Assembly: GCA_049303675.1 (NCBI GenBank)
Contig: JBAQNJ010000001.1
Location: 600,711 to 664,710 of the forward strand
Direction: 5' to 3'
Length of the DNA stretch: 64,000 nucleotides
From: Microgenomates group bacterium
GTDB taxonomy: Bacteria; Patescibacteriota; Microgenomatia; UBA12405
Position numbers and translations under genes: made by a program
The notes under the pieces: generated by a model
The model's input: the letters and a program-made list of their open reading frames with translations, nothing else
The model's database searches: none
What the model was told of the DNA's origin: nothing
Shown here: in pieces, positions 1 to 64,000 of the stretch
Layout of the letters: each line of letters starts with the position of its first letter
How positions within the stretch are numbered: position 1 is the first letter of the stretch

Positions 1-175
1 TCAGATCCATCGCCGCCAGCATATGATCAAAATGGCCGTGAGTTGCCAGAATTACCAGTAATTTTAGCCCTCGTCTCTCTATCTCATCGCTAATTTCTGT
101 GGCCGCATCGGCTGGATCAATAATTACTGCCTCTTTTGATTCATCGTCCCACACCAGATAACAATTGGTTTCCAT
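1..175 (-). CDS. MBL-fold metallo-hydrolase (N-terminal part, gene continues beyond window start)
   Basis: Minus-strand translation from the ATG at 175: METNCYLVWDDESKEAVIIDPADAATEISDEIERRGLKLLVILATHGHFDHMLAAMDL. This matches the metallo-beta-lactamase fold N-terminus with the THGHFDH zinc motif; no stop codon before the window edge. Confidence 0.7.
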   Translation of the reverse strand, partial: METNCYLVWDDESKEAVIIDPADAATEISDEIERRGLKLLVILATHGHFDHMLAAMDL

Positions 176-275
176 CTCCCCCAACACCATCTTTTCGTAT
201 TTCAGCATTGCCTATTTTACCCTACTTTTTTACTTTTTACTTTTGTTTTTTATGTTTTTATTGTTATAATCAACT

Positions 276-848
276 ATGCCTTCACCAAATATCGCCCCAA
301 CTACTCGTCTTTTTGTTGGTGGTCTACCTTATCGAATTACCGAGGGAGAATTACTAGCCCTTTTCGCCACTTATGGCCGCATTGTTTCCCTCAAAATCAT
401 GCACACCAAATGGGGCAAGAGCCGGGGTATGGGCTTTGTTGAATTCGACAATTTAGATTCGGCTATCACTGCCAAGCAACAATTACACAATTACAAAATC
501 GCCGAAGATAGGACAATTATTGTCGACTATGCCGCCCCCGATCCGGTATTACACCCTGAATTAAGAATCAATAAAGATGAACCAGTCAAAAAGGAATTTA
601 CTACTCGAGATCCCTATACCAAGCAAAATCGTGGTACCAATAAATCTAAATCATCAAAAGTAGCTAGGTCCCCCTTTCTCAGTGCCCGCCGTAGCTTTAG
701 CGAAGGTGGGTCAAAGGGAGAAGCGGCGAAGCCGAGAGTGATTTTGAGAGGTAAGCCAAAATTTGGTTCTACTAGACAATCAGTCTTTGATTCTCAATCC
801 CATCACTCCCGTGTCGGTGCCAAGTTTGCCAAGAGGAAGAGTCGCTAA
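276..848 (+). CDS. RNA-binding protein with RRM domain and basic C-terminal tail
   Basis: LFVGGLPYRITEGELLALFATYGRIVSLKIMHTKWGKSRGMGFVEF contains the RNP2/RNP1 motifs of an RRM. TATAAT at ~263-268 lies 7 nt before the ATG, so the mRNA may be leaderless. Confidence 0.8.
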   Translation: MPSPNIAPTTRLFVGGLPYRITEGELLALFATYGRIVSLKIMHTKWGKSRGMGFVEFDNLDSAITAKQQLHNYKIAEDRTIIVDYAAPDPVLHPELRINKDEPVKKEFTTRDPYTKQNRGTNKSKSSKVARSPFLSARRSFSEGGSKGEAAKPRVILRGKPKFGSTRQSVFDSQSHHSRVGAKFAKRKSR

Positions 849-1069
849 TACTTTCTAAATATATTTAGCTTCACCAAGTTACCTCGATGGTTAGTCGCCA
901 AATTTTTGTCAACAACAAATGCCATTTTAATTTTATCAAGAGCATCATTCAACCTTACTAGCGCTACAGTTGCCGGAGAATCTGGAGAAGATGCTATATC
1001 CAAATCCCTTTCCGCACTTAATAAATATAGTGCACTTATTTGTATATTATCTGGTATTTCATAATCCAT
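845..1069 (-). CDS. hypothetical small protein (uncertain)
   Basis: 74-aa ORF filling the 256-bp gap between the RRM gene and dus; no recognisable domain. Confidence 0.25.
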   Translation of the reverse strand: MDYEIPDNIQISALYLLSAERDLDIASSPDSPATVALVRLNDALDKIKMAFVVDKNLATNHRGNLVKLNIFRKY

Positions 1070-1104
1070 GACGAAATATACACCAACATAGGTTATAATT
1101 CAAC

Positions 1105-2169
1105 ATGTCTTTTCGTGATTTTATCCATTCCCAAAAAATAATTGGCTTATCGCCCATGGACGGCATTACCGATTGTGCCTATCGTCAAACCCAGTGTTTT
1201 GTTAAGCAGCCCGATGTCATTTTCACCGAATTTGTCAGTGCCGAGGGAATTAGTCGCGGCGGGGTCAAGTTGTACGATCAACTTCTTTATGAAGCCAATG
1301 AGCGGCCTATTGTCGGTCAAATTTTTGGCAAGGATCCTCCGAGTTTTTACCGTTCCGCCATTATTTTATGCTACCTTGGTTTTGAGGGTATCGATATCAA
1401 CATGGGTTGCCCCGCCAAGACAGTTACTCAGCATGGCTCCGGCGCTGCCCTCATCGAAAAACCAGACATAGCTAGCCAGATTATCAACTCGACTCGGCAG
1501 GGGATTGATGATTATTTTTCCGGCAAAGTTTCTATCCTTGATATTGGTCTCAAACAGTCTTCATTAGATGTTATCCACCGTAATTTAACATTTAGTAATT
1601 ATTCCCCTCTTGTTAAAGAGGGGTTAGGGGAGATTGAAAAACCCACCCTCTCGGTCAAAACCCGCGTCGGTATCACCGAAAATGTAGTCAGTACTTGGAT
1701 TCCCCACCTTCTTTCCCACCATTTAGATTTTATTACCCTTCATGGCCGGACGCTAAAGCAGGGTTATTCAGGTTTAGCCGATTGGCAGGCCATTCGTCAG
1801 GCCACCGAACTGGCCCACCAATCAAAAACTCTATTGTGGGGCAATGGAGATATCGATAGTCTTGCCCTAGCTCATCAAAAAATCTCCGAATTTGGCGTTG
1901 ATGGAGTCCTCATTGGCCGCGCCAGTATGGGCAATCCCTGGGTATTTTCTGATACCATTCCCAGCCTTCAGGACAAATTTTCCCTGATGTGTTACCACGC
2001 TGATCAATTTTCTCGGATATTTCCTCACCGTCGTCTTGATCCCCTCCGCCATCATTTTATTCTCTATTGCAGCGGCCATCCCCGCGCCAAGCAACTACGG
2101 GAAAAGGTAATACGTCTCAACACCCTCGCGGAACTTTATGCCCTTGAAGAAGATTTTCTCACCTGCTAA
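1105..2169 (+). CDS. dus: tRNA-dihydrouridine synthase (Dus family)
   Basis: TIM-barrel Dus signature MGCPAKTVTQHGSGAALIEKPD and the overall 354-aa architecture. Confidence 0.85.
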   Translation: MSFRDFIHSQKIIGLSPMDGITDCAYRQTQCFVKQPDVIFTEFVSAEGISRGGVKLYDQLLYEANERPIVGQIFGKDPPSFYRSAIILCYLGFEGIDINMGCPAKTVTQHGSGAALIEKPDIASQIINSTRQGIDDYFSGKVSILDIGLKQSSLDVIHRNLTFSNYSPLVKEGLGEIEKPTLSVKTRVGITENVVSTWIPHLLSHHLDFITLHGRTLKQGYSGLADWQAIRQATELAHQSKTLLWGNGDIDSLALAHQKISEFGVDGVLIGRASMGNPWVFSDTIPSLQDKFSLMCYHADQFSRIFPHRRLDPLRHHFILYCSGHPRAKQLREKVIRLNTLAELYALEEDFLTC

Positions 2170-2179
2170 AGTTATCCGT

Positions 2180-2578
2180 ATGCCTACAAATCAAGCGGCC
2201 ACGCTTCTCTCCATCGAGTCCCTAATAAATAGCCATGACACCAAATTGTCGACCCTGCAAAAGGAGCTTAGCGTCCAAAAAGAAATGCTCAACAATATCC
2301 TCGAGAATGACGAGGAATACGGTAAAGTAGCGCAGGAGGCCGCCAAGTTGGCCAAACAAAAAACCATTGCCAAGCAAAAAGTCCTCCACACTCAAAATGG
2401 GGTCACTATCATGGAAAAAGTCAAAGAGTTGGCCAGCCAACAAAAAGAACTCAAAGTCGCTCTCTCTGATTATTTGTCCCAATATGTTAGTCTTTCGGGC
2501 ACCAATCAGTTTGAAGGTTCAGATGGCATTACCCGTCAAATTACTTTTAGCGCCAAATTAATTAAAAAACAAGATTAA
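2180..2578 (+). CDS. hypothetical coiled-coil protein
   Basis: ORF 2138..2578. The internal ATG at 2180 (MPTNQ...) avoids overlapping the dus 3' end. Lys/Glu/Gln-rich and predicted coiled-coil. Confidence 0.45.
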   Translation: MPTNQAATLLSIESLINSHDTKLSTLQKELSVQKEMLNNILENDEEYGKVAQEAAKLAKQKTIAKQKVLHTQNGVTIMEKVKELASQQKELKVALSDYLSQYVSLSGTNQFEGSDGITRQITFSAKLIKKQD

Positions 2579-2587
2579 TAAACCACG

Positions 2588-2610
2588 TCATTCCCGCGAA
2601 GGCGGGAATC
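2588..2610 (+). terminator. hairpin ATTCCCGCGAAGGCGGGAAT after the stop codon of the upstream gene
   Basis: Perfect 8-bp inverted repeat with a GAAG loop, 10 nt after the stop at 2578. No U-tract follows on the + strand, so terminator function is uncertain. Confidence 0.3.
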
Positions 2611-2625
2611 CATATCAAAAAAATT

Positions 2626-2934
2626 ATGTTAACTGTTACTGGTACAAAAACAAATTTTGACTCCGAAGTGCTCAAATTTAAAGGCAAGGTAATTGTCGAC
2701 TTTTGGGCGGCTTGGTGTGGTCCCTGTCTGATGCTCGCCCCAGTTCTCGAAGAAATTGCAGCTGATTATCCCGATATCAAACTCGTCAAAGTTGATGTCG
2801 ATTCAGAGGGTTCACTCGCCACTCAATACAATGTCACCAGTATTCCCAACGTCGTCATTTTTGATCATGGCCAAGTCGTCTCCTCCATTGTCGGTTTCCA
2901 CCAGAAACAAGATTATTTGAACAAATTGAAGTAA
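2626..2934 (+). CDS. trxA: thioredoxin
   Basis: WCGPC active site in VIVDFWAAWCGPC; 102 aa. Confidence 0.9.
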   Translation: MLTVTGTKTNFDSEVLKFKGKVIVDFWAAWCGPCLMLAPVLEEIAADYPDIKLVKVDVDSEGSLATQYNVTSIPNVVIFDHGQVVSSIVGFHQKQDYLNKLK

Positions 2935-3008
2935 ACTACCCTATTATTTTTTTTCATTTCTAAATTAGAAATTGATTAAAAATTAAAAATTGTAAATTAA
3001 AAATTAAT

Positions 3009-4004
3009 GTGGTTTTCCCCAAAATTAAGGCATATTTAGAATCAACCTCCGAGCCAGCTTTTCGTTATCGTCAAATAGTCAAAAATTATTATAGCGGTCG
3101 TTATACTAGTTTTTCGGAAATGACTGATTTGTCCCTAGCCCTACGCACTAGTTTAGACTCCCAGTTTCCCCTGTCATCAGTCAAACTCGATAAAATGTTG
3201 TCCGACCAGTTTGCCCAAAAAGCTCTTCTGACTCTTGCTGACGGTCTCAAAATTGAGACCGTCCTGATGGATTATGGGCAGTGGCGCACTGCCTGTATTA
3301 GTACTCAGGTGGGTTGCCCCCTTGGTTGTGTTTTTTGTGCCACTGGCAAAATGGGACTCAAACGTAATCTAACTGTCGATGAAATCGTCGATCAAGTTCT
3401 ATTTTGGAAATCCCCCCTTGTTAAAGGGGGGATTAAGGGGGGATTGAGAATTGTCTTCATGGGCATGGGCGAGCCATTTCTCAATTGGGACAATCTCATC
3501 AAATCTTTAGACATAATCAATCACGATCTGGTCATTGGCGCGCGCAAGATTAGCATTTCCACTGCTGGAGTCGCTCCCCGTATCATTGATTTCGCCAATC
3601 TCGACACCGATTACAATCTAGCCATTTCCCTCCATAGCGCCGACCAAGCCACTCGAGAAAAAATGATGCCTATCGCTCGTCAATATAGTTTGGACGAGTT
3701 ACAAAAAGCACTCGACTATTATACAAACAAGACCAGAAGACAGGTATTTTTTGAATATTTGTTAGCCCAAGATATCAATGACTCCGATTATCATCTCGAT
3801 TTATTGATCGATTTTATTAAGAGCAATAATTTATTTTATTTAAATCTTATTCCTCTCAATCCCATCAAGGGTGGACTAATTCCTTCAAATAAACTTGATC
3901 ATTGGCAAGACGTTCTTACTCGAAAACATGTCTATTTTTCGGTCCGCCACAGTATTGGCCAATCCATCAATTCCGCCTGTGGACAGCTTATTGTCGAAAA
4001 ATAG
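3009..4004 (+). CDS. rlmN: radical SAM 23S rRNA/tRNA adenine C2-methyltransferase RlmN
   Basis: CxxxCxxC radical SAM motif in ISTQVGCPLGCVFCATG, followed by FMGMGEP; likely GTG start. Contains repeat copy A in-frame (3411-3448). Confidence 0.85.
   Translation: MVFPKIKAYLESTSEPAFRYRQIVKNYYSGRYTSFSEMTDLSLALRTSLDSQFPLSSVKLDKMLSDQFAQKALLTLADGLKIETVLMDYGQWRTACISTQVGCPLGCVFCATGKMGLKRNLTVDEIVDQVLFWKSPLVKGGIKGGLRIVFMGMGEPFLNWDNLIKSLDIINHDLVIGARKISISTAGVAPRIIDFANLDTDYNLAISLHSADQATREKMMPIARQYSLDELQKALDYYTNKTRRQVFFEYLLAQDINDSDYHLDLLIDFIKSNNLFYLNLIPLNPIKGGLIPSNKLDHWQDVLTRKHVYFSVRHSIGQSINSACGQLIVEK
3411..3448 (+). repeat. palindromic repeat copy A (TCCCCCCTTGTTAAAGGGGGGATTAAGGGGGGATTGAG), in-frame within rlmN
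   Basis: 8-bp stem with GTTA loop followed by a GGGATTG box; encodes SPLVKGGIKGGLR. Same family as the copies at 7864, 8841, 27876, 32736, 34409 and 43741. Confidence 0.85.
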
Positions 4005-4059
4005 GATATAATCAAATGACTTTACAACTTTCAACTTTACAAACTTTACAAACTAACCC

Positions 4060-5007
4060 ATGTTAATCGATGAAGTCGAAATCACAGTTCAGGCCGGCAA
4101 AGGCGGGGATGGTCTAGTCCATTTCTATACCGATCGCTGGCGACCCAAGGGTGGCCCCGACGGTGGCAATGGCGGCGATGGTGGCGACGTCTATTTTCGC
4201 GCCGTCTCCGACATTAGCCGTCTCCATCAATTTCGTCATCAAAAAGATTTCGAGGCCGAGGATGGTGGCAAGGGTGGCCCCAACAATTGTACTGGCAAAA
4301 ACGGCACCGACCTATATTTAGATATTCCCTATGGTTCGGTGGTTATTTACGATAATGGTACCGAATTTGAGCTAGATACTGTCGGCCAAACAGTTCTGGC
4401 TACCAGGGGTGGTCATGGTGGTCGGGGCAATCACCATTATCGTAGTAGCACCAATCAACAGCCCCACGAACACACTCTCGGTTTCCAGCCTCCAGTCAAA
4501 CGTATTCATATCAAGTTAAAATTAATTGCCGATATTGGTTTAATTGGATTACCCAACGCTGGTAAAACCTCATTGTTAAATGAGCTAACCTCAGCCAATG
4601 CCCAAGTCGCCAACTATGCCTTCACCACTCTCGAGCCAAACCTCGGCGTCATGCCCAGCGGTCAAATTATTGCCGATATCCCAGGGTTAATCGAGGGTGC
4701 CGCAGATGGTAAAGGTTTGGGCTACAAATTTCTCAAACACATTGAGCGCACCAAAATTCTAGTACACTGTGTTAGTGCCGAATCCTCCGATCCTTTGGCT
4801 GATTATCAGGTAGTTCGTCAAGAGCTCAGAAATTATAGTACTACTCTCGACGAAAAACCGGAAATAATTGTCCTCACCAAATCCGATTTATTAGATGATA
4901 AGCAAATAAAAACAGTTTCTAAAAAAATCAAAGCCGTTCTCGCCACCAGTATCGCCGACGACAACAGTTTAAAGAATCTCTCCGACCTGATTTCAAAATC
5001 ACTCTAG
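4060..5007 (+). CDS. obg: GTPase Obg/CgtA
   Basis: Glycine-rich Obg fold (GKGGDGLVHF, GGNGGDGGDV) followed by a GTPase domain with the G1 motif GLPNAGKTSLL. Confidence 0.9.
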   Translation: MLIDEVEITVQAGKGGDGLVHFYTDRWRPKGGPDGGNGGDGGDVYFRAVSDISRLHQFRHQKDFEAEDGGKGGPNNCTGKNGTDLYLDIPYGSVVIYDNGTEFELDTVGQTVLATRGGHGGRGNHHYRSSTNQQPHEHTLGFQPPVKRIHIKLKLIADIGLIGLPNAGKTSLLNELTSANAQVANYAFTTLEPNLGVMPSGQIIADIPGLIEGAADGKGLGYKFLKHIERTKILVHCVSAESSDPLADYQVVRQELRNYSTTLDEKPEIIVLTKSDLLDDKQIKTVSKKIKAVLATSIADDNSLKNLSDLISKSL

Positions 5008-5040
5008 TTTTTATTTTTTACTTTTGTGTTTTGTCTTTCC

Positions 5041-5469
5041 CTAGGCCAGTGCTTTCTTCAATTTTTCCCAATCTTTTTTGAGATACCCCACAATTTTCTC
5101 GGCGCCGCTTTTCGAGGATCTAAAATCATCCTTAAATTCAGCTACTACATCATCTACCACTTTAGCGTATTTATCTTTATCGATATTTTCGCCGGCGGTC
5201 CGTAGAGTGGCTACCTTGCCCACTACTGCATTTTTTACTTGATTATATTTATCGGTAGCTTCTTCCGTGGCCTTACCAAATACATCTTTCACCCTCTCTT
5301 TGGTTTCGTTGGTCTCTGTCTTAATTCGCTTACTAATATCCGCTGCCAGTCTGGCTATATCCTGTCTCGTTTCTTTACCTGATTTGGGTGCTAGGAGTAG
5401 TCCGCCCACTGCCCCCGCCAAAGCCCCAATTAATCCAGCCAAGAAAAATCCACTTTTATTTTTAGACAT
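5041..5469 (-). CDS. YtxH-domain (general stress-like) protein
   Basis: N-terminal TM/glycine zipper LAGLIGALAGAVGGLLLAPKSGKETRQ, typical of the YtxH family (DUF948 tentatively), then a charged coiled-coil tail. Confidence 0.6.
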   Translation of the reverse strand: MSKNKSGFFLAGLIGALAGAVGGLLLAPKSGKETRQDIARLAADISKRIKTETNETKERVKDVFGKATEEATDKYNQVKNAVVGKVATLRTAGENIDKDKYAKVVDDVVAEFKDDFRSSKSGAEKIVGYLKKDWEKLKKALA

Positions 5470-5549
5470 TAAATTAATTAAATATTAATATCTGAGTCTA
5501 TATACTTTCCCCCAATCTGTCAATCTCATCCGTTTTTACTTTTGTCTTT

Positions 5550-5876
5550 TTATTTTTGTTTTTCCCCAACCTTTAAAATCTTTTTTATCACAATAAAAAC
5601 CAAAATAGCAATAATTAAAAAGTTGATGGACGCTCCGAGAAAGTTACCTATCTTAAAATCTGATCCAGCTATAGTCAGCACCATTTCTCGCCAGCTACCG
5701 CTCGGGGAGATTATCCCAATTATTGGCATAATCATATCATTGACGATAGATGTTACTAGGTCTTTGGCGGCTCCACCAATTACTACCCCCAGCGCCAGCT
5801 CCATCACATTATAATTTTTCAAAAATTCCCAAAATTCACCAATCTTTTTACTTTTCTTCACACCCCATTTTAACAT
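5550..5876 (-). CDS. mscL: large-conductance mechanosensitive channel MscL
   Basis: EFWEFLKNYNVMELALGVVIGGAAKDLVTSIVNDMIMPIIG matches the MscL TM1 consensus; 108 aa with two TM segments. Confidence 0.85.
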   Translation of the reverse strand: MLKWGVKKSKKIGEFWEFLKNYNVMELALGVVIGGAAKDLVTSIVNDMIMPIIGIISPSGSWREMVLTIAGSDFKIGNFLGASINFLIIAILVFIVIKKILKVGEKQK

Positions 5877-5903
5877 TAATCATTGGTGTATAATCTGCTT
5901 AAT

Positions 5904-6173
5904 ATGGATAGATTGTTAGAATATGATCCAGAAATACATGCCGGTATCATTAGATATGCCGGTAGGGACGTTTTAGTTGAGAAATGTAATGCCCATATGG
6001 TACCGGCTCTTCCCAATCAGCAGCAAATTATCAGTTTGACTAGATCATCTATTGATTTTGTCAGTGGATCTGATCAATTTGACAGTACTCAATACGAGCC
6101 TAACGAATTAAGGCGGATCATCGGTGGGTACGAAGCTGGTCTAAAATTACTTAAACCGCCAGAAGCCAAATAA
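5904..6173 (+). CDS. hypothetical protein
   Basis: ORF 5883..6173. The ATG at 5904 (MDRLLEY...) lies 10 nt downstream of an extended -10 (TGTATAAT at 5887-5894), so it may be leaderless. No recognisable domain. Confidence 0.35.
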   Translation: MDRLLEYDPEIHAGIIRYAGRDVLVEKCNAHMVPALPNQQQIISLTRSSIDFVSGSDQFDSTQYEPNELRRIIGGYEAGLKLLKPPEAK

Positions 6174-6295
6174 ATTCTTCTGTGTTATTCCCATTTTATT
6201 TTTTAACTTTTGAATTTTAACTTTATCAAAAATAATAAAGTATTTTTGATAGCTTGCCAGTCCGTAGTTTTAGCGTAGGATGTGGAATTGTTTCG

Positions 6296-6385
6296 TCCCG
6301 CAGCGGCGGGACTCATCAGGTCCGAAAGCTTTCGGACTACAATTCACTAAGCTCTCCAACGCCGGTGAGGGGAAAACCCCTCACC
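6296..6385. other. three consecutive perfect hairpins in a convergent intergenic region (candidate structured RNA or terminator cluster)
   Basis: GTCCCGCagcgGCGGGAC (6296-6313), GTCCGAAAGCTTTCGGAC (6320-6337) and GGTGAGGGGaaaaCCCCTCACC (6364-6385), with no flanking U-tracts. Confidence 0.35.
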
Positions 6386-6417
6386 ATTGTCGAAAAGCTC
6401 AGCGCTTGGATTAGGAA

Positions 6418-7149
6418 TTAATTATTTTCAGAGTATGGGTATGAACAGTAGACCGCATTTGGATGGTCTTTATGATCATCTCTGTCTACTTCAATATAAT
6501 GATCCCAATGATTGGTATTTACATTAATCCGGTCAGGGTCAATATTGAAATATGGCACTGGCAGGTTCAGGTGTGACACTGTGCCATCTGGATCAGCAAA
6601 AATGGCCCATTTGCTATCATTCACATAGATCGCAGAACCCCATGAGCCAGCGTTAATATCATCAGTGTTAAATGTGAGTTGCATGCCATTTTCATTGCAT
6701 GAAAGTGTTCTCAACGATGATGTCACTTTAGGCGTGGTAAGCGATTCGTAGTAAGAAAATACTTGAGTCACACCATCGCTCCCTGATCCTCCATCAACAT
6801 TTACAGTCGCACGGTAAAGCCCAGATTGATGGGTTGACCACTCTGCTGTGATTTCGGTGCCAGGTGAAAGCTTGTAGTAGGCAGTGTCTTTGTTCATATA
6901 TAAGACAGTTCTCCACTCCAACCCTTCTGGATTGAGATTGACTTTGTTCCTGTTGACATCGGCATTTTGGGCGACGTAATCTATTCCAAAGGTTACCTTT
7001 GCTTCATCCTCGGTGCTATTCGTAATAGTCAGTCGACAGATGTCGTCTGAACAGACCAAAGTCGCATCTGCAGGTTTAGCGCCACAGGCTGCGAGAAGCA
7101 CACTTGCAATTATCATAGCGGAAAAAACAAACCAAAAATTCTTTTTCAT
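6418..7149 (-). CDS. hypothetical lipoprotein (secreted)
   Basis: Signal peptide with lipobox: MKKNFWFVFSAMIIASVLLAAC-GAK; Asp/Asn/Thr-rich mature protein. Confidence 0.6.
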   Translation of the reverse strand: MKKNFWFVFSAMIIASVLLAACGAKPADATLVCSDDICRLTITNSTEDEAKVTFGIDYVAQNADVNRNKVNLNPEGLEWRTVLYMNKDTAYYKLSPGTEITAEWSTHQSGLYRATVNVDGGSGSDGVTQVFSYYESLTTPKVTSSLRTLSCNENGMQLTFNTDDINAGSWGSAIYVNDSKWAIFADPDGTVSHLNLPVPYFNIDPDRINVNTNHWDHYIEVDRDDHKDHPNAVYCSYPYSENN

Positions 7150-7215
7150 TTCATTCTCCTATTCAATTCAAATCATTTCTTCAAAGCGATCGCGCCTTGA
7201 AGTCAAATTTCACAA

Positions 7216-7665
7216 CTATTTCGACAATTTGTTTATGGTCGTATCCGGCCCGTGTCTAACATATTCATAACTGCCCAAATCAGTTTCAAAGCTGACGGAT
7301 AATTTTGAATAATCAAACACGTCCAAGCTGGAAATTGATTTGACGGTCCCAAATTCAGGAGGAACTCTAAACTTGTCAAATTCAAACCCAGATTGAGACA
7401 AAACGTATACATACTGCTCGCCGTCAACATTCACGACTATCGCAACGTGAGTTGAGAGATAATACTCCCAACTAAATTTCGCCCCTTTGGCCAAATCATT
7501 CACATTTACCGAAACCAGATTATGTCCTCCAACGGAGTACTTAATTGTTTCGGTTCCAAAAACGATTTGGTTTGTTTGCACAGTAGCGGCATCAGTAGTA
7601 ACTGCCGGTGTGCTATTCAAACAGAACAGAATTGCAATAAAAATGCATACCATCTGTGTTCTCAC
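7216..7665 (-). CDS. hypothetical secreted protein
   Basis: N-terminal signal peptide MRTQMVCIFIAILFCLNSTPAVT; no recognisable domain. Confidence 0.5.
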   Translation of the reverse strand: MRTQMVCIFIAILFCLNSTPAVTTDAATVQTNQIVFGTETIKYSVGGHNLVSVNVNDLAKGAKFSWEYYLSTHVAIVVNVDGEQYVYVLSQSGFEFDKFRVPPEFGTVKSISSLDVFDYSKLSVSFETDLGSYEYVRHGPDTTINKLSK

Positions 7666-7863
7666 TGCTCTTCTCCTTTTGGGCTTTTATATTAGAAAAT
7701 AACGAATGTTATTTTTACTAATTCAAAAGCCCAAAATTAATTCCTATCCAAATTTTTAATGTACTGAATAACCGTTATTCCACAGCTTTTGTGTTGTCTG
7801 ATTATTCAGACCTATAATATCATATATTGTATATAAAATCAAGCAAAAAACCAAAACTTATGG

Positions 7864-7897
7864 TCTCCCTTGTTAAAGGGAGATTTAGAGGGATTGG
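7864..7897 (+). repeat. palindromic repeat copy B (TCTCCCTTGTTAAAGGGAGATTTAGAGGGATTGG)
   Basis: Ends 1 nt before the era stop codon (7898-7900, minus strand). Perfect 8-bp stem TCTCCCTT/AAGGGAGA with GTTA loop. Confidence 0.85.
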
Positions 7898-8800
7898 TTA
7901 GTTATTATACGTTCTTTCCATCCAGTGTTTATCGATCTCGACCGTCAAATCCAAAAACACTTTTCGACTCGACATTAGCTCTAGTTCTTTACGCGCATTG
8001 AATCCAATTTCTCTAATTTTTTTACCATTCTTACCAATAATCATTTTCTTGTATCTATCAGCATTAGTAAAAATTATCGCTTTAATATATATTAGTTTTC
8101 CCTTATCTTTCACCTCTTTCACCTCAACATTGATAGTATAGGGCAGCTCTTCTCTCAAAAACAAATATGCCTTTTCTCGAATAATTTCTGACACATACTC
8201 TTTTGACCCCATACCCATCAACGGCCCACCCTTATTATCTGCCATCACTCCCAGCTCATCCTTGATCTCTTTTTCCGTTACTTCCGGCAAAAAATCAAAT
8301 ATAATATTCAGTAGTCCTTTGATATTTTTCTCTTTAATGGCGCTAGTAGTAATTACTTTATCAAACTCATCTTCCAAATAATTATATTCTGCCAAGTGAT
8401 CCTTGCTCCCAATGGCCTTGTCCATCTTGTTATAGACCAATATTTTTTTAGAGGGCATTTTTCGTACTAGCCCAATTACCTTATTTTCTTCCTCAGTTTT
8501 TTCCCGAGAGATATCCACCATGCAGACCACCACATCTTTTCTGGCTGTTGACTTGGGGGCTTCCAAATTAATATTTTTAGACATCAAATCTTCCACCTTG
8601 CCAATGATCCCTGGGGTATCAGTAAACACTATTACCCCTCGTTCATCTCGGAATACCACCTGACTACTCTTACGGGTGGTTTGGGGTAGGGGAGAGGTGA
8701 TGGCCACTTTTTGGTTCATCAGAGCATTGAGCATCGTTGATTTACCGGTATTAGGCCTACCTACTATCGCCACCCTTCCAAATTTCAACATATTTATCAT
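7898..8800 (-). CDS. era: GTPase Era
   Basis: G1 motif VAIVGRPNTGKSTMLNAL, DTPG, NKMD; C-terminal KH domain. Confidence 0.9.
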   Translation of the reverse strand: MINMLKFGRVAIVGRPNTGKSTMLNALMNQKVAITSPLPQTTRKSSQVVFRDERGVIVFTDTPGIIGKVEDLMSKNINLEAPKSTARKDVVVCMVDISREKTEEENKVIGLVRKMPSKKILVYNKMDKAIGSKDHLAEYNYLEDEFDKVITTSAIKEKNIKGLLNIIFDFLPEVTEKEIKDELGVMADNKGGPLMGMGSKEYVSEIIREKAYLFLREELPYTINVEVKEVKDKGKLIYIKAIIFTNADRYKKMIIGKNGKKIREIGFNARKELELMSSRKVFLDLTVEIDKHWMERTYNN

Positions 8801-8840
8801 TAGTGGTATTTTAACCTATATCTCAGATAAATGTGCACTA

Positions 8841-8888
8841 CCTCCCCTGTTAAGGGGAGGTGTGAGCAAAGCGAGCGGAGGGATTGAA
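8841..8888 (+). repeat. palindromic repeat copy C, long form (CCTCCCCTGTTAAGGGGAGG-tgtgagcaaagcgagcgg-AGGGATTGAA)
   Basis: Same stem-loop and GGGATTG box as the other copies, with an ~18-nt insert; lies in the era/lon divergent intergenic region. Confidence 0.8.
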
Positions 8889-8940
8889 AGGCGTGATTTA
8901 TCTCTTGACACTTAGCACCACCCTTGTTAGACTGCTAAAT

Positions 8941-11304
8941 ATGTCAGAAAATACCATCGTCACTCTCGAACCAATTAAGAAGGTTTTACCCCTTATTCCT
9001 CTTCGTAACTTAGTTCTCTTTCCCTCAGTCGAGACCTCCCTCTTTTTTGGTCGCAAAGAATCCATGAATTCCCTTTTGCATGCCTACGATAACACCAATA
9101 AATTAGTCATAATTACTACTCAGCACAATTCCAAGACGGAGAAACCAGAGCTCAAAGATCTCTATTCTGTCGGTGTTTTGGCTCGGATCGAACACATTCT
9201 CCACACCGATGGTAGCCTCCATGCCATAGTTAAGGGTATTTCTCGGGTCAATATTGTTAATCTCATTCAAACTGAGCCCCATTTTATGGTCGAGTTTGTC
9301 GATCTGCCCATTATTACCGAGTCACTCACCGATATCCAGCAATCCGCCGAAGTCCTTCTCGATCAGCTCAAAAAGGCCTTTGCCATGGGTCGTCAATTTG
9401 ACCTCCCCGCCATGATGCAGCTCAGTACTGGCGTCAGTAGTTCCGATCTGGCCGATCAGGTTTGTTTTTCCGTCAACACCAAATTAGTCGAGAAACAGCA
9501 ATTATTGGAGACCCTCATGGTCAGCCAGCGTCTCCGCGCTGCCGCTGAATATTTAGTCAAAGAAATGAAGGTGGCTGAATTGGAGCGATCGATTGAGGAC
9601 AAAACCCAAGAAAAATTTAATAGCAATATGAAGCGCAATGTTCTCGAGGAGCGTAAACATCAAATCGAAAAGGAACTGAAAAAGTTAGGCCACGAGACTG
9701 GCAGCGACACCGATGAGTTAGGTAAAAAAATAAAAAAGAGTCCCATGCCCAAGGATATTAAGAAGAAGGTTTTAAAAGAGCTTCATCGTCTCGAAGAAAT
9801 GGGTAGTATGTCTCCCGAGTCTAGTTATATTCGCACCTATCTTGAGGTAGTTGTTGAATTACCTTGGGGTAAATATGCTAAATCAAAATTAAGTATCGAG
9901 CAAGCCGAAAAAATACTCGACCACGATCACTATGGTTTGCGCGAGGTCAAGGAACGTATTTTAGAATATCTCGCTGTTCTCAAAATCAAAGAATCTCAAA
10001 AATCTCCCGACCAAACAGCCTCTGCCAATATCCTTTGTTTTATTGGACCTCCGGGCGTGGGTAAGACATCTCTCGGTAAATCTATTGCTCGAGCCATGGG
10101 CCGCGAGTTTATTCGTGCCTCTTTAGGCGGAATCCGTGATGAGGCCGAGATTCGTGGTCATCGCCGGACTTATGTTGGCGCTATGCCTGGTCGTATCGTC
10201 AAAGGGCTAAAAGAAGCCAAATCTATGAATCCTGTTTTTATGCTCGATGAAGTCGACAAAATTGGGGCCGATTATCGCGGCGACCCATCCGCTGCTCTTT
10301 TGGAAACTCTCGATCCCGAGCAGAACCGAGAGTTCACTGACCATTATCTCGACTTCCCCCTCGACCTTTCCAAAGTATTTTTTATCCTTACTGGCAATGA
10401 TCTTGGCTCTATTCCCTATGCTCTGCGAGACAGATTGGAGATAATTAATTTTAGTGGCTATACTCTCGAAGAAAAATTCAATATTGCCAAAAAATATCTT
10501 ACCAAAAAACAATTGGCCGCCAATGGTCTGCGCGATTCCCAAATACCGCCAATTACTGATGATACCTATCGTTACCTGATCGACAAATATACCCGTGAGG
10601 CTGGGGTGCGCAATTTAGAGCGGACTATTTCCACCTTATACCGCAAAGTTGTCCGTCACATTGTCTCCAAAAAAACTCTGAAAATAGATATCAACAGTCC
10701 CAAAGTCATCCAAAAATATTTAGGTCCAGAAAAATTTTCCTCCCAACTCAAGGGCAAAAAAGACGAGGTTGGCGTCAGCACTGGATTGGCATGGACTAGT
10801 GTTGGTGGCGATATCCTTTTTATCGAAGTCAATGTCATGCCCGGCAAAGGTAGTCTAATTTTGACCGGTAAATTGGGCAGTGTCATGAAAGAATCATGTC
10901 AGGCCGCCGTTTCTTTTGTTCGTTCCATGTCCACCGAATGGGGGATCAAGCAAGACTTTCACAAAATCGACATTCACATTCATGTTCCCGAGGGAGCCAC
11001 TCCCAAGGATGGCCCTAGCGCAGGTGGCGCCATTACCACTGCTCTAGTTTCGGCTCTCAAGAATATCCCTATGCCTCGCGATATTGCCATGACTGGCGAA
11101 ATAACCCTCCGTGGTAATATTCTCGAGATTGGCGGGTTGAAGGAGAAAACTATTGCCGCTGCCCGGGCTGGTATCAAAACCATCTTTTTCCCACATGACA
11201 ATGTCAAGTCATTAGTCGAAGTTCCAGCCGAGGTCAAAAAAGCTATCAAATTTATCCCTGTCGCTCATTATTCCCAGATTTATCGTCAAATATTCAAAAA
11301 GTAG
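8941..11304 (+). CDS. lon: ATP-dependent Lon protease
   Basis: Lon N-domain, AAA+ Walker A GPPGVGKTSLGKS, and a C-terminal S16 protease with the catalytic DGPSAG. ORF begins at 8884, but the first 19 codons overlap repeat copy C, so the start is set at MSENTIV (8941). Confidence 0.9.
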   Translation: MSENTIVTLEPIKKVLPLIPLRNLVLFPSVETSLFFGRKESMNSLLHAYDNTNKLVIITTQHNSKTEKPELKDLYSVGVLARIEHILHTDGSLHAIVKGISRVNIVNLIQTEPHFMVEFVDLPIITESLTDIQQSAEVLLDQLKKAFAMGRQFDLPAMMQLSTGVSSSDLADQVCFSVNTKLVEKQQLLETLMVSQRLRAAAEYLVKEMKVAELERSIEDKTQEKFNSNMKRNVLEERKHQIEKELKKLGHETGSDTDELGKKIKKSPMPKDIKKKVLKELHRLEEMGSMSPESSYIRTYLEVVVELPWGKYAKSKLSIEQAEKILDHDHYGLREVKERILEYLAVLKIKESQKSPDQTASANILCFIGPPGVGKTSLGKSIARAMGREFIRASLGGIRDEAEIRGHRRTYVGAMPGRIVKGLKEAKSMNPVFMLDEVDKIGADYRGDPSAALLETLDPEQNREFTDHYLDFPLDLSKVFFILTGNDLGSIPYALRDRLEIINFSGYTLEEKFNIAKKYLTKKQLAANGLRDSQIPPITDDTYRYLIDKYTREAGVRNLERTISTLYRKVVRHIVSKKTLKIDINSPKVIQKYLGPEKFSSQLKGKKDEVGVSTGLAWTSVGGDILFIEVNVMPGKGSLILTGKLGSVMKESCQAAVSFVRSMSTEWGIKQDFHKIDIHIHVPEGATPKDGPSAGGAITTALVSALKNIPMPRDIAMTGEITLRGNILEIGGLKEKTIAAARAGIKTIFFPHDNVKSLVEVPAEVKKAIKFIPVAHYSQIYRQIFKK

Positions 11305-12325
11305 TCGGCTCCAATTTGTCTCCCACACTAATTCTAGCTGCCGTCATATAAAACAGCAGCCAACTATTAATGTTAATCACATTTAGTCCGCTGATTATTA
11401 GAAAGGCAATCAAAAATATTTGACTGTCGCGATCGCCAGCCCTAAATAAGCAATAAAATAAGCCGACCCAGATAAATAAGCCCACAATTCCCGTATTTAC
11501 GGCTATATCAAGTAGTATATTGTGGGCCCTGTCTACTCGAATATTTTTTAGATCAAAATCCTTATCGGTCAAGATTGATTTAAAACCAGTCTCATACCCC
11601 TCCGGTCCCCATCCCCATAGGGGTTTATTCCAAATTATTTCAGTAGACTTACTCCAGATAGTTAGCCGGTTATCAAAATGAGAGATACTTTTCTTAGGGA
11701 AAATAATTATCAAAATTATCCCTGCCACCAGTCCCAACCCCAGTAACTTCCGGTTTATATTCATCAGCCCTGATATTAGCCACGCTAGTCCCGCCGATCG
11801 ACTATTAGTCAGCCAACAAATTATTCCCGCTCCGAGTTTATCGATTGACCAGACAGAGTTTATCGATAATAGCGCCAAATATGCCGCGATAAAATTTGGA
11901 TTTCCCATCAGTGGCCACTTTAGGGCTAGGAGGCTTAGTCCACCTCCCAGCCACCAAATCATTTTATTTTTAGCATCCCTAGTTAGTTTCATTTGCTTAC
12001 TCAAAAAATACCATTCGATCATTGACCCAATGGTTATTAGTCCAGAATATCGATAGATATCTCCCACCAATCCGTTATACCGGAGTCCATTCACTAGCCA
12101 GCTAATTAAATTAACTAGTCCCATCGCTAAAATTAAATAATCAATTTGGTTCTCCACCCTAAAAAATGTTTTTTTTGTCTTGAGAATATAGGCCACTCCC
12201 CACCCATTTACTCCTGCCAAAAACACCAAAAATTTAGGAAATTCATAGTCGATATTTCCCCGAAAATATACCAGTGGCAGTACCCCTAGCCAAAATATCC
12301 AGTATGTCCTTGTAAATTTATCCAT
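11294..12325 (-). CDS. O-antigen ligase (Wzy_C) family membrane protein
   Basis: Multi-TM protein carrying the Wzy_C-type motif RVDRAHNILLDIAVNTGIVGLFIW. Confidence 0.55.
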   Translation of the reverse strand: MDKFTRTYWIFWLGVLPLVYFRGNIDYEFPKFLVFLAGVNGWGVAYILKTKKTFFRVENQIDYLILAMGLVNLISWLVNGLRYNGLVGDIYRYSGLITIGSMIEWYFLSKQMKLTRDAKNKMIWWLGGGLSLLALKWPLMGNPNFIAAYLALLSINSVWSIDKLGAGIICWLTNSRSAGLAWLISGLMNINRKLLGLGLVAGIILIIIFPKKSISHFDNRLTIWSKSTEIIWNKPLWGWGPEGYETGFKSILTDKDFDLKNIRVDRAHNILLDIAVNTGIVGLFIWVGLFYCLFRAGDRDSQIFLIAFLIISGLNVININSWLLFYMTAARISVGDKLEPTTF

Positions 12326-12344
12326 TGTTAATTATAACTATATT

Positions 12345-13148
12345 ATGAAATCATTAGCCAGTCGTCATCAGCTTTATACTGCCTATTTACTGGCTACTCT
12401 TGCTCTTGTTTTACCCCTAATTGGCTATCAGACAATTTTTTCTTCCAAAGCTGCCCCAGTTACACCACCCATCACCCCTCCGATCACTCCTATTCCAACG
12501 CTATTTCCTCAAAGCATTACTGTTATTACTCCCACCGAGGGAGACATAATCCACCTTGGCAAAATTTATGTCATCAAATGGCAGGCCCTGACTCCCAGTG
12601 CTACCTTTGTCATCACTCTGCGCAATGATCGAGGTGAATCTACCATGATTGCCACCACCAAGCGTCCCGACAATTTTAGTTGGCGGGTATCAGTCCCCAG
12701 CACTTTGTTGGACCGCAGTCAATATTTTCAAATAATGGTTTCCAACACAGTCAACCTTAATCAGGTTAGTGGTCTTAGTGGCAAATTCACTATCACCCCA
12801 GTGAACCATCCTCCAGTTATCAATCTCGCCACCCCAGTCAACTTTCGTTACAACCAATACTTCTCTCTGCCATTTACTATGACCGATAGCGACCAAGACA
12901 AAATAAATGTCTTTATTACTAATCTTCCCAAAACAGTCAAATATATTTTGACTGATTCCATCGATGGTCAAGTATCGGGACAAATATTTGGGACAGTCTC
13001 CTCGCCGGCAACTATTATTATCAAGGCCACCGACAACTATGGTGGCATAACCAAGCGAAATCTAATTCTCAAACAATTAATTACTCCCACTCCTACTCCT
13101 TCGCCTAGCCGTGCCCCTACCCCGACTCCAATTAGGTTACCCTTATAA
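12345..13148 (+). CDS. hypothetical secreted protein with Pro/Thr-rich linkers
   Basis: Signal-peptide-like N-terminus, PVTPPITPPITPIPT near the N-terminus and TPTPTPSPSRAPTPTP at the C-terminus, flanking a beta-rich middle region. Confidence 0.5.
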   Translation: MKSLASRHQLYTAYLLATLALVLPLIGYQTIFSSKAAPVTPPITPPITPIPTLFPQSITVITPTEGDIIHLGKIYVIKWQALTPSATFVITLRNDRGESTMIATTKRPDNFSWRVSVPSTLLDRSQYFQIMVSNTVNLNQVSGLSGKFTITPVNHPPVINLATPVNFRYNQYFSLPFTMTDSDQDKINVFITNLPKTVKYILTDSIDGQVSGQIFGTVSSPATIIIKATDNYGGITKRNLILKQLITPTPTPSPSRAPTPTPIRLPL

Positions 13149-13385
13149 TTTTTTATCTAGACTCGCTAGATAATTTTCACTCGGTGGTGAAGCCAATGTG
13201 TTATCAGGTGTGGCATCCTGTTTGGCTCTGGCCTCAAACTCTTCCCGTCGACCCCCGTTTCTAATAGCCAATAGTACCTGAGGATTGGCAGTTTTTATAT
13301 CCAGACTGCCACTAGCCAACAATCTGGCAGCTTCATTTAGCATTTTTTGCATACCATCTTCTAGCCACATCACCGAATATACCAC
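13143..13385 (-). CDS. hypothetical small protein (uncertain)
   Basis: 80-aa ORF immediately downstream of the argS stop; no recognisable domain. Confidence 0.25.
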   Translation of the reverse strand: MVYSVMWLEDGMQKMLNEAARLLASGSLDIKTANPQVLLAIRNGGRREEFEARAKQDATPDNTLASPPSENYLASLDKKL

Positions 13386-13394
13386 ACTTTCCCC

Positions 13395-15779
13395 CTACAT
13401 CTTCTCCAGCGTTTCAATACCTAGCAAGTTCAATCCAGTTTTGAGTATTCTAGCGCTCACTGCGGTCAAAAATAGTCGCCTTTCCTCTTCCGGTTCACCA
13501 ATTATCCGGCACTTGGCATAAAACTCATTATATTTTCTGGCGAGGTTGAGGAGATATTCAGCGATAACTGCTGGCGAGTATCGCTCTGCCGCCTCCACAA
13601 TTTTTTCATTAAAAATATAAAAATATCGCAGCAGCGGCATTTCATTCTCATCAAACCCCTCAAGTTTTGTTTTTTTATTTTTTACTTTTGTCTTTTGTAG
13701 CACGCTGGTACAGCGTGCAAAAGTATATTGTAAATATGGTCCACTATTTCCATTCAAATCAATTGATTTTTTTATATCAAAGATACTATTTTGAGTCGGG
13801 TCGCTTCTTAAAACTGAAAATTTAACCGCTCCTATGGTTACTTTTTCCGCCACCTCATCTTTGTTTTCGACACCTTCCTTAATCAATTTTCTTACCTCAT
13901 CTTTAGTTTCATCCAAAATACTATCAACTGTAACAATGTCTCCAGTTCTTGAAGACATTTTTTTACCTACCAAATTTACCATTCCCATTGGCAGATGATA
14001 TTGTCGATCTTTATACCACGGATCCAATAACTCCAGAGCCTGAATCACCACCCTAAAGTAGCCGGATTGTTCATTTCCGACTACATGAATATTTTTATCA
14101 TATGCAAATTCCTTTCTCTGGGCCACTGCCAGCCCCATTTCTTTACCTTCATATGTCACCGTTCCGGCTCCGGTAATAAACACCCGCTTGTGTAATCCAT
14201 ACTTGCTACCGTCAAATACAATAGCTCCCTCATCTCCTTTTTCAAAAACTTTTCCCAAATTATCTAATACAATTTGTTTCCCTATTTCCGATATCTGACT
14301 CTCAAAAAATAAACTGTCAAACTTGGTGTAAAATCTGGCGTAAAATTCTTCATAATAATTCAGGCTCCACTGTCTAGTTGTTTGGTACAAACCCCAAATT
14401 GATTTATCTTTTTGATATAGCTTTTGATTAATCTCATCAATTTCAGCCTTATTTTCATTTTCATAATCAGTGCATCCTAATGCGTAAGCTTTACCCAAAA
14501 AATGGGCCTTTTCTGCGTTAGTTTTTTTCTGCCAGCTTTCCAAGTCTTCGTTATTCGCCTTAAATAATTTCATCACTCCCCAAAGCGCTTTAGCCACATG
14601 CGGTCCAATATCACCCTGGTAATTAGCCCTAAATACTTTCGCTCCGGTAGTTTCAAATATCCTTCCCAAAGACTCCCCTGTGATCAATGTTCTCATGTGC
14701 CCCACATGCAATTCTTTGTGGGTATTCGGGTGGGCAAATTCCACCATCACTTTCTTTTTAGCGTTTAACTGACTTAGCTCATTCTTAAATTTTTCATTTA
14801 AAATATTTTCTGCCTCTTCCACCAACACATTATTTTTTATCCAAATATTAGAAAATCCAGCCACCTTATCTACTTTTTCAACAATATCAAGATTTAACAA
14901 ATCAAAATTTCCCCTAACGGCATAGTCCCCAAACTTTTCCACTGTTGGGTGATTAACAGCAGCTTTTGTGGCTTCAAAAATTTGTTTTGCTAGAAAATAA
15001 TATTTTTTTTCTTGTTTAATCTGTACTGGTGTCTCTTGTGGTTGCCACTCCTCAATATTTTTAGTTACAAAATCAATTTCTGCCACCGAATGATCTCTGT
15101 CCAGCCACAAAATTTCACTTTTACCTCCAAACAATTCTTTAACTTTTGATACAAATTCCTCAGCTGAATTTTTAATCAAGTCATTATTAACACCCTTAAA
15201 TCCATCCATCACGAAATATCCGTTTTTAGAGCCGGAAGTTAATTTCGTTCTTTCACACTGTCTCCAATTCAAAGCCCTCGTCGACAAATCTTTATCATCA
15301 CCCCACACCAATTCTCCCTTGACCGCTTCTTTACTTTTTTTGCCACCAATTGGAAACCACTTTTCCCCACCATTGGCGAAAAACAATCTAAAGTTCCCAT
15401 ATACCGTATCCAAATCCTCACCACCAAATGGTGTGGACTTGGCAATACTAAAACCATTGTACAGATTTACCATTGGATTAATATTTGGTATTTGTCCGCC
15501 TTCCAAAACTCTGCGGGACAAGGCTACATGAGCCGGCATAAATACTTTGGGATCAGATCCAAAGTCACTAAAACACTTTTCGTATGCAGTGACATTTTCA
15601 AGCTCATTAAAATTCTGTAAAGTAAATTTATTCCTCAATGCCACTTCCGAATTTCTCAAAAATTCCAGAGCATCTGCGACTGATTTATGATTATCAAATC
15701 CCAGAATAATAGGTATCGCCACCACCAAATCCGGAAATTTTTCAAATACTTTTTTATCAACTATAAATTTCATACACAT
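13395..15779 (-). CDS. argS: arginyl-tRNA synthetase with an N-terminal B3/4-like domain fusion
   Basis: Class I core with the HIGH-region PNTHKELHVGHMRTL, an ArgRS N-terminal add-on domain, and a DALR-type C-terminus ending LLGIETLEKM. The extra ~210 N-terminal residues resemble the B3/4 tRNA-binding/editing fold (NINPMVNLYNGFSIAKSTPFGGEDLDTVYGNFRLFFANGGE). Confidence 0.85.
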   Translation of the reverse strand: MCMKFIVDKKVFEKFPDLVVAIPIILGFDNHKSVADALEFLRNSEVALRNKFTLQNFNELENVTAYEKCFSDFGSDPKVFMPAHVALSRRVLEGGQIPNINPMVNLYNGFSIAKSTPFGGEDLDTVYGNFRLFFANGGEKWFPIGGKKSKEAVKGELVWGDDKDLSTRALNWRQCERTKLTSGSKNGYFVMDGFKGVNNDLIKNSAEEFVSKVKELFGGKSEILWLDRDHSVAEIDFVTKNIEEWQPQETPVQIKQEKKYYFLAKQIFEATKAAVNHPTVEKFGDYAVRGNFDLLNLDIVEKVDKVAGFSNIWIKNNVLVEEAENILNEKFKNELSQLNAKKKVMVEFAHPNTHKELHVGHMRTLITGESLGRIFETTGAKVFRANYQGDIGPHVAKALWGVMKLFKANNEDLESWQKKTNAEKAHFLGKAYALGCTDYENENKAEIDEINQKLYQKDKSIWGLYQTTRQWSLNYYEEFYARFYTKFDSLFFESQISEIGKQIVLDNLGKVFEKGDEGAIVFDGSKYGLHKRVFITGAGTVTYEGKEMGLAVAQRKEFAYDKNIHVVGNEQSGYFRVVIQALELLDPWYKDRQYHLPMGMVNLVGKKMSSRTGDIVTVDSILDETKDEVRKLIKEGVENKDEVAEKVTIGAVKFSVLRSDPTQNSIFDIKKSIDLNGNSGPYLQYTFARCTSVLQKTKVKNKKTKLEGFDENEMPLLRYFYIFNEKIVEAAERYSPAVIAEYLLNLARKYNEFYAKCRIIGEPEEERRLFLTAVSARILKTGLNLLGIETLEKM

Positions 15780-15786
15780 ATTATAT

Positions 15787-16869
15787 CTAATACTTCAATA
15801 ACTTATTAAACCTTAATACATTTGACTCCACATATTTTTTGGCCATCAATATTTCCTCAACCCCGATCCACTCGTCCTTTGTATGCGCCTTAGCGCCGCC
15901 ATGACATATAGAAAATACCGGAGCGTACTGGCAAAGATAATTAGCGTCACTACTGGCATACATTGTTTCTGCTCTAAACTCTACGCCGCAATCTATTGCT
16001 GCCAATCGTAAAATTTTAAGTAGTTTAGAATCATTTTTTGCCATCCACACCGGCACTCCACTATGTTCTAAGTATGTCAATTTATAGGTGGAGTGACTAT
16101 CCGCACAAACCCTATTCACCAGTGAGTCTAATTTTTCAAAGTTAAGTTTCAAGCTCTGATTATCTATAGATCTCATCTCTCCAATTATTTTGACATAGTC
16201 TGACACTACATTAGTTGCCCCGCCACCTTCGATCTTACCGACATTGCATGTATTATTATTCTCATCCTTTCCTTGTTTTATTAGGCTAATAACCTTAGCG
16301 GCGATTTCAATGGCATTAACACCATCTTCCGGATGTTTGGCCGCGTGGGCAGCCTTTCCATATATATCCAGTTCAAAAACAATCTGTCCCATTCCCGCAT
16401 TGTTGACAGTCCCCACCGGTTCAGAACCATCAATGTTTAAAATTAATTTGGGACAATATTTTCCAATATCAGCCTTGGCTGAGCTCATTACACCAGCTTC
16501 TTCATTGGCCGTAAATATTAGCCCACAATTATCCAAAACCAGAGTGTTTGTAGCCATATATACTAATATGGCTACGCCCACCTTATTGTCAGCTCCCAGT
16601 ATAGTGGTGCCGTCACTTTTGATTATCTGTCCCTCTATGATCGGCGTTACCATCTCGCCAACTTGTTGAACAGTGTCCAGATGTGCCGTCAGCCAAATAC
16701 TCGGTCGAATTTTTTTAAATGCCAACAAATTGCCGCCGCTATCTATTTCTGTCTGCCAGCAGGATTGGTGCAGTTTTTCCTGAATAATATGTTTTATATT
16801 ATCTTCCCCACCCGACGGAGAGGCTATTTTGACCAATTCTATAAATAAGTCGATTAGTTCACTTTTCAT
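15787..16869 (-). CDS. M20-family metallopeptidase (PepT/tripeptidase-like)
   Basis: The metal-binding motifs AHLDTVQ and GADNKVGVA are arranged as in M20 peptidases. Confidence 0.6.
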   Translation of the reverse strand: MKSELIDLFIELVKIASPSGGEDNIKHIIQEKLHQSCWQTEIDSGGNLLAFKKIRPSIWLTAHLDTVQQVGEMVTPIIEGQIIKSDGTTILGADNKVGVAILVYMATNTLVLDNCGLIFTANEEAGVMSSAKADIGKYCPKLILNIDGSEPVGTVNNAGMGQIVFELDIYGKAAHAAKHPEDGVNAIEIAAKVISLIKQGKDENNNTCNVGKIEGGGATNVVSDYVKIIGEMRSIDNQSLKLNFEKLDSLVNRVCADSHSTYKLTYLEHSGVPVWMAKNDSKLLKILRLAAIDCGVEFRAETMYASSDANYLCQYAPVFSICHGGAKAHTKDEWIGVEEILMAKKYVESNVLRFNKLLKY

Positions 16870-17491
16870 TATTAGTATTTAATAAATAAACTTTGCAGCC
16901 ACAGTTGCCCCCACATCGCAAAAAACATCCAGACTCGTTATCAGGTAGAACTTCAACTGGTGGGCAAGCATCTCCCAAAGAAGGTAAGTTTTGTCGCACT
17001 GATACCATCGGTTCTTCTTCAAACCCCAACTTAGTCATAATACCCCGGCTCTTGCTGGTGGCTTCAGTAAATCCCACAAACTGCCACTCAGGATATTTTT
17101 CTGCCGCCATTTTAATCATCAGTTTTTTCATGACCGAGTTAATTCCCTTACCGGTAAATGCCTTCGCCGTGAGAGCAGATCGTAGTTCGCAACAGTTAAT
17201 TGTTGGCCACAGCCCCAATCCTTGAAATGCTACCACCCTACCCACTTCGTCTTTGGCAACTAGTCCATTCCCCATTTGTACAAACCCAGAAATTGTACTA
17301 TTGGCTTCTTTTCCATTTCCCACTCCAACTAGTGCCTCCTGACCCATGACTAAACTTACAATTTCCTCAACTTCGTTGACGGTAGCTAGCATTACTGTCA
17401 CACCAGCGCCAACCAAGGTGACACATCCATGGTTTTGCCACTCTTGCCAGAGGTCAGGCGGTATTTCCCAGTGTTTTACTTTTTCACTCAT
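16859..17491 (-). CDS. GNAT-like acetyltransferase with Cys-rich C-terminal tail
   Basis: GNAT-like acetyl-CoA motif region FTGKGINSVMKKLM; the C-terminus CFLRCGGNCGCKVY suggests a metal-binding tail. Confidence 0.4.
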   Translation of the reverse strand: MSEKVKHWEIPPDLWQEWQNHGCVTLVGAGVTVMLATVNEVEEIVSLVMGQEALVGVGNGKEANSTISGFVQMGNGLVAKDEVGRVVAFQGLGLWPTINCCELRSALTAKAFTGKGINSVMKKLMIKMAAEKYPEWQFVGFTEATSKSRGIMTKLGFEEEPMVSVRQNLPSLGDACPPVEVLPDNESGCFLRCGGNCGCKVYLLNTNNEK

Positions 17492-17504
17492 ATTGTCTAA
17501 AAAA

Positions 17505-17570
17505 TAATTAAATAAAAAGCCCCTTCGACCCCGAAAAAAATTTCGGGACCAAAGGGGCCTTTTAGATAAT
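17505..17570. other. nested perfect hairpin flanked by T/A runs (bidirectional terminator-like), part of a structured 265-bp intergenic region
   Basis: AAAAAGCCCCTT-CGACCCCGAAAaaaaTTTCGGGACC-AAAGGGGCCTTTT. Additional stems further 3': CCGCCAttatgatGTGGCGG and CCTCAAAT...ATTTGAGG. Confidence 0.4.
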
Positions 17571-17756
17571 AGGCGATACCACCCTTCTTCAACTCCTCAA
17601 ATAAAAATCCGCCATTATGATGTGGCGGAGTTCAACTGAAATTTGAGGAATCCTCATTAATTTTCAGCGCTCCGTTGCCGACACGCCTTGCTCATTTAAC
17701 AGTTTGCTTCTGTATCCCATTTTGGGGATCACCTCTTCGGGCGCGACTCCGAATTA

Positions 17757-19040
17757 ATGGTTTATAAAAATATTATAGCCCATAATACAAGTATGTCAAC
17801 TAGTCAAATCAGCCAATATCTAATACAATCAACTATGTTATATACACCCTCTCAAAAAATTCTCGACAATTATGCCCGAGTTCTGATCAATTATGGACTC
17901 AATGGCGGGCGGGGGATTAGGACTGGGGAGGTGGTTTTCTTAGAAGTCCCCGAGAGTGCCAAACCCCTACTGCTTTCCTTATACAAAGTCGTTCTCGAGT
18001 CCGGTGGTCATCCAATTATCCAATACCTCCCCGATGAAATTGACTCCCATTTTTTTACCCACGCCTCTGCCGAGCAAATAAATTATTTCCCCGCCAAGTT
18101 TCTCAAAGGCAAAATTTCTGAGGCCGACCACTTTGTCCGCATCTTAGCCGAGACCAATTTACACGAACTCGAAGGTATCGACCCCCACAAAATAATGCAG
18201 AAAAATTCCGCCCTCAAACCTTATCTCGATTGGCGCCAGCGTAAAGAATCAAAAGGCCGGTTTTCTTGGACTCTTGGTCTCTATCCCACTCCTGCCATGG
18301 CCCGCGAAGCCCATATGTCCCTGAGGACCTGCTGGCAACAAGTTGTCCAAGCCTGCTATCTCGACAATCCTCAACCCATAAAAAAATGGCAGCAGATTGA
18401 ATCAAACATTAAAACAGTCATCACTAAATTAAACGAACTGCCAATCATCAGTCTAAATATAAAAGCAGCGGGGACAGATTTGACCATTGGTTTGGATAAA
18501 AATCGTCGCTGGCTTGGTGGCGGTGGCTGTAATATACCCTCATTTGAAATATTCATTTCCCCAGATTTTCACCGTACTAGTGGTCATATTTCTTTCAACC
18601 TGCCACTTTATCGCTATGGAAATGAGATTAGAGATATTTATTTAGAATTTATCGATGGACATGTCGTCAAGAGTACGGCTTCAAAAGGCGAATCTGTTCT
18701 CCGTAAAATGATTGCCACTCCCAATGCTGATTTAGTCGGCGAATTTTCATTGACTGATCGGCGTTTTTCCCATATTAATCGTTTTATGGCCGAGACACTT
18801 TATGATGAAAATTTTGGTGGACGGTACGGCAATACCCATCTAGCATTGGGCATGTCTTTTCACGAATGCTATCCACATTCTCAGTCAAAGTTAACGGCTA
18901 CAGATTGGCAAAATCTGGGCTACAGCGATTCGGTAATCCATACCGATATTATCAGCACCTCCAATCGTCGGGTTGTGGCCACTCTCGCCGACGGCTCCCA
19001 AAATGTTATTTATCAAAATGGTCAGTTTACTCTGCTATAA
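17757..19040 (+). CDS. aminopeptidase, M29 (AmpS/PepS) family
   Basis: N-terminal LDNYARVLINYGLNGGRGIRTGEVVFLEVP and overall length fit the M29 family. The true start may be the internal Met at 17793 or 17835. Confidence 0.65.
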   Translation: MVYKNIIAHNTSMSTSQISQYLIQSTMLYTPSQKILDNYARVLINYGLNGGRGIRTGEVVFLEVPESAKPLLLSLYKVVLESGGHPIIQYLPDEIDSHFFTHASAEQINYFPAKFLKGKISEADHFVRILAETNLHELEGIDPHKIMQKNSALKPYLDWRQRKESKGRFSWTLGLYPTPAMAREAHMSLRTCWQQVVQACYLDNPQPIKKWQQIESNIKTVITKLNELPIISLNIKAAGTDLTIGLDKNRRWLGGGGCNIPSFEIFISPDFHRTSGHISFNLPLYRYGNEIRDIYLEFIDGHVVKSTASKGESVLRKMIATPNADLVGEFSLTDRRFSHINRFMAETLYDENFGGRYGNTHLALGMSFHECYPHSQSKLTATDWQNLGYSDSVIHTDIISTSNRRVVATLADGSQNVIYQNGQFTLL

Positions 19041-19046
19041 TTTCCT

Positions 19047-19373
19047 ATGACCGAACTCAAAATCGAAGATATCAAAACCGGCACAGGACGTACTGTCCAG
19101 TCTGGTGACACTATTTCTATTCACTATCTGGGCACACTCGAAAACGGCACCAAGTTTGACAGTTCCTATGATCGCGGTCAGCCGTTTGAAGTCCAAATTG
19201 GTGTTGGACTGGTTATCGAGGGCTGGGACAAAGGGGTCATTGGTATGCAAGTCGGGGGTCAGCGAAAGCTAAATATTCCCTATGCTATGGCCTATGGTGA
19301 ACAGGGAATTGGTACAGTTATACCTCCCAAATCAAATCTCATTTTCGAAGTTGAGCTAATTGGTATAAAATAA
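19047..19373 (+). CDS. FKBP-type peptidyl-prolyl cis-trans isomerase
   Basis: GDTISIHYLGTLENGTKFDSSYDRGQPFEVQIGVGLVIEGWDKGVIGMQVGGQRKLNIPYAMAYG is a canonical FKBP domain. Confidence 0.9.
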   Translation: MTELKIEDIKTGTGRTVQSGDTISIHYLGTLENGTKFDSSYDRGQPFEVQIGVGLVIEGWDKGVIGMQVGGQRKLNIPYAMAYGEQGIGTVIPPKSNLIFEVELIGIK

Positions 19374-19376
19374 ACT

Positions 19377-19628
19377 GTGGGAAATAATTTAGCCCAAATA
19401 TTGGAAGGTCAAAACCGTCGCTGCGATATCTGTCTTAAAGGGGAAATGTTTAAAGTTAACACCCAGTTAATCACCCACACCACTGTCGAGCAGCCCACCG
19501 GACTTCGCAGTATTCATCAATCCAAAGAAATTTATCGACCAGTCAAAGACGTTCATTGCCTTTTGCAAAATATCAAGGTCAGAGCCTCCGGCCAGTGTGC
19601 CGCCTACGAACCCAAGAAACCTATTTAG
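19377..19628 (+). CDS. hypothetical small Cys-containing protein (uncertain)
   Basis: 83-aa ORF with a CDIC pair plus further Cys residues; possible zinc ribbon. Confidence 0.25.
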   Translation: MGNNLAQILEGQNRRCDICLKGEMFKVNTQLITHTTVEQPTGLRSIHQSKEIYRPVKDVHCLLQNIKVRASGQCAAYEPKKPI

Positions 19629-19956
19629 ATTCTTTTTGAATTGTTTTCCAGTGATAGAGGTAGAGTGGCAATCCCACAGTCATCATCGCTAGGCTATTAG
19701 CAAATTCACTTTGCCGCTGATTTCTAGTTTGTTCTTCTTGTTGTTTCATTTGTTCCTCTGGACTGACAAAGTTTGGATCACCCTTGACTACCGGTTGAGC
19801 ATAAATCGGGTATCTATCGGCATTTTTAAAGATAAATGTTTTTAGACCCAAATTAACTATTTGGATTCCTCCAATCACTACGATTAACAATCCTACAAAA
19901 GAAAACAAATACAAATACAGTAGTCTCAAACTAAATTTCATAAATAATTCTAACAT
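19621..19956 (-). CDS. hypothetical membrane protein
   Basis: Two predicted TM segments (LYLYLFSFVGLLIVVIGGI and MMTVGLPLYLY). Confidence 0.45.
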   Translation of the reverse strand: MLELFMKFSLRLLYLYLFSFVGLLIVVIGGIQIVNLGLKTFIFKNADRYPIYAQPVVKGDPNFVSPEEQMKQQEEQTRNQRQSEFANSLAMMTVGLPLYLYHWKTIQKESK

Positions 19957-19964
19957 AAGTTATA

Positions 19965-19990
19965 ATTAACTCTCGTAATTCGTAATTAGT
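19965..19990 (+). promoter_or_regulatory. triple direct repeat of (C/A)GTAATT immediately upstream of ssb
   Basis: TCGTAATTCGTAATTAGTAATTAAT. A related tandem AATTCGTAATTATT x2 occurs at 39229-39253, upstream of tyrS. Confidence 0.3.
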
Positions 19991-20006
19991 AATTAATAAT
20001 AAATCT

Positions 20007-20453
20007 ATGTCATTCTCCATCAATCTCGCTATCATTACCGGCAATGTCACTCGTGATCCGGAATTACGTTTTACACCCTCAGGACAGGCAGTTTGTAGTT
20101 TTGGTGTCGCCACCAATCGCTCCGTCAAACGCGGTGAGCAGTGGGAAGATGTCCCCACTTATCACAATGTCGTTATGTGGGGCAAGCCCGCCGAATATAT
20201 TGGTGGTGTTCTCAAAAAAGGCATGAAGGTCTCGCTCACTGGTCGTATCGACAATCGTTCCTACGATGCCAAGGATGGTACCAAAAAATACATTAGTGAA
20301 ATAGTCGCCGAGACTGTTATCCCCCTCACCGACAAACGGGCTAGTGGTGATTATCCTACCAAAACGCAGGATCATGACGAACCTTCTCAAATGCCAGACA
20401 AGGTGACAGAAACAGTTGAGGATATTGTAATACCAGATGAGATGCCATTTTAG
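20007..20453 (+). CDS. ssb: single-stranded DNA-binding protein
   Basis: OB-fold N-terminus NLAIITGNVTRDPELRFTPSGQAVCSFGVATN and an acidic C-terminal tail ending DEMPF. Confidence 0.9.
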   Translation: MSFSINLAIITGNVTRDPELRFTPSGQAVCSFGVATNRSVKRGEQWEDVPTYHNVVMWGKPAEYIGGVLKKGMKVSLTGRIDNRSYDAKDGTKKYISEIVAETVIPLTDKRASGDYPTKTQDHDEPSQMPDKVTETVEDIVIPDEMPF

Positions 20454-20512
20454 TAAAAAAGTTATCCCCGATTAACCCGCCGTAGCATAGCGTAGGTGGG
20501 TGAAATGCCCTT

Positions 20513-20719
20513 CTAGGGTAGAGCTCGCCTTCTCCTCTCAAGTAAATAATAGCTAAGCAAATTATCTTCTAGTGGTCGTTTATGACTTCTGTCAAATTTA
20601 GCTAGTTCTATTCTAGAACCATTTCTACGAATATGTTGTCTTTTTCCCAATGCCTCTTTGTCCAACAACGCTAATACTTCATTATTGACGCGTATTCCTG
20701 TAATTTCAACATTCTTCAT
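20513..20719 (-). CDS. hypothetical small protein, possibly a ribbon-helix-helix DNA binder
   Basis: 68 aa; the N-terminus EITGIRVNNEVLALLDKEALGKR fits a beta-strand/helix RHH pattern. Weak call. Confidence 0.3.
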   Translation of the reverse strand: MKNVEITGIRVNNEVLALLDKEALGKRQHIRRNGSRIELAKFDRSHKRPLEDNLLSYYLLERRRRALP

Positions 20720-20727
20720 ATACTATT

Positions 20728-21378
20728 TTACCACTCAATTTCCGCCTGTCCATTTTTTTTTAAATATTCATTGCATTTGGAAAATGGTTTAGAGCCAAAA
20801 AAGCCGGAATGAGCTGAGAACGGCGAAGGGTGAGGTGACTTGATAATTAAATGTTTGGCAAAATTAACAATTTGTCCCTTATTTTGGGCATATTTCCCCC
20901 ACAGAATAAATACCACCCCACTTTTTTTCTCTGAAATTATCCTGATCACTGCATCAGTAAACTCTTCCCAGCCTTTATTGGCATGTGAAGCAGGGGAGTT
21001 GGCTTGAACCGTCAGAGTAGAATTTAATAGCAATACCCCTTGTTGTGGCCAATTATTTATATTACCCTCATTCCCCTCATCACTTTTTATTTCTTTATAA
21101 ATATTTTGCAATGATGGCGGCAGTTTGACACTTTCATCCACCGAAAAACACAGTCCATTCGCCTCTTTTGGTCCATGATATGGGTCCTGCCCCAAAATTA
21201 CTACCCTCACCTTATCAAATGGAGTCATCTCAAAAGCTCTAAATATATATTTAGCCGGCGGGTAAACTGTGTTACTTTTATACTCACTTTTGACAAATTC
21301 TGCTAGTTTTACAAAATACTCCTTATCAAATTCACTCTCCAACTCTTTTCCCCACGATTCTTCAATGCGTACTTCCAT
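20728..21378 (-). CDS. ung: uracil-DNA glycosylase
   Basis: VVILGQDPYHGPKEANGLCFSV is the UNG family 1 catalytic motif. Confidence 0.9.
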   Translation of the reverse strand: MEVRIEESWGKELESEFDKEYFVKLAEFVKSEYKSNTVYPPAKYIFRAFEMTPFDKVRVVILGQDPYHGPKEANGLCFSVDESVKLPPSLQNIYKEIKSDEGNEGNINNWPQQGVLLLNSTLTVQANSPASHANKGWEEFTDAVIRIISEKKSGVVFILWGKYAQNKGQIVNFAKHLIIKSPHPSPFSAHSGFFGSKPFSKCNEYLKKNGQAEIEW

Positions 21379-21395
21379 AAATGTTATTATAGTTC

Positions 21396-21857
21396 ATGAA
21401 TATCATTGATAACTTAATTGATGATCATCAAAAAATCAGGAGTCAGTTAAACACTATTCTTGACAATCTCCAAAACTCCAGTATTCAATCAGTCGAACAG
21501 TCGTTAATTGAATTGGATCATCTCCTCAATGGGATTCACGAACCAAAAGAAGAAGAGCTTTTCCTTGCCATAATTTCTCATTCCAATATTGCCGATACCG
21601 ACAAACTCCTCGACGGTCTCATCTCCGAACATCAGGGGCTACGCGACCGACTCAAAGCTTTGGTTAATTCCGACATTCCCCCCTTATCAGATTCCACTAC
21701 CGTAGATTCGCTCAACAGTTTAATCGAAGCCATCACTTTACATATGGACTATGAGGAAAAGGAATTATATCCCCTAGCTCTCCGCCACCTTAGCCCCTCC
21801 CTCAGCGATTCCCTCTTAGCCAAATACCAAACCATATCTAATATTCCCTCTGTGTGA
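21396..21857 (+). CDS. hemerythrin-like (HHE cation-binding) domain protein
   Basis: Spacing of His/Glu pairs (DDHQKI ... EEELF ... SEHQGL ... HMDYEEKEL) fits a hemerythrin-like four-helix bundle. Confidence 0.5.
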   Translation: MNIIDNLIDDHQKIRSQLNTILDNLQNSSIQSVEQSLIELDHLLNGIHEPKEEELFLAIISHSNIADTDKLLDGLISEHQGLRDRLKALVNSDIPPLSDSTTVDSLNSLIEAITLHMDYEEKELYPLALRHLSPSLSDSLLAKYQTISNIPSV

Positions 21858-21925
21858 GCTGTTATGACGAAATTCGAACTTATTTTAAAAATAACTTTTA
21901 AATATTGAGTTCACATGCAGCCTGC

Positions 21926-22483
21926 CTAATATTTCATTGCAATCTTCACCTCAATGTCTTTTTTCACGACAAATCCCAAGCTTCTTGAATCAACACTATT
22001 TTCTCTATTATCTCCCATCATAAAATAGCTATCATCAGGAATAAGTATTTCTTGTCCTTCCTCTAGAATTTTCATACCTTGAACCTCCTCGAGCGATGCT
22101 TCTGTTTCACTTGTCTCTTTAATTTCGCGCCTATTCGCAGTCACTGTTTTAGCAGAGTTTGTTAAATAAATTTCTTCTAACTGTGAACTGTTGATAAAGA
22201 CTTTCCCGTCTTTAATCATCAATTTTTCGTTTGGTAAGCCGATGACCCTGCTCATTCCTTTAAAAGTGGGATGTTGCGAATAACGAAAAACCACAACATC
22301 TCCTCGTTGAGGAGAGGAAAATAAATAAGCGAATTTGTTTGCTAAATACCGATCCCCATTTTTAAATCCTGGTTCCATTGCTGGGCCGGTTAAAGCTACA
22401 GGCTTAAAAACGGTTATTAAAGAAATTAATCCTCCGGCAAACACTAAAGTTATTATCAATTGTACTTTCTTTGACATATTCAC
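21926..22483 (-). CDS. lepB: signal peptidase I
   Basis: N-terminal TM, catalytic Ser box GPAMEPG, and RGDVVVF. Strong RBS (AGGAGGTG) upstream. Confidence 0.85.
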   Translation of the reverse strand: MNMSKKVQLIITLVFAGGLISLITVFKPVALTGPAMEPGFKNGDRYLANKFAYLFSSPQRGDVVVFRYSQHPTFKGMSRVIGLPNEKLMIKDGKVFINSSQLEEIYLTNSAKTVTANRREIKETSETEASLEEVQGMKILEEGQEILIPDDSYFMMGDNRENSVDSRSLGFVVKKDIEVKIAMKY

Positions 22484-22754
22484 CTCCTTGCTATATTAAA
22501 ATCTGTACTAGAGTATAGCAAATATGAGAAAAAGGGCATCATTTCATTTGTACTAAACAGTGGCCTTTTTTAATTGCCGTCTTGGACAATTCGAGTCAAC
22601 TTAAGTTGAGCAAAACTAGGGCGGCCATTTAAGTTATATGAAAGTTCTTTAAATTTTTTGCGTTTTTCTTCATTCTTTTTTTACGGCGGCTCTAGGCGAA
22701 TTTGAATTTTTCCTTAGAAGCACTGTCCCCCTATTCTCTAGCCATTCCCTCTGT

Positions 22755-22827
22755 GTGACCCCACAGGGAATCGAACCCTGATTAGCAGAATGAGAATCTG
22801 CCGTCCTAACCATTAGACGATGGGGCC
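22755..22827 (-). tRNA. tRNA-Glu (anticodon CUC)
   Basis: Minus-strand sequence GGCCCCATCGTCTAATGGTTAGGACGGCAGATTCTCATTCTGCTAATCAGGGTTCGATTCCCTGTGGGGTCA. It folds as a cloverleaf with a 7-bp acceptor stem, D-stem GTCT/GGAC, anticodon stem GCAGA/TCTGC with loop TTCTCAT, and T-arm CAGGG-TTCGATT-CCCTG. CCA is not encoded. The plus-strand ORF 22670..22867 is an artefact of this gene. Confidence 0.85.
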
Positions 22828-22874
22828 AAGTGCTACAACACGATGGGGCCAAAAAGATGTTGTACAATTAAGTA

Positions 22875-24011
22875 ATGAATTTTATCAAATATTCGTCATA
22901 TTTATACCTGACATTATTTACAGTACTTTTAAGTCTCTTTTTTTGGTTTGGTTTTTATTACGATATTCCCAGCAAAATCGGCTTTCCCACTACTACTCTC
23001 GAAACAGTCTTTGCCAACTACGATGGCCCCAACTATATGGTCATTAGCAAGTGTGGCTATGTTAAGCACTGCATTGCCACCAAGTTTTCCTTACCCCAGC
23101 CTCTTGAATATTATCCGGCTCACTTCCCTGGCTTTCCCCTCCTCATCAAATATTTTAGCCTTTTTGTCAACACTCCCAAGGCCATGCTTCTAGCTAGTCT
23201 TCTCGGTTCTATTTTGATGACTCTTGCCATCTATCAATTTTTTCGTAATTACCTGTCCCAAAAAGTTGCCTATTATTTGGCCATTATTTCCCTCTTTTTT
23301 CCCGCCCGTTTATTAGTCCTGCGGCTTATTGGTGCTCCCGAGACGCTCTTTGTCGCCCTGACTCTTTTTTCCATTCTCTTTTTTCAAAAAAATAAATATA
23401 TCCTCTCGGCCATTACTGCATCGCTAGCCATGACTCTCAAGAGCCCAGGCATCATTCTCTTTATGGCCTACTTCTGTATGGCCATTTTTGACTATCTCCG
23501 CTCCAAAAATATTACCCAAATTATCAATAAATACTTTATATTTTTACTCGGTCCGATTACTATTTTTCTCATTTTTTATTTTTATTATCTCCAGACAGGG
23601 GACTTTTTTGCTTATTTTCATAGTGGCGACAATATCCACCTCAATATCCTGCCTTATCTAGTTTTTATGAGCAATCGCAGTTGGATCAACACCATCTGGC
23701 TCGAAGATGTCCTCTATATATTCTTATTATCCTTTGTTGGTCTCCGCTCTCTTTTTCAAAAATATCGTTTCAATTTAATTTTTGTTTATCCATTTTTATT
23801 TGTCCTAGCGACTATTTTTGTAGCCCACCGTGACATTAGTCGCTATATTTCCCCGACCTACCCCTTTTTATTATTGGCTTTCAACCAGTTTTTTACCAGT
23901 AAATCCAGTAAATTAATTTTTTGGTTACTCCTCCCTGCCTTAGTTTTATTTGCCATCAACTTTGTAATTGGCAACACCGCTCCTATCGCCGACTGGACAC
24001 CTTATCTATGA
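22875..24011 (+). CDS. polytopic membrane protein (putative GT-C-like glycosyltransferase)
   Basis: ~10 predicted TM helices; no specific motif recognised. Translationally coupled (ATGA) to the downstream gene. Confidence 0.45.
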   Translation: MNFIKYSSYLYLTLFTVLLSLFFWFGFYYDIPSKIGFPTTTLETVFANYDGPNYMVISKCGYVKHCIATKFSLPQPLEYYPAHFPGFPLLIKYFSLFVNTPKAMLLASLLGSILMTLAIYQFFRNYLSQKVAYYLAIISLFFPARLLVLRLIGAPETLFVALTLFSILFFQKNKYILSAITASLAMTLKSPGIILFMAYFCMAIFDYLRSKNITQIINKYFIFLLGPITIFLIFYFYYLQTGDFFAYFHSGDNIHLNILPYLVFMSNRSWINTIWLEDVLYIFLLSFVGLRSLFQKYRFNLIFVYPFLFVLATIFVAHRDISRYISPTYPFLLLAFNQFFTSKSSKLIFWLLLPALVLFAINFVIGNTAPIADWTPYL

Positions 24012-25666
24012 GCAGCGATCTGACCCCTAGCTCCTCGGAGAAATCGATTCAGGACCATCTTAAGCATTATTATTCCCAGATTCACAGTTATCAGGACTTT
24101 TCGATATCCACCCTCTATAACTACTACCGTTTGCTACATCCCTCTCTTCACAAAAAAGTCGAAGAAAATATCCTCGACATCTCCGCCCTAAATTATGCCC
24201 TGCCGCGATTACCCAATTGTATTCTGACAGCTCATCAGGTGATTATTGCCCAGTCTCAGAGTCAGCTGACAGCCGCCAACATCGACATTTCTAGCTGGGA
24301 ATTACAGGGTTCCTCCTCTCGTCGTCGTCAAAATTACTATGATCACATCACCAAAACACTTTTAGTTTTAATCAACTCCGATTCAGATATTGACGATCTA
24401 ATTAATTGCCTTATTTGTGTCCAAATCGAGCGACAAAAAATTTCTCAAATCGACCAATATCAGTTAGGTCTGCTAACTACCGCCGAAAATTATTCTGCCT
24501 TAGGGATAGACGAGTCAACATGGCAAAAATTCAAGGCCAAGTTGGGTCAAAATTGGCAACAAAAAGTTATAGATTTCTCCCATTACAACGACATTACTAT
24601 TCGCAGCCTACCGCAGGACAATCGTTTTATTACTGATGTGGTGGCCGCTTGGTGGCACAAAATTTCCACTACTTCACTCATTTTTTCTTTTCAAGACACC
24701 CCCCTCTATTTTGTCTCCTCCAATCTCCACAGCCTTACCAATTTAATCGGCGGCTATGTCAACGATCAGCAGGACAAAATAATCCATCATATTTCTCAAA
24801 ACTATACTGATCTATATAGTCAATGGCTATCAATCAAGACTGGTACCAATTCTCTTCGAGTTATTGATTTTTTATATTACGCCTCCGGCAAATATTTTGC
24901 CGACAATCCTACGCAGGCGGCCGACAAAATAAAGTACGAGGAACAATTGGGTATTCGTCAGCTAAATATTGGCAGCCAGCTTCCCTGTGATGTCCAAATT
25001 ATTCCCGTCTCAGCTATTGCCAAGTCTCCCCATATTGACCCAAATTTGAAGATTGCCAATCCCGACAAACTTCTGAGTAGTTCGGCCTATCTTCTCAACA
25101 TCGAGTATCCTCTGGGATTTTCTGCCTATTTTATCCTCAATTCTATTCTCAATATGCTGACAAATCTTAAGGGAGTTTATATTATCGGCAAAGCGGCCAT
25201 TCTCTCTGGACAAATTGGCGATATCCAAATCCCTAGTGCCGTTTTTGACGAACGGACCAACAACATTTTTAATATCCCCAATATTTTCAATAGTTATTTT
25301 CCTTTTCCTTCCTTCCAAAGTGACATTCTCCAAAATCAAAAGGCTATCTCTGTCTACGGCACCTATCTCGAAAATGAAAATCAGCTCCAAAATTATATTA
25401 AGTCAGGCTTCAATATTATCGAGATGGAGTCAGGACCATATTTAACCGCCATTCATCAGCACCTCAATAGCTCTACCACCTATCCCCAAAACATAGTCAC
25501 CGACATCAAAAATTTACCCTATGACCTAGGTATTATCAACTATGCTTCCGACAATCCACTGTCCCAGACTTTGGGCGATTCAGTTATGTCTCTTCGGGGT
25601 GTCGAGCCGACCTATCTCGCCGCCCTCTCCGTTATTCAACGGATAGTCGACCTAGAGTTAGCTTAG
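24008..25666 (+). CDS. hypothetical protein with C-terminal nucleoside phosphorylase (PNP_UDP_1/MTAN-like) fold
   Basis: C-terminal IIGKAAILSGQIGDIQIPSAVFDERT ... VYGTYLENENQLQNYIKSGFNIIEMESGPYLTAIHQ parallels the GTAGGL ... VEMEsaA motifs of MTA/SAH nucleosidase-type phosphorylases. The N-terminal ~370 aa are unassigned. Confidence 0.45.
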   Translation: MSSDLTPSSSEKSIQDHLKHYYSQIHSYQDFSISTLYNYYRLLHPSLHKKVEENILDISALNYALPRLPNCILTAHQVIIAQSQSQLTAANIDISSWELQGSSSRRRQNYYDHITKTLLVLINSDSDIDDLINCLICVQIERQKISQIDQYQLGLLTTAENYSALGIDESTWQKFKAKLGQNWQQKVIDFSHYNDITIRSLPQDNRFITDVVAAWWHKISTTSLIFSFQDTPLYFVSSNLHSLTNLIGGYVNDQQDKIIHHISQNYTDLYSQWLSIKTGTNSLRVIDFLYYASGKYFADNPTQAADKIKYEEQLGIRQLNIGSQLPCDVQIIPVSAIAKSPHIDPNLKIANPDKLLSSSAYLLNIEYPLGFSAYFILNSILNMLTNLKGVYIIGKAAILSGQIGDIQIPSAVFDERTNNIFNIPNIFNSYFPFPSFQSDILQNQKAISVYGTYLENENQLQNYIKSGFNIIEMESGPYLTAIHQHLNSSTTYPQNIVTDIKNLPYDLGIINYASDNPLSQTLGDSVMSLRGVEPTYLAALSVIQRIVDLELA

Positions 25667-26536
25667 ATATATCTTTCCCCCTTCTTCTTCAATCAAATCC
25701 CTCATCAGCATCATCGAAATACTCTTATTCACTTCGCTAATTGGTGAATTAATTTTATGGACCAATTCATCTATTGTCACCGATTCGTTCTCCAATATTT
25801 TCACAATATTTTTTTCCAGTTCCGACAGTTCACTGTAGTCTTTAAACAGTCCAGCCTGTTGTGGACTACCCCGATAATCTGTCAATATGTCGCCAATTTC
25901 CGTCACCATCTTGGCTGCTCCCGACTTGATTAGCCAGTTTGTCCCCTCGGAGACGAGGGAGTTAATTGGTCCAGGGATGGCAAATACATTCTTACCTTGT
26001 TTTAGGGCAAATTTTGCCGTAATTAGACTACCCGATTTTATCCCACCCTCAATTACCAGCACACCCACACTCGACATCGCCGCCATTAGCCTGTCTCGGG
26101 CAGGGAATGACCACATAGTTGGCTTAAATTCTGGCTCATACTCCGACATTACCAATCCGCCGTTGTCCAAAATATCAGCATACAGTTTTTCATTATAGTA
26201 TCGGTTCATCATATCTAGGCCACCTCCCACCACCGCAATTGTCCTGCCCCCATTTTCCAAACATCTCACGTGGCATTCTGTATCCACTCCATACATGAAT
26301 CCAGAAATTATAGTTATCCCTTGGGCTATTAGTGATGGCATTAGTTTTTCAATAATATCTCGACCATATTTAGTTACCCGCCGACTTCCCACGATTGTTA
26401 TCGTCCTCTCAAACAGCTCCGGTCTCCACTCGCCCCGATAATACATTTTCTCTGGAGGCTTACTAATCTTTTTTAACCCTATCGGAAAATCTTTTTGCTC
26501 CAATTCTTTTATCTGCCACTCCCGCCAATTGCTCAT
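25658..26536 (-). CDS. dprA: DNA processing protein DprA (Smf)
   Basis: Rossmann-like DprA core IVGSRRVTKYGRDIIEKLMPSLIAQGITIISGFMYGVDTECH ... AVVGGGLD ... GKNVFAIPGPINS. Confidence 0.85.
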   Translation of the reverse strand: MSNWREWQIKELEQKDFPIGLKKISKPPEKMYYRGEWRPELFERTITIVGSRRVTKYGRDIIEKLMPSLIAQGITIISGFMYGVDTECHVRCLENGGRTIAVVGGGLDMMNRYYNEKLYADILDNGGLVMSEYEPEFKPTMWSFPARDRLMAAMSSVGVLVIEGGIKSGSLITAKFALKQGKNVFAIPGPINSLVSEGTNWLIKSGAAKMVTEIGDILTDYRGSPQQAGLFKDYSELSELEKNIVKILENESVTIDELVHKINSPISEVNKSISMMLMRDLIEEEGGKIYLS

Positions 26537-26852
26537 TCATAAATATAGCAAATTTTGATTCCCTCTTTTTCAACACTTGAATCGGTGGAATCATTCGACT
26601 CACTACTCTACGCAACAATTCTTCTGAGACGTTAATTATTCGACTTGAATTCGCATCAAATACGTTGAATCTCTTTCCCGAGAAGTCAGTTTCAGTAGAA
26701 TATACCAATAGGGAGTGGTCAGGAGCTTTTGGTATAACATCATTTAATTTGCTTTGGAGACTACTTTCAGTATATTTTGGTGCTTGTGCTGCACACCATT
26801 TTTCATCGTTCACACTAACTACTGCTGGAATGGAATTTGATACATCACGCAA
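26463..26852 (-). CDS. hypothetical protein (possibly the 3' part of a frameshifted gene)
   Basis: Overlaps the dprA 5' end by ~70 nt and the upstream ORF by 34 nt, in a different frame; no recognisable domain. Confidence 0.2.
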   Translation of the reverse strand: MRDVSNSIPAVVSVNDEKWCAAQAPKYTESSLQSKLNDVIPKAPDHSLLVYSTETDFSGKRFNVFDANSSRIINVSEELLRRVVSRMIPPIQVLKKRESKFAIFMNEQLAGVADKRIGAKRFSDRVKKD

Positions 26853-27133
26853 AGCTTTTTTACGCTAGTAGTTTTTAATTTGATACCTAGTTTGGTTGTT
26901 TTATTTAGTATATTTACCCCAATCATCGCATTATGAATGCTCCCACGATTACACATGTCTGTAAAAAAAGAATCTGGATCCACAGTTGTCTCTCCAGTTA
27001 CTTGATTAATAGCATTAGCCACTGTACTACCCATACATGAATCAGGTAACTCAGAACGAGTAAAATTATCTGGTAGATCACTATACCTGACGTCAGGAAA
27101 TATATATTGTCCCACTTTCCTATCACTTTTCAT
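26819..27133 (-). CDS. hypothetical protein
   Basis: 104-aa ORF; no recognisable domain. Confidence 0.25.
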   Translation of the reverse strand: MKSDRKVGQYIFPDVRYSDLPDNFTRSELPDSCMGSTVANAINQVTGETTVDPDSFFTDMCNRGSIHNAMIGVNILNKTTKLGIKLKTTSVKKLCVMYQIPFQQ

Positions 27134-27251
27134 TTGGAAAATATACTATAGGATATATATTTATGCAAATATCTAATTCAAACTAAAGCGGACAAATAAA
27201 TTCTCAACTCATTTTAACAAAAGACCTATAACTTGAAACAAATCAGTAATA

Positions 27252-27497
27252 ATGGTAAACTCCACCATGCCAACCAAAATTTTTGCCACAGTAGAACACC
27301 CCTTAACACACGTTCCCATCAGTCTTACCAATGAAATGGGTAATTTGCCCAAAGCTCTTGACGAATGTTTTAATTTTCTCATGATAGATGGTGACCCTAA
27401 TATGGCCGCTACTTTAGGAAAACTCAGATCTCTGGTTGTTCGGACGACAGAACTAGATGCAGAAGGCAGAAAAATAGGCAAAATTGTCTTGAAATAA
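27252..27497 (+). CDS. hypothetical small protein (uncertain; overlaps an antisense ORF)
   Basis: 81-aa ORF with more protein-like composition than the antisense 27209..27481 ORF. Confidence 0.2.
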   Translation: MVNSTMPTKIFATVEHPLTHVPISLTNEMGNLPKALDECFNFLMIDGDPNMAATLGKLRSLVVRTTELDAEGRKIGKIVLK

Positions 27498-27505
27498 AGG
27501 AAAAT

Positions 27506-27859
27506 CTAGCTTATATTCCCATAGTATCTTATATCTCTACCGAGTATACACACCGCGTCAATCCGGTATTTTTCAAAATTCCGTCTCATTTGCGAATTCT
27601 TGAGCAGATACAGCTCTGCCACCCGTCTCACCTGAGCAATTTTCCTTTTATTAATCATCTCTTCCGGTAGCCCCATTCTGTCATCAGATTTATATTTAAC
27701 TTCGACAAACACTAGGGTATCTCTATCACTCATAATCAAATCAATTTCTCCTATATCTGTATCATAATTACTCTCTATAAAACTAAATCCCTGATCAATT
27801 AAATATCTTTTAGCCGTATCTTCCCCCACTTTCCCCTTATTATAATTTTCTTTTTTCAT
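27506..27859 (-). CDS. yraN: YraN-family (UPF0102) endonuclease
   Basis: [46 protein letters not shown] matches the YraN restriction-endonuclease-like fold motif. Confidence 0.8.
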
Positions 27860-27875
27860 TTTAATGTTTTCAAAG

Positions 27876-27909
27876 TCTCCCCTGTTAAAGGTAGATTTAG
27901 AGGGATTGG
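27876..27909 (+). repeat. palindromic repeat copy D (TCTCCCCTGTTAAAGGTAGATTTAGAGGGATTGG), degenerate stem
   Basis: Between the comM/yifB stop (27913) and the yraN start (27859). Near-identical to copy B apart from stem mismatches. Confidence 0.75.
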
Positions 27910-27912
27910 AAA

Positions 27913-29445
27913 TTATTCTCTTACTCTAAATTGTAATGCCTCAGCAATATGGCTATCAGTAATATCAATCGAATTACCCAAATCGGCGATAGTTCTAGCC
28001 ACCTTTATCAATCTAAAATAAGTTCTGGCTGACAAATTAAATTTATTGACCGCCTGTTTTAGCAGCAGATTCGCTTCTTTGGTCAACTTGGCAAATTCTT
28101 TCAAGTGAATATTTTTCATATCAGAATTACAATAGACTCCCTCCACTTTTTCAAATCTTTTTCTCTGAATATTTCTGGCCTCTTTAACTCTATTTTTTAT
28201 CACCTCCGATTTCTCCGCCCCATTATTATCCATTTTATCCAGCATCAATTTATTGATATCCACCGCCGGCACATTCAAATGTAAATCAATCCGGTCCATT
28301 ATTGGCCCCGACAACTTTTTTTGATAATTTACTATTTGATGGACGGTACACTTGCACTCTTTTTTGGGATCACCGAGGAATCCACACGGGCAGGGATTAG
28401 CCGCCGCGATTAGCATGAATTTAGCGGGGAAATTAACCGACCCTGCTGCTCGGCTAATAGTTACTTGGCCATCTTCCAGCGGTTGTCTCAGTGCCTCTAG
28501 GGTATTTCTGCCAAATTCCGGAAACTCATCGAGAAACAGTACCCCCCGATGAGCCATTGATACTTCTCCAGGGTGGGGGATAGAACCTCCACCAATTAGT
28601 CCTACGAGTGAAGTTGTGTGATGCGGGCTCCTAAATGGCCGTTGTCTAATTAGCGACCCGCCCGCCGGTATATTGCCAGTAATCGAAAATATTTTAGTTA
28701 CCTCGAGGCTCTCTCGTTCACTCAGATCGGGCAAAATCCCCGCTGCCGCTCGTGACAGCATTGTCTTACCTGACCCAGGCGGCCCCATCATAAAAATATT
28801 ATGACCCCCCGAAGCAGCTATTTCCAAAGCTCTTTTAGCCATTTCTTGCCCCAGTACTTCTCCAAAATCAAATTCAGGATGGATATCACCGAGTATCTCT
28901 TCTGGGATCACGGTCTCCAATGGCACTATTTCCTTACACCCACTCAAATGCAACATAAGTGACTTTAGACTGTCTACCGGGAATACTTTTACCCCTTCGA
29001 CCACACTCGCTTCATTGGCACAGAGTCTGGGCACAAAAATATTTTTTACTCCCTGCTCTTTGGCCAGTATGGCCAACAAAAACACTCCTCTGGTGTGGCG
29101 TAGAGTACCATCCAGTGATAATTCACCATAAAAATAGGCTTTTTCTTTACCCAGACTCAATTCACCCATAGATGACAATATTCCCACCGCAATCGGCAAA
29201 TCATACCCCGATCCCTCCTTGGGTAAATCAGCTGGGGCCAAATTGACCGTTATCTTCATCGGTCGAAAATCAATATCGGTATTGATAATGGCCGTTTTGA
29301 CTCTCTCCTTCAATTCTTCGCCACTTTTACTGGCAATCCCCACAATTCCAAAAGAAGGGAATCCCTTATCCGCTACATTCACCTCGACCTCAATCTCCAC
29401 CGCTTTTAGTCCATAATTTGTCACCGACGCCACCTTGGTCAGCAT
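27913..29445 (-). CDS. comM: Mg-chelatase-like AAA+ ATPase YifB/ComM
   Basis: N-terminal Lon-like S5 fold domain ([11 protein letters not shown] ... [13 protein letters not shown]), AAA+ Walker [11 protein letters not shown], and a C-terminal Mg-chelatase subunit ChlI domain. Confidence 0.85.
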
Positions 29446-29494
29446 GATAACAAAATAATAACACTAATACCCAATTCGTAGTTGTCAGCAAATT

Positions 29495-29716
29495 TCAAGA
29501 TATTTCAGCCCGCAATCTTTCGCACTCTTCAAAGATTTTTGTTGTGTCCCTGCCATCAAATCTCAGTATGACTTCAGTTCTCCCATCCACCTGTTTAGTA
29601 AATCCTCGACTAATATCATACCTACCTATATTTCTTGCAGCTTTAACCAAAAGGTCAGCCTCACTTTCCAAATAGAACCCAATATTATTATCTGGACTAA
29701 TGTCCCATACTACCAT
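29495..29716 (-). CDS. hypothetical small protein
   Basis: 73-aa ORF; no recognisable domain. Confidence 0.35.
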   Translation of the reverse strand: MVVWDISPDNNIGFYLESEADLLVKAARNIGRYDISRGFTKQVDGRTEVILRFDGRDTTKIFEECERLRAEIS

Positions 29717-29752
29717 AATGAATTATATCACGTGCTTTTGGTACAATATTCC

Positions 29753-31756
29753 ATGTCTTTTGAGCTCTCTTCCACCATGACCCCGTCTGGCGATCAGCCC
29801 CAAGCTATCAATCAATTGGTGGCCAATATCCAAAATAAAATTAGCCGCCAAACATTATTAGGCGTTACTGGCTCGGGTAAGACCTTTACAATCGCCAATG
29901 TTATTCAAAAAACTCAATTACCCACTCTAATTATCTCTCACAACAAAACTCTGGCCGGCCAGCTCTATCAAGAATTCAAAGAATTATTTCCTAGGAACAA
30001 AGTTTCCTATTTTGTCTCCTATTACGATTATTATCAGCCCGAGGCTTATATTCCCGCCTCGGATACTTATATCGCCAAAGAAGTCGAAATCAATGATCTC
30101 ATCGACAAGCTCCGTCTTGAGGCCACCTCCAATCTCTTTGAAAGCGACGACAATATTGTCATTGCCTCTGTCTCCTGCATTTACAACATCGGTGATCCAG
30201 CTATTTTTGGGGACAAGACAATTAGCCTAAAAACAGGTGATATCTGGACTCGACGCCAATTATTTGAAGAGCTAATCAAACTATATTATGTCCGCAACGA
30301 ACTCGAGTTCAAGCGATCTACATTTCGTGTCCGTGATACCAATATCGAAATCTGGCCCAGTAATGGTGATTGGATAATATCTCTCGAATTCGATCCCTCC
30401 GATAAAATAGTTTCCATTATTCAGCGTCATCCTTTTACTGCCACCGAATTCAAATTAGACAAATATAAATTATATACCGCCAAACAATTTGTCGGGGCCA
30501 CCGCCAACCAAACCGAAATTATTCAAAAAATAAAATCAGATTGTAGCCAGCAAGTTGAGGAATTCAAAACTCAAGGCAAAATTCTCGAGGCTCATCGTTT
30601 ACAGCAAAGGGTAGATTATGACTTAGAAATGTTGCAAGAAATTGGTTATGTCAACGGTATCGAAAATTATTCTCTCTATTTTGAGCCCCATCGCCATTCT
30701 GGTGATCCTCCTTACACCTTAGTCGACTATTTTCGTCACCGTTGGGGCGATAAATTTTTGACTGTTATCGACGAATCTCATGTGACAGTTCCTCAGATTC
30801 ACGGTATGTTTGGCGGCGATCTCGCCCGCAAAACCAATTTAGTCAATTTTGGTTTTAGATTACAGAGTGCATATGACAACCGACCATTACGATGGGAAGA
30901 ATTCAATGATCGACTTTCCAATGTGGTATATGTCTCCGCCACTCCGGCAGAATTTGAAATCACTGATTCCAAAAAACAGGTAATTGAACAAATTATCCGC
31001 CCTACTGGTCTAGTCGATCCTCCGATTACCGTCAGACCAACCATTAATCAAATTCCCGACCTAATTCAGGAAATCAAGGATAGGGCCGCTCGCCACGAAC
31101 GCTCACTCGTCGTTACCATCACCAAAAAAATGTCCGAAGAGCTAGCCAGCTATCTCTCCGATGAAAAGGTTACTGGAACAAAATTAAAAGTTGCCTACCT
31201 TCACAGCGATATCGAAACATTGGAGAGATCCGATATTTTAGACAAACTCCGTTCCGGCGATTTTGATATCTTAGTTGGTATCAATTTATTACGTGAAGGA
31301 CTAGATTTGCCCGAAGTCACTCTGGTGGCTATTTTAGATGCCGCCGCTCAGGGCTTTCTCCGCTCCCGTTCATCACTAATTCAACTAATGGGTCGGGCTA
31401 GTCGCAATGTCGATGGCCAAGTGATTTTGTATGCCGACAAAAAATCGCCAGCCATGCAGCAGGCCATCGAGGAGGTCACTCGTCGCCGCCAAATTCAACT
31501 TCAGTACAATCTTGATCATGGGATTACCCCCGAGACTATCAAGAAATCGATTAGAGAACGGATTATTCAAAAGCCAGCCGAGAAAATCGAGACCGATCCG
31601 GTTCTGTCAATTGATATCAATTCCCTTACACCAAATCAAAGAAAGCTACATCTTAGCAAAATGAAAAAAGAAATGCGCGCTTCCGCCGCCGACCTCAACT
31701 TTGAACAGGCAATTAAAATTAGGGATAAAATATTAGAGATAGAAAAAATTTCTTAA
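29753..31756 (+). CDS. uvrB: excinuclease ABC subunit B
   Basis: N-terminus FELSSTMTPSGDQPQAI aligns with the E. coli UvrB FKLNSAFKPSGDQPEAI. Helicase motifs GVTGSGKTFT and DESH are present, with a C-terminal UVR domain (FEQAIKIRDKILEIE). The start is chosen at MSFEL. Confidence 0.9.
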   Translation: MSFELSSTMTPSGDQPQAINQLVANIQNKISRQTLLGVTGSGKTFTIANVIQKTQLPTLIISHNKTLAGQLYQEFKELFPRNKVSYFVSYYDYYQPEAYIPASDTYIAKEVEINDLIDKLRLEATSNLFESDDNIVIASVSCIYNIGDPAIFGDKTISLKTGDIWTRRQLFEELIKLYYVRNELEFKRSTFRVRDTNIEIWPSNGDWIISLEFDPSDKIVSIIQRHPFTATEFKLDKYKLYTAKQFVGATANQTEIIQKIKSDCSQQVEEFKTQGKILEAHRLQQRVDYDLEMLQEIGYVNGIENYSLYFEPHRHSGDPPYTLVDYFRHRWGDKFLTVIDESHVTVPQIHGMFGGDLARKTNLVNFGFRLQSAYDNRPLRWEEFNDRLSNVVYVSATPAEFEITDSKKQVIEQIIRPTGLVDPPITVRPTINQIPDLIQEIKDRAARHERSLVVTITKKMSEELASYLSDEKVTGTKLKVAYLHSDIETLERSDILDKLRSGDFDILVGINLLREGLDLPEVTLVAILDAAAQGFLRSRSSLIQLMGRASRNVDGQVILYADKKSPAMQQAIEEVTRRRQIQLQYNLDHGITPETIKKSIRERIIQKPAEKIETDPVLSIDINSLTPNQRKLHLSKMKKEMRASAADLNFEQAIKIRDKILEIEKIS

Positions 31757-31989
31757 TATATCGCGCTAGCAATATCTTTTATTGTCAATTTACGTGCAAT
31801 CGGAGCTGTAGTAGTCAACTCGATTCCCTTTGTCCCAGATAACCTGCAATCTAACACTCTATCAGGGTCGTATACTGGTATATGACTCGGAAGCCTTCCT
31901 TCAGGTGCCTCAATAATCAAAAAAATTCGATGACATTCAGGGCATTCATATCCAGTTGTTCTTTCCAAAACGTTGTTACTATCCACCAC
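31753..31989 (-). CDS. hypothetical small protein with CPxCH motif
   Basis: 78-aa ORF; the Cys/His-containing motif YECPECHRIF is a possible zinc finger. Confidence 0.35.
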   Translation of the reverse strand: MVDSNNVLERTTGYECPECHRIFLIIEAPEGRLPSHIPVYDPDRVLDCRLSGTKGIELTTTAPIARKLTIKDIASAIY

Positions 31990-32043
31990 TGAAATATATC
32001 ACAACCACCAAAACAGTCAAATCTATCTAGAAATAGAAAGAAT

Positions 32044-32262
32044 CTAACACTTTTTTCTCAAAAATCGGAACATACCAGCTTCCATCTCAGCAGCTAGTTT
32101 ACCCTTCGGCTCACTTATCAATTGAAATGTTGGCTTGTCACCATTAAACACTACCCCAGTTATTGTAGCTCTCACCTCCACCACTTCACCCCGATTTTCT
32201 CCCGCCACTAAAAACACATGTTCCGTCCCCATTAGTTCAAAATGATTGTTTTTATCTGCCAT
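32044..32262 (-). CDS. hypothetical small protein
   Basis: 72-aa ORF preceded on the minus strand by TTGTCT-N17-TAAAAT and then 8 nt to the ATG, so probably leaderless. It shares a 19-nt upstream motif with the next gene. Confidence 0.4.
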   Translation of the reverse strand: MADKNNHFELMGTEHVFLVAGENRGEVVEVRATITGVVFNGDKPTFQLISEPKGKLAAEMEAGMFRFLRKKC

Positions 32263-32283
32263 AGTCGGCTATTTTAGCATTTT

Positions 32284-32302
32284 ACATACCCGAAGACAAA
32301 CC
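32284..32302 (-). promoter_or_regulatory. shared upstream motif ACATACCCGAAGACAAACC (reads GGTTTGTCTTCGGGTATGT on the gene strand), copy 1
   Basis: Exact 19-mer repeated at 32663-32681, in both cases ~20-40 nt upstream of a small minus-strand gene; overlaps a putative -35 (TTGTCT). Confidence 0.45.
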
Positions 32303-32324
32303 AAAAATTGTTCAATAGACAAAT

Positions 32325-32627
32325 CTAATCTTCCAAATCATCCACTTTGGCAATGCGAAACCTTCCTTGTTTTACGACATCAGCTTGCCTAAGAGTACTA
32401 TATCCTATAGATTTTTCCTTTCCTCCAATTTTACAAGTTAAACTGCCTGCCCCAGTAATATCAACCACCTTCGCCAAGATATTATGTGGCCTTGCCAGCG
32501 GGTCAGATGGGTGGGTATATCCATTTAGACGAATAACAGTTCCCTCACGAAATCCAGTAAAATCATCAATTGGCATAAGTATATTATATACCCTGTAATA
32601 TAGATATTCAATTACCCAAAACTTCAT
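32325..32627 (-). CDS. hypothetical small protein
   Basis: 100-aa ORF (alternative start MPIDDF at 32574); no recognisable domain. Confidence 0.4.
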   Translation of the reverse strand: MKFWVIEYLYYRVYNILMPIDDFTGFREGTVIRLNGYTHPSDPLARPHNILAKVVDITGAGSLTCKIGGKEKSIGYSTLRQADVVKQGRFRIAKVDDLED

Positions 32628-32662
32628 CTTTGATACTGGTTATATACTACCATAAATGGCTA

Positions 32663-32681
32663 ACATACCCGAAGACAAACC
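32663..32681 (-). promoter_or_regulatory. shared upstream motif ACATACCCGAAGACAAACC, copy 2
   Basis: Identical 19-mer upstream of the 32325..32627 gene. Confidence 0.45.
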
Positions 32682-32735
32682 GAAGTTTTTCCTATATAAT
32701 AAACAATTGCATTAATTTTAAAAAAATATGCTTTA

Positions 32736-32770
32736 CCCTCCTTGTCAAAGGAGGGTAGGGTGGATTGAAA
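32736..32770 (+). repeat. palindromic repeat copy E (CCCTCCTTGTCAAAGGAGGGTAGGGTGGATTGAAA), abutting the uvrA start codon
   Basis: 8-bp stem CCCTCCTT/AAGGAGGG with GTCA loop, then GGATTGAAA directly followed by the ATG at 32771. Confidence 0.75.
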
Positions 32771-35434
32771 ATGATTGACAAAATAACCGTCAAAGGTGCT
32801 CGGGAAAACAATCTCCAAAATGTCTCTTTTGAGATACCCAAAAACAAACTGGTTGTCTTTACTGGAGTCTCCGGCTCCGGTAAATCTAGCATGGCCTTTG
32901 ATACATTATTTGCCGAGGGTCAACGTCGTTATGTTGAGTCACTCTCTTCCTATGCCCGTCAATTTTTAGGTAATATGCATCGCCCCGAGGTTGATCAAAT
33001 TGAGGGCCTATCTCCCAGTATTGCTATCAATCAAAAAGCTATCTCTCACAATCCTCGTTCCACTGTTGGCACTGTCACCGAAATCTACGATTACCTCCGT
33101 CTCCTCTTTGCCCGTATTGGTCATCCTCATTGTCCCAATTGTGGTCGCGAAGTTATCCCCCAGACCAGTCGTCAAATCGTCAACCAGATTATCGAGGCCG
33201 GCCCCCGTCGTTTTTTCCTCCTCGCCCCCCTAGTCAAAAACAAGTCAGGTGATTTACACGGACTCTTGGACAATTTACGCAAGCAGGGCTACAAACGTAT
33301 CCGTGCCGACAGCAAAATAATAGATTTATATTCCGATTTTGGTCTGACCAAGACCAACAAACACACCATCGAAGCCGTCACTGATCGGGTGGCCATCCAC
33401 CCCGAAAATATCAAAAACTCCAAAGATTTGATTGCCAGATTGGTTGATAGTGTCGAAGCCACCCTCAAGCTCAGTAATGGTTTGTGTATTGTGGCTACCG
33501 TGGCTGATTCTGGCTTTGATTTTCCCGAAAACCCCGTCGAATTAGTCGATACCTTGTATTCTGAAAATTTTGCCTGCCCTAATTGCAACCTATCCATTCC
33601 CGAGATCGAGCCCCGTCTATTTTCCTTCAATTCTCCTGAGGGTGCCTGCCCCGAATGTAAAGGTTTGGGTGCCAAATTTCAAATTGATAGATCAAAATAC
33701 CCCGAATGGAAGGCCAGATATTTAGAGCAAAAATATTATTCATCCCAATCAGAAACTATTCGCGACGAACTGGAAAAGTTTATGATCAAAACTAGTTGTC
33801 ATATTTGCCATGGCTCTCGCCTCAACCCCGACTCTCTATCAGTCACTATTGAGGGTCAAAATATTTTTCAAATATGTCAGCTGCCCATTATCGACATGGC
33901 CGCTTGGGCCGACAACCTGATCAATATATTAATTTCTCCTAAGGAAAAAGAAATCTTAGAATCAATTCATCGAGAAATCCATACTCGCCTCGAATTTTTA
34001 TTAGCAGTTGGGCTAGATTATTTGTCACTTGAACGCGAAGCAGGGACATTATCCTCGGGTGAGTCCCAGCGTATCCGTCTGGCATCCCAAATTGGTACCG
34101 GTTTAACTGGGGTCCTTTACATCCTTGATGAACCGACGATTGGTCTTCATTCCCGTGATAACGACCGACTAATTGGTACTCTCAAAAAACTTCGTGACAC
34201 TGGCAATTCAGTAGTTGTTGTGGAACACGACGAAGAAGTTATCCGCTGTGCCGACCATGTGGTTGATTTTGGCCTATATGCAGGCAAAAATGGTGGACAA
34301 ATAGTGGCACAGGGTACACTCGAAGATATTTTAAAAAGTAAGACTAGCCTTACCGGCCAATACATGTCCGGCAAAAAAACAATAACTAGTCAAATAGTTA
34401 AAGTAAATTCCCCCCTTGTTAAAGGGGGGTCAGGAGGGATTGTTATCACTGGAGCCAAGCAATGGAATCTCAAAAATGTCACCGTCACTTTTCCGCTCAA
34501 TAAATTAATTAGTGTCACCGGCGTTTCCGGTTCAGGCAAATCAACTCTAGTTCACGACACTCTCTATGGAGGTGTTCGCAAAGCTACTCTGGGAGCATAT
34601 TACGGCACCATTGGTGAGTATGACAAAATCACTGGCGCTGAATATATTAAAGACGTATTGTTAGTCGACCAGAGTCCCATTGGTCGCACCCCCCGCAGCA
34701 ATCCGGCTACCTATACCAAAGTTTTCGATGACATCCGCGCTCTCTTGGCTCGCACTCCCGAGGCTCAGATCCGCGGTTACAATTCTTCTCGTTTTTCTTT
34801 TAATACTAAGGGCGGTCGTTGCGAAGCCTGTCAAGGACAGGGTCAAATCAAAATTGAGATGCAGTTTTTAGCCGATATTTACGTTACTTGTGATGAGTGT
34901 CATGGTACGAGGTTTAAAGAAGAAACACTTGAAGTCTATTACAAAGAAAAAAATATTGCCGATATTCTCAAGTTAACTTTTGATGAAGCTCTAGATTTTT
35001 TCAAAAATATCAACTCCCTACGGAGAAAAATTACCACTATTCAGGAGGCTGGTCTGGGCTATCTTCAATTAGGTCAACCCAGCAACACCTTGTCAGGAGG
35101 GGAGTCACAACGACTCAAAATTAGTCGAGAGTTAGTCAAAAAACTAGATGGCAAAATATTATATATTTTAGATGAGCCCACTACCGGACTCCATTTTTAT
35201 GATATCGACAAGTTAATCAAAGTCCTACGAAAATTAGTGGATATGGGTAACACAGTGGTAGTTATCGAACACAATTTAGATGTCATCAAAAATTCTGATT
35301 GGATTATTGATATGGGTCCCGAGGGAGGTCATCGTGGCGGTGAAGTTTTAATAGAGGGTACGGTTGAAGACGTGATTGCCTGTCCCAAATCCTACACCGG
35401 CCAGTATCTCCAAAAACATCTGTCAACAAAATAG
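32771..35434 (+). CDS. uvrA: excinuclease ABC subunit A
   Basis: Two ABC modules (GVSGSGKSS and GVSGSGKST Walker A; LSGGESQR signature twice) and zinc-finger cysteine pairs. Contains repeat copy F in-frame (34409-34442). Confidence 0.9.
34409..34442 (+). repeat. palindromic repeat copy F (TCCCCCCTTGTTAAAGGGGGGTCAGGAGGGATTG), in-frame within uvrA
   Basis: Encodes [11 protein letters not shown] in the inter-module linker of UvrA, in the same codon phase as copy A in rlmN. Confidence 0.85.
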
Positions 35435-35446
35435 TCAAACTGGAGT

Positions 35447-35785
35447 TTAGCCTGCTACAAAAGTGTATCGAGTTGTACCAGATTTAAACGAACAAGATCC
35501 AGTATCAGATCCAATCACCACAAACATAAGTTTTCGGTCTATTTTATGTTTTTCTACATCTCCTCGAAAAGTCAATTTACCGTCAATCAATTCAGGATTA
35601 AGTCTCATTCTGACCTCATCTTCTCCAACTATCGCACTTATCAGACCTTCAGGTGCCACCGAAATTCTGGATAATAAACTTCTCTTAGTTACTCTATTTC
35701 CAATGCAAAATTCAGCAAAAGAACCTTGTCTTGGTATAAAAAATACTTCAGCAAACACCTGCAGCTTCATTCCATATAGTATCAC
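35447..35785 (-). CDS. hypothetical protein
   Basis: 112-aa ORF; no recognisable domain. Confidence 0.3.
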   Translation of the reverse strand: MILYGMKLQVFAEVFFIPRQGSFAEFCIGNRVTKRSLLSRISVAPEGLISAIVGEDEVRMRLNPELIDGKLTFRGDVEKHKIDRKLMFVVIGSDTGSCSFKSGTTRYTFVAG

Positions 35786-35813
35786 ACTGATACTCTATGA
35801 AAAATTGTGAATA

Positions 35814-36149
35814 TTAGTTATATGCAGTAAACGAAACAATTTCATTTTCAGAAATAAATGCAACTCTACTACCAACCATTGTTAATGTGTAGTCCAAAGC
35901 CAGCTGTGGTCCAAAAGTACTTAATCTCATCTCAACTCCAGCTCCATCAGTCTGCAAATGTCCTTTTGTATCATATGGCTCAACAAAAGAAACTCTACAT
36001 GTCTTTTTGTTAATGGTAACTCCACGAACCAGCTGCTCGTTTATGCCTAAATCCTTGACTAATCTAGAGCTGCTGATTTTTCTACTTTCGTATACTACTG
36101 AATCATTCAAATTCTTTTCATATACTAATCTTCTTACCGTTAGTCTCAT
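35814..36149 (-). CDS. hypothetical protein
   Basis: 111-aa ORF adjacent to the previous one in a different frame, 28 nt apart; the two could be a disrupted single gene. Confidence 0.3.
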   Translation of the reverse strand: MRLTVRRLVYEKNLNDSVVYESRKISSSRLVKDLGINEQLVRGVTINKKTCRVSFVEPYDTKGHLQTDGAGVEMRLSTFGPQLALDYTLTMVGSRVAFISENEIVSFTAYN

Positions 36150-36172
36150 AACGGTATAATACCATACCTATT

Positions 36173-37444
36173 ATGATCGACCTCAAATCACTACCTACTG
36201 CTTCTGGCATCTACATCTACCGCAATGCTGCCGGCGAAATAATGTATGTGGGCAAGGCGATAAATCTCAAAAAACGTGTCAGCCAATATTTCCAACGTGA
36301 TGATGCCCTCGGTCCCAAAACTCAAACTCTGGTTTCCCAAATAGATTCTATCGAGACCAAAGTCGTCGGCTCCGAAATAGAAGCTCTAATTCTTGAGGCC
36401 TCCTATATCAAAAAATACCACCCCAAATACAATTCATTATTAAAAGACGACCGCAGTTATCAATTTATTTGTATCACCCGCGACAAACTCCCCCGAATAT
36501 ATTCTGTCTTTGGGTCTCAGGCTGACACTACACAGCATCTATATGGGCCCTTCCCCAGTGGTCTAGCTGTTCGCTCTCTCCTAAAAACTATGAGGAGAAT
36601 ATTTCCCTATTACAGCCAGAAAAAGCATCCCAAGACATTGTGTCTCTATTGTCATTTAGGTATCTGCCCTGGCCCTTCCCCCGATTCACACATCTATCGC
36701 CATAATATTTTACTTATTAAAAAAATATTATCGGGCAAATTTAAATTAGTCCAACGCCGTCTCCAAAAAGAAATGGAGGAGGCCTCTGTCAACCAACAGT
36801 ATGAAACTGCCCTGCTTGTCCGCAACCAGCTGGATGCCCTTAATTATGTTGTTTCCGGTTGGCACAATCTCAATAATCTCTTTGAACAAATAAATTTACC
36901 CGAGGATCGTTCTAGCTCGGCTATATCGGAATTAGAAACCACTCTCCAGCCATATCTGAATATAAAAAATATTCATCGAATCGAATGTTTTGACATTTCT
37001 CAAATGGTCGACAAATATTTTGTCGGCTCGATGACCGTCTGGCAAAATGGTCATCTCGACAGTTCTGCCTATCGTCAGTTCAAAATAAATACCAAGGTGA
37101 CTCAGGATGATCAGTTTATGATCAAGGAGGTAGTCTATCGCCGTCTCCAGCATCCCGAGTGGGGGACTCCCGATCTAATTGTTGTCGATGGCGGCAAGCC
37201 CCAATTAACTGCAGCCCTATCTCTTGTAGAGACGCCATATATGGCGTCTCTACAAAATCAAGTGAATATCATCGGTCTAGCCAAAAAATTTGAAACTATC
37301 GTCATCAAATCTAATGACGATTTTATCGAAATTAATTTACCCACAAATTCAAAAGCGTTATTGTTGCTCGAATCTCTTCGCAACGAAGCCCATCGCTTTG
37401 CCAATAGATATCGTCGCTCGCTCATGTCAAAATCAACCACATGA
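36173..37444 (+). CDS. uvrC: excinuclease ABC subunit C (short form lacking C-terminal HhH)
   Basis: GIY-YIG N-terminus GIYIYRNAAGEIMYVGKAINLKKRVSQYF, UVR domain (YETALLVRNQLDAL), and RNase H-like endonuclease domain. Ends at 423 aa without the (HhH)2 domain. Confidence 0.85.
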   Translation: MIDLKSLPTASGIYIYRNAAGEIMYVGKAINLKKRVSQYFQRDDALGPKTQTLVSQIDSIETKVVGSEIEALILEASYIKKYHPKYNSLLKDDRSYQFICITRDKLPRIYSVFGSQADTTQHLYGPFPSGLAVRSLLKTMRRIFPYYSQKKHPKTLCLYCHLGICPGPSPDSHIYRHNILLIKKILSGKFKLVQRRLQKEMEEASVNQQYETALLVRNQLDALNYVVSGWHNLNNLFEQINLPEDRSSSAISELETTLQPYLNIKNIHRIECFDISQMVDKYFVGSMTVWQNGHLDSSAYRQFKINTKVTQDDQFMIKEVVYRRLQHPEWGTPDLIVVDGGKPQLTAALSLVETPYMASLQNQVNIIGLAKKFETIVIKSNDDFIEINLPTNSKALLLLESLRNEAHRFANRYRRSLMSKSTT

Positions 37445-38118
37445 CAGTTTCAATAATTATTCCCTGCTACAATGAGGAAAGGCGAATTATTCCCATAATT
37501 TCCAGAATAAAAAAATCAAAGATAGTCGACGAAATAGTCGTCGTCGATGACGGCTCACAGTCCCAGACCAAAAAAATATTATCCAAAATAGCTGGTATCA
37601 ATCTCATTACTCATACCAAAAATCACGGCAAGTCCCAAGCCATGAAGACAGGCTTTCTTCAATCAACTGGTGATATAGTTGCCTTTATTGATGCTGATTT
37701 ACGCAATTTCCAGACCAAAAATATCACCGATTTGGTCACCCCAATTATCAACAATCAGTGTGATATTACCCTCTCTGACCGTACTGGCGATCTCTATTTA
37801 TTCCAAGCCTTTTCCGCCGCCTATACCGGTGAAAGAGCCATCAAAAGGGAACTTCTCCAAAAGCATCTTCAAATTTTTAAGGCAAGGGGATTTTTAATCG
37901 AAGGAGCTTTCAACAAAGTATTTTTTAAACCCAACTATCGACTTTTAAGGGTCTATTTTCCCAAGGTTCGTAGCTATGCCAAGTTTCTCAAAGATGGCGT
38001 CGCCGGCCAAATCAATGATCTCAAAATGGTCTCCGACATGATCAAATATTTCGGTCTAGCCGAGATGACTCGTCAAATAACTTTTGCCGTCAACCTCCCC
38101 CATTTTCAGAAAAAGTAA
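37441..38118 (+). CDS. family 2 glycosyltransferase (GT-A, DPM synthase-like)
   Basis: SIIIPCYNEERRI ... VVVDDGSQSQT ... FIDADL. ATGA overlap with uvrC. Confidence 0.8.
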   Translation: MTVSIIIPCYNEERRIIPIISRIKKSKIVDEIVVVDDGSQSQTKKILSKIAGINLITHTKNHGKSQAMKTGFLQSTGDIVAFIDADLRNFQTKNITDLVTPIINNQCDITLSDRTGDLYLFQAFSAAYTGERAIKRELLQKHLQIFKARGFLIEGAFNKVFFKPNYRLLRVYFPKVRSYAKFLKDGVAGQINDLKMVSDMIKYFGLAEMTRQITFAVNLPHFQKK

Positions 38119-39201
38119 CTATTGTCCTAGCAATTCTCTCATCCTCTCCAGCCCTTGTTTGTGTTCGGAAATTTCAAAATGGGCTCGAGCAGGGGCCAGT
38201 TTTTCAATTATCCACTCTGCCAGTGCATTTTTTAGATCGAGTGGGAACAGATCCCCCTTAGCATAGTCAGCCGCTACCTCAGCCAATTCGATATAGGTTT
38301 TATTACCCCCAAATTTCTCAGGTCGCTCAATTACTAGCTCTCCAGTTTCCTCACCCCAAAATACCAGTGTTTTTACCCAATTCAGCAGGGGATTGAACTC
38401 TATTTCTTTCGGTGGTCCATAGGCTTTCATTATTTTTGATCTAATTTCCTCAGGGGTATCATGCACAAAAATAGCACTATTTGGCTTTGATTTACTCATT
38501 TTCAGTGATTCCTCATCGTTTACACCAGCTTCAGGGGCTGTCAGTCCGGCAATCAAATTTTGGTGTATAGCTAGGGGTGTCCATTTACCTATTTTTTCAC
38601 CCACCTCAAGTGCAATCACATGAGCTTTGCGCTGATCAATCCCTCCATGGGCCAAATTGACATTCATAGTAAAGATGTCCGCCACTTGAAGTGGTGGGTA
38701 GAATAATGTGGCCATATCTACATCATTGCTTTGTTTTTTCCCCATAATCGAAATGGAGCGCAGGTTGCGACTTAGGGTCACAAATTTACCCACTCGCATA
38801 AAAGTTTCCCAGTGTTCAGGGTGTTGTTCGTACAATTCCTTACCACTGATAAACTCTACTTGTGATTCGTCCACATCAAAACACTTCAACGAGGCAATCA
38901 ATGCTTGTTTAAAGTAGCCATTCGTCGCTTCTCGAATATTTTCCCAGTTACCTCCCATTTTATTATTCAAAAACGAATGAAAGTCAGCCAAAAATATTTT
39001 ACATTTTACTCCTGCCTTCAAAAAATCCGCAATTTTCCCCATACTCATTAGTCCTGTCCCTAAATGGACTAGACCTGATATTTCAAAACCAATATAATGT
39101 TGAATCTCTTTTCCCGATTCAATTAATCCTATAAGTCCACCCTCTGTCAGCACTTCCTGACAGTTCCGAGTAATAAGTTTGAATTTTTCTTCCGTAGTCA
39201 T
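38119..39201 (-). CDS. tyrS: tyrosyl-tRNA synthetase, archaeal/eukaryotic type
   Basis: GFEISGLVHLGTGL (HIGH-like), KMSKS, and PEEIRSKIMKAYGPP closely resemble the archaeal TyrRS (GFEPSG..HLGH; KMSSS...PEEIRAKIKKAYCP). At 360 aa it is much shorter than bacterial TyrRS. Confidence 0.7.
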   Translation of the reverse strand: MTTEEKFKLITRNCQEVLTEGGLIGLIESGKEIQHYIGFEISGLVHLGTGLMSMGKIADFLKAGVKCKIFLADFHSFLNNKMGGNWENIREATNGYFKQALIASLKCFDVDESQVEFISGKELYEQHPEHWETFMRVGKFVTLSRNLRSISIMGKKQSNDVDMATLFYPPLQVADIFTMNVNLAHGGIDQRKAHVIALEVGEKIGKWTPLAIHQNLIAGLTAPEAGVNDEESLKMSKSKPNSAIFVHDTPEEIRSKIMKAYGPPKEIEFNPLLNWVKTLVFWGEETGELVIERPEKFGGNKTYIELAEVAADYAKGDLFPLDLKNALAEWIIEKLAPARAHFEISEHKQGLERMRELLGQ

Positions 39202-39253
39202 AGATAATGTATTATAGTTTAATAATTTGAAATTCGTAATTATTAATTCGTAA

Positions 39254-39967
39254 TTATTTCACTCTTTGCCCAAACACCAACAACCTTTTCCAATCAGTCC
39301 CAATCGGCCAGCATGTTTGGAGGATCAGCACCTCCCTTTCCGGATCAGAATATTTTAAATATTCAATTTCAGAAGCGTTAACAATTTTTTGCATATAAAC
39401 TTGATAGGTATAAATTTCACCTTCTTTGTCTACAAAAATAACATCATTATTTTTTAGCTCACCCAACAAATAGAATAGTGAGTTTTGTCTCACCATGCTT
39501 ATTCCTTGTTCAGTTGAGTGAGCAAAAATAAATGTCGATTTACCCAGTCCCGCCCCGACATCACTCGATCCCTTAGCCTGGGCGACTACACTATCTTTTA
39601 AAATCCGTGAATATTCCTTTTGGTCAAACGGCGACACGTTTTTGACAATATTGGCAAAAGCGCCAATTCTAGGAATGGTAATTGAGTATTCAGTCGAACC
39701 GATCTCAGTCGCCACGTTTGGAGTGGGCACTAATCGGGGATCCGCCGTCACCGCTACTGGACTATTTGCACTTTTCCAATAGCCTAAAACTGCTCCAGCT
39801 AATGGAAAATATAAGTAAACAGTATATATCACCGAAAGTAATAAAATTATGTTTCCTAGATGAAAAATAAACTTACTAATTTGATTTGGGTTGTTAAAAA
39901 TAATTCCCCTACCTTTTCGTATTTTTACCATTCTTCTCTTTGGCACTGGTCTAAAAAAATCCCACAT
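39254..39967 (-). CDS. sortase family transpeptidase
   Basis: N-terminal TM anchor and catalytic TLxTC-type motif LILQTCWP, with an upstream His (FAHSTEQG). Confidence 0.7.
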   Translation of the reverse strand: MWDFFRPVPKRRMVKIRKGRGIIFNNPNQISKFIFHLGNIILLLSVIYTVYLYFPLAGAVLGYWKSANSPVAVTADPRLVPTPNVATEIGSTEYSITIPRIGAFANIVKNVSPFDQKEYSRILKDSVVAQAKGSSDVGAGLGKSTFIFAHSTEQGISMVRQNSLFYLLGELKNNDVIFVDKEGEIYTYQVYMQKIVNASEIEYLKYSDPEREVLILQTCWPIGTDWKRLLVFGQRVK

Positions 39968-40040
39968 AATCTAATTGTAGCAGAATAAAATTCTGGCTAT
40001 AAATACGTAAGTATTCAATACATACCTCAAAAATATACAG

Positions 40041-40069
40041 TTGACATATGTATAGATGTGCCCTAATAT
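40041..40069 (+). promoter_or_regulatory. near-consensus sigma70-type promoter TTGACA-N17-TAATAT
   Basis: TTGACAtatgtatagatgtgcccTAATAT, ~245 nt upstream of the greA ATG, oriented toward greA. Confidence 0.45.
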
Positions 40070-40260
40070 AACTACCTGTGGCCCAAAAAATTACGCTTAC
40101 AGAAACCATAATCACCCGTTTACGGGATAGTGTTTCTGCGTACTTTAAAGCCATTATTTGCCTCAATAAATGAGACTGGTATTTTGTCAATACCACCTCA
40201 AATTAATATTAGGGGCTTTTTTTAGTACTTTTAGGTAAAATTTGGATTTTAAGACATAAT

Positions 40261-40305
40261 TTTGCCTAAAATTACAATCCCGATTTATCGGGAAGTTACA
40301 TTTTT
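40261..40305 (+). terminator. repeat/hairpin TTTGCCT...AATCCCGATTTATCGGGAAG followed by a T-run (attenuator-like) in the greA leader
   Basis: Palindrome CCCGATttaTCGGG (40279-40292) followed by gttacaTTTTTATT. Same motif family as at 45110-45160. Confidence 0.4.
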
Positions 40306-40313
40306 ATTAAATA

Positions 40314-40772
40314 ATGAGTAAAACTCTACTAACCCAAGAAGGGTTCCAAAAATTATCTGATGAACTGTTAGTTCTCAAAGCCAAGAGTGAACATCTCATT
40401 ACTCAAATCGAAGAGAGCGCCCAGCCGGACGAGTCCGGTGAAGATGGTCTGGCCACTCAGCTCAAAGAAGAGCTGGAAGTAGTCAATGAAAAAATTGACA
40501 ATATCGAGGATGCTCTTACCAACTCCGAGATAATTTCTGGCAGAATGTCCAAAACCCTGATTCAGGTTGGTTCAAAAGTAAAAATAAAATTAACTGGTAA
40601 TACCACCAAACTGTTTCATATCGTCAGCCACATCGAGGCGGATCCCCTTCAGCAAAAAATATCCGACCAGTCTCCACTCGGGCAGGCGCTGATGGGTAAA
40701 AAGATCAATGACACGGTTGAGTTTATGGCACCAGTAGGCAAGATCACCTACAAAATCGTCGCCATCAGCTAA
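40314..40772 (+). CDS. greA: transcription elongation factor GreA
   Basis: N-terminal coiled-coil (LTQEGFQKLSDELLVLK) and C-terminal FKBP-like domain (IISGRMSKTLIQVGSKVKIK). Confidence 0.85.
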   Translation: MSKTLLTQEGFQKLSDELLVLKAKSEHLITQIEESAQPDESGEDGLATQLKEELEVVNEKIDNIEDALTNSEIISGRMSKTLIQVGSKVKIKLTGNTTKLFHIVSHIEADPLQQKISDQSPLGQALMGKKINDTVEFMAPVGKITYKIVAIS

Positions 40773-40790
40773 CATAGTATAAAATAAGCT

Positions 40791-42716
40791 ATGTCAACCA
40801 TCGACCAACTGCGAAAAATTCGTTTGGAAAAAATAGCCAAGCTCAAAGAACTGGGAATTAATTCTTATCCTCCCCATTCCCAAAAAGACGCTTCCAATTT
40901 TGCCATCGTCAATACCTTTGAAAAATTTCAAGGCCAGACTCTTCATCTCTGTGGACGAATAATGTCCTTTCGCAAGCAGGGTGGCATTACTTTCGCCCAT
41001 ATTCAGGACGAATCTGCCAAAATACAAGTATTCATCCGCAAACAAACTCTCCAACCTACCAATGCTCAGAAGCAAATATTAGGATATGAGGATATTAGGT
41101 TATTAGACATCGGTGATTTTATTGAAGTAACTGGAGTTATCGACAAAACCTCCACTGGTGAAGTTTCGATTTTAGCTGATACTATTAAACTACTGACAAA
41201 ATCTATCCGTCCTTTACCGGAAAAGTGGTCAGGTATCAAAGATCAGGAGACCATATTTCGCCGCCGCTATTTGGATCTGATTATGAATGACGAGTCAAAG
41301 AAGTTGTTTATCCGAAAAGCCAAATTTTGGCAGCTAAATCGGCAGTTTCTCGCCGACAAGGGTTTTATCGAGGTCGAGACGCCCATTATGGAGTTAGTTA
41401 CTGGTGGTGCCGACGCCAAGCCCTTTATCACCCACCACAATGCTCTCGATCAGGATTTTTATCTACGTATCTCTAGCGAGCTTTATCAAAAAAGATTAAT
41501 CGGTGGTGGTTTTGAAAAAATCTACACCCTCGGTCCAAATTTTCGTAACGAAGGCATCGACGATGAACACTTGCAGGAATATTACCAATGCGAGTGGTAT
41601 TGGGCCTACGCCGATTATCGCCAAAATATGGAACTGGTTGAAGAGTTGTACAAATATATAGCCCAAAATTTATATGGTAAATATGTTTTTACCCGCGGCG
41701 AACATACATTCGATTTAAATGTAAACTGGCCCAGAATTAGTTATGGAGATCTCATCAAAAATCGTTTTCAGGTGGACATTCTTCTCGATTCAGAAGACAA
41801 AATTCTCAAAATATTAAAATCCCAAAAAATCGATACCAGTGGTCTCACCAATCGTGCCAGAATTGTCGACAATTTATGGAAAATAGTTAGACGTGAAATT
41901 GCCGGACCTATATTCATTATTGACGAACCAAAGTTTAGCTCACCTCTAGCCAAGTCACGAGAAGACAATCCTGATCTTACCGAGAGATTTCACGTCATTA
42001 TTGCTGGATCCGAATTAGGCAATGGTTATACCGAGCTCAATGACCCAGTTGACCAATTCGAACGTTTTGCCGATCAACAGAAAAACCGCGATTCCGGTGA
42101 CGACGAATCCCAGATGATGGACATTGATTTTGTCGAGATGTTGGAATGGGGCATGCCGCCTACTTCTGGCTGGGGCCACAGCGAGAGACTATTTTGGTTT
42201 TTTGAAAATGTTACTGCCCGCGAGGGGACACTCTTTCCTCAGATGAAATACGAGATAAGTGACGAGACTAGACGCATCTACAATTTACCCAAGCATCACG
42301 TCATTGCGCCTCGTCACGACGAAGCCTTGGCAAAGTCGGAAGCAGCTGGTCTTCAAAATAACAAAGTCGTCATTGGCAAAATCCTCGAATTCAACACTCA
42401 TCCCAATGCTGACAAATTACATGTTTTATTAGTTGATATTGGCAGCGACAAACTGCAAATAGTTTGCGGTGCTCACAATATCAAAGTGGGGGACATCGTC
42501 CCCGTCTCCCTAATAGGAGCCACGGTTTATGGTGATGAAATGGTGCCGTGGACTGTTGGGCCCTCCAAATTGCGAGGAGTCGACTCCAATGGCATGCTCT
42601 GTTCTACTCGCGAGCTCGGCCTCGGCCCCGACCACGACGGCATCTATTTATTATCTGAAGACCTCTCCTCACATCTCGGCGAGCCAGTTAATAAATATTT
42701 TAAAATTAATGGATAG
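40791..42716 (+). CDS. lysS: lysyl-tRNA synthetase (class II) with appended C-terminal tRNA-binding (Myf/Trbp111-like) domain
   Basis: N-terminal OB anticodon-binding domain and class II motifs (FRNEGIDDEHLQEY, GSELGNGYTEL, GWGHSERL). The extra ~130 aa VVIGKILEFNTHPNADKLHVLLVDIGSDKLQIVCGAHNIKVGD ... LRGVDSNGMLCSTRELGL match the tRNA_bind fold. Confidence 0.85.
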   Translation: MSTIDQLRKIRLEKIAKLKELGINSYPPHSQKDASNFAIVNTFEKFQGQTLHLCGRIMSFRKQGGITFAHIQDESAKIQVFIRKQTLQPTNAQKQILGYEDIRLLDIGDFIEVTGVIDKTSTGEVSILADTIKLLTKSIRPLPEKWSGIKDQETIFRRRYLDLIMNDESKKLFIRKAKFWQLNRQFLADKGFIEVETPIMELVTGGADAKPFITHHNALDQDFYLRISSELYQKRLIGGGFEKIYTLGPNFRNEGIDDEHLQEYYQCEWYWAYADYRQNMELVEELYKYIAQNLYGKYVFTRGEHTFDLNVNWPRISYGDLIKNRFQVDILLDSEDKILKILKSQKIDTSGLTNRARIVDNLWKIVRREIAGPIFIIDEPKFSSPLAKSREDNPDLTERFHVIIAGSELGNGYTELNDPVDQFERFADQQKNRDSGDDESQMMDIDFVEMLEWGMPPTSGWGHSERLFWFFENVTAREGTLFPQMKYEISDETRRIYNLPKHHVIAPRHDEALAKSEAAGLQNNKVVIGKILEFNTHPNADKLHVLLVDIGSDKLQIVCGAHNIKVGDIVPVSLIGATVYGDEMVPWTVGPSKLRGVDSNGMLCSTRELGLGPDHDGIYLLSEDLSSHLGEPVNKYFKING

Positions 42717-43140
42717 TTGTGGAATTTTTGAAAAATTCGATTTACAAAATAATTTAGTTAAAGAATATCAATATTGGTATATATTGATTCGTACCAGACA
42801 ATCATATCTTGGCAATTGTGTTGCAATTCTAAAGAGACATGTCTTCCCTATATCTCAACTAACACAGGAAGAAAGCGAAGAATATTCAAACTTAGTTAAA
42901 GAAGTCGAAATTAGTTTAATAAAATCATTTAATTGTGAATTTGTTCAAACCGCAACAATTATGTATATTGATAAACATGTACATACATTTATTTTTCCTC
43001 GATATCAGGGTAATATTGAATTTAACAACAAAACTTGGGTAGACGACAAAATCCCCGATCCCTTGATCAATAAATCTCCTGATTGTACTCCAGCAGATAT
43101 AGTTCTCATTAAAAATAAAATATTAGAAAATTTAAAATAA
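42709..43140 (+). CDS. HIT-like superfamily protein (divergent motif)
   Basis: KHVHTFIFPRY is positioned like the HxHxHxx histidine triad; the start overlaps the lysS stop (ATGGATAG). Weak. Confidence 0.35.
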   Translation: MDSCGIFEKFDLQNNLVKEYQYWYILIRTRQSYLGNCVAILKRHVFPISQLTQEESEEYSNLVKEVEISLIKSFNCEFVQTATIMYIDKHVHTFIFPRYQGNIEFNNKTWVDDKIPDPLINKSPDCTPADIVLIKNKILENLK

Positions 43141-43142
43141 TT

Positions 43143-43730
43143 ATGGATCATCAAAAATTTGCAGATGCAGTCAAATCAAATTTAGAAAATAATATTTACA
43201 ATCACTCGCTCTCTTTGGAAGCCTGCATGCTCGGTCTTTATGACTATTTCAAAGATAATAATTTGTTAGGTCCTACCGAGCCAACACGCGAAGAGTGGGG
43301 GATAGCTGGATTAATTCACGACATTGATTTTGCTGGAGATACCAAAGAATTACATCCTCTCCGCACCCGCGAAGTTTTGGCAAAATATGGCCTCGAAATA
43401 AATGATACTGTCCAACAAATTATTTTATCCCACGACAAACTTCAAAATATTTCTATGGATAGTAAGGCCAAATGGTCAATCTATTGTGCCGACTCGCTCA
43501 CTGGACTAATTACCGCTGTCGCCTTCGTCTACCCCGATCGTAAACTTTCTTCAGTCAAAGTTTCCTCAGTCTTAAAAAGATTTTTGAAGGAACCCAAGTT
43601 TGCCGCCGGCACCCGTCGTGACGAAGTCGCTGAATGTTCAAATCCCACAGGATTAAATATACCCATCGAAAAATTTATTGAAATCTGTCTCACCTCAATG
43701 CAATCTATTGCGGGAAATATTGGATTATAA
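43143..43730 (+). CDS. HD-domain phosphohydrolase
   Basis: HD motif AGLIHDID plus a downstream His/Asp (ILSHDK). Confidence 0.55.
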   Translation: MDHQKFADAVKSNLENNIYNHSLSLEACMLGLYDYFKDNNLLGPTEPTREEWGIAGLIHDIDFAGDTKELHPLRTREVLAKYGLEINDTVQQIILSHDKLQNISMDSKAKWSIYCADSLTGLITAVAFVYPDRKLSSVKVSSVLKRFLKEPKFAAGTRRDEVAECSNPTGLNIPIEKFIEICLTSMQSIAGNIGL

Positions 43731-43740
43731 TTTGGTACTT

Positions 43741-43785
43741 TCTCCCTTGTTAAAGGGAGATACGGCAAAGCCGAGAGGGATTAAA
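43741..43785 (+). repeat. palindromic repeat copy G, long form (TCTCCCTTGTTAAAGGGAGA-tacggcaaagccgag-AGGGATTAAA)
   Basis: Same stem-loop as copy B plus a ~15-nt insert resembling the insert in copy C (gcaaagcNgag). Confidence 0.8.
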
Positions 43786-43834
43786 TTTGCGGTATAAAAA
43801 ATAAATTTTAGTGCTAAAATAAAAGCATTCAATC

Positions 43835-45100
43835 ATGCTCGACATTAATTTAATTAGAACCAGCCCTGAAGTAGTCAAAAAGTCCCTAATCGACCGCCAA
43901 AAAGATGTCTCAATTCTCGACAAAGTCGTCGAACTCGATAAAAATTATCGCGATGTACTTAGTCAGGTTGAGGATTTGCGGGCCCAACAAAATAAAATCA
44001 GTAAAGAAATTAAAGGTAAACCCACCGAAGACCAATTAAAAATTGCCATAGAAATCAAAGAAAAATTAAAAATTATTGAAGAAACTCGTAACTCACAACT
44101 CGTAACTCTAAACTCCTTATTAGAGGAAATTCCCAATATTCCCGCCGATGATGTGCCTATAGGTAAGGATGACAACGACAATATAGTTATGAAAACTGTT
44201 GGCACAATTCCTATTTTTGATTTTACCCCCCTCGATCATATCGACCTTGGCGAAAGACTCGATATTCTCGATGTCAAAAAAGCCGGTGAGTTGTCCGGCT
44301 CTCGTTTTGGCTATTTCAAAAACGAAGGAGCTGTTCTGGAAATGGCCGTCATGTTTTACGCCTTCACCAAATTAACCAAAAAAGGCTGGCATGGTATGGT
44401 GCCGCCCACCATGATCAAAAGTAGCACCGAATGGGGATGTGGCTATGCTTCGAACAAAAATTTAATGGGTGCCTATTATTCTGTCCCCGAGGATGATTTG
44501 ATTTTTATCAGTAGCTCTGAGCATTCTGTTGTACCCTATCATTCCAATGAAGTTTTATCGGCAGACAAATTTCCCTTAAAATACGTCAATTACTCACCCT
44601 GTTTTCGCCGTGAAGCCGGTACCTATGGCAAGGATACCAGAGGAATGCTTCGGGTCCACAATTTCAATAAAGTGGAAATGAATGTTTTTACCCTCCCCGA
44701 CTTCAAAATTTCCGATGCCATGCAACTAGAAATGCTGGCAGTTGAAGAGGAGATTATGCAAGAACTTAGTTTGGCCTATCAGGTCATGAATTGTTGCACT
44801 GGGGACTTACCCCAGCCCAATCGCCGGATGTACGACATCAATACGTGGTTCCCCTCTCAAAACAAATATCGTGAGACCCAATCCTGCAGTACCTGCTCTG
44901 ACTACCAATCTCGCCGACTCAATACCAAAGTCAAAATCAATGGTCAAAATCAATTTGTTCATATTCTCAACGCTACCGTTATTACCGATCGCGCCGTTTT
45001 GGCAATTATCGAGAACTTCCAAACCAAAACCGGCACAATCCATATCCCCGAGGTCTTGTGGCCATTTACTGGCTTTCAATTCATCGGCCCTACTTTATAG
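43835..45100 (+). CDS. serS: seryl-tRNA synthetase
   Basis: N-terminal coiled-coil arm, class II motifs (FRREAG, GDLPQPNRRMYDINTWFPSQNKYRETQSCSTCSDYQSRRL). Confidence 0.9.
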   Translation: MLDINLIRTSPEVVKKSLIDRQKDVSILDKVVELDKNYRDVLSQVEDLRAQQNKISKEIKGKPTEDQLKIAIEIKEKLKIIEETRNSQLVTLNSLLEEIPNIPADDVPIGKDDNDNIVMKTVGTIPIFDFTPLDHIDLGERLDILDVKKAGELSGSRFGYFKNEGAVLEMAVMFYAFTKLTKKGWHGMVPPTMIKSSTEWGCGYASNKNLMGAYYSVPEDDLIFISSSEHSVVPYHSNEVLSADKFPLKYVNYSPCFRREAGTYGKDTRGMLRVHNFNKVEMNVFTLPDFKISDAMQLEMLAVEEEIMQELSLAYQVMNCCTGDLPQPNRRMYDINTWFPSQNKYRETQSCSTCSDYQSRRLNTKVKINGQNQFVHILNATVITDRAVLAIIENFQTKTGTIHIPEVLWPFTGFQFIGPTL

Positions 45101-45109
45101 AGGAGCCAC

Positions 45110-45160
45110 TTTGCCTCGCCGAAATCCCGATTTATCGGGACGTAGGCGGGCCAGAGCATC
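45110..45160 (+). terminator. repeat/hairpin TTTGCCT...AATCCCGATTTATCGGGACG followed by TCTTTTT, directly after the serS stop
   Basis: Palindrome CCCGATttaTCGGG (45126-45139), then a GC-rich insert and a T-run. Second copy of the 40261-40305 motif. Confidence 0.45.
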
Positions 45161-45235
45161 TTTTTACATTTTATAATTGGAAATTGCGATTTGTTTGGTT
45201 ATTGTTTCTTGGTTATTAAGCTATAATATCTCATC

Positions 45236-47893
45236 ATGTTATCTTTTCTCAAAAATCTATTTGATGACAATCGTCATCGTCTCAATAACTACCAACCACT
45301 TATTAAAAAAATAAATTCTCTCGAAGAATCAATTAAGGAACTATCCGACAAAGAATTAGCCTCTCAAACAGAATACTTTAAAGAACAATTGGCTAAGGGC
45401 AAAACCCTAGACGATATTTTACCCGAAGCCTTTGCTGTCTGTCGCGAAGCAATTAGCCGGACCATCGGCGAGAGAGCTTATGATGTTCAGCTCATGGCCG
45501 CCATCACTCTTCATCTAGGCGACATCGCTGAGCAACGTACCGGAGAGGGGAAAACTCACTCGGTCATTTTTCCGGCTTATCTCAATGCCCTCACCGGCAA
45601 AGGAGTTCATATTGTCACCCCCAATGACTATCTAACTCGGGTTGGCGCTGGCTGGTATCCCCAAGCACTAAATTTATTGGGTGTTTCCACTGCTTGTATT
45701 GTCCATGAACAGTCCTTTATCCTCGACCCTAACTTTACTGACCCGTCAGAAGATGTCGATGAACGCTTAGCTCATCTTCGACCTATTTCTCGCGTAGAGG
45801 CCTATGCTGCCGATATTACCTATGGTACCAACAATGAATTTGGTTTTGATTATCTCCGTGATCACATGGTCGGTCAACAGTCCGAAAAAGTCCAACGAGA
45901 TCTCCATTATTTCGCCATAGTCGACGAAGTTGATTTTGTATTAATTGACGAAGCACGGACTCCCTTAATTATTTCCTCTCCCAACAATTCTCCGGTTGAC
46001 AAGTATTACAAGTTTGCCCAGATTGCGAACACCCTCCAGCCATCAGACTATACTATCGACGAAAAATCCCGTTCTGCCTCATTGTCCGAATTTGGCATCC
46101 GTAAAGTCGAAAAAATATTGGGCATCACCAATTTGTACGAGGAATCATTTGAGACTATCCACTATATTGAAAATGCCATCAAGGCCCGAGCCATTTTTCA
46201 CAAAGACAAAGAATATGTCATCAAAGACGGCGAAATAATTATTGTCGACGAATTTACCGGTCGGCTGATGCCGGGTCGCCGTTGGTCTGACGGTCTCCAT
46301 CAGGCTGTCGAGGCCAAGGAAAATGTCACTGTCCAACGCGAGTCTCAAACATGGGCCACCATTACTTTTCAAAACTTTTTCCGTCTCTATGAAAAATTGG
46401 GCGGCATGACCGGTACTGCCGCCACCGAATCCGAAGAGTTCAAAAAAATCTACAACCTCGATGTTATTACTATTCCCACCTATCGTGATATCCAGCGCCA
46501 TGATAGTCACGATTATATTTTCAAGACTCAGCGAGCCAAGTACGCCGCTATCGCTGCTACCGTCGCCGATCTGCATACTCAGGGACAGCCAGTTTTAATT
46601 GGTACCACCTCGATTGAAAAGAATGAAATAATTGCCTCAATGCTCCGCAAATCAGGTATACCCTTTCAAATGCTTAATGCCAAAAACCACCGCTCCGAAG
46701 CCGAGATAATCGCCAAAGCCGGCGTCCGTGGCGCTGTCACCGTAGCTACCAACATGGCAGGTCGCGGTGTCGATATTATTTTGGGGGGACCTAGGGCAAC
46801 TACTAAAAATTGGCAAAAGGAACATGACAAAGTTATCGAGCTCGGTGGCCTTCATGTTATCGGCACTGAGCGTCACGAATCACGCCGCATCGATAATCAA
46901 CTCCGTGGTCGGGCCGGCCGTCAGGGTGATCCGGGATCATCCCAGTTTTATGTCGCTCTCGACGACGATCTGATGAGAATATTTGGCGGCGAAAAAATCA
47001 GTTCACTAATGGGCAGATTCAATATGCCCGAAGAAGAGGCCTTAACTCACCCATTAGTTTCCAAAGTTATCGAACAAATTCAGGTAAAAGTCGAGGGCTA
47101 CAATTTTGATGTCCGCAAAAACATTGTCGAATATGATGATGTCATCAACAAGCAGCGTCAAATAATCTATGGTCTTCGTGACTCAACTCTTTCGAATTCT
47201 CAAAACAATCCCCCAAAAATTCTGGCCGAAATTGATAAAAATTTGCAATCAGAAATTACCAAAATATTTCAAACTAGTGCTAATTATGAAACAGGGGAGG
47301 CCGATTATGACAAGATTGCCTTAGAATTCAATGAAATTCTTCCTCTCTCCGACTCTGATCGACAAAAGTTAGTTAAGACACTGAAAACAGAAGCTAATCC
47401 ACTTGAATATTTGATCAAGGTTACCCAAACCAAGTGGCAGGAGAGACTCAAATATTTTGGTAAAGACCTGAGTAGTGCTATCAGTAGCTATGCCATTATC
47501 AAGACTCTCGATCCATTGTGGGTTGAGCATCTGACTGCCCTCGACGACTTGCGCGATGGTGTCCGCCTGCGTGGTTATGCCCAAAAAGATCCATTGGTAG
47601 AATATCGTAAAGAAGGTTATGAAATGTTTCAAAAACTCATGGGACAGTATCAATACAATCTTTGCCGGACTATTTTCCGACTTGAGCCCGTGGCTGCACC
47701 CGTCATCGACCAACCTCAAAACATAATCGAGGGTAGGGGAGAAGAGTCGTCATTGCGAGGAGCCGGAGGCGACGCGGCAATCTTAAAACCCCAGACTACC
47801 GTCAAAAACTCTCAGACTATCTCTCGCAACGATCCCTGTTGGTGCGGTAGTGGCAAAAAATGGAAGAAGTGTCACTACCCCAAGACAGGTTAA
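45236..47893 (+). CDS. secA: preprotein translocase ATPase SecA
   Basis: DEAD-like motor (AEQRTGEGKTH, DEVDFVLIDEARTPLIIS), preprotein cross-linking and helical scaffold domains, and a C-terminal zinc finger CWCGSGKKWKKCH. Confidence 0.95.
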   Translation: MLSFLKNLFDDNRHRLNNYQPLIKKINSLEESIKELSDKELASQTEYFKEQLAKGKTLDDILPEAFAVCREAISRTIGERAYDVQLMAAITLHLGDIAEQRTGEGKTHSVIFPAYLNALTGKGVHIVTPNDYLTRVGAGWYPQALNLLGVSTACIVHEQSFILDPNFTDPSEDVDERLAHLRPISRVEAYAADITYGTNNEFGFDYLRDHMVGQQSEKVQRDLHYFAIVDEVDFVLIDEARTPLIISSPNNSPVDKYYKFAQIANTLQPSDYTIDEKSRSASLSEFGIRKVEKILGITNLYEESFETIHYIENAIKARAIFHKDKEYVIKDGEIIIVDEFTGRLMPGRRWSDGLHQAVEAKENVTVQRESQTWATITFQNFFRLYEKLGGMTGTAATESEEFKKIYNLDVITIPTYRDIQRHDSHDYIFKTQRAKYAAIAATVADLHTQGQPVLIGTTSIEKNEIIASMLRKSGIPFQMLNAKNHRSEAEIIAKAGVRGAVTVATNMAGRGVDIILGGPRATTKNWQKEHDKVIELGGLHVIGTERHESRRIDNQLRGRAGRQGDPGSSQFYVALDDDLMRIFGGEKISSLMGRFNMPEEEALTHPLVSKVIEQIQVKVEGYNFDVRKNIVEYDDVINKQRQIIYGLRDSTLSNSQNNPPKILAEIDKNLQSEITKIFQTSANYETGEADYDKIALEFNEILPLSDSDRQKLVKTLKTEANPLEYLIKVTQTKWQERLKYFGKDLSSAISSYAIIKTLDPLWVEHLTALDDLRDGVRLRGYAQKDPLVEYRKEGYEMFQKLMGQYQYNLCRTIFRLEPVAAPVIDQPQNIIEGRGEESSLRGAGGDAAILKPQTTVKNSQTISRNDPCWCGSGKKWKKCHYPKTG

Positions 47894-47906
47894 GGTAAAA
47901 TAACTG

Positions 47907-48461
47907 GTGCGCCGTATTTATATTATTGTATTATTTTTACTCTCTACTCTCTTTTCACCGTGGATTTTTCAGCTCCCCTGGTACATAGCATTACTAATTA
48001 TTATTTTTTCACTACTACTTTTCAATCTAAAAGAAAAATATATTGTTTTATTTTTTTACTTTTTACTTTTATTTTTTCAAATCCGTACTACTCGTATTAG
48101 TTCGGTCTACCAATTTTCTGGCTTTGATTTTTATCTTCACCAACAGCAACTTGACTCCTATCCGCCCCGCCTTGCCCGACTAGCCAACATAGTTGAAAAC
48201 AAATTTGAGACTCCGCTTGTCTATCGCCTGCGTCAAAACTTATTTAATAGTTTAGATTTTTCCATCTTTTTTAAAAATTACTTTCTTACAATATTATTTA
48301 TTCCCTTTATCATTGGCCTAATCCATTTTGTTAAATGCCCTAAGAGACTACCAATTACTCTATTTATATTATCTATCTTAACACTGACATTTATCGGCAC
48401 CAATGGCCAATATGGTCCAATTACCATATTACCATTTTTAATATATTTAATCATTTCTTGA
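47907..48461 (+). CDS. hypothetical polytopic membrane protein
   Basis: ~5 predicted TM helices; ATGA overlap with the downstream GT-C gene. Confidence 0.45.
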   Translation: MRRIYIIVLFLLSTLFSPWIFQLPWYIALLIIIFSLLLFNLKEKYIVLFFYFLLLFFQIRTTRISSVYQFSGFDFYLHQQQLDSYPPRLARLANIVENKFETPLVYRLRQNLFNSLDFSIFFKNYFLTILFIPFIIGLIHFVKCPKRLPITLFILSILTLTFIGTNGQYGPITILPFLIYLIIS

Positions 48462-49900
48462 AAAACAAAATATTACTTATACTAATATTGCTATTTTCTT
48501 TTGCAATTTATACCTTTAAATTATCGACCATCCCTCCATCTGCTTATGCCGACGAAGCTACCGTTGGTTACAATGCCTACTCAATTTTAACTACCGGTAC
48601 CGATGAATTTGGTCAGCCATTTCCCTTATTATTTAGATTTTTCAATGCCTATACCCCTGGATTATTCGTCTATGCCGCTATTCCTTTTATTAAGTTATTT
48701 GGTATATCAGTTTTTTCCATCCGTATTTTATCTGCTATCACCGGCACTATCTCTGTCTTCTTTTTTTACAAAACCTTGTCACTTCTCAGCAAAAATTCAC
48801 TGGTAGGCACGGCCTTTTACACCATACTCCCCTGGACCATATTTAATTCGCGTATCGGGTATGAAGTTATGTTTGCCGCTACTATTTTCAACCTCGGCTG
48901 CTACTATCTACTCAAAAATATAAACAACATTTCATATTTCGGTTTGCTACTTATTAGCCTATCTACCTATACCGCCCATACTCAACGCTATTTGGCCCCA
49001 ATATTTTTACTGGTATATTTTATTTATTTCAAAAAATTAAATCTAAAATCACTTGCTGTGCTGTTATTCACTCAGATACCAAATCTAATATTGGTTTTTA
49101 CCCACTCTTTTTGGATAAAAAATAACCATCTATCACTCAAATTATTTTTATCCCAAATTATTTCCTATCTTTCTCCAAAAACGCTATTCTTTAGTTCACC
49201 CGATATCGATCTTCAGCATCAAATTCCTTCTATTTCTTTGTTCTTCTGGTGGATGATTATTCCTCTTATATTTAGCCTCAAAAAACTATTTACTCTCGAC
49301 TCAAAACATCAAAAATTTATTGTTATATGGCTAATTTGTTCTATCATCCCTGCTTCCCTTTCGGGGGAATTCATGTCAACCCAGCGTGTTCTGCCACTTT
49401 TGTTTCCTCTAATGCTAGTTATATCCCTCGGACTTTCATCAAAGATATTTATTAATTCGTTCCTATTTATATATTCGCTAGTTCTGGTCTGTCGTTCCTA
49501 TTATATTTTCTTGCCTCACCAGTTAGCTAAATCATGGGACTATGGCTATAAGCAGCTATCATCATATATTATGAATACCCCTGACAAAAAATTTCTCATC
49601 GACAATACCCGCAACCCACGGACCTATATTCTGCCCCTCTTCTATAATCAATATGTTTACAAACGTCAAATTGACAACTATTATTCAGCTCCAGTTTTGG
49701 AAGACAAGTATAGCTATTCAAATCTAACTTTTGAGCCATTAGTCTGGGGTGATATAAACCAATATGATTATATTGTCTCCGACGGCCTCTCCATTTCTCC
49801 CGACCAAGCCCTCGAGCACCATCTGACCAGTGTTCAAAAAATTATGTCTCCTGACAATGCCATGGTCTTAGAAATATATAAAGTAGATAGTGTACAATAA
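48458..49900 (+). CDS. GT-C family membrane glycosyltransferase (ArnT/PMT, GT39/83-like)
   Basis: TM1 followed by a loop with the DE motif (FKLSTIPPSAYADEATVGYNAYSILTTG) and ~11 TM helices. Confidence 0.65.
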   Translation: MKNKILLILILLFSFAIYTFKLSTIPPSAYADEATVGYNAYSILTTGTDEFGQPFPLLFRFFNAYTPGLFVYAAIPFIKLFGISVFSIRILSAITGTISVFFFYKTLSLLSKNSLVGTAFYTILPWTIFNSRIGYEVMFAATIFNLGCYYLLKNINNISYFGLLLISLSTYTAHTQRYLAPIFLLVYFIYFKKLNLKSLAVLLFTQIPNLILVFTHSFWIKNNHLSLKLFLSQIISYLSPKTLFFSSPDIDLQHQIPSISLFFWWMIIPLIFSLKKLFTLDSKHQKFIVIWLICSIIPASLSGEFMSTQRVLPLLFPLMLVISLGLSSKIFINSFLFIYSLVLVCRSYYIFLPHQLAKSWDYGYKQLSSYIMNTPDKKFLIDNTRNPRTYILPLFYNQYVYKRQIDNYYSAPVLEDKYSYSNLTFEPLVWGDINQYDYIVSDGLSISPDQALEHHLTSVQKIMSPDNAMVLEIYKVDSVQ

Positions 49901-49903
49901 GCC

Positions 49904-50953
49904 GTGGTCTCCAAAATAAATATCAAATCTAGTTTTCAGAAATTAGTCCGGAAATCATCAAACATTGTCATCACCTCACACTATTCACCCGATGATGACG
50001 CGATCGGCTCTTCTTTGGCCACTTTCAATTGGCTAACTACCAAATTCCCCCATAAAAATATTCGTATAATAATCACTGGCAGCTATGTCTCTCGTTATTC
50101 TGAATTTTATAATTATCACCAAATTAAATTTGTTTCTGACCTATCCACTGAGCTAGAGGATATTGATCTCTTAATTATGTTGGATGGTAGTCAGTATAGT
50201 CGGTTTACTCGTACCCCAAACTCCATTGCCTCTAGCCAGTTTCTCAAAGTTTGTTTTGATCATCACAGCTCTCCAATCGACAAATTTGATCTCATCTATT
50301 TAGACAAAACAGCTACCTCTACTTCAGAGATTATTCTTGACACACTCTACAAAAATATAAAATTTGGCAAGCCAATTGCCGAATTATTTCTCATGGGAAT
50401 TTTTGGCGACACTGGCACAATCAATTATCTCAAACCCAACCAATTGAATACTCTCGACAACCTCAAAAAACTCTTAAAAATTACTCAAACTGAAATTCAA
50501 GAATTCAAATCCACCTACTCCTCAATTACTTTTCCCGCCTTCACTATTATCCAAGAGTTCATGCGTAATACCCAATTTATGGATTTACACTCAGGCCATA
50601 ATTATCAGTATACTTTTGTTACCCCAGAATTTATCAACCAGAACGACTTTAGTGATGGTCAGATTAGCGAGGCCGCCCATATATATATGTCACAGTACTT
50701 GCGGATTATAGAAAATTATCAGTGGGGATTTATTGCCACCCCCAAAAGAGATGAAATTAGCGTTTCTTTTAGGTCTTTACCCAAATCAGTCAATGTCCGT
50801 GCTCTAGTTGAAAAAATCGATATTGGTGGTGGTCATGATCGTGCCGCTGGATCGAGTTTCAAGGCCGACAAGTGGGGCAAAAAACTGAACCTCCAGTTTG
50901 CTATCAAATATTTAGTTGAATGGATAGCCACTCATGATTTAGAATTATCCTAA
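49904..50953 (+). CDS. DHH-family phosphoesterase (NrnA-like)
   Basis: DHH motif CFDHHSSP, N-terminal HYSPDDDAIGS, and C-terminal DHHA1-like GGGH. Confidence 0.7.
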   Translation: MVSKINIKSSFQKLVRKSSNIVITSHYSPDDDAIGSSLATFNWLTTKFPHKNIRIIITGSYVSRYSEFYNYHQIKFVSDLSTELEDIDLLIMLDGSQYSRFTRTPNSIASSQFLKVCFDHHSSPIDKFDLIYLDKTATSTSEIILDTLYKNIKFGKPIAELFLMGIFGDTGTINYLKPNQLNTLDNLKKLLKITQTEIQEFKSTYSSITFPAFTIIQEFMRNTQFMDLHSGHNYQYTFVTPEFINQNDFSDGQISEAAHIYMSQYLRIIENYQWGFIATPKRDEISVSFRSLPKSVNVRALVEKIDIGGGHDRAAGSSFKADKWGKKLNLQFAIKYLVEWIATHDLELS

Positions 50954-51345
50954 TGACCGACTGTGTGTTTTGTGAAATAATTGATGGTTCCATTCCCTGC
51001 CACAAAATCGCCGAAGATGACAATTTCTTGGCTTTTCTCGATATCAAGCCGTTCTCCGTTGGTCATACCATGGTAATCCCCAAAATTCACTATCGCTGGA
51101 CCTACGATGTCCCCAACTTTGGGTCATATTGGGAATTTACTCGCCAAGTTAGTCATAAAATAAATACCAATTTAAAACCATTTTTCATCTCTTATCTCAC
51201 TATGGGTAATCAAGTTGAACATGCCCATATTCATATTATTCCCCGCTATCAGAACGATAACCTCATGGATGAATTCGGCGAAAAATTAAGATTAAATTTA
51301 TCAACTTCCCAATTGTCTGAAATTAAAGATAAAATAAATTTATGA
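50953..51345 (+). CDS. HIT-family (Hint-like) protein
   Basis: CVFCEII N-terminal motif and histidine triad HAHIHIIPR. Confidence 0.85.
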   Translation: MTDCVFCEIIDGSIPCHKIAEDDNFLAFLDIKPFSVGHTMVIPKIHYRWTYDVPNFGSYWEFTRQVSHKINTNLKPFFISYLTMGNQVEHAHIHIIPRYQNDNLMDEFGEKLRLNLSTSQLSEIKDKINL

Positions 51346-51614
51346 TCACTGAATCTCAAATTCTCGACGAACTCAAAAAAATCAACCAGCAGCTGTCCCG
51401 ACAAAACAATGGTGCCTTTCGTAATTTTACCGCCGGATTTTTCCATTCTTTTGGCTATTTCTTAGGTACTATTACCGTCTTCGCTATATTAGCCATTATC
51501 GCTTCTCGATACAATTGGGCAGCCATGATTAGTAAATCCATGGAAACCATGATGTCCAGTATCAATTGGTCCAAAATCGTCCCCGCCCCTATCAATCAAC
51601 AACCTCAAAATTAG
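51342..51614 (+). CDS. hypothetical membrane protein
   Basis: Single predicted TM helix FGYFLGTITVFAILAIIA. Confidence 0.4.
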   Translation: MITESQILDELKKINQQLSRQNNGAFRNFTAGFFHSFGYFLGTITVFAILAIIASRYNWAAMISKSMETMMSSINWSKIVPAPINQQPQN

Positions 51615-51623
51615 CTTTGTCTT

Positions 51624-53465
51624 TTATTTCCCCTTCCTCTCTGCCCTTACTCTATCTACTTTAGTCAAATATTTTTTTCGTAGTCTTATTGTTTTTGGTG
51701 TCACATCAATCAATTCGTCCGATTCAATAAAGTCTAGTGATTCTTCCAATGAATACTTGACTGCCGGTGCCAGTGCCAGTGCGTCATCGTTTCCTGACGA
51801 GCGCATATTGGTCAATTGCTTGCCTTTACAGACATTTATTTCCAGATCTCCCTCAACCGGTCGGAATCCCACTACCTGACCCTCGTAAACACCCTCTGTC
51901 GGTGATACAAAAGTTATGCCCCGTTTTTGGGCCAGATCCAGTCCAAATCCCAACGCCTTACCTCCCTCAGAAGCTATCAATACTCCATTTCGCTGTCGGA
52001 TTGTATCATCACTCTTTGGTTCATAACCGAGGGTGAGATAGCTCATCGATACCGAACCCTTTGTCTCACTCACCAAAATACTTCGCAGTCCTAGGGCATT
52101 TTTCTCACTTATTTTATAAATCATTTTCACACCGGCCCGATCGTCAGTGCTCATATCGATCATCTGAGCTTTTCGCTTGCCCAGCTCAGAAGTGATTGTG
52201 CCTACATATTCTTCAGAAGTTAATATTGTCAATTCGGAATAAGGCTCACACAGTTTTCCATCTATTGTTTTTAAAATAACTTCGGGTTTACCCACCTCCA
52301 TGGCATAGCCCTCACGTCGCAATTTTTCAATCAAAATAGCCAAATGCAATTCTCCGCGTCCAGAGACGAGCATTCTAATTCCATCAGTTGGGTCTGTTTC
52401 AATTTTTAGTCCCAAGTTTGTCTCCACCTCTTCCTGCAGTCTCTCTTTCAGTTCTCGACTAGTTAAAAATCTTGATTCGTCTCTAGCAAAAGGCGAACTA
52501 TTTGGTCCAAAGCTAGCTTTTAGGGTAGGTTCGGCCACATTTATTGTCGGTAGAGCTACTTGATAATTTGGATCGGTTAAAGTTTGGCCAATTTCAATTT
52601 CATTAATCCCCGCCAAATAGGCAATCTCGCCACTTTCGATTTCTTCAATTTCCACCTTGTTCATACCCTCATTGACATACATTCGCTCGATTTTAAAATT
52701 ACCGGTCACCTTTTGATCTGGATTAATTTGGGACACAAATTGACCTTTCCTGATCTTTCCTTGATTAACTCTACCTACCGCCAACCTCCCTAAATAACCA
52801 TTTTTTTCAAATGCCGAAATCAACATTTGAAAAGGTTTATCGACATCCTTGCTGGCACTTTTAAAAGTCTTTACAATTGCTTCAAACAGGGGAGTTGTAT
52901 CAGCAGTCTCACTCATGTCACTCGGCATATGATCCCAAGTCTTACCATCACGACCAATTGCGTAAATTATCGGAAAGTCCAGTAGCTCTGGATCCGATGC
53001 CAGAGACAGGAACAAATTTTCTGCATCTTCGACCACTCGTTTTACATCCGCATCCTTACGATCAATTTTATTAATTACCATGATCACCTTTAGACCATAA
53101 TCGAGAGCTCTTTTCAATACAAATTTAGTTTGGGACAATGGTCCTTCAGCCGCATCCACAATCAAGAGTGCCCCGTCAGCCATATTTAGGACTCTTTCCA
53201 CTTCACCACCAAAATCTGCGTGTCCAGGGGTATCAATAATATTAATTTTTACACCTTTGTAGCTCACCGAGGTATTTTTAGACAAAATAGTTATCCCTTT
53301 TTCTCTTTCCAAATCATTACTGTCCATTATTCTCTCTTCATTCATTTCCGCTTGGTTTTCACGGAAAGTATGGGTTTGTTTCAGCATGGCATCGACCAAA
53401 GTTGTCTTTCCATGATCCACGTGAGCGATCACGGCCACGTTTCGGATATCACTATATTTAGGCAT
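51624..53465 (-). CDS. typA: translational GTPase TypA/BipA
   Basis: IRNVAVIAHVDHGKTTLVD, DTPGHADF, NKIDR; EF-G-like domain series at 613 aa. Confidence 0.9.
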   Translation of the reverse strand: MPKYSDIRNVAVIAHVDHGKTTLVDAMLKQTHTFRENQAEMNEERIMDSNDLEREKGITILSKNTSVSYKGVKINIIDTPGHADFGGEVERVLNMADGALLIVDAAEGPLSQTKFVLKRALDYGLKVIMVINKIDRKDADVKRVVEDAENLFLSLASDPELLDFPIIYAIGRDGKTWDHMPSDMSETADTTPLFEAIVKTFKSASKDVDKPFQMLISAFEKNGYLGRLAVGRVNQGKIRKGQFVSQINPDQKVTGNFKIERMYVNEGMNKVEIEEIESGEIAYLAGINEIEIGQTLTDPNYQVALPTINVAEPTLKASFGPNSSPFARDESRFLTSRELKERLQEEVETNLGLKIETDPTDGIRMLVSGRGELHLAILIEKLRREGYAMEVGKPEVILKTIDGKLCEPYSELTILTSEEYVGTITSELGKRKAQMIDMSTDDRAGVKMIYKISEKNALGLRSILVSETKGSVSMSYLTLGYEPKSDDTIRQRNGVLIASEGGKALGFGLDLAQKRGITFVSPTEGVYEGQVVGFRPVEGDLEINVCKGKQLTNMRSSGNDDALALAPAVKYSLEESLDFIESDELIDVTPKTIRLRKKYLTKVDRVRAERKGK

Positions 53466-53502
53466 TCGTCCATTTTACCACTAAATAGGTTAAAATAGTA
53501 CC

Positions 53503-54216
53503 ATGAGAAAATCAATTTGGCTTGTGCTCTCCCTGCTATTTTTATCAGCATGTACCACTAAAATCGCTACCAATATCGAAAATGCCCGCGAGACTATTAT
53601 CCCTCTACCTTCAAAAATTTTAGAGTCTGGCTTGCCCAGCAAACATCAAATCAAAACAGCTTTCATTCCTCAGTCTCCCGAGAAAAACTGGGACCAGCCA
53701 TGGCAAGACTCCTGCGAAGAAGCCTCCATTCTCACCTTAAAACATTATTATTCTGCCGATAACCCTTCTACCGAGACTCTCCTCGCCGAATATCAGCAAA
53801 TATTCAGTTACGAGGCTCAAAATAATTGGACCCACGATATAAATTTACAAAAAATGGCACAACTGTCAACCGATTTATTTCAACTTAAACCAGCTATCAT
53901 CGATTCTCCCAGTACTGACGATCTCAAAAAATATATCTCAAAAAACATTCCTGTCATTGTTACTGCCAACGGCAAAACACTCTACCAAGAGAACAAACAC
54001 TTCAAGTCTGGCGGGCCCCTATATCATAGTCTAGTAATCCTCGGCTTCGACGATGATATTGGCAAATTTATTGTTCACGATGTTGGTACCCAGTTTGGTG
54101 CCTATTTCCAATATAGCTACTCTCTCTTAATGGAGAGTATCCACGATCTACCTAGTAACGGCGACAAAAATAACATCGAACAAGGTGATAAAAAAATATT
54201 AATTTTGGTAAAATAA
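53503..54216 (+). CDS. lipoprotein with peptidase C39-like (YvpB-like) domain
   Basis: Lipobox LLFLSAC. Cys box QDSCEEASILTL and His box YHSLVILGFDD ... VHDVG fit the peptidase_C39_2 pattern. Confidence 0.5.
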   Translation: MRKSIWLVLSLLFLSACTTKIATNIENARETIIPLPSKILESGLPSKHQIKTAFIPQSPEKNWDQPWQDSCEEASILTLKHYYSADNPSTETLLAEYQQIFSYEAQNNWTHDINLQKMAQLSTDLFQLKPAIIDSPSTDDLKKYISKNIPVIVTANGKTLYQENKHFKSGGPLYHSLVILGFDDDIGKFIVHDVGTQFGAYFQYSYSLLMESIHDLPSNGDKNNIEQGDKKILILVK

Positions 54217-54219
54217 TTT

Positions 54220-54813
54220 ATGAAAAAACTTATCCTACTTCCAGTTATGGCTCTATTCTTATCTGCCTGTAGCCTATTTCCTAGTAACTCTGATCAAAAT
54301 ATTAGTTTATCAGTTACCCCCACAACCACTATGGATATACCCACTAATCCCACTTTATCTCCATCCCCAAAAACTGGCGATACTGTAGTCGCCTTGAGCA
54401 CCAAAGACGGCCAAATAGTTATCAAGTTATTTTCCGAAGATACTCCTAACACCATTAAAACCTTTTTGGCAAAAGTAGATAGTGGTTTTTACAATGGCCT
54501 TACCTTTCATCGGGTTATCGAGGGCTTTATGGCTCAGGGTGGAGATCCTACTGGCACAGGTACTGGTGGTGGTAGCCAAAAATCAGAACTCAACAATCTT
54601 CCTTTTGTTCGTGGCTCTCTTGGCCTAGCTCGCACCCCAGCCACCAAAGAAATTAGCAATGATAGTCAGTTTTTTATTTGCTTCAATGACACCGGCTGTG
54701 CCCACCTTACCGGTGACTACGTCAACTTTGGCCAAGTACTCAGTGGTTTTGATATTCTCGACAAAATCAATCAGGGTGACAAAATTATAGAAATTACTAC
54801 TACCACCAAATGA
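54220..54813 (+). CDS. ppiB: cyclophilin-type peptidyl-prolyl isomerase, lipoprotein
   Basis: Lipobox FLSAC; cyclophilin core FHRVIEGFMAQGGDPTGTGTGG. Confidence 0.85.
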   Translation: MKKLILLPVMALFLSACSLFPSNSDQNISLSVTPTTTMDIPTNPTLSPSPKTGDTVVALSTKDGQIVIKLFSEDTPNTIKTFLAKVDSGFYNGLTFHRVIEGFMAQGGDPTGTGTGGGSQKSELNNLPFVRGSLGLARTPATKEISNDSQFFICFNDTGCAHLTGDYVNFGQVLSGFDILDKINQGDKIIEITTTTK

Positions 54814-55187
54814 AAAAAATATTCATCATCGTTGTTATTGGGGTTTTAGGTTATTTTATTTATCAATACATCCAGTCACCAAAACCAAATATTACCGACA
54901 GTCAGGCAGACCTGATCCTCTTTCATGGCGATGGCTGTCCCCATTGTAAAATTGTTAGCGATTACATTGATGCCAATCAGGTTGAATCCAAAGTCAAAAT
55001 CTCTTACCACGAAGTTTACTACAACAAATCAAATCAGATTCTCCTCCAAGAAACAGTCAAAAAGTGCCCCGAAATAGACACTACTCAAGGTGTTGGAGTT
55101 CCTCTGGCTTATTCTCCACTAGACACAAAATGTTTATATGGTGACACTCCTATCATCGATTGGCTCAAGTCCAAAATGCTAAAATAG
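54810..55187 (+). CDS. membrane-anchored thioredoxin/glutaredoxin-like protein (CPHC)
   Basis: N-terminal TM helix, then LILFHGDGCPHCK. Confidence 0.55.
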   Translation: MKKIFIIVVIGVLGYFIYQYIQSPKPNITDSQADLILFHGDGCPHCKIVSDYIDANQVESKVKISYHEVYYNKSNQILLQETVKKCPEIDTTQGVGVPLAYSPLDTKCLYGDTPIIDWLKSKMLK

Positions 55188-55190
55188 TCT

Positions 55191-55532
55191 GTGTCCAAAA
55201 AATCGAGGTCAGACAAATTTCACTTTGGTTTTCAATCTATTATTAGATTGGTTATCTTTATCTTGTTGGTTATTTTTTCCATCAACTACTTTAGTGCCAA
55301 TTCTTTAAAAATAAGCATCCCCCTACCCTCGTTAATCCAATATTTACCCCCAGATTCTCAGGCAAAGCTAAATATTCTTGGAGCTAGGATCGAATCCTTG
55401 CCGCTTGAACAAAAGGTGACTCAATTTATTGTCAGTACTCAGGATTTTATCTCCAAACAAATTCAACAAATTAAAATTGATATCATCAACGCGGTTGCCA
55501 AAAATTTAGTCGACAAAATTAATTCCCCCTAA
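55191..55532 (+). CDS. hypothetical membrane protein
   Basis: One TM helix ([15 protein letters not shown]). Confidence 0.4.
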
Positions 55533-55533
55533 T

Positions 55534-56607
55534 ATGACCGATATCTCAGAGTTAAACAAACAATTAACCTCAATTAAAACCAAGTTAAACTTTGAAAACC
55601 TCAAAGTCTCTGCCACAGAATTAAAGTTAAAATCAATCGACCCCTCCCTCTGGGACAACGCTTCCACGGCCGCCCAAACCATGCAACAACTGAGTCTGTT
55701 GGAGAAGACTATCCACGATATTGATAGTGTCCAAACCCGTCTAAATGATTTACAGGAATTACAGCAAATCATAATCGATAGTCAGGACCACAGCTATCAA
55801 TTAGAGTTTGATAGCTCCATTTCCGAACTCAAGGAGTTAATATCCTTGCTAGAGTTACAGACATATTTATCTGGAAGATACGACAAAAACTATGCATTGT
55901 TGTCTATACACTCTGGTCAGGGTGGCACCGAAGCCATGGACTGGGCCTCCATGCTCCAACGGATGTATCTGCGCTATTTTGAGAGAAAAGGCTGGAAATT
56001 TGAACTACTCGATATCACCATGGGCGAAGAGGCGGGCATCAAGTCCGTCTATTTCAAAGTCAATGAAATTTTTGCTTATGGCTATTTACGCGGCGAATCT
56101 GGCACCCACCGTCTAGTTAGACTCTCACCCTTCAATGCTGATCAACTTCGTCAAACTTCCTTTGCCAAAGTTGAAGTCACCCCTTTTATTGAGAATTCCG
56201 CCGACGTTGATCTCCGTCCCGAAGATATTGATTTTTCTGCCTACCGTGCCGGTGGCAATGGTGGCCAGAATGTCAACAAAGTCAGTTCCGCCGTCCGCTT
56301 AACCCATCGACCTACCGGTATCACCGTTTCTTGCCAAAGCCAACGTTCCCAAGAACAGAATCGACTTGTCGCCCTGCAGATGCTCAGCTCAAAAATATGG
56401 GCCATCGAGCAGGAGCGCCAACGCGTCGAGCGTCAAAATATCAAGGGCGACAATATTATCGCCGGTTGGGGACACCAAATTCGCTCTTATGTATTACACC
56501 CCTACAAAATGGTCAAGGATTTGCGGACTCGCTATGAAACATCCGATACCACCGCCATTCTCGATGGCGACCTCGACGAATTTATTCATTCCGAGCTTAA
56601 ACTCTAA
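55534..56607 (+). CDS. prfB: peptide chain release factor 2 (uninterrupted frame)
   Basis: SPF tripeptide motif ([10 protein letters not shown]) and GGQ motif ([13 protein letters not shown]). Continuous 357-aa ORF without the +1 programmed frameshift. Confidence 0.85.
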
Positions 56608-57608
56608 TGTTCAAAAGAATCGCCCTTTTTTTATTTATATTAGTTTTCTTTTTACTCTTTTCATTTTTCTTTTTACTTTACAAACTATCGACTCGCACCC
56701 ATACACCACTGACCTATTTCCCCACCCAAATATATAGTTCCCTTAAAAATCCCACCATTACCACTGACTTTAATTTTTTAGTCCTCGGTATTGATCCTCG
56801 TTACGATCTCTTAGAAAAAACCATGACCTCCGACACCATTATGATTGGTCGACTCAATTCAAATCTACATCTAAATATTATCTCTATTCCCCGAGATTTA
56901 TGGGTATATTCACTTAGCTCCAAAGTTAATGAAATCTACCAAAAATCTACCAGTCGTAGTCAGGTTCTTAGCCGATTTTCCGAATTAACCGGTCAACGCC
57001 TCGACAAATATGTCCTTATTTCTACCGACAATCTCGTCAAATTAACAACTCTCATTGGCGGAGTTGACGTCACTCTTGACCAAGCTTATACCGATACCAA
57101 ATATCCCAACCCTGCCTATATAGCTACCCCTTCAACCAAAGTTCCTATGTATATTACTATTAGTTTCCAAAAAGGTCTTAACCATCTTCAGGCCGACAAT
57201 ATTGCTGCTTTTGTCCGTTCCCGAAAAGGCCAGACCAGCGATGGGGTAGAAAGTACCGATATTGGCCGCACCATCCGCCAACAGTTGCTCTTAGATGCCA
57301 TTCTGGCCAAGATAAAATCTCCTGATTTTTATCAAAATCCGACTAACCTCCTGAATTTGTATAATTTTTGGCATTCCCAAATTGACAGCAATATCACCGA
57401 TCAAGACATATTTTCCCTGATTTTTCATAGTCGAAAAGCCCTCTTAAACATCAAATTAAACAAAACTACCATCCCCGCCAGCGAGAGTACCCCCAGCGGC
57501 ATCATCTACCACCCTGCCTCATTTTCTAGTCAACAGTGGGTCTATGTCCCCCAAGATAAAAATTATTTGAGTTTTCAACAATACATTTCTGATTTTCTTG
57601 CCCAATAG
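56607..57608 (+). CDS. LytR-CpsA-Psr (LCP) family protein
   Basis: N-terminal TM helix and LCP core FNFLVLGIDPRYD ... SDTIMIGRLNSN ... IISIPRDLWV. Confidence 0.75.
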   Translation: MFKRIALFLFILVFFLLFSFFFLLYKLSTRTHTPLTYFPTQIYSSLKNPTITTDFNFLVLGIDPRYDLLEKTMTSDTIMIGRLNSNLHLNIISIPRDLWVYSLSSKVNEIYQKSTSRSQVLSRFSELTGQRLDKYVLISTDNLVKLTTLIGGVDVTLDQAYTDTKYPNPAYIATPSTKVPMYITISFQKGLNHLQADNIAAFVRSRKGQTSDGVESTDIGRTIRQQLLLDAILAKIKSPDFYQNPTNLLNLYNFWHSQIDSNITDQDIFSLIFHSRKALLNIKLNKTTIPASESTPSGIIYHPASFSSQQWVYVPQDKNYLSFQQYISDFLAQ

Positions 57609-57642
57609 TTTGCTATACTGAAATATTAGTATTTATATTAAT

Positions 57643-58119
57643 ATGGATATACCCAATCTCGCTGCCAATCAACCAAATTTATCTGACTCTCAAATTAGCT
57701 TTTCTCTGCCCGCCATTATTCTAGTAGTTGTTTTTTCGATATTTACTGGTTTTTGGCTTTCCCGATTTTTTCCACCCAAAACATCGCCAATTATCAGCAC
57801 TACTGTCTCAGATGTCACCACTGTTTCCACCGACAAAATTACTGACTCCAGTCAATTAACTGTCGGCACCGTCTATGGTAATAGCCAAAAAACATACAAG
57901 GATTCAGCTACCGGAACAGTTGAAAAAGGCTCTATCAATGGTGAGGGAACCCATATTCTCATCCGTGCCGGCGGTGCTTCCCAGCGAGCATCCCTCATTT
58001 CATCTTCAGTCGACCTCGATTTATTTATTGGTAAAAAAGTTGAAATCAAGGGCGAAACTAACGCCTCCACCAAGACATCCTGGCTCTTAGATGTCGGTAG
58101 TATCAAAATTCTGGAATAA
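57643..58119 (+). CDS. hypothetical membrane-anchored protein
   Basis: One TM helix, then a Ser/Thr-rich extracytoplasmic region. Confidence 0.4.
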   Translation: MDIPNLAANQPNLSDSQISFSLPAIILVVVFSIFTGFWLSRFFPPKTSPIISTTVSDVTTVSTDKITDSSQLTVGTVYGNSQKTYKDSATGTVEKGSINGEGTHILIRAGGASQRASLISSSVDLDLFIGKKVEIKGETNASTKTSWLLDVGSIKILE

Positions 58120-58121
58120 TC

Positions 58122-58829
58122 ATGAATGTTTTATTCAAAAATGTCACCAAACATTTTGGTTCCATAATCGCTCTTCAAGATATCAACTTTGAAGTCAAGT
58201 CTGGAGACTTTGTTTTTATAGTCGGTCCTTCTGGTGCTGGCAAATCAACTCTACTTAAAATTATTCTCACCCAATATTTCCCGAGCAGTGGTCAAGTATA
58301 TTTTGACGGCCATTTAATGGATTATCAGAACAAGTCACTTGTCGACAAATTGCGCCAAAACATCGGTGTAATTTTTCAGGACTACCAGCTCATAGCCGAC
58401 AAAACCATCGAAGAAAATATTGCCCTAGCCCTAGATATCAATGGTATTTCCGCTACCGAAATCCCCAGCAAGGTCGACAAAGCCATCGATTCTGTCTTTT
58501 TACAAACCCGCCGCCATCTCTTTCCTTCCCAGTTATCTGGTGGCGAGCTGCAAAGAGCCGCTCTTGCCCGAGCTCTGGCCATCGATCCCAAATTAATCCT
58601 CGCCGACGAGCCCACGGGCAATCTTGATCCCGAAAACTCTTGGAATCTAATTAAACTTCTCAAAGATATCAATGAAAAGCGGGGTACTACTATTATTATG
58701 ACTACCCACAACTTTGATATCGTCGAATCCCTCAATAAAAGAAAAATCTCCATGAAAAATAGTTCGATAGTTCATGATACCCAAGTAGCTCGGGTTAAAA
58801 AAATTAAAAAAAGGAGATTGACACAATGA
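58122..58829 (+). CDS. ftsE: cell division ATP-binding protein FtsE
   Basis: ABC ATPase: [30 protein letters not shown]. Immediately upstream of ftsX. Confidence 0.85.
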
Positions 58830-59698
58830 ACCTCTACCACAATACCTGGCACCACATTCGCCGTTCCCCTTTTCAGAGCCTGACCGCCATTGCCGTTATG
58901 ACCATTAGTTTTTTTACTTTTAGTACTTTCACTATTATCAGTCACGGCATGAATACACTCTTAAATTACTTTGAGACCAAGCCAGAAATTACCATCTTTC
59001 TCAAAGATGGTCTCGACAAATCCACCATTGAAAATATTCAAACCGAAATCAGCAATTATCCCAGTGTCAAAGAAATCAAGTTTATCTCCAAAGAAAAAGC
59101 CCTAGCCCTTTATCAAGAACAAAATAAAAACAGCCCCATGCTCACCGAAATGGTTACTGCCAGTATCTTACCGGCATCCTTCGAAGTTTCCGTTTCTGAT
59201 GTCAAGGTTCTCGAACAAATTTCACAAAATTTTACAGCCAAGAAGGATCAGGTTGACGAAATAATTTACCAAAAAGATATTATCAACTCACTCCTTGGCT
59301 GGACCAATGTTATCCGAAAAATCGGTATTGTTTCTGTTTCTATTTTTGGGACACTCACCTTTTTTGTCATTCTCATCATCATCAGCATGAAAATAACCTC
59401 CCGTAAAGAGGAAATAAAAATAAGTCGACTCCTAGGCGCTTCACACCATTATGTTATTGCTCCATTTTTATTCGAAGGTACTATTTACGGCCTAATTGGT
59501 GGACTTATTGGCCCCCTTCTTAGTCTCAGTCTGTTTGCCCTCTACTCCTCAAACATCAACAATTTTTTTGACCCTGTCAAATTTATTAATATAGATTTTC
59601 AATTTTTTATAATCATTTGGTTTACCTCCGAAATAGCCGCTGTTACTATCGGTTATCTCAGTAGTTTTATTGGATCAAAACGATATATAAAATATTGA
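58826..59698 (+). CDS. ftsX: cell division permease FtsX
   Basis: Four-TM FtsX topology with a large periplasmic loop after TM1; ATGA overlap with ftsE. Confidence 0.8.
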   Translation: MNLYHNTWHHIRRSPFQSLTAIAVMTISFFTFSTFTIISHGMNTLLNYFETKPEITIFLKDGLDKSTIENIQTEISNYPSVKEIKFISKEKALALYQEQNKNSPMLTEMVTASILPASFEVSVSDVKVLEQISQNFTAKKDQVDEIIYQKDIINSLLGWTNVIRKIGIVSVSIFGTLTFFVILIIISMKITSRKEEIKISRLLGASHHYVIAPFLFEGTIYGLIGGLIGPLLSLSLFALYSSNINNFFDPVKFINIDFQFFIIIWFTSEIAAVTIGYLSSFIGSKRYIKY

Positions 59699-59702
59699 CT
59701 TA

Positions 59703-60785
59703 ATGATCCGAAAAATATTTTTAATTGCTCTAGTCTTAAGCCTTGTCTTCCCTCTTACTCTTCGGGCTGCCTCGACAGATGAGCTCACCCGCCAAATCGC
59801 CGAATATACTCAAAAGCTAGATGAGCTAGCCAAATCCAAAGATACTCTGGCCAATCAGATTAAGATAATTAATTCCCAAGTCTCCCTGACACTACTCAAG
59901 ATCACTCAGACCGAATCCAATATTAAAATCACCGAGACAGAAATAATTGACCTTGGCAGTAAAATCAGCCAGCTCGACCAATCTCTTAATCAGCTCACCT
60001 CCAAGTATATCGAAGAAGTCCAATCCAACTACAAACTATCCAAAAAATATTCTAGTCTCAGTATTTTTCTCACCAAAAATTTCAATGAATTTTGGCAGCA
60101 ATACAAATATATTAGTCTTATTCAAAAAAACAGTCAGGAGTCACTCGTCAATATGGAAACTGTTCGTTACAACTATGATACCCAAAAACAACAAAAAGAA
60201 AAAAAACAGCAAGAACTCGAGGCTCTAAAAATAAAACTAGCCGATCAAAACAGCAGCCTGACCAAGCAAAAACAATCCAAAGCCAATCTCCTTGAAATAA
60301 CTAAAAACAATGAAGTCAAATATCAGCAACTCAAAAAATCTGCCGAAAACGAGTTGTCCTCCCTTCTCAAAGCTCAGTTTGTCGGCAAACGCAATGTCAA
60401 GGCTGGTGATCCGCTCGGCCTGATGGGTAATAGCGGCTATTCATTTGGAGATCATCTCCATTTTGGGCTCTACAATCTAAGTGAAAGTAATCTGTCTTCG
60501 TGGACCTACCAAAGTGATATCGATTCTAGTGAATATCTCTCCCGTCACCTTTGGCCCATGAATGATCCTCTGACTCTTACCCAAGGCCGTGGCAATACCA
60601 AATATTCCTACTTGTACGCCGATCGCTTCCATCATGGCATCGATATGGTTTCCCCCAACAAGACAATTAGAGCTGTCAACGATGGTGTTGCCTATTTTTT
60701 TAGAAACCCCAGCAGTAGTCTCGGTAATCACGTCAAGCTATTCCATCCCGATGGCAAAATGACCCTCTACCTTCACATGCAATAA
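59703..60785 (+). CDS. M23 peptidase with N-terminal coiled-coil (EnvC-like)
   Basis: Signal peptide, long coiled-coil, and C-terminal LytM/M23 domain (HHGIDMVSPNKTIRAVNDGVAYF ... HLHFG). Genomic linkage to ftsEX. Confidence 0.75.
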   Translation: MIRKIFLIALVLSLVFPLTLRAASTDELTRQIAEYTQKLDELAKSKDTLANQIKIINSQVSLTLLKITQTESNIKITETEIIDLGSKISQLDQSLNQLTSKYIEEVQSNYKLSKKYSSLSIFLTKNFNEFWQQYKYISLIQKNSQESLVNMETVRYNYDTQKQQKEKKQQELEALKIKLADQNSSLTKQKQSKANLLEITKNNEVKYQQLKKSAENELSSLLKAQFVGKRNVKAGDPLGLMGNSGYSFGDHLHFGLYNLSESNLSSWTYQSDIDSSEYLSRHLWPMNDPLTLTQGRGNTKYSYLYADRFHHGIDMVSPNKTIRAVNDGVAYFFRNPSSSLGNHVKLFHPDGKMTLYLHMQ

Positions 60786-60789
60786 AACC

Positions 60790-61422
60790 TTAGTAGCCTC
60801 GAATATATTTTCGCAAGCCCATCGCCCCAGTCATCCCCAAAACAGCCATAATTGAATTAAAAATTAGCGACTCATTTCCGGTCACTGGCATAGTTTTACT
60901 ACCTACAAAATAGCTAGCACTATCACAGTCGCTCACCACACTATTTTCCACACAGGCTTTGTTAATTTGTTTTATCTCGCTCATATAATTCGTTACCGGC
61001 ACGTCTTTGACAATAGCGATTACATAAAAGTGTCTTGACTCGCCCGACTTCAATATCGAAATATTTGTTTTCAAAGTATTATTGGCATAATCACCAAAAT
61101 AATATTGTAGCTTCAAGTACAAAGGCAAGATATCATTCAGCTTCAAGTCATACAACGTTTCCTTACCTCTGTTTTCAACATCAATTGTAAATTCAATTTG
61201 ATCTCCCTCGACAAAAACAAATTCATCTTTACCAATGTTATCTTGCAAAATATTTTTACTTGATAGACGGATTTTCTTATCAACTACCACCACTGGAGTA
61301 TCATTATTAGTACCATAATATTGAGCCATAACATTTTTTGGACCATAGAAACGTCCGGCAATCATCACCAAAGCTAACATGCAAATTATTTTAAAGTTAT
61401 TAATCATATATGTGTATAGCAC
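60790..61422 (-). CDS. secreted protein with C-terminal sortase-type sorting signal (MPVTG + TM + basic tail)
   Basis: Signal peptide. C-terminus KTMPVTGNESLIFNSIMAVLGMTGAMGLRKYIRGY has an LPxTG-like pentapeptide, then a hydrophobic stretch and RK-rich tail. Confidence 0.55.
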   Translation of the reverse strand: MLYTYMINNFKIICMLALVMIAGRFYGPKNVMAQYYGTNNDTPVVVVDKKIRLSSKNILQDNIGKDEFVFVEGDQIEFTIDVENRGKETLYDLKLNDILPLYLKLQYYFGDYANNTLKTNISILKSGESRHFYVIAIVKDVPVTNYMSEIKQINKACVENSVVSDCDSASYFVGSKTMPVTGNESLIFNSIMAVLGMTGAMGLRKYIRGY

Positions 61423-61491
61423 TTAATTACAGGATATTATACCAACAAAAATACATAAGTCAAGCCTATTACCTATTTGTTATACTAATCC

Positions 61492-62220
61492 ATGACCAAG
61501 TATCTCCTACCCGAGCTTTCGCTCTATTTGCTCTGTTACAACGAAGAAAAAAACATCGCCAAGACTTTTACCAGTTCAGTCGAGGTTCTCAAAAAAACAG
61601 CCAAAAAGTGGGAAATAATTTTGGTCAATGACGGTTCCACTGATAATTCAGCCACGATTCTCCGTTCACTCCAGTCTCAATATCCCCAAAATGTCAAAAT
61701 AGTCACCCATCCTCACAACCGTGGTTATGGTGCTGCCTTCAAATCAGGGGCCTATCATTGTCAATATGAGTGGATTAGTTTTATCGATGGCGATGGTCAG
61801 TTTGATTACTCTGAGATTGATCGACTTATCACTACCCAAAAATCAACCCATGCCGACTTAGTCATTGGCTACTACAAGCAGCGCCAAGTTCCCTGGTTCA
61901 GATTATGGGGTACGGCCCTCTGGCAACTGGCTGTATTTTTTTTCTTTCGACTCAATGTTCGCGATATTGATTGTGGTTTCAAGCTATTTTCCCAGAAAGT
62001 TATCAATACTATTCCCTCTCTCGAGGCAGAGAGGGGACCATTTATTTCCTCTGAGTTTCTCCTCAAATCCAAAAAATCAGGCTTCAAAATTGTCGAGGTC
62101 GGTGTCACCCACTACCCTCGAACAGAAGGTCAGGGGACAGGTGCCAATTTAAATGTTGTCTTAGCCGGACTTGTCGATCTAGTTCGACTTTGGTACAAGC
62201 TAAACTTTAAAAATGCTTAA
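61492..62220 (+). CDS. family 2 glycosyltransferase
   Basis: LSLYLLCYNEEKNI ... ILVNDGSTDNS ... FIDGDGQ. Confidence 0.8.
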   Translation: MTKYLLPELSLYLLCYNEEKNIAKTFTSSVEVLKKTAKKWEIILVNDGSTDNSATILRSLQSQYPQNVKIVTHPHNRGYGAAFKSGAYHCQYEWISFIDGDGQFDYSEIDRLITTQKSTHADLVIGYYKQRQVPWFRLWGTALWQLAVFFFFRLNVRDIDCGFKLFSQKVINTIPSLEAERGPFISSEFLLKSKKSGFKIVEVGVTHYPRTEGQGTGANLNVVLAGLVDLVRLWYKLNFKNA

Positions 62221-63649
62221 ATTTATCAAAAAACACTGGATTGTTATTTCCATAATAATTCTAGCCATTTTTACCAGATTTTACAAAATATATGATTATG
62301 CCGAGTTTCTTGGTGATCAGGGTCGCGATGTTGTTATTGTTTCTTATTTTCTCAAAAATGGCGACCTCTTTTTTATTGGCCCCCAAACCAGTATCGGCAA
62401 TATGTATCTCGGTCCCTTCTATTACTATCTTTTTATGGTCCCTGGACTGCTCCTCAGTTGGTTTAATCCACTCGGTCCTGCCTTAATCGTGGCTGCCCTT
62501 GGGGTTCTCACCGTCTTTTTTGTTTATCACTATTCACAGGAGTGGTTCAACACCCAAACGGCCATTGTCGCCTCACTGTTGTATGCTCTTTCCCCAGTCG
62601 TTATCAAGTACAGCACTTTCTCTTGGAACCCCAACATTATGCCCCTGTTTGCTCTATTGTTTATCCACTTTATACTTCAGAAAAAATATATTTATGCCTC
62701 AATTGCCTTCATTATTTGTCTAAATTCTCATTTTTTAGCATTACTTTTGTTACCTACTGCCTTAATCATTATGGTTTATCAAAAAAGCTTTCCTGTTAAA
62801 GAGCTATTGATCGCCCTTGCTATTTTTCTAATTTCACTCACCCCCCAAATTCTCTTTGACATCAAGCATCAAGGTCAAAATATCAACGCCTTTATTCATT
62901 TTTTTAGCCAACGGGAGACAACTATCAATCTCAAACCTTACAAGGCGATACCCTTAGTAGTTCCCTTGTTCAATCAGGTCAATACTCGTCTTCTGGCCGG
63001 CAAGGATACCAATTTCGGTTATCTTCTCAGCCTGATTTTTTTAACCCTAATTGTAGTTGATATCTTCTCCCAATATCGTCATCGTCGACCAAACATTTAT
63101 TTGATTGCGCTTTATCTCTGGCTGGCAATCAGTTTAGTAGGTCTGGCTCTCTACAAGCAACATATTTATGACCATTATTTTGGATTTATCTATCCGGCAG
63201 TTATTATCCTTTTTAGTTATCTAATTACTCGGCTGCCTCCACTTGTCTTTACCCCAATTCTTATATTAACCATCAGCTTTTCCCTTATCCAAAACCCGCT
63301 TCGTTGGCCAGCACCGCGACAAATGGCTACTACTCTCCAAATCACCCGATCGATAGTTGATAGTGCCGGTACCGAACCATTCAATTTTTCACTCTTGGCC
63401 AAAATGAACTATGATCCAGGTTATCGTTACTATTTTCAACTAAATGATGCCCCAGTTCAGCTCCTCCAAAACAAAATTACCGAGCAGCTGTTTGTAGTTT
63501 GCGAACCCTTCCAAATAGATTGCCAGCCTATCAACAATCCTGAATGGTCAATTGCCGCCTTTGGTTGGGCCAAAGTTGACAAGCAGTGGGAGATTAATGG
63601 CATAAAGATATTTCGCCTAGTCCACAATGTCGATATTAAGAAAACATAA
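62213..63649 (+). CDS. GT-C family membrane glycosyltransferase (ArnT-like)
   Basis: TM1 followed by FLGDQGRDVVIVSYF loop and ~12 TM helices. Paralogous to the partial gene at the window end. Confidence 0.6.
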   Translation: MLKFIKKHWIVISIIILAIFTRFYKIYDYAEFLGDQGRDVVIVSYFLKNGDLFFIGPQTSIGNMYLGPFYYYLFMVPGLLLSWFNPLGPALIVAALGVLTVFFVYHYSQEWFNTQTAIVASLLYALSPVVIKYSTFSWNPNIMPLFALLFIHFILQKKYIYASIAFIICLNSHFLALLLLPTALIIMVYQKSFPVKELLIALAIFLISLTPQILFDIKHQGQNINAFIHFFSQRETTINLKPYKAIPLVVPLFNQVNTRLLAGKDTNFGYLLSLIFLTLIVVDIFSQYRHRRPNIYLIALYLWLAISLVGLALYKQHIYDHYFGFIYPAVIILFSYLITRLPPLVFTPILILTISFSLIQNPLRWPAPRQMATTLQITRSIVDSAGTEPFNFSLLAKMNYDPGYRYYFQLNDAPVQLLQNKITEQLFVVCEPFQIDCQPINNPEWSIAAFGWAKVDKQWEINGIKIFRLVHNVDIKKT

Positions 63650-64000
63650 ACTAATTATCCTAATTTGGATAGCCGGATTTTTTTTGCGTTGCTACAATCA
63701 GCCCCTTCATCTTGGTTTTTACTATGATCAAGGCCGTGACGCCCAAGTTGCCTCCGATATAATTTCTCTGAAAAATTTACCTACCATTGGGCCCACCACT
63801 GGCATCAAAGGCTTATATCTCGGTCCATTTTGGTTCTATCTAATCACCCCGGGCTATTTATTTGGACAGGGTGATCCAAGCATTGCCAGTTACTTTATCG
63901 CCTTTATTGAAAGCCTAACCATCCCCCTAATTTTTTATTTTGTCTCCACTGCCTATAGTCAAAATTCCGCCTACTTGGCCTCGACTATCTGGGCCTTTAG
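63627..64000 (+). CDS. GT-C family membrane glycosyltransferase paralog (5' part, continues beyond window)
   Basis: MSILRKHKLIILIWIAGFFLRCYNQPLHLGFYYDQGRDAQVASDII parallels the N-terminus of the upstream gene (FYKIYDYAEFLGDQGRDVVIVSYF). Confidence 0.55.
   Translation, partial: MSILRKHKLIILIWIAGFFLRCYNQPLHLGFYYDQGRDAQVASDIISLKNLPTIGPTTGIKGLYLGPFWFYLITPGYLFGQGDPSIASYFIAFIESLTIPLIFYFVSTAYSQNSAYLASTIWAF

Follow-up and report, generated by a model that had tools for sequence, protein, structure and literature searches.

The short repeat that is scattered over the window, i.e. over the whole stretch of 64,000 nucleotides analysed here, is probably a dispersed DNA element, prone to gain and loss, of the class II purine-motif intrastrand-triplex kind. 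Read 5' to 3' on one strand, it consists of a pyrimidine arm L (x1-x6 followed by TT), a GTTA loop, the complementary purine arm R, a turn (loop2), a third arm R' and ATT. The turn measures 2-5 nt, and in the long form of the element it holds a small hairpin of its own. R' is a mirror copy of R whose bases change in step with the stem: a C-G pair goes with G in R', and a T-A pair goes with A or T. At least about 280 further copies in genomes, metagenomes and viral contigs follow the same three-way rule, and since copies are related by descent, this and the other copy counts given below overstate the independent events.

Copies of the element in the window

As listed in Table 1, the window carries eight intact or nearly intact copies and one relic, and one more copy lies 612 nt upstream (in L001). 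The initial annotation had placed seven hairpins on the + strand (A to G), all of which are found where it put them; copy 1604, the relic and the upstream copy escaped it, and copy A falls outside the range 7864-43785 that it had given. It had also regarded copy D as degenerate, which agrees with two stem mismatches and the failure to obtain a hairpin on folding, and it had correctly distinguished two length classes, with C and G as the long one. The uniform + orientation that it pointed out holds for all ten copies (10/10, two-sided p ~0.002), but it is not general in the wider sets treated below.

Table 1. Copies of the element in the window, with their parts in 5' to 3' order (L, left arm; R, right arm; R', third arm)
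Copy	Position	Strand	Form	Location	Parts
Relic	710..743	+	long-form remnant	RRM-protein gene (276-848)	GTCA AAGGGAGA AGCGGCGAAGCCG AGAGTGATT
1604	1604..1635	+	short	in frame within dus (ORF 1105-2169), peptide SPLVKEGLGEI	L CCCCTCTT (1604-1611), loop GTTA, R AAGAGGGG (1616-1623), loop2 TTA, R' GGGGAGATT (1627-1635)
A	3412..3445	+	short	in frame within rlmN (ORF 3009-4004), peptide SPLVKGGIKGGL	L CCCCCCTT, loop GTTA, R AAGGGGGG, loop2 ATTAA, R' GGGGGGATT
B	7864..7895	+	short	intergenic, flanked by minus-strand genes era (7898-8800) and ORF 7216-7665	L TCTCCCTT, loop GTTA, R AAGGGAGA, loop2 TTT, R' AGAGGGATT
C	8841..8885	+	long	divergent era/lon spacer	L CCTCCCCT, loop GTTA, R AGGGGAGG, loop2 TGTGAGCAAAGCGAGC (16 nt), R' GGAGGGATT
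D	27876..27907	+	short, degenerate	spacer of comM (27913-29445, -) and yraN/UPF0102 (27506-27859, -)	L TCTCCCCT, loop GTTA, R AAGGTAGA, loop2 TTT, R' AGAGGGATT
E	32736..32766	+	short	ends 4 nt 5' of the uvrA ATG (32771)	L CCCTCCTT, loop GTCA, R AAGGAGGG, loop2 TA, R' GGGTGGATT
F	34410..34441	+	short	in frame within uvrA	L CCCCCCTT, R AAGGGGGG, R' GGAGGGATT
G	43741..43782	+	long	intergenic, HD-domain gene (43143-43730) / serS (43835-45100)	L TCTCCCTT, loop GTTA, R AAGGGAGA, loop2 TACGGCAAAGCCG, R' AGAGGGATT

Folding with software that considers Watson-Crick pairs only gives a hairpin of 8-11 bp for seven of the nine window copies and leaves R' unpaired in every one of them; for example, copy 1604 forms a hairpin of -8.4 kcal/mol beside its free third arm. 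The loop2 of copy G folds into a mini-hairpin CGGC-AAA-GCCG, and in copy E the third arm has a T facing a T-A pair. Three intact copies (in dus, rlmN and uvrA) and the relic are internal to genes. In copy F, the ATT tail is the conserved Ile codon that opens the I-x-I-T-G-A strand of UvrA, and the relic, whose left arm is gone, retains 85% identity to 43749-43782 (repeat family D17).

The copies are many and dispersed, and far above chance. A generic arm/loop/arm/loop/third-arm finder, applied to 82.5 kb, returned nine matches on the + strand and none on the - strand, against a mean of 0.14 matches per strand and a maximum of 2 in 100 dinucleotide shuffles. The finder misses the degenerate copy D and the relic, and its match at 15361 is not a family member.

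Covariation of the three arms

To describe the rule beyond the window, we used a genome and viral set of 156 unique copies among the matches listed, retrieved with a pattern that left both the L/R complementarity and R' free. Full complementarity at the three variable pairs is found in 131 of these 156 copies. For the triad count R' was anchored independently of L; among the matches listed, C-G pairs with G in R' occur 96, 40 and 112 times at the three positions, while T-A pairs occur with A 19, 66 and 5 times and with T 0, 11 and 2 times. Moreover, R' is perfectly predicted by the L of the same copy in 109/152 cases and by a swapped arm variant in 3/152 (among the matches listed), and at least 8-10 distinct arm variants obey the rule, each with matching R and R'. 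In the metagenome set, which has 121 copies among the matches listed and was searched with L unconstrained, where the purine arm is asymmetric, the third arm is its mirror in 54/60 copies and runs in the same order in 0/60 (among the matches listed). The terminal positions also follow the stem, as ATT is followed by T in 55/77 copies with a TTT/AAA stem versus 28/155 with TT/AA (among the matches listed).

As for the loops, loop 1 has 3-4 nt, and loop2 is a turn of 2-5 nt in the short form and a closed hairpin of 13-45 nt in the long form. The 87 distinct inserts among the matches listed have a median z of -3.6, and about half of the apical loops scored are GAA, GTA or GCA triloops (among the matches listed). 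Because a long loop2 is closed by its own hairpin, its two ends stay adjacent.

These results bear on what had been read from the sequence at first. That the stem is preserved by compensatory changes and not in its primary sequence is supported, whereas the supposedly constant GGGATTG box reads GGGGAGATT, GGGGGGATT, AGAGGGATT, GGAGGGATT or GGGTGGATT, tracking the stem. Selection on a hairpin or cruciform was right as to structure and wrong as to a plain hairpin or cruciform, since the third arm co-varies in a mirror, parallel-complement fashion. This mirror relation of R' goes beyond Watson-Crick pairing, and a purine-motif triple helix can account for it. We infer triplex formation by the element from sequence rules alone, and the folding of single-stranded DNA is the best-supported mechanism. 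In a strand that becomes single-stranded, L and R would pair as a hairpin of 8-9 bp, and R' would fold back antiparallel to R in the major groove with G·G-C, A·A-T and T·A-T triads, 8-9 in total, of which the conserved TT/AA/ATT segment would form the last. Such a fold may arise in vivo on single-stranded DNA in replication, repair or transcription, and it may obstruct a polymerase, provide a structure for recognition or render the DNA locally unstable. Whether one compares copies or orthologous sites, the arms vary only in triplets that preserve the geometry, so the three-stranded fold, or its reader, is maintained.

In addition, many of the metagenome copies have the build of a four-part palindrome, where an upstream complement offers R' Watson-Crick pairing as well, and a long hairpin competes there with the putative triplex.

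Gain and loss at orthologous sites

The copies occupy intergenic spacers and, in these small genomes, also lie in frame in surface linkers of housekeeping proteins. Their presence at orthologous linkers is patchy, as the element is carried, missing or decayed. For example, the dus orthologue in L275 retains L and the loop and lacks the next 24 nt, and at the rlmN site most orthologues have a short linker, with the same or other forms of the element in some. The uvrA linker is the most varied case: it reads CCCCCCTT../GGAGGGATT in the window, CCCCCCTT../GGGGGGATT in L146, TCCCTCTT..AAGAGGGA..AGGGAGATT in L147 and, in a different reading frame, CCTCCCTT..AGGGGAGG..GGAGGGGTT in L148, so all three arms differ at once between orthologous sites, and a uvrA orthologue at 90% identity has no element in this linker. 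Likewise for the intergenic sites, the copy upstream of uvrA is absent in L146-L149, the Era-Lon spacer of L276 holds no copy, and in L147 the comM/yraN pair overlaps with no element between the two genes.

Distribution and orientation across bacteria

Among the matches listed, carriers are found in Patescibacteria, Bacillota, Chloroflexota, delta- and alphaproteobacterial MAGs, Sphingomonads and viral contigs. Plasmid copies were also found, and a BLAST search with the long form in phage and plasmid records returned unannotated copies only. Culturable carriers include Vescimonas fastidiosa and Sphingobium sp. RAC03. Tail-to-tail inverted pairs are seen in Sphingobium and Vescimonas, and near-identical copies are frequent within one lineage, such as the Clostridia gggaccgc... 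group.

The initial annotation had named a strand or replication bias among several possible reasons for the uniform orientation. No link of orientation to local GC skew appeared in the genome and viral set (52 vs 66 of 118 loci among the matches listed), and the 68 metagenome loci among the matches listed give a weak trend (42 vs 26, p=0.07). The window contains no GC skew switch. At Shapirobacteria-like loci the element lies on the C-rich strand.

Alternative explanations

An extension of the preferred reading, which we put forward only tentatively and do not expect to hold in full, takes the element as structure-defined mobile DNA: a putative enzyme would recognise, or be primed by, the folded Y:R·R triplex of single-stranded DNA and copy the element to new sites, the triplex being the state selected in vivo. 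Hot-spot linkers in essential genes would then be among the target sites, across bacterial phyla and their viruses. If this were true, in vivo triplex folding would be a selected functional state; we know of no intrastrand triplex repeat for which this has been demonstrated. Neither a transposase nor an integrase nor a Y1 gene is present among the called genes of 82 kb, and no target-site duplication or constant flank was found around the copies.

It is unlikely that the single-stranded fold is irrelevant and that the element acts as duplex DNA, either with R-turn-R' as H-DNA under supercoiling or with arms read by a protein such as a recombinase or transposase. In its favour, R-loop2-R' by itself is the homopurine mirror repeat that H-DNA requires, the conservation of loop 1 (TTGTTAAA) and of the ATT tail across phyla is what one would expect of a protein site, the patchiness at orthologous sites suggests mobility, and copies occur on viral contigs and plasmids. 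However, H-DNA can form without L on that strand and does not call for the covariation of L with R and R' that is seen; dimeric proteins recognise inverted and not mirror repeats; no candidate gene lies within 82 kb around the copies; and the TT/AA/ATT segment is accounted for as terminal triads that become longer with a longer stem.

An RNA element seems quite improbable, and RNA is the less likely medium compared with DNA. On that reading the hairpin would be transcribed, with a CCUCC arm resembling an anti-SD and GGAGG arms resembling an SD, and would govern translation or the stability of the mRNA, and the third arm would be a ribosome binding site or the third strand of an RNA triple helix. 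The arms do look like SD and anti-SD sequences, copy E and a Shapirobacteria copy in L052 each end 4 nt before a start codon, every gene-internal copy in the window is sense-oriented, and the genome and viral set has a modest excess of copies co-oriented with the flanking genes (44 vs 26 among the matches listed). Against this, no Watson-Crick pairing in RNA explains the mirror arm, copies B and D are antisense to their neighbouring genes, the distance to the start codon varies between 4 and about 55 nt, and ORFs contain four of the copies. The sense-strand rule for gene-internal copies is confined to the window: in frames open for at least 200 codons, the metagenome copies pooled with three window copies are sense in 16 and antisense in 15 cases (among the matches listed). 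Moreover, Rfam 15 at gathering thresholds reports only a tRNA in the window, nothing overlaps the element in eight loci with long-form copies even at E<=1, the hairpins of loop2 prefer GNA triloops and not GNRA tetraloops, and RNA is reported not to form purine-motif triplexes (PMC4666352).

That a few founder copies of low-complexity G/C-rich sequence were merely amplified by descent, with no selected structure and with an orientation in the window due to chance, is very improbable: the many near-identical Clostridia copies, homopolymer arms (CCCCCC) that are uninformative on mirror versus direct order, and the absence of a GC-skew link in the wide set speak for it, but the matching R and R' of each arm variant, the lack of any same-order third arm in the 60 asymmetric copies among the matches listed, the nine motifs against 0.14 expected per strand, and the joint change of all three arms at orthologous uvrA sites speak against it.

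Several further candidates were rejected. A Shine-Dalgarno or start-site role of the GGGATTG box is contradicted by its 55 nt offset from the lon start, its variable distances and its covariation with the stem, and a switch between alternative hairpins, with L pairing to R or R', by the mirror order of R' (same order in 0/60 among the matches listed). A G-quadruplex would have just two interrupted purine runs and leaves the A/T covariation unexplained. An intrinsic terminator is a GC-rich hairpin directly followed by a T/U run on the transcribed strand; here R is followed by loop2 and a purine third arm, and TTT occurs in three copies only, as the 3-nt turn.

Comparison with known repeats

On its sequence, the element is a new family, spread across many phyla, of a triplex-repeat kind known from E. 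coli. The repeats PIT, BoxC and TM_ECO of E. coli and other Proteobacteria are class II purine-motif intrastrand triplex repeats (Hoyne & Maher as cited in PMC4666352; Holder et al. 2015, PMC4666352). CD and NMR showed an in vitro triplex for TM_ECO only, and repeats of this kind occur in tail-to-tail pairs of two subtypes; a TM_ECO triplex in vivo was not detected, and no effect on promoter, terminator or replication was found (PMC4666352). Like these repeats, the element places a pyrimidine arm, a loop, a purine arm, a short loop and a reverse-Hoogsteen arm on one strand, with G·G-C triads and A or T facing A-T pairs; it also has tens of dispersed copies, frequently a TTA, TTT or CCG-like loop2, two subtypes that form tail-to-tail inverted pairs in some genomes, and, among the called genes of 82 kb, no associated transposase. 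With respect to class II, it has the 5' pyrimidine/purine hairpin and the mirror third arm with G·G-C, A·A-T and T·A-T triads, and its short forms have the short loops. The long-form loop2 of 13-45 nt is closed by a variable hairpin, compared with the loops of 1-6 nt in the ITxF definition and of 0-10 nt in Hoyne et al. (as cited in PMC4666352).

The element nevertheless falls outside the TM_ECO/BoxC sequence family proper. The TM_ECO consensus is CCCTCNCCC N3-6 GGGNGAGGG N3 GGGNGAGGG, whereas the element has different arms and loops, with arms of 8-9 nt ending in TT(T)/AA(A), a strongly conserved loop 1 (GTTA/GTT) and an ATT tail. Its range over Patescibacteria, Bacillota, Chloroflexota, proteobacterial MAGs and viral contigs is also unlike that of the E. 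coli and proteobacterial PIT kind. TM_ECO is always intergenic and shows no strand bias (13+/10-), whereas the element also occurs in frame within genes and keeps to one strand in the window. Its motif is absent from the supplementary tables of PMC4666352, and a literature search for CTTGTTAAAGG returned unrelated primer matches only. Since the arms of the element are asymmetric, the mirror covariation is visible in it, unlike in PIT, BoxC and TM_ECO; the E. coli copies are near-identical and their arms almost mirror-symmetric, so comparative evidence is impossible there. Although the E. coli intrastrand triplex repeats have been known since the 1990s, we know of no demonstration that their triple helix is important in the cell.

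Other repeats share single traits with the element. The G-rich/C-rich repeats of Methanomicrobiaceae fold as an antiparallel triplex or G4, the triplex being shown by CD and S1 probing in vitro (PMC8044849). They too are dispersed, and their two G-rich runs and C-rich run allow a hairpin with a G-rich antiparallel third strand; but they have the reverse order of parts, with the C-rich arm 3' (class I-like), their four G-runs are G4-capable where the element has two interrupted purine arms, and they are intergenic only. Rickettsia palindromic elements (RPE) are in-frame intragenic MITEs (review PMC10969869). In-frame insertion is common to both: a small structured repeat sits in unrelated housekeeping genes, adds a conserved peptide and leaves the ORF intact. 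The element does not belong to the RPE, which are Watson-Crick palindromes of about 100-150 bp known in Rickettsia only, whereas it has 31-45 nt, a mirror third arm and a cross-phylum range. REP/BIME/REPIN, too, are dispersed short hairpins whose stems change in a compensatory way, and some of them form inverted pairs. They act as single-stranded DNA and are mobilised by RAYT, which are IS200/IS605-like Y1 transposases. REP has a conserved 5' GTAG and no mirror third arm, whereas the element lacks GTAG at the foot of its hairpin, and no called gene in the surrounding 82 kb is a RAYT/Y1 transposase.

At least hundreds of copies from many phyla alter their three arms in concert, and the covariation logic that established RNA secondary structures would here be applied to a DNA triple helix. 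Moreover, elements of this putative triplex type can live in frame in essential genes (uvrA, rlmN and dus) of minimal genomes, where they affect the annotation of Patescibacteria proteins and are linked to repeat-driven linker evolution, as for the Rickettsia RPEs. Oligonucleotides of 32 nt with natural triple-compensatory variants can serve as test objects; example oligonucleotides are TCTCCCTTGTTAAAGGGAGATTTAGAGGGATT and CCCCTCTTGTTAAAGAGGGGTTAGGGGAGATT.

The repeat copies and their third arm

The copies of the repeat are collected in the table. The initial annotation gave the stem sequences correctly, as pattern and repeat searches confirmed, and its two length classes correspond to the short and long forms; the hairpins it listed are real, but the copy at 1604, the relic and the flank copy had been overlooked, and its span of 7864-43785 leaves out the copy at 3412. 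A generic finder for a pyrimidine arm and its complementary arm around a 3-6 nt loop, followed by a 2-45 nt loop and the third arm, returned 9 matches on the + strand and 0 on the - strand of the window and its flanks, the match at 15361 being spurious, against a chance level of 0.14 per strand on average and 2 at most in 100 dinucleotide shuffles. The repeat observation is real and significant.

Repeat copies and direct repeats in the window and its flank
Feature	Position	Strand	Basis
Hairpin copies	1604, 3412, 7864, 8841, 27876, 32736, 34410, 43741	+	pattern and repeat searches
Long forms	8841, 43741	+	folding and arm inspection
Degenerate copy, no fold	27876	+	folding
Relic without left arm	710-743	+	repeat family D17
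Further copy	612 nt upstream of window, in flank L001	+	three-arm finder
Family D1	215-257, 4996-5038, 5521-5563, 6182-6224, 13653-13695, 48034-48076, 56637-56679		direct repeats

A constant 3' box, GGGATTG, had been described, which does not hold, as the box varies with the stem across copies. In the window the stem AAGAGGGG goes with the box GGGGAGATT, AAGGGAGA with AGAGGGATT, AGGGGAGG with GGAGGGATT, AAGGAGGG with GGGTGGATT, and AAGGGGGG with GGGGGGATT or in one case GGAGGGATT; the box is therefore the purine arm in reverse, namely the parallel complement of the pyrimidine arm. Under Watson-Crick folding this third arm is unpaired in all window copies. The earlier view of a hairpin under structural selection is thus right as far as it goes but incomplete, since the conserved object has three arms. 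At the level of sequence, this mirrored third arm, placing G at C-G pairs and A or T at T-A pairs, is the hallmark of a purine-motif triple helix, whose third strand runs antiparallel to the purine strand. From the covariation and the published biophysics of a sister family we infer that single-stranded DNA of the element folds into Y:R*R, where the conserved ATT tail would be explained as terminal T-A triads.

Covariation in a wider sample

The pattern YCYCYCTTGTTAAAGRGRGR found 21 loci in viral contigs and at least 120 in species-representative genomes, where arm complementarity and third arm were both left free; the genome matches listed come from Oscillospiraceae and other Clostridia, Shapirobacteria, Beckwithbacteria, Dehalococcoidales, Anaerolineaceae, Deltaproteobacteria, Ignavibacteria, Rickettsiales and Geomonas MAGs. 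Moreover, BLAST revealed unannotated copies in Vescimonas fastidiosa, in Sphingobium and Sphingomonas replicons and in two gut phage records. In the metagenome scan the left arm was unconstrained, and its counts, like the others below, are among the matches listed.

All three variable pairs are complementary in 131 of 156 unique copies, and the third arm is perfectly predicted by its own left arm in 109/152 but by a different arm variant in 3/152. When the third arm was anchored without reference to the left arm, its base at C-G pairs was G in 96, 40 and 112 cases at the three positions, and at T-A pairs it was A in 19, 66 and 5 and T in 0, 11 and 2, with few exceptions in both. For asymmetric purine arms in the metagenome matches, the third arm has the mirror order in 54 of 60 and the same order in none (0/60). 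An extra T-A pair in the stem (TTT/AAA with GTT as the loop) is matched by an additional T in the third arm in 55/77 copies, versus 28/155 otherwise. The copies counted are not independent, and shared descent might be thought to produce such agreement; however, at least 8-10 arm variants (CCCCCC, CCTCCC, TCCCCC, TCTCCC, CCCCTC, TCCCTC, CCCTCC, TCCTCC and others) all fit the three-way rule, which makes founder effects alone an unlikely explanation.

Four-part palindromes are common in metagenome loci (e.g. L155, L165, L172, L175, L182), as in AAATCCCCCC-nnn-CCCCCCTTT-GTT-AAAGGGGGG-nnn-GGGGGGATTT; here the third arm has a Watson-Crick partner upstream, and the triplex-type arrangement is present on both strands. 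A family of viral-labelled IMG/VR contigs (L009, L019, L022) carries 3-4 long-form copies in one orientation, spaced by 1.7-1.9 kb.

The insert of the long form

The long form is not a separate element: it differs from the short form by an insert placed in the turn that leads from the purine arm to the third arm; the window inserts are TACGGCAAAGCCG, AGCGGCGAAGCCG (in the relic at 710-743) and TGTGAGCAAAGCGAGC. The matches listed in all sets together yield 87 different inserts, 10-45 nt long, whose folding is far more stable than that of shuffles (median z -3.6; typical stem 5 bp), and about half of the scored apical loops are GAA, GTA or GCA triloops. Such a closed hairpin would keep both ends of the turn adjacent, which a third strand needs in order to fold back. 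GNA triloops are classic, very stable DNA mini-hairpin loops, and for this reason their presence in loop 2 mildly favours DNA over RNA. In Rickettsiales MAG copies (L038, L105), with arms CCCCTCTT/AAGAGGGG/GGGGAGATT, loop 2 holds a 35-nt hairpin.

Relation to known repeats

The architecture is shared with the class II intrastrand triplex repeats, namely PIT elements and BoxC, examined as TM_ECO by Holder et al. 2015 (PMC4666352), with the sequence CCCTCNCCC N3-6 GGGNGAGGG N3 GGGNGAGGG. According to the same study, the isolated TM_ECO strand forms a stable triplex by CD and NMR, but the triplex was not detectable in vivo; the repeats are always intergenic, often in inverted pairs of two subtypes (type A and type B), have neither strand bias nor promoter or terminator activity, and are linked with local genomic instability, while purine-motif triplexes are stated not to form in RNA. 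The present family resembles TM_ECO in fold logic, loop-2 types, inverted subtype pairs, and decay and deletion behaviour. Unlike TM_ECO, it has a different sequence, a conserved GTTA/GTT loop and ATT tail, a modular hairpin in loop 2, a very wide host range including viral contigs, and coding-region copies and a local strand bias. A related repeat from archaea adopts an antiparallel triplex or a G4 fold (PMC8044849), and the RPEs of Rickettsia are in-frame structured repeats (PMC10969869). The motif was found neither in the supplements of PMC4666352, nor in a scan of Rfam, nor as a sequence string in the searched literature. The element is best regarded as a new, broadly distributed variant among the known intrastrand-triplex repeats.

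Orientation

As the initial annotation stated, all window copies lie on the + strand whatever the gene direction; for example, 7864 and 27876 are between minus-strand genes and 8841 is between divergent genes. For 10/10 family copies on one strand, p is about 0.002. The + strand GC skew is negative in each 2-kb bin of 1-64000 (-0.04 to -0.34) with no switch, more so where genes run on the minus strand, so the window lies wholly inside one skew regime. The element lies on the C-rich strand in Shapirobacteria-like loci, and the triplex-forming strand would be on the leading-strand template if the usual rule that the leading strand is G-rich holds. Published PIT elements are blocks to polymerases in vitro (PMC4666352), so the local bias could be read as selection against such obstacles on the lagging-strand template.

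The uniform window orientation does not generalise. A replication-strand bias, as had been suggested, finds no general link to GC skew in the wider set: 52 genome and viral loci are in negative versus 66 in positive skew, and metagenome loci show a weak trend of 42 versus 26 (p=0.07), both among the matches listed. Flanking genes are co-oriented with the element in 44 and opposed in 26 of the matches listed, copies within long open frames are sense in 16 and antisense in 15 (metagenome matches listed plus 3 window copies), and inverted pairs are present in several genomes. Tail-to-tail inverted pairs of different subtypes occur on a Sphingobium plasmid (L272, 1500-1615) and in Vescimonas (L273, 1503-1612); in the Sphingobium copies both the TT/AA pairs and the ATT tail are missing.

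No family copy is present in 44000-64000 nor in the next 9.6 kb (flank L144, 11789-21437; secA, glycosyltransferase cluster), after 10 copies in 45 kb, a gap of about 0.01 probability under uniform placement.

Gain and loss at orthologous sites

The window (G+C about 40%) has a housekeeping gene content (dus, rlmN, obg, era, lon, comM, uvrBAC, serS, secA and others), its UvrA being 73-90% identical to Candidatus Shapirobacteria proteins, and the genes called over 82 kb of window and flanks include no transposase or integrase. The window copies showed neither target duplication nor a constant flank. The genes dus, rlmN and uvrA each contain one intact copy in frame, in every case the frame that encodes SPLVK(G/E)G, and the relic is within an RRM-protein gene.

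The uvrA copy occupies the variable linker that precedes the second I-x-I-x-G-A-x-x-N-L-K-N strand, with the ATT of the element supplying the conserved Ile codon. Many of 120 orthologues have element-like peptides there (SPLVKGG, VPLVKEG, PPLSRGG, SPLSKG and others), and the closest one (90% identity) has none. At the DNA level, of four related genomes compared, L146 has CCCCCCTT/GGGGGGATT, L147 has TCCCTCTT/AAGAGGGA/AGGGAGATT, L148 has CCTCCCTT/AGGGGAGG/GGAGGGGTT in another reading frame, and in L149 the element is absent. In most orthologues the rlmN linker is short, while subsets have short, long or decayed forms or unrelated in-frame repeats. A dus orthologue (L275, 1217-2251), aligned with window 1600-1641, still has the left arm with its loop, TCT TCC CTT GTT AAA, but the 24 nt that follow in the window, GAGGGGTTAGGGGAGATTGAAAAA, are missing; slippage between AAA repeats seems to have deleted the purine and third arms. 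The comM-yraN spacer carries a copy in the window, and the two genes overlap in L147. The element is thus acquired, lost and eroded at a restricted number of sites that tolerate it.

Other features of the window

At the RlmN linker (window 3409-3450), the relatives' proteins P0133-P0137, P0160, P0202 and P0206 carry other repeat-like peptides in frame (DVIARSSATWQS..., RGASSDEAISSGSPRP...), so that in Microgenomates this linker appears to act as a hot spot where structured repeats in general insert. The uvrB-uvrA spacer contains the motif ACCCGAAGACAAAC[CG][AG]AA twice (32288-32305, 32667-32684; 0.19 expected). Two related genomes (L148, L149) also have this motif, 40-60 nt upstream of their uvrA, for which it is a possible operator or promoter element. 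The direct repeats of family D1 are T-rich, roughly phased, TTTTTACTTTTG-like stretches, which may be A/T-tract spacers or terminator regions.

Follow-up and report, generated by a model that had tools for sequence, protein, structure and literature searches.

Arginyl-tRNA synthetase (ArgRS) is a standard example of an aminoacyl-tRNA synthetase without an editing domain. In the original prediction for the locus described here, ArgRS was taken to be an enzyme for which no need of editing is known; this view is out of date, since it has been known since 2023 that ArgRS mischarges canavanine, a toxic mimic of arginine, and that the free-standing B3/4 protein CtdA edits the resulting Can-tRNAArg (PMC10018355, PMC12449066). 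Canavanine is the only substrate that has been shown for the CtdA family. At the time of the CtdA discovery paper in 2023, no editing domain was known in ArgRS (PMC10018355), and the CtdA papers that followed know the family only in stand-alone form. Mutagenesis revealed that N105, G116 and Q173 are required in CtdA, and E118 and I189 are also pocket residues (CtdA papers, including PMC12449066). Furthermore, Cys166 does not vary within the characterised CtdA-1 clade and tunes the specificity for canavanine over arginine; according to the CtdA authors, size rather than chemistry matters at this position. CtdA also possesses a helical insert (alpha2-alpha4), which is particular to this protein (PMC12449066).

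The window, that is the whole 64-kb stretch of DNA that was analysed and that stems from a tiny-genome member of the Patescibacteria, contains one argS-like locus only, and the ArgRS encoded there carries a B3/4 module at its N-terminus (Table 1). The 794-aa argS open reading frame of the original prediction (13395..15779, minus strand) exists and is uninterrupted by stop codons, and both the peptide strings and the HVGH motif quoted from it are present. All homologues start at the third codon of this frame (MKF...); thus, the likely start is at 15773 and the protein probably comprises 792 aa, whereas the longest ORF starts two codons earlier. The 792-aa product is identical to the NCBI protein P0001, 'arginine--tRNA ligase [Microgenomates group bacterium]', and its full-length AF2 model reaches a pLDDT of 91.2.

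Table 1. Features of the fused argS locus and its surroundings; amino acid positions refer to the 792-aa protein.
Feature	Position	Strand	Remark
Predicted T-box leader with ultrashort Stem I	17550..17766	(-)	RF00230; upstream of operon orf210 - M20 peptidase - B3/4-argS
orf210	16859-17491	(-)	no family match; between T-box and argS
PepT-like M20 peptidase	15787-16869	(-)	between T-box and argS
CtdA-like B3/4 domain + ArgRS gene	13395..15773	(-)	complete, 792 aa plus stop
CtdA-type B3/4 domain, putative aminoacyl-tRNA(Arg) deacylase (editing) module	15078..15773	(-)	aa 1-232
Predicted aminoacyl-binding pocket stretch	15210..15467	(-)	mapped onto S. enterica CtdA N105/G116/E118/C166/Q173/I189 (PMC12449066)
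Pocket N106	15456-15458	(-)	CtdA N105
Pocket G117	15423-15425	(-)	CtdA G116
Pocket E119	15417-15419	(-)	CtdA E118
Pocket T165	15279-15281	(-)	CtdA C166
Pocket Q172	15258-15260	(-)	CtdA Q173
Pocket V188	15210-15212	(-)	CtdA I189
Inter-domain linker, probably flexible	14997..15077	(-)	aa 233-259, ~27 residues
Shortened ArgRS add-1 (N-terminal tRNA D-loop-binding) domain	14799..14996	(-)	aa 260-325
ArgRS class I catalytic core	13776..14798	(-)	aa 326-666; HVGH 14697-14708, KMSS 13950-13961
DALR anticodon-binding domain	13398..13775	(-)	aa 667-792; Pfam DALR_1

The B3/4 gene and argS are separate neighbours in related Patescibacteria and sometimes overlap by 4 nt, so that one indel could fuse them; two adjacent genes of this MAG could therefore have been merged by a fault in sequencing or assembly or by loss of a stop codon. 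However, the reading frame runs uninterrupted across a 27-residue linker, which is also present in homologues, the gene sits on a contig of 998,417 bp, and both flanks of the domain junction are modelled with confidence in the full-length prediction. Of the 120 best database matches, 60 have the same B3/4-ArgRS architecture; over the whole collected set, drawn from NCBI, JGI, ENA and Logan assemblies, it recurs in at least 91 sequences. Among 79 loci of GTDB species representatives, which come from independent assemblies, 26 carry the fusion, and these are spread across Patescibacteria. A mis-assembly joining two genes was ruled out by this comparison rather than by reads, and the suspicion that the ORF might really be two genes was not borne out, as the same junction recurs in many independent assemblies. 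The artefact explanation is effectively refuted, its residual probability being negligible, and the ArgRS with an N-terminal B3/4 module is confirmed as real.

The original prediction had assigned residues ~1-215 to the B3/4 fold of PheT and free-standing proteins. The fold as such was recovered by the proposed Pfam search and structural comparison: the B3_4 model (PF03483) matches residues 67-197 (794-aa numbering) with an E-value of 2.9e-17 and 63 bits against a cutoff of 29, and the isolated domain is modelled by AF2 as a B3/4 fold with a pLDDT of 89.5. Its closest relation, however, is CtdA and not PheT. In a phmmer search, the domain matched the CtdA structures 9f7e (E=4.6e-21) and 9mkl (E=7e-20), and Foldseek yielded TM-scores of 0.84-0.87 to CtdA versus 0.53-0.61 to PheRS-beta. 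The Foldseek alignment spans 228-230 columns of the 226-231-residue CtdA chains, i.e. the whole chain, and the CtdA-specific helical insert is present in the model (helices 32-49, 52-56, 59-70 and 81-90). In NCBIfam, the isolated domain matched no model, that of pheT included, and it does not follow the PheRS-type pattern (E. coli R244, H265, G318 and E334 in a PheT context), since the G116 and Q173 positions are those of CtdA. Judged by sequence and predicted fold, the module is a full-length CtdA homologue, and a PheT-type editing domain was rejected. Identity to the characterised CtdAs is only 30-33%. Across the fusions, the N-terminal domains share 31-74% identity, often exceeding that of the catalytic core, and the domain appears to be under strong constraint.

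Five of the six CtdA pocket residues are kept, if Val is counted at the position of I189; the sixth, Cys166, which is the hallmark of the CtdA-1 clade, is replaced by Thr165. Among 92 ArgRS-fused domains, the positions of N105 and G116 are occupied by Asn and Gly in every case (92/92 each) and that of E118 by Glu in 91/92. More variation is seen at the positions of Q173 (Gln in 75, Glu in 16), I189 (Ile in 53, Val in 36) and C166, where Thr (45) and Cys (44) occur in nearly equal numbers. Thr165 lies in the context STRALNWRQ, as compared to TCRRWNWRQ in CtdA, so that 'RxW' has become 'RAL' with an exchange of Trp for Leu; this variant is found in about half of the fusions. The replacement of Cys166 by Thr and of RxW by RAL suggests that the substrate may not be canavanine.

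The downstream part of the protein is, to judge from its sequence, a genuine ArgRS. It matches the argS equivalog TIGR00456 with 310.1 bits (cutoff 261.65), and the HVGH catalytic core and the DALR domain of the original prediction were both recovered by Pfam: tRNA-synt_1d covers residues 325-668 (E=1.9e-36) and DALR_1 residues 683-794 (E=2.4e-25; both in 794-aa numbering), with HVGH at aa 356-359 and KMSS(R) at aa 605-609. In an alignment with yeast ArgRS (1bs2, E=8e-42), the counterparts of E148, N153 and Y347 are kept and D351 is replaced by Glu; from the yeast ArgRS structures, we take these four to be arginine-binding residues. The model aligns to solved ArgRS structures with a Foldseek TMt of 0.67-0.80. 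The add-1 domain, in contrast, is not the normal N-terminal add-on domain that had been assumed. Arg_tRNA_synt_N (PF03485) was the one Pfam model of the proposed search without a match, the TIGR00456 alignment begins only at model position 68, and alignment of the shortened remnant with PF03485-positive homologues revealed a deletion of ~22 residues, which removes the helical segment after 'FGDYAVRG'. In the model, this reduced fold consists of one helix, three strands and one helix (H260-269, E284-287, E298-304, E307-312 and H314-325), and a normal add-1 domain was rejected. In the full-length model, low confidence is confined to the linker that precedes add-1 (pLDDT 60-73 for the blocks 241-260 and below 50 for 247-252); this linker is poorly conserved (7-41% identity) and variable in length among homologues.

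Expression of the B3/4-argS operon is predicted to be regulated by a T-box leader. The match to RF00230 (39.3 bits, E=2.5e-6) lies below the gathering score of 93, which is attributed to the small size of Stem I, of which only a 5-bp hairpin with a GUCGCG loop is left. The T-box motif GGGTGGTATCGC is located at 17573-17584, a terminator hairpin at 17562-17515 and a perfect promoter (TTGACA-16-TATAAT) at 17799-17772. Shuffled sequences reach hairpin energies at least as good as those of the ultrashort Stem I, the structure of which thus rests on conservation and compensatory changes only. Homologous leaders precede the fused argS at four other loci (L070, L025, L024 and L011). That of L070 has a full Stem I with 'GAA-CGC-A' and adjoins tRNA-Arg genes, its specifier being Arg (CGC); for the leader in the window, an Arg (CGC) specifier is probable. 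The L070 specifier and its tRNA-Arg neighbours suggest that the fused gene is a tRNA(Arg)-responsive housekeeping argS. The two genes between leader and argS are co-directional with argS and together occupy 15787..17491 of the minus strand; synteny around argS is common only to one related Shapirobacteria locus (L024), so that there is no general association of argS with its neighbours, and a functional link to the M20 peptidase, orf210 or an M29 peptidase was rejected.

In other Patescibacteria, the gene for the same B3/4 domain is not joined to argS but lies immediately ahead of it, often in the order argH-argG-B3/4-argS, and the free-standing orthologues are 50-57% identical to the fused domain. 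The 4-nt overlap of B3/4 and argS is found inside such operons at the loci L001-L004, and a Clostridia MAG (L080) shows the same adjacency of B3/4 followed by argS. Based on these sequences, we propose that the fusion arose by the joining of two neighbouring operon genes that are still separate in other Patescibacteria. Though linked in other lineages, argG and argH were absent from the 64-kb window in a tblastn search. Around a Streptomyces homologue (L032), a biosynthetic cluster was sought, and the ten ORFs chosen had no Pfam match, probably because wrong frames had been selected in this high-GC sequence.

What might the fused domain do? Since ArgRS mischarges canavanine and CtdA edits Can-tRNAArg, the fusion has an obvious functional logic, and there is a reasonable likelihood that the B3/4 domain acts as a tethered post-transfer editing domain, which removes arginine analogues wrongly attached to tRNA(Arg). 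Of the two roles offered by the original prediction, a tRNA-binding or a deacylase add-on, the latter is best supported by the homology to CtdA and the kept pocket, and a role in tRNA binding only is less favoured. Domain identity, fold, pocket conservation and the pattern of fusion and adjacency suggest that the fused ArgRS probably proofreads its own product. In the proposed mechanism, the Rossmann core, whose motifs are intact, would charge tRNA(Arg) and would misattach a near-cognate arginine analogue. The tethered B3/4 domain would then capture the aminoacylated CCA end, before release or just after, and the ester bond would be cleaved by hydrolysis in a pocket made up of N106, G117, E119, T165, Q172 and V188, thereby returning free tRNA(Arg). 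Such post-transfer editing would take place in cis or 'on a leash', with the domain tethered by a probably flexible linker. From homology and context we infer the catalytic activity, the tRNA(Arg) substrate, the non-cognate amino acid and the action in cis or in trans.

Canavanine is a less secure substrate, as Patescibacteria living in groundwater and sediment would not obviously encounter this legume toxin; indeed, the CtdA authors propose further substrates for homologues in organisms without canavanine exposure. The same editing architecture might therefore be directed at another arginine look-alike, such as homoarginine, citrulline, ornithine, hydroxy- or methyl-arginines or D-arginine, compounds which could abound with import of arginine or citrulline or with an arginine deiminase-type metabolism. 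The Thr and Leu exchanges described above fall on and next to the position that tunes specificity in CtdA, and the argG and argH genes with which free-standing orthologues share operons convert citrulline to arginine. However, Thr is near Cys in volume, the property that counts at this position in the view of the CtdA authors, the remaining pocket residues all match CtdA, and no alternative mischarging product of ArgRS is documented in the literature examined. Another target than canavanine is thus somewhat unlikely, albeit to be taken seriously. Even less probable, and in our view improbable, is a catalytically silent B3/4 domain that serves as an additional module for tRNA binding, retention or dimerisation and offsets the shortened add-1 domain. 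B3/4-fold domains bind the tRNA acceptor end in PheRS, add-1 is truncated in the protein studied here and S. enterica CtdA is a dimer (PMC12449066), which would all agree with such a role; however, most fusions retain a full PF03485 add-1 domain, so that compensation cannot explain the family, and unfused ArgRSs of 540 aa have the same add-1 deletion without any B3/4 domain. Moreover, a non-catalytic handle would need neither the observed invariance of the catalytic and pocket residues nor their change with the partner synthetase.

This dependence on the partner became apparent in sister clades of the B3/4 domain, which are fused to class I LysRS (LysRS-I), class II LysRS (LysRS-II) and TyrRS and differ in their pocket residues. 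In TyrRS fusions, E118 is replaced by His or Tyr and I189 by Pro, and in LysRS-I fusions, E118 is replaced by Asp, Q173 by Glu and I189 by Tyr. Covariation of the pocket with the fused synthetase fits an amino-acid-specific editing pocket and not a generic tRNA handle. In neighbour-joining trees, the sister of the characterised CtdAs was ArgRS-linked in 27/60 bootstraps, standalone-only in 31/60 and another (Lys/Tyr-linked) in 2/60; the CtdAs thus seem to group with ArgRS-linked or standalone domains rather than with the Lys/Tyr-linked clades, and the split of 27 versus 31 favours neither an ArgRS-linked nor a standalone sister. It is quite possible, although we would stop short of calling it likely, that the CtdA-type B3/4 domain is a portable post-transfer editing module, which was recruited independently by fusion or operon linkage by four 'non-editing' synthetases and whose pocket was retuned for each partner. 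The recruiters would be ArgRS in Patescibacteria, LysRS-I in DPANN-type archaea, LysRS-II in environmental Chlamydiae and Verrucomicrobia, and TyrRS. If this holds true, the gene in the window would give ArgRS its first known case of true editing in cis by a domain of its own, and symbionts that have reduced genomes and import amino acids would face uncatalogued analogues of arginine, lysine and tyrosine. The occurrence of one domain family on all these enzymes suggests that editing may be commoner among 'non-editing' synthetases than assumed.

No description of an ArgRS-CtdA fusion was found in the CtdA papers, in AARS Online or by combined literature searches, and thus none of a built-in proofreading domain for ArgRS; 'B3/B4' is unsearchable as a string, and a report may have been missed. 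In a 2026 deacylase-discovery paper, the only fusion wording refers to an unrelated His6-MBP purification tag on BesG. The fusion and the operon-linked split forms provide independent genomic ('Rosetta-stone') evidence that the B3/4 family works with ArgRS beyond canavanine-exposed bacteria. They also raise the question which arginine analogue threatens the ultra-small, amino-acid-importing Patescibacteria. Furthermore, the transfer of the product from a class I synthetase to an appended B3/4 editing site could readily be studied with the fusion, and such enzymes could serve synthetic biology for the deliberate incorporation or exclusion of canavanine and other analogues.

Compared to known systems, the fused domain is closest to the CtdAs of P. 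canavaninivorans and S. enterica (PDB 9f7e, 9mkl), with which it shares the fold over the whole chain, the insert included, as well as the partner synthetase ArgRS. However, CtdA is a single-domain, stand-alone protein that edits in trans (PMC10018355, PMC12449066, PMC12268091), whereas the domain described here is covalently fused to ArgRS, and its patescibacterial hosts are not among the phyla that a CtdA paper names as main carriers. The B3/B4 domain of PheRS beta belongs to the same superfamily and Pfam model and is likewise a post-transfer editing domain inside a synthetase, and its catalytic-water Asn (E. coli N254, corresponding to CtdA N105) is kept in the fused domain. In contrast, H265, G318 and other active-site residues of PheRS are replaced, as in CtdA, the PheRS-specific helices are missing, and identity is only 10-13%; PheRS also belongs to another synthetase class than ArgRS and acts on Tyr/m-Tyr-tRNAPhe. 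Canonical bacterial and yeast ArgRSs (PDB 1bs2/1f7u, 5yym, 1iq0) have the same order of add-1, Rossmann core (HIGH, KMSK-like MSSR) and DALR domain, but lack the 259 additional N-terminal residues of domain and linker, the ~22-residue shortening of add-1 and the operon with its predicted T-box leader. Deacylase modules that are either fused or free depending on the lineage, and whose specificity is tuned to the partner, are also known from AlaRS/ThrRS and AlaX, from the ProRS INS domain and YbaK/ProXp, and from ThrRS and ThrRS-ed; the folds of the AlaX, YbaK/ProXp and ThrRS-ed editing domains, however, are unrelated to B3/4.

The 794-aa argS reading frame of the original prediction is real and uninterrupted. 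Since all homologues begin at its third codon (MKF...), the gene probably starts at position 15773 and encodes a 792-aa protein, which is identical to an NCBI entry named only 'arginine--tRNA ligase [Microgenomates group bacterium]'. The protein scores above the equivalog cutoff of TIGR00456 (argS), the alignment starting only at model position 68, and the predicted B3_4 match is significant in Pfam (E=2.9e-17), next to tRNA-synt_1d and DALR_1. The ArgRS part aligns with yeast ArgRS (E=8e-42) and has HVGH, a KMSS(R) loop and the positions that bind arginine (Glu, Asn, Tyr and an acidic residue). However, the N-terminal add-on (add-1) domain is not the normal one that had been assumed: the Pfam search gave no match to Arg_tRNA_synt_N (PF03485) in the query, in whose add-1 domain ~22 residues are missing, a helical segment found in PF03485-matching homologues. 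The nearest unfused 540-aa ArgRSs carry the same deletion, which is thus independent of the fusion. In the full-length model (pLDDT 91.2, pTM 0.71), the sole low-confidence stretch, residues ~241-260, is also the least conserved and most length-variable one across homologues. The model has two separate sets of matches, one to ArgRS structures (TMt 0.67-0.80) and one to the canavanyl-tRNA(Arg) deacylase CtdA (TMt 0.79-0.80); no solved chain in the PDB contains both parts.

The N-terminal domain has the B3/4 fold, as predicted, but is of the CtdA rather than the PheT type. When residues 1-329 were compared with all PDB sequences by phmmer, two matches were meaningful, both to CtdA (9f7e, E=4.6e-21; 9mkl, E=7e-20). 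Modelled with AlphaFold (pLDDT 89.5), residues 1-230 superimpose on CtdA over its full chain length (TM 0.84-0.87), whereas PheRS-beta chains reach only 0.53-0.61. Judging from this model, a complete CtdA-type module is therefore present, together with the helical insert that sets CtdA apart from the PheRS editing domain. The published pocket of Salmonella enterica CtdA (N105, G116, E118, C166, Q173, I189) corresponds to N106, G117, E119, T165, Q172 and V188 of the query, five of the six being identical or conservative.

Features of the fused gene, its surroundings and related loci (window positions unless a locus is named; aa, query residues; pocket, positions E118/Q173/I189)
Feature	Position or members	Strand	Remarks
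267-aa ORF	12345-13148	plus	
argS ORF	13395-15779	minus	
CtdA-like domain	aa 1-232		
Flexible linker	aa 233-259		
Shortened add-1 domain	aa 260-325		
Rossmann core	aa 326-666		
DALR domain	aa 667-792		
Divergent core segment	13776-14798	minus	
210-aa ORF, M20 peptidase	15787-17491	minus	between T-box and argS
T-box leader region upstream of argS operon	17515-17799	minus	promoter, motif GGGTGGTATCGC, terminator hairpin
M29 aminopeptidase	17757-19040	plus	divergent, upstream
Related leaders	L070 3680-3903; L025 1896-2099; L024 2016-2230; L011 2059-2282		
Three tRNA-Arg genes	L070 3283-3616		TCT, GCG, TCG
Streptomyces homologue	L032 4001-4693		
ArgRS fusions			pocket E / Q(E) / I(V), same as CtdA
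TyrRS fusions, six representatives	P0181, P0223, P0243, P0246, P0272, P0278		pocket H(Y) / Q / P
Class I LysRS fusions, including	P0163, P0171, L060-L062, L074, L084, L085		pocket D / E / Y
Class II LysRS fusions	P0192, P0198, L035, L037, L041, L042, L046, L048, L053, L054, L057-L059, L064, L073		

An assembly artefact joining two genes, a concern raised with the original prediction, is excluded by comparison with homologues: B3_4 and ArgRS occur together in 60 of the 120 best full-length matches (N-domains 31-74% identical to the query) and in 26 of the 79 best loci from a scan of GTDB species representatives, in which 425 genomes hold a relative. An exhaustive phmmer search with the N-domain across 1.84 billion cluster representatives found 1,836 matches (E<=1e-3), and the best 150 include about 35 B3/4-ArgRS fusions, whose ArgRS parts are only 27-44% identical to the query. 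Most of the 26 fusion loci bear Patescibacteria labels (Shapiro-, Woese-, Ames-, Collier-, Dojkabacteria/WS6, Wirthbacteria, Saccharibacteria-labelled and 'Patescibacteria group'); five titles read 'uncultured Gammaproteobacteria' and one just 'bacterium', and these are probably mislabels. Several MAGs titled 'uncultured Gammaproteobacteria' (L014, L015, L017, L019, L021, L027, L056) have clearly Patescibacteria-type genes, and a near-identical unfused ArgRS (P0011) is titled 'Candidatus Methanoperedens sp.'; both titles probably reflect taxonomic mislabelling or mis-binning in public records. Two larger proteins were also seen, one with two tandem B3/4 domains ahead of ArgRS (P0143, 1124 aa) and one with a tRNA_bind domain (PF01588) in addition to B3/4-ArgRS (P0078, 972 aa).

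Long members of the same CtdA-like family are fused to class I LysRS, class II LysRS or TyrRS. The class I LysRS fusions are mostly archaeal and C-terminal, as in the DPANN-type loci L060-62, L074, L084 and L085, with the domain N-terminal in P0163; the class II LysRS fusions (13 loci) come from environmental Chlamydiae and Verrucomicrobia and are mostly N-terminal. One TyrRS fusion, P0243, has an additional YbaK-like tRNA_edit domain. The N105 and G116 positions are essentially universal across partners, whereas the side-chain-facing positions E118, Q173 and I189 vary with the partner synthetase. In a neighbour-joining tree (60 bootstrap replicates), the fused domains sort into partner-specific clades; the two characterised CtdAs, whose exact sister varies among replicates, group with ArgRS-linked or stand-alone domains; just 2 of the 60 replicates place them with the Lys- or Tyr-linked clades. 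A purely tRNA-binding role of the domain is unlikely, because most fusions retain a full add-1 domain and because the catalytic and pocket residues are invariant and partner-specific.

The best explanation is that the tethered domain acts like CtdA, as a post-transfer editor of the tRNA charged by its own synthetase, the flexible linker allowing it to sample the acceptor end. ArgRS cannot keep canavanine out; Can-tRNA(Arg) is hydrolysed by CtdA, whereas Arg-tRNA(Arg) is protected by ArgRS and EF-Tu (PMC10018355; PMC12449066). At the position of the specificity-modulating Cys166 of CtdA, the query has Thr (STRALNWRQ versus TCRRWNWRQ), and ArgRS-fused domains are half Cys, half Thr. The two side chains are of similar volume, and according to the CtdA authors, side-chain size matters most at position 166; deacylase activity with Thr165 is therefore plausible, although the specificity may differ from that of CtdA. 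The products of argG and argH convert citrulline to arginine; the linkage to these genes and the non-legume habitats leave room for a non-cognate substrate, which may be other than canavanine.

Other Patescibacteria encode free-standing orthologues of the domain (~236 aa, 50-57% identical). The order argH - argG - B3/4 - argS is found in L001-L004, L013 and L014, with a 4-nt overlap between the B3/4 stop and the argS start in all of these loci except L014 (63-nt gap); an 80-aa ORF intervenes in L005-L007 and L016. In L021, argH - argG precedes the fused gene, in L081 (Jacksonbacteria) argG - argH - B3/4 lies 1.7 kb upstream of argS, and in L080 (Clostridia MAG) the B3/4 gene ends 7 nt before argS; argG and argH are absent from the 64-kb window. 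Split forms are nested within the fused clade of the neighbour-joining tree, and the simplest history is that two operon genes with coupled translation have both fused and split. A stand-alone homologue of Streptomyces sp. NPDC020983, 43% identical to the query domain and closer to it than the characterised CtdAs, is nested in the Patescibacteria ArgRS-linked clade; horizontal transfer or a self-resistance gene is possible. Six relatives (P0017, P0019, P0021, P0022, P0023, P0027) share 68-74% (B3/4), 60-73% (add-1 remnant) and 66-74% (DALR) identity with the query, but only 25-27% in the catalytic core (SSPNIAKPFGIGHLRS versus AHPNTHKELHVGHMRT type), which suggests a mosaic ArgRS, two lineages of the enzyme having recombined so that the Rossmann core was replaced.

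Upstream of the operon orf210 - M20 peptidase - argS lies a probable T-box leader with a perfect sigma-70 consensus promoter and a terminator hairpin. The leader scores 39 bits against RF00230 (E=2.5e-6), and the leaders together range from 29 to 62 bits, all below the Rfam gathering threshold of 93. Stem I of the window leader is predicted as only a 5-bp hairpin, whose loop GUCGCG(A/C), holding the Arg codon CGC, is kept in L024, L025 and L011, where the changes in the stem are compensatory. In the homologous L070 leader, Stem I is complete and contains 'GAA-CGC-A', in which the specifier CGC, an Arg codon, is followed by A; the tRNA-Arg genes lie directly upstream of this T-box and fused gene, and tRNA-Arg(GCG) matches the specifier. 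The 210-aa ORF has no family match, the M20 peptidase is PepT-like, and their synteny with argS was seen again in just a single related locus, L024. Should the T-box respond to tRNA(Arg), the M20 peptidase and the M29 aminopeptidase may supply arginine from peptides. The 267-aa ORF has Pro/Thr-rich repeats (TPPITPPITP... N-terminally, PTPTPSPSRAPTPTP C-terminally) and a weak Kre9_KNH Ig-like match, and its product is probably secreted or at the cell surface. Every 2-kb bin of the window (1-64000) has a negative GC skew (cumulative -5.8), so the window lies within a single replichore with a C-rich plus strand.

The first genomes of Patescibacteria (candidate phyla radiation) already brought fused proteins into public databases, GW2011 Woesebacteria and Roizmanbacteria entries among them, under no other name than 'arginine--tRNA ligase'. 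Targeted literature searches found no ArgRS-CtdA-type fusion, AARS Online lists no such domain under ArgRS, and neither the discovery paper nor the 2025 CtdA papers mention CtdA fusions. The main bacterial carriers of CtdA, according to a 2025 NAR survey, are Actinobacteria, Firmicutes, Bacteroidetes and Proteobacteria. According to the discovery paper, no editing domain was known in ArgRS (PMC10018355), and the 2025 papers describe CtdA as a single-domain, stand-alone deacylase. The architecture, which appears to be undescribed, joins this known trans-editing enzyme to a known synthetase and would give ArgRS a cis-editing domain.
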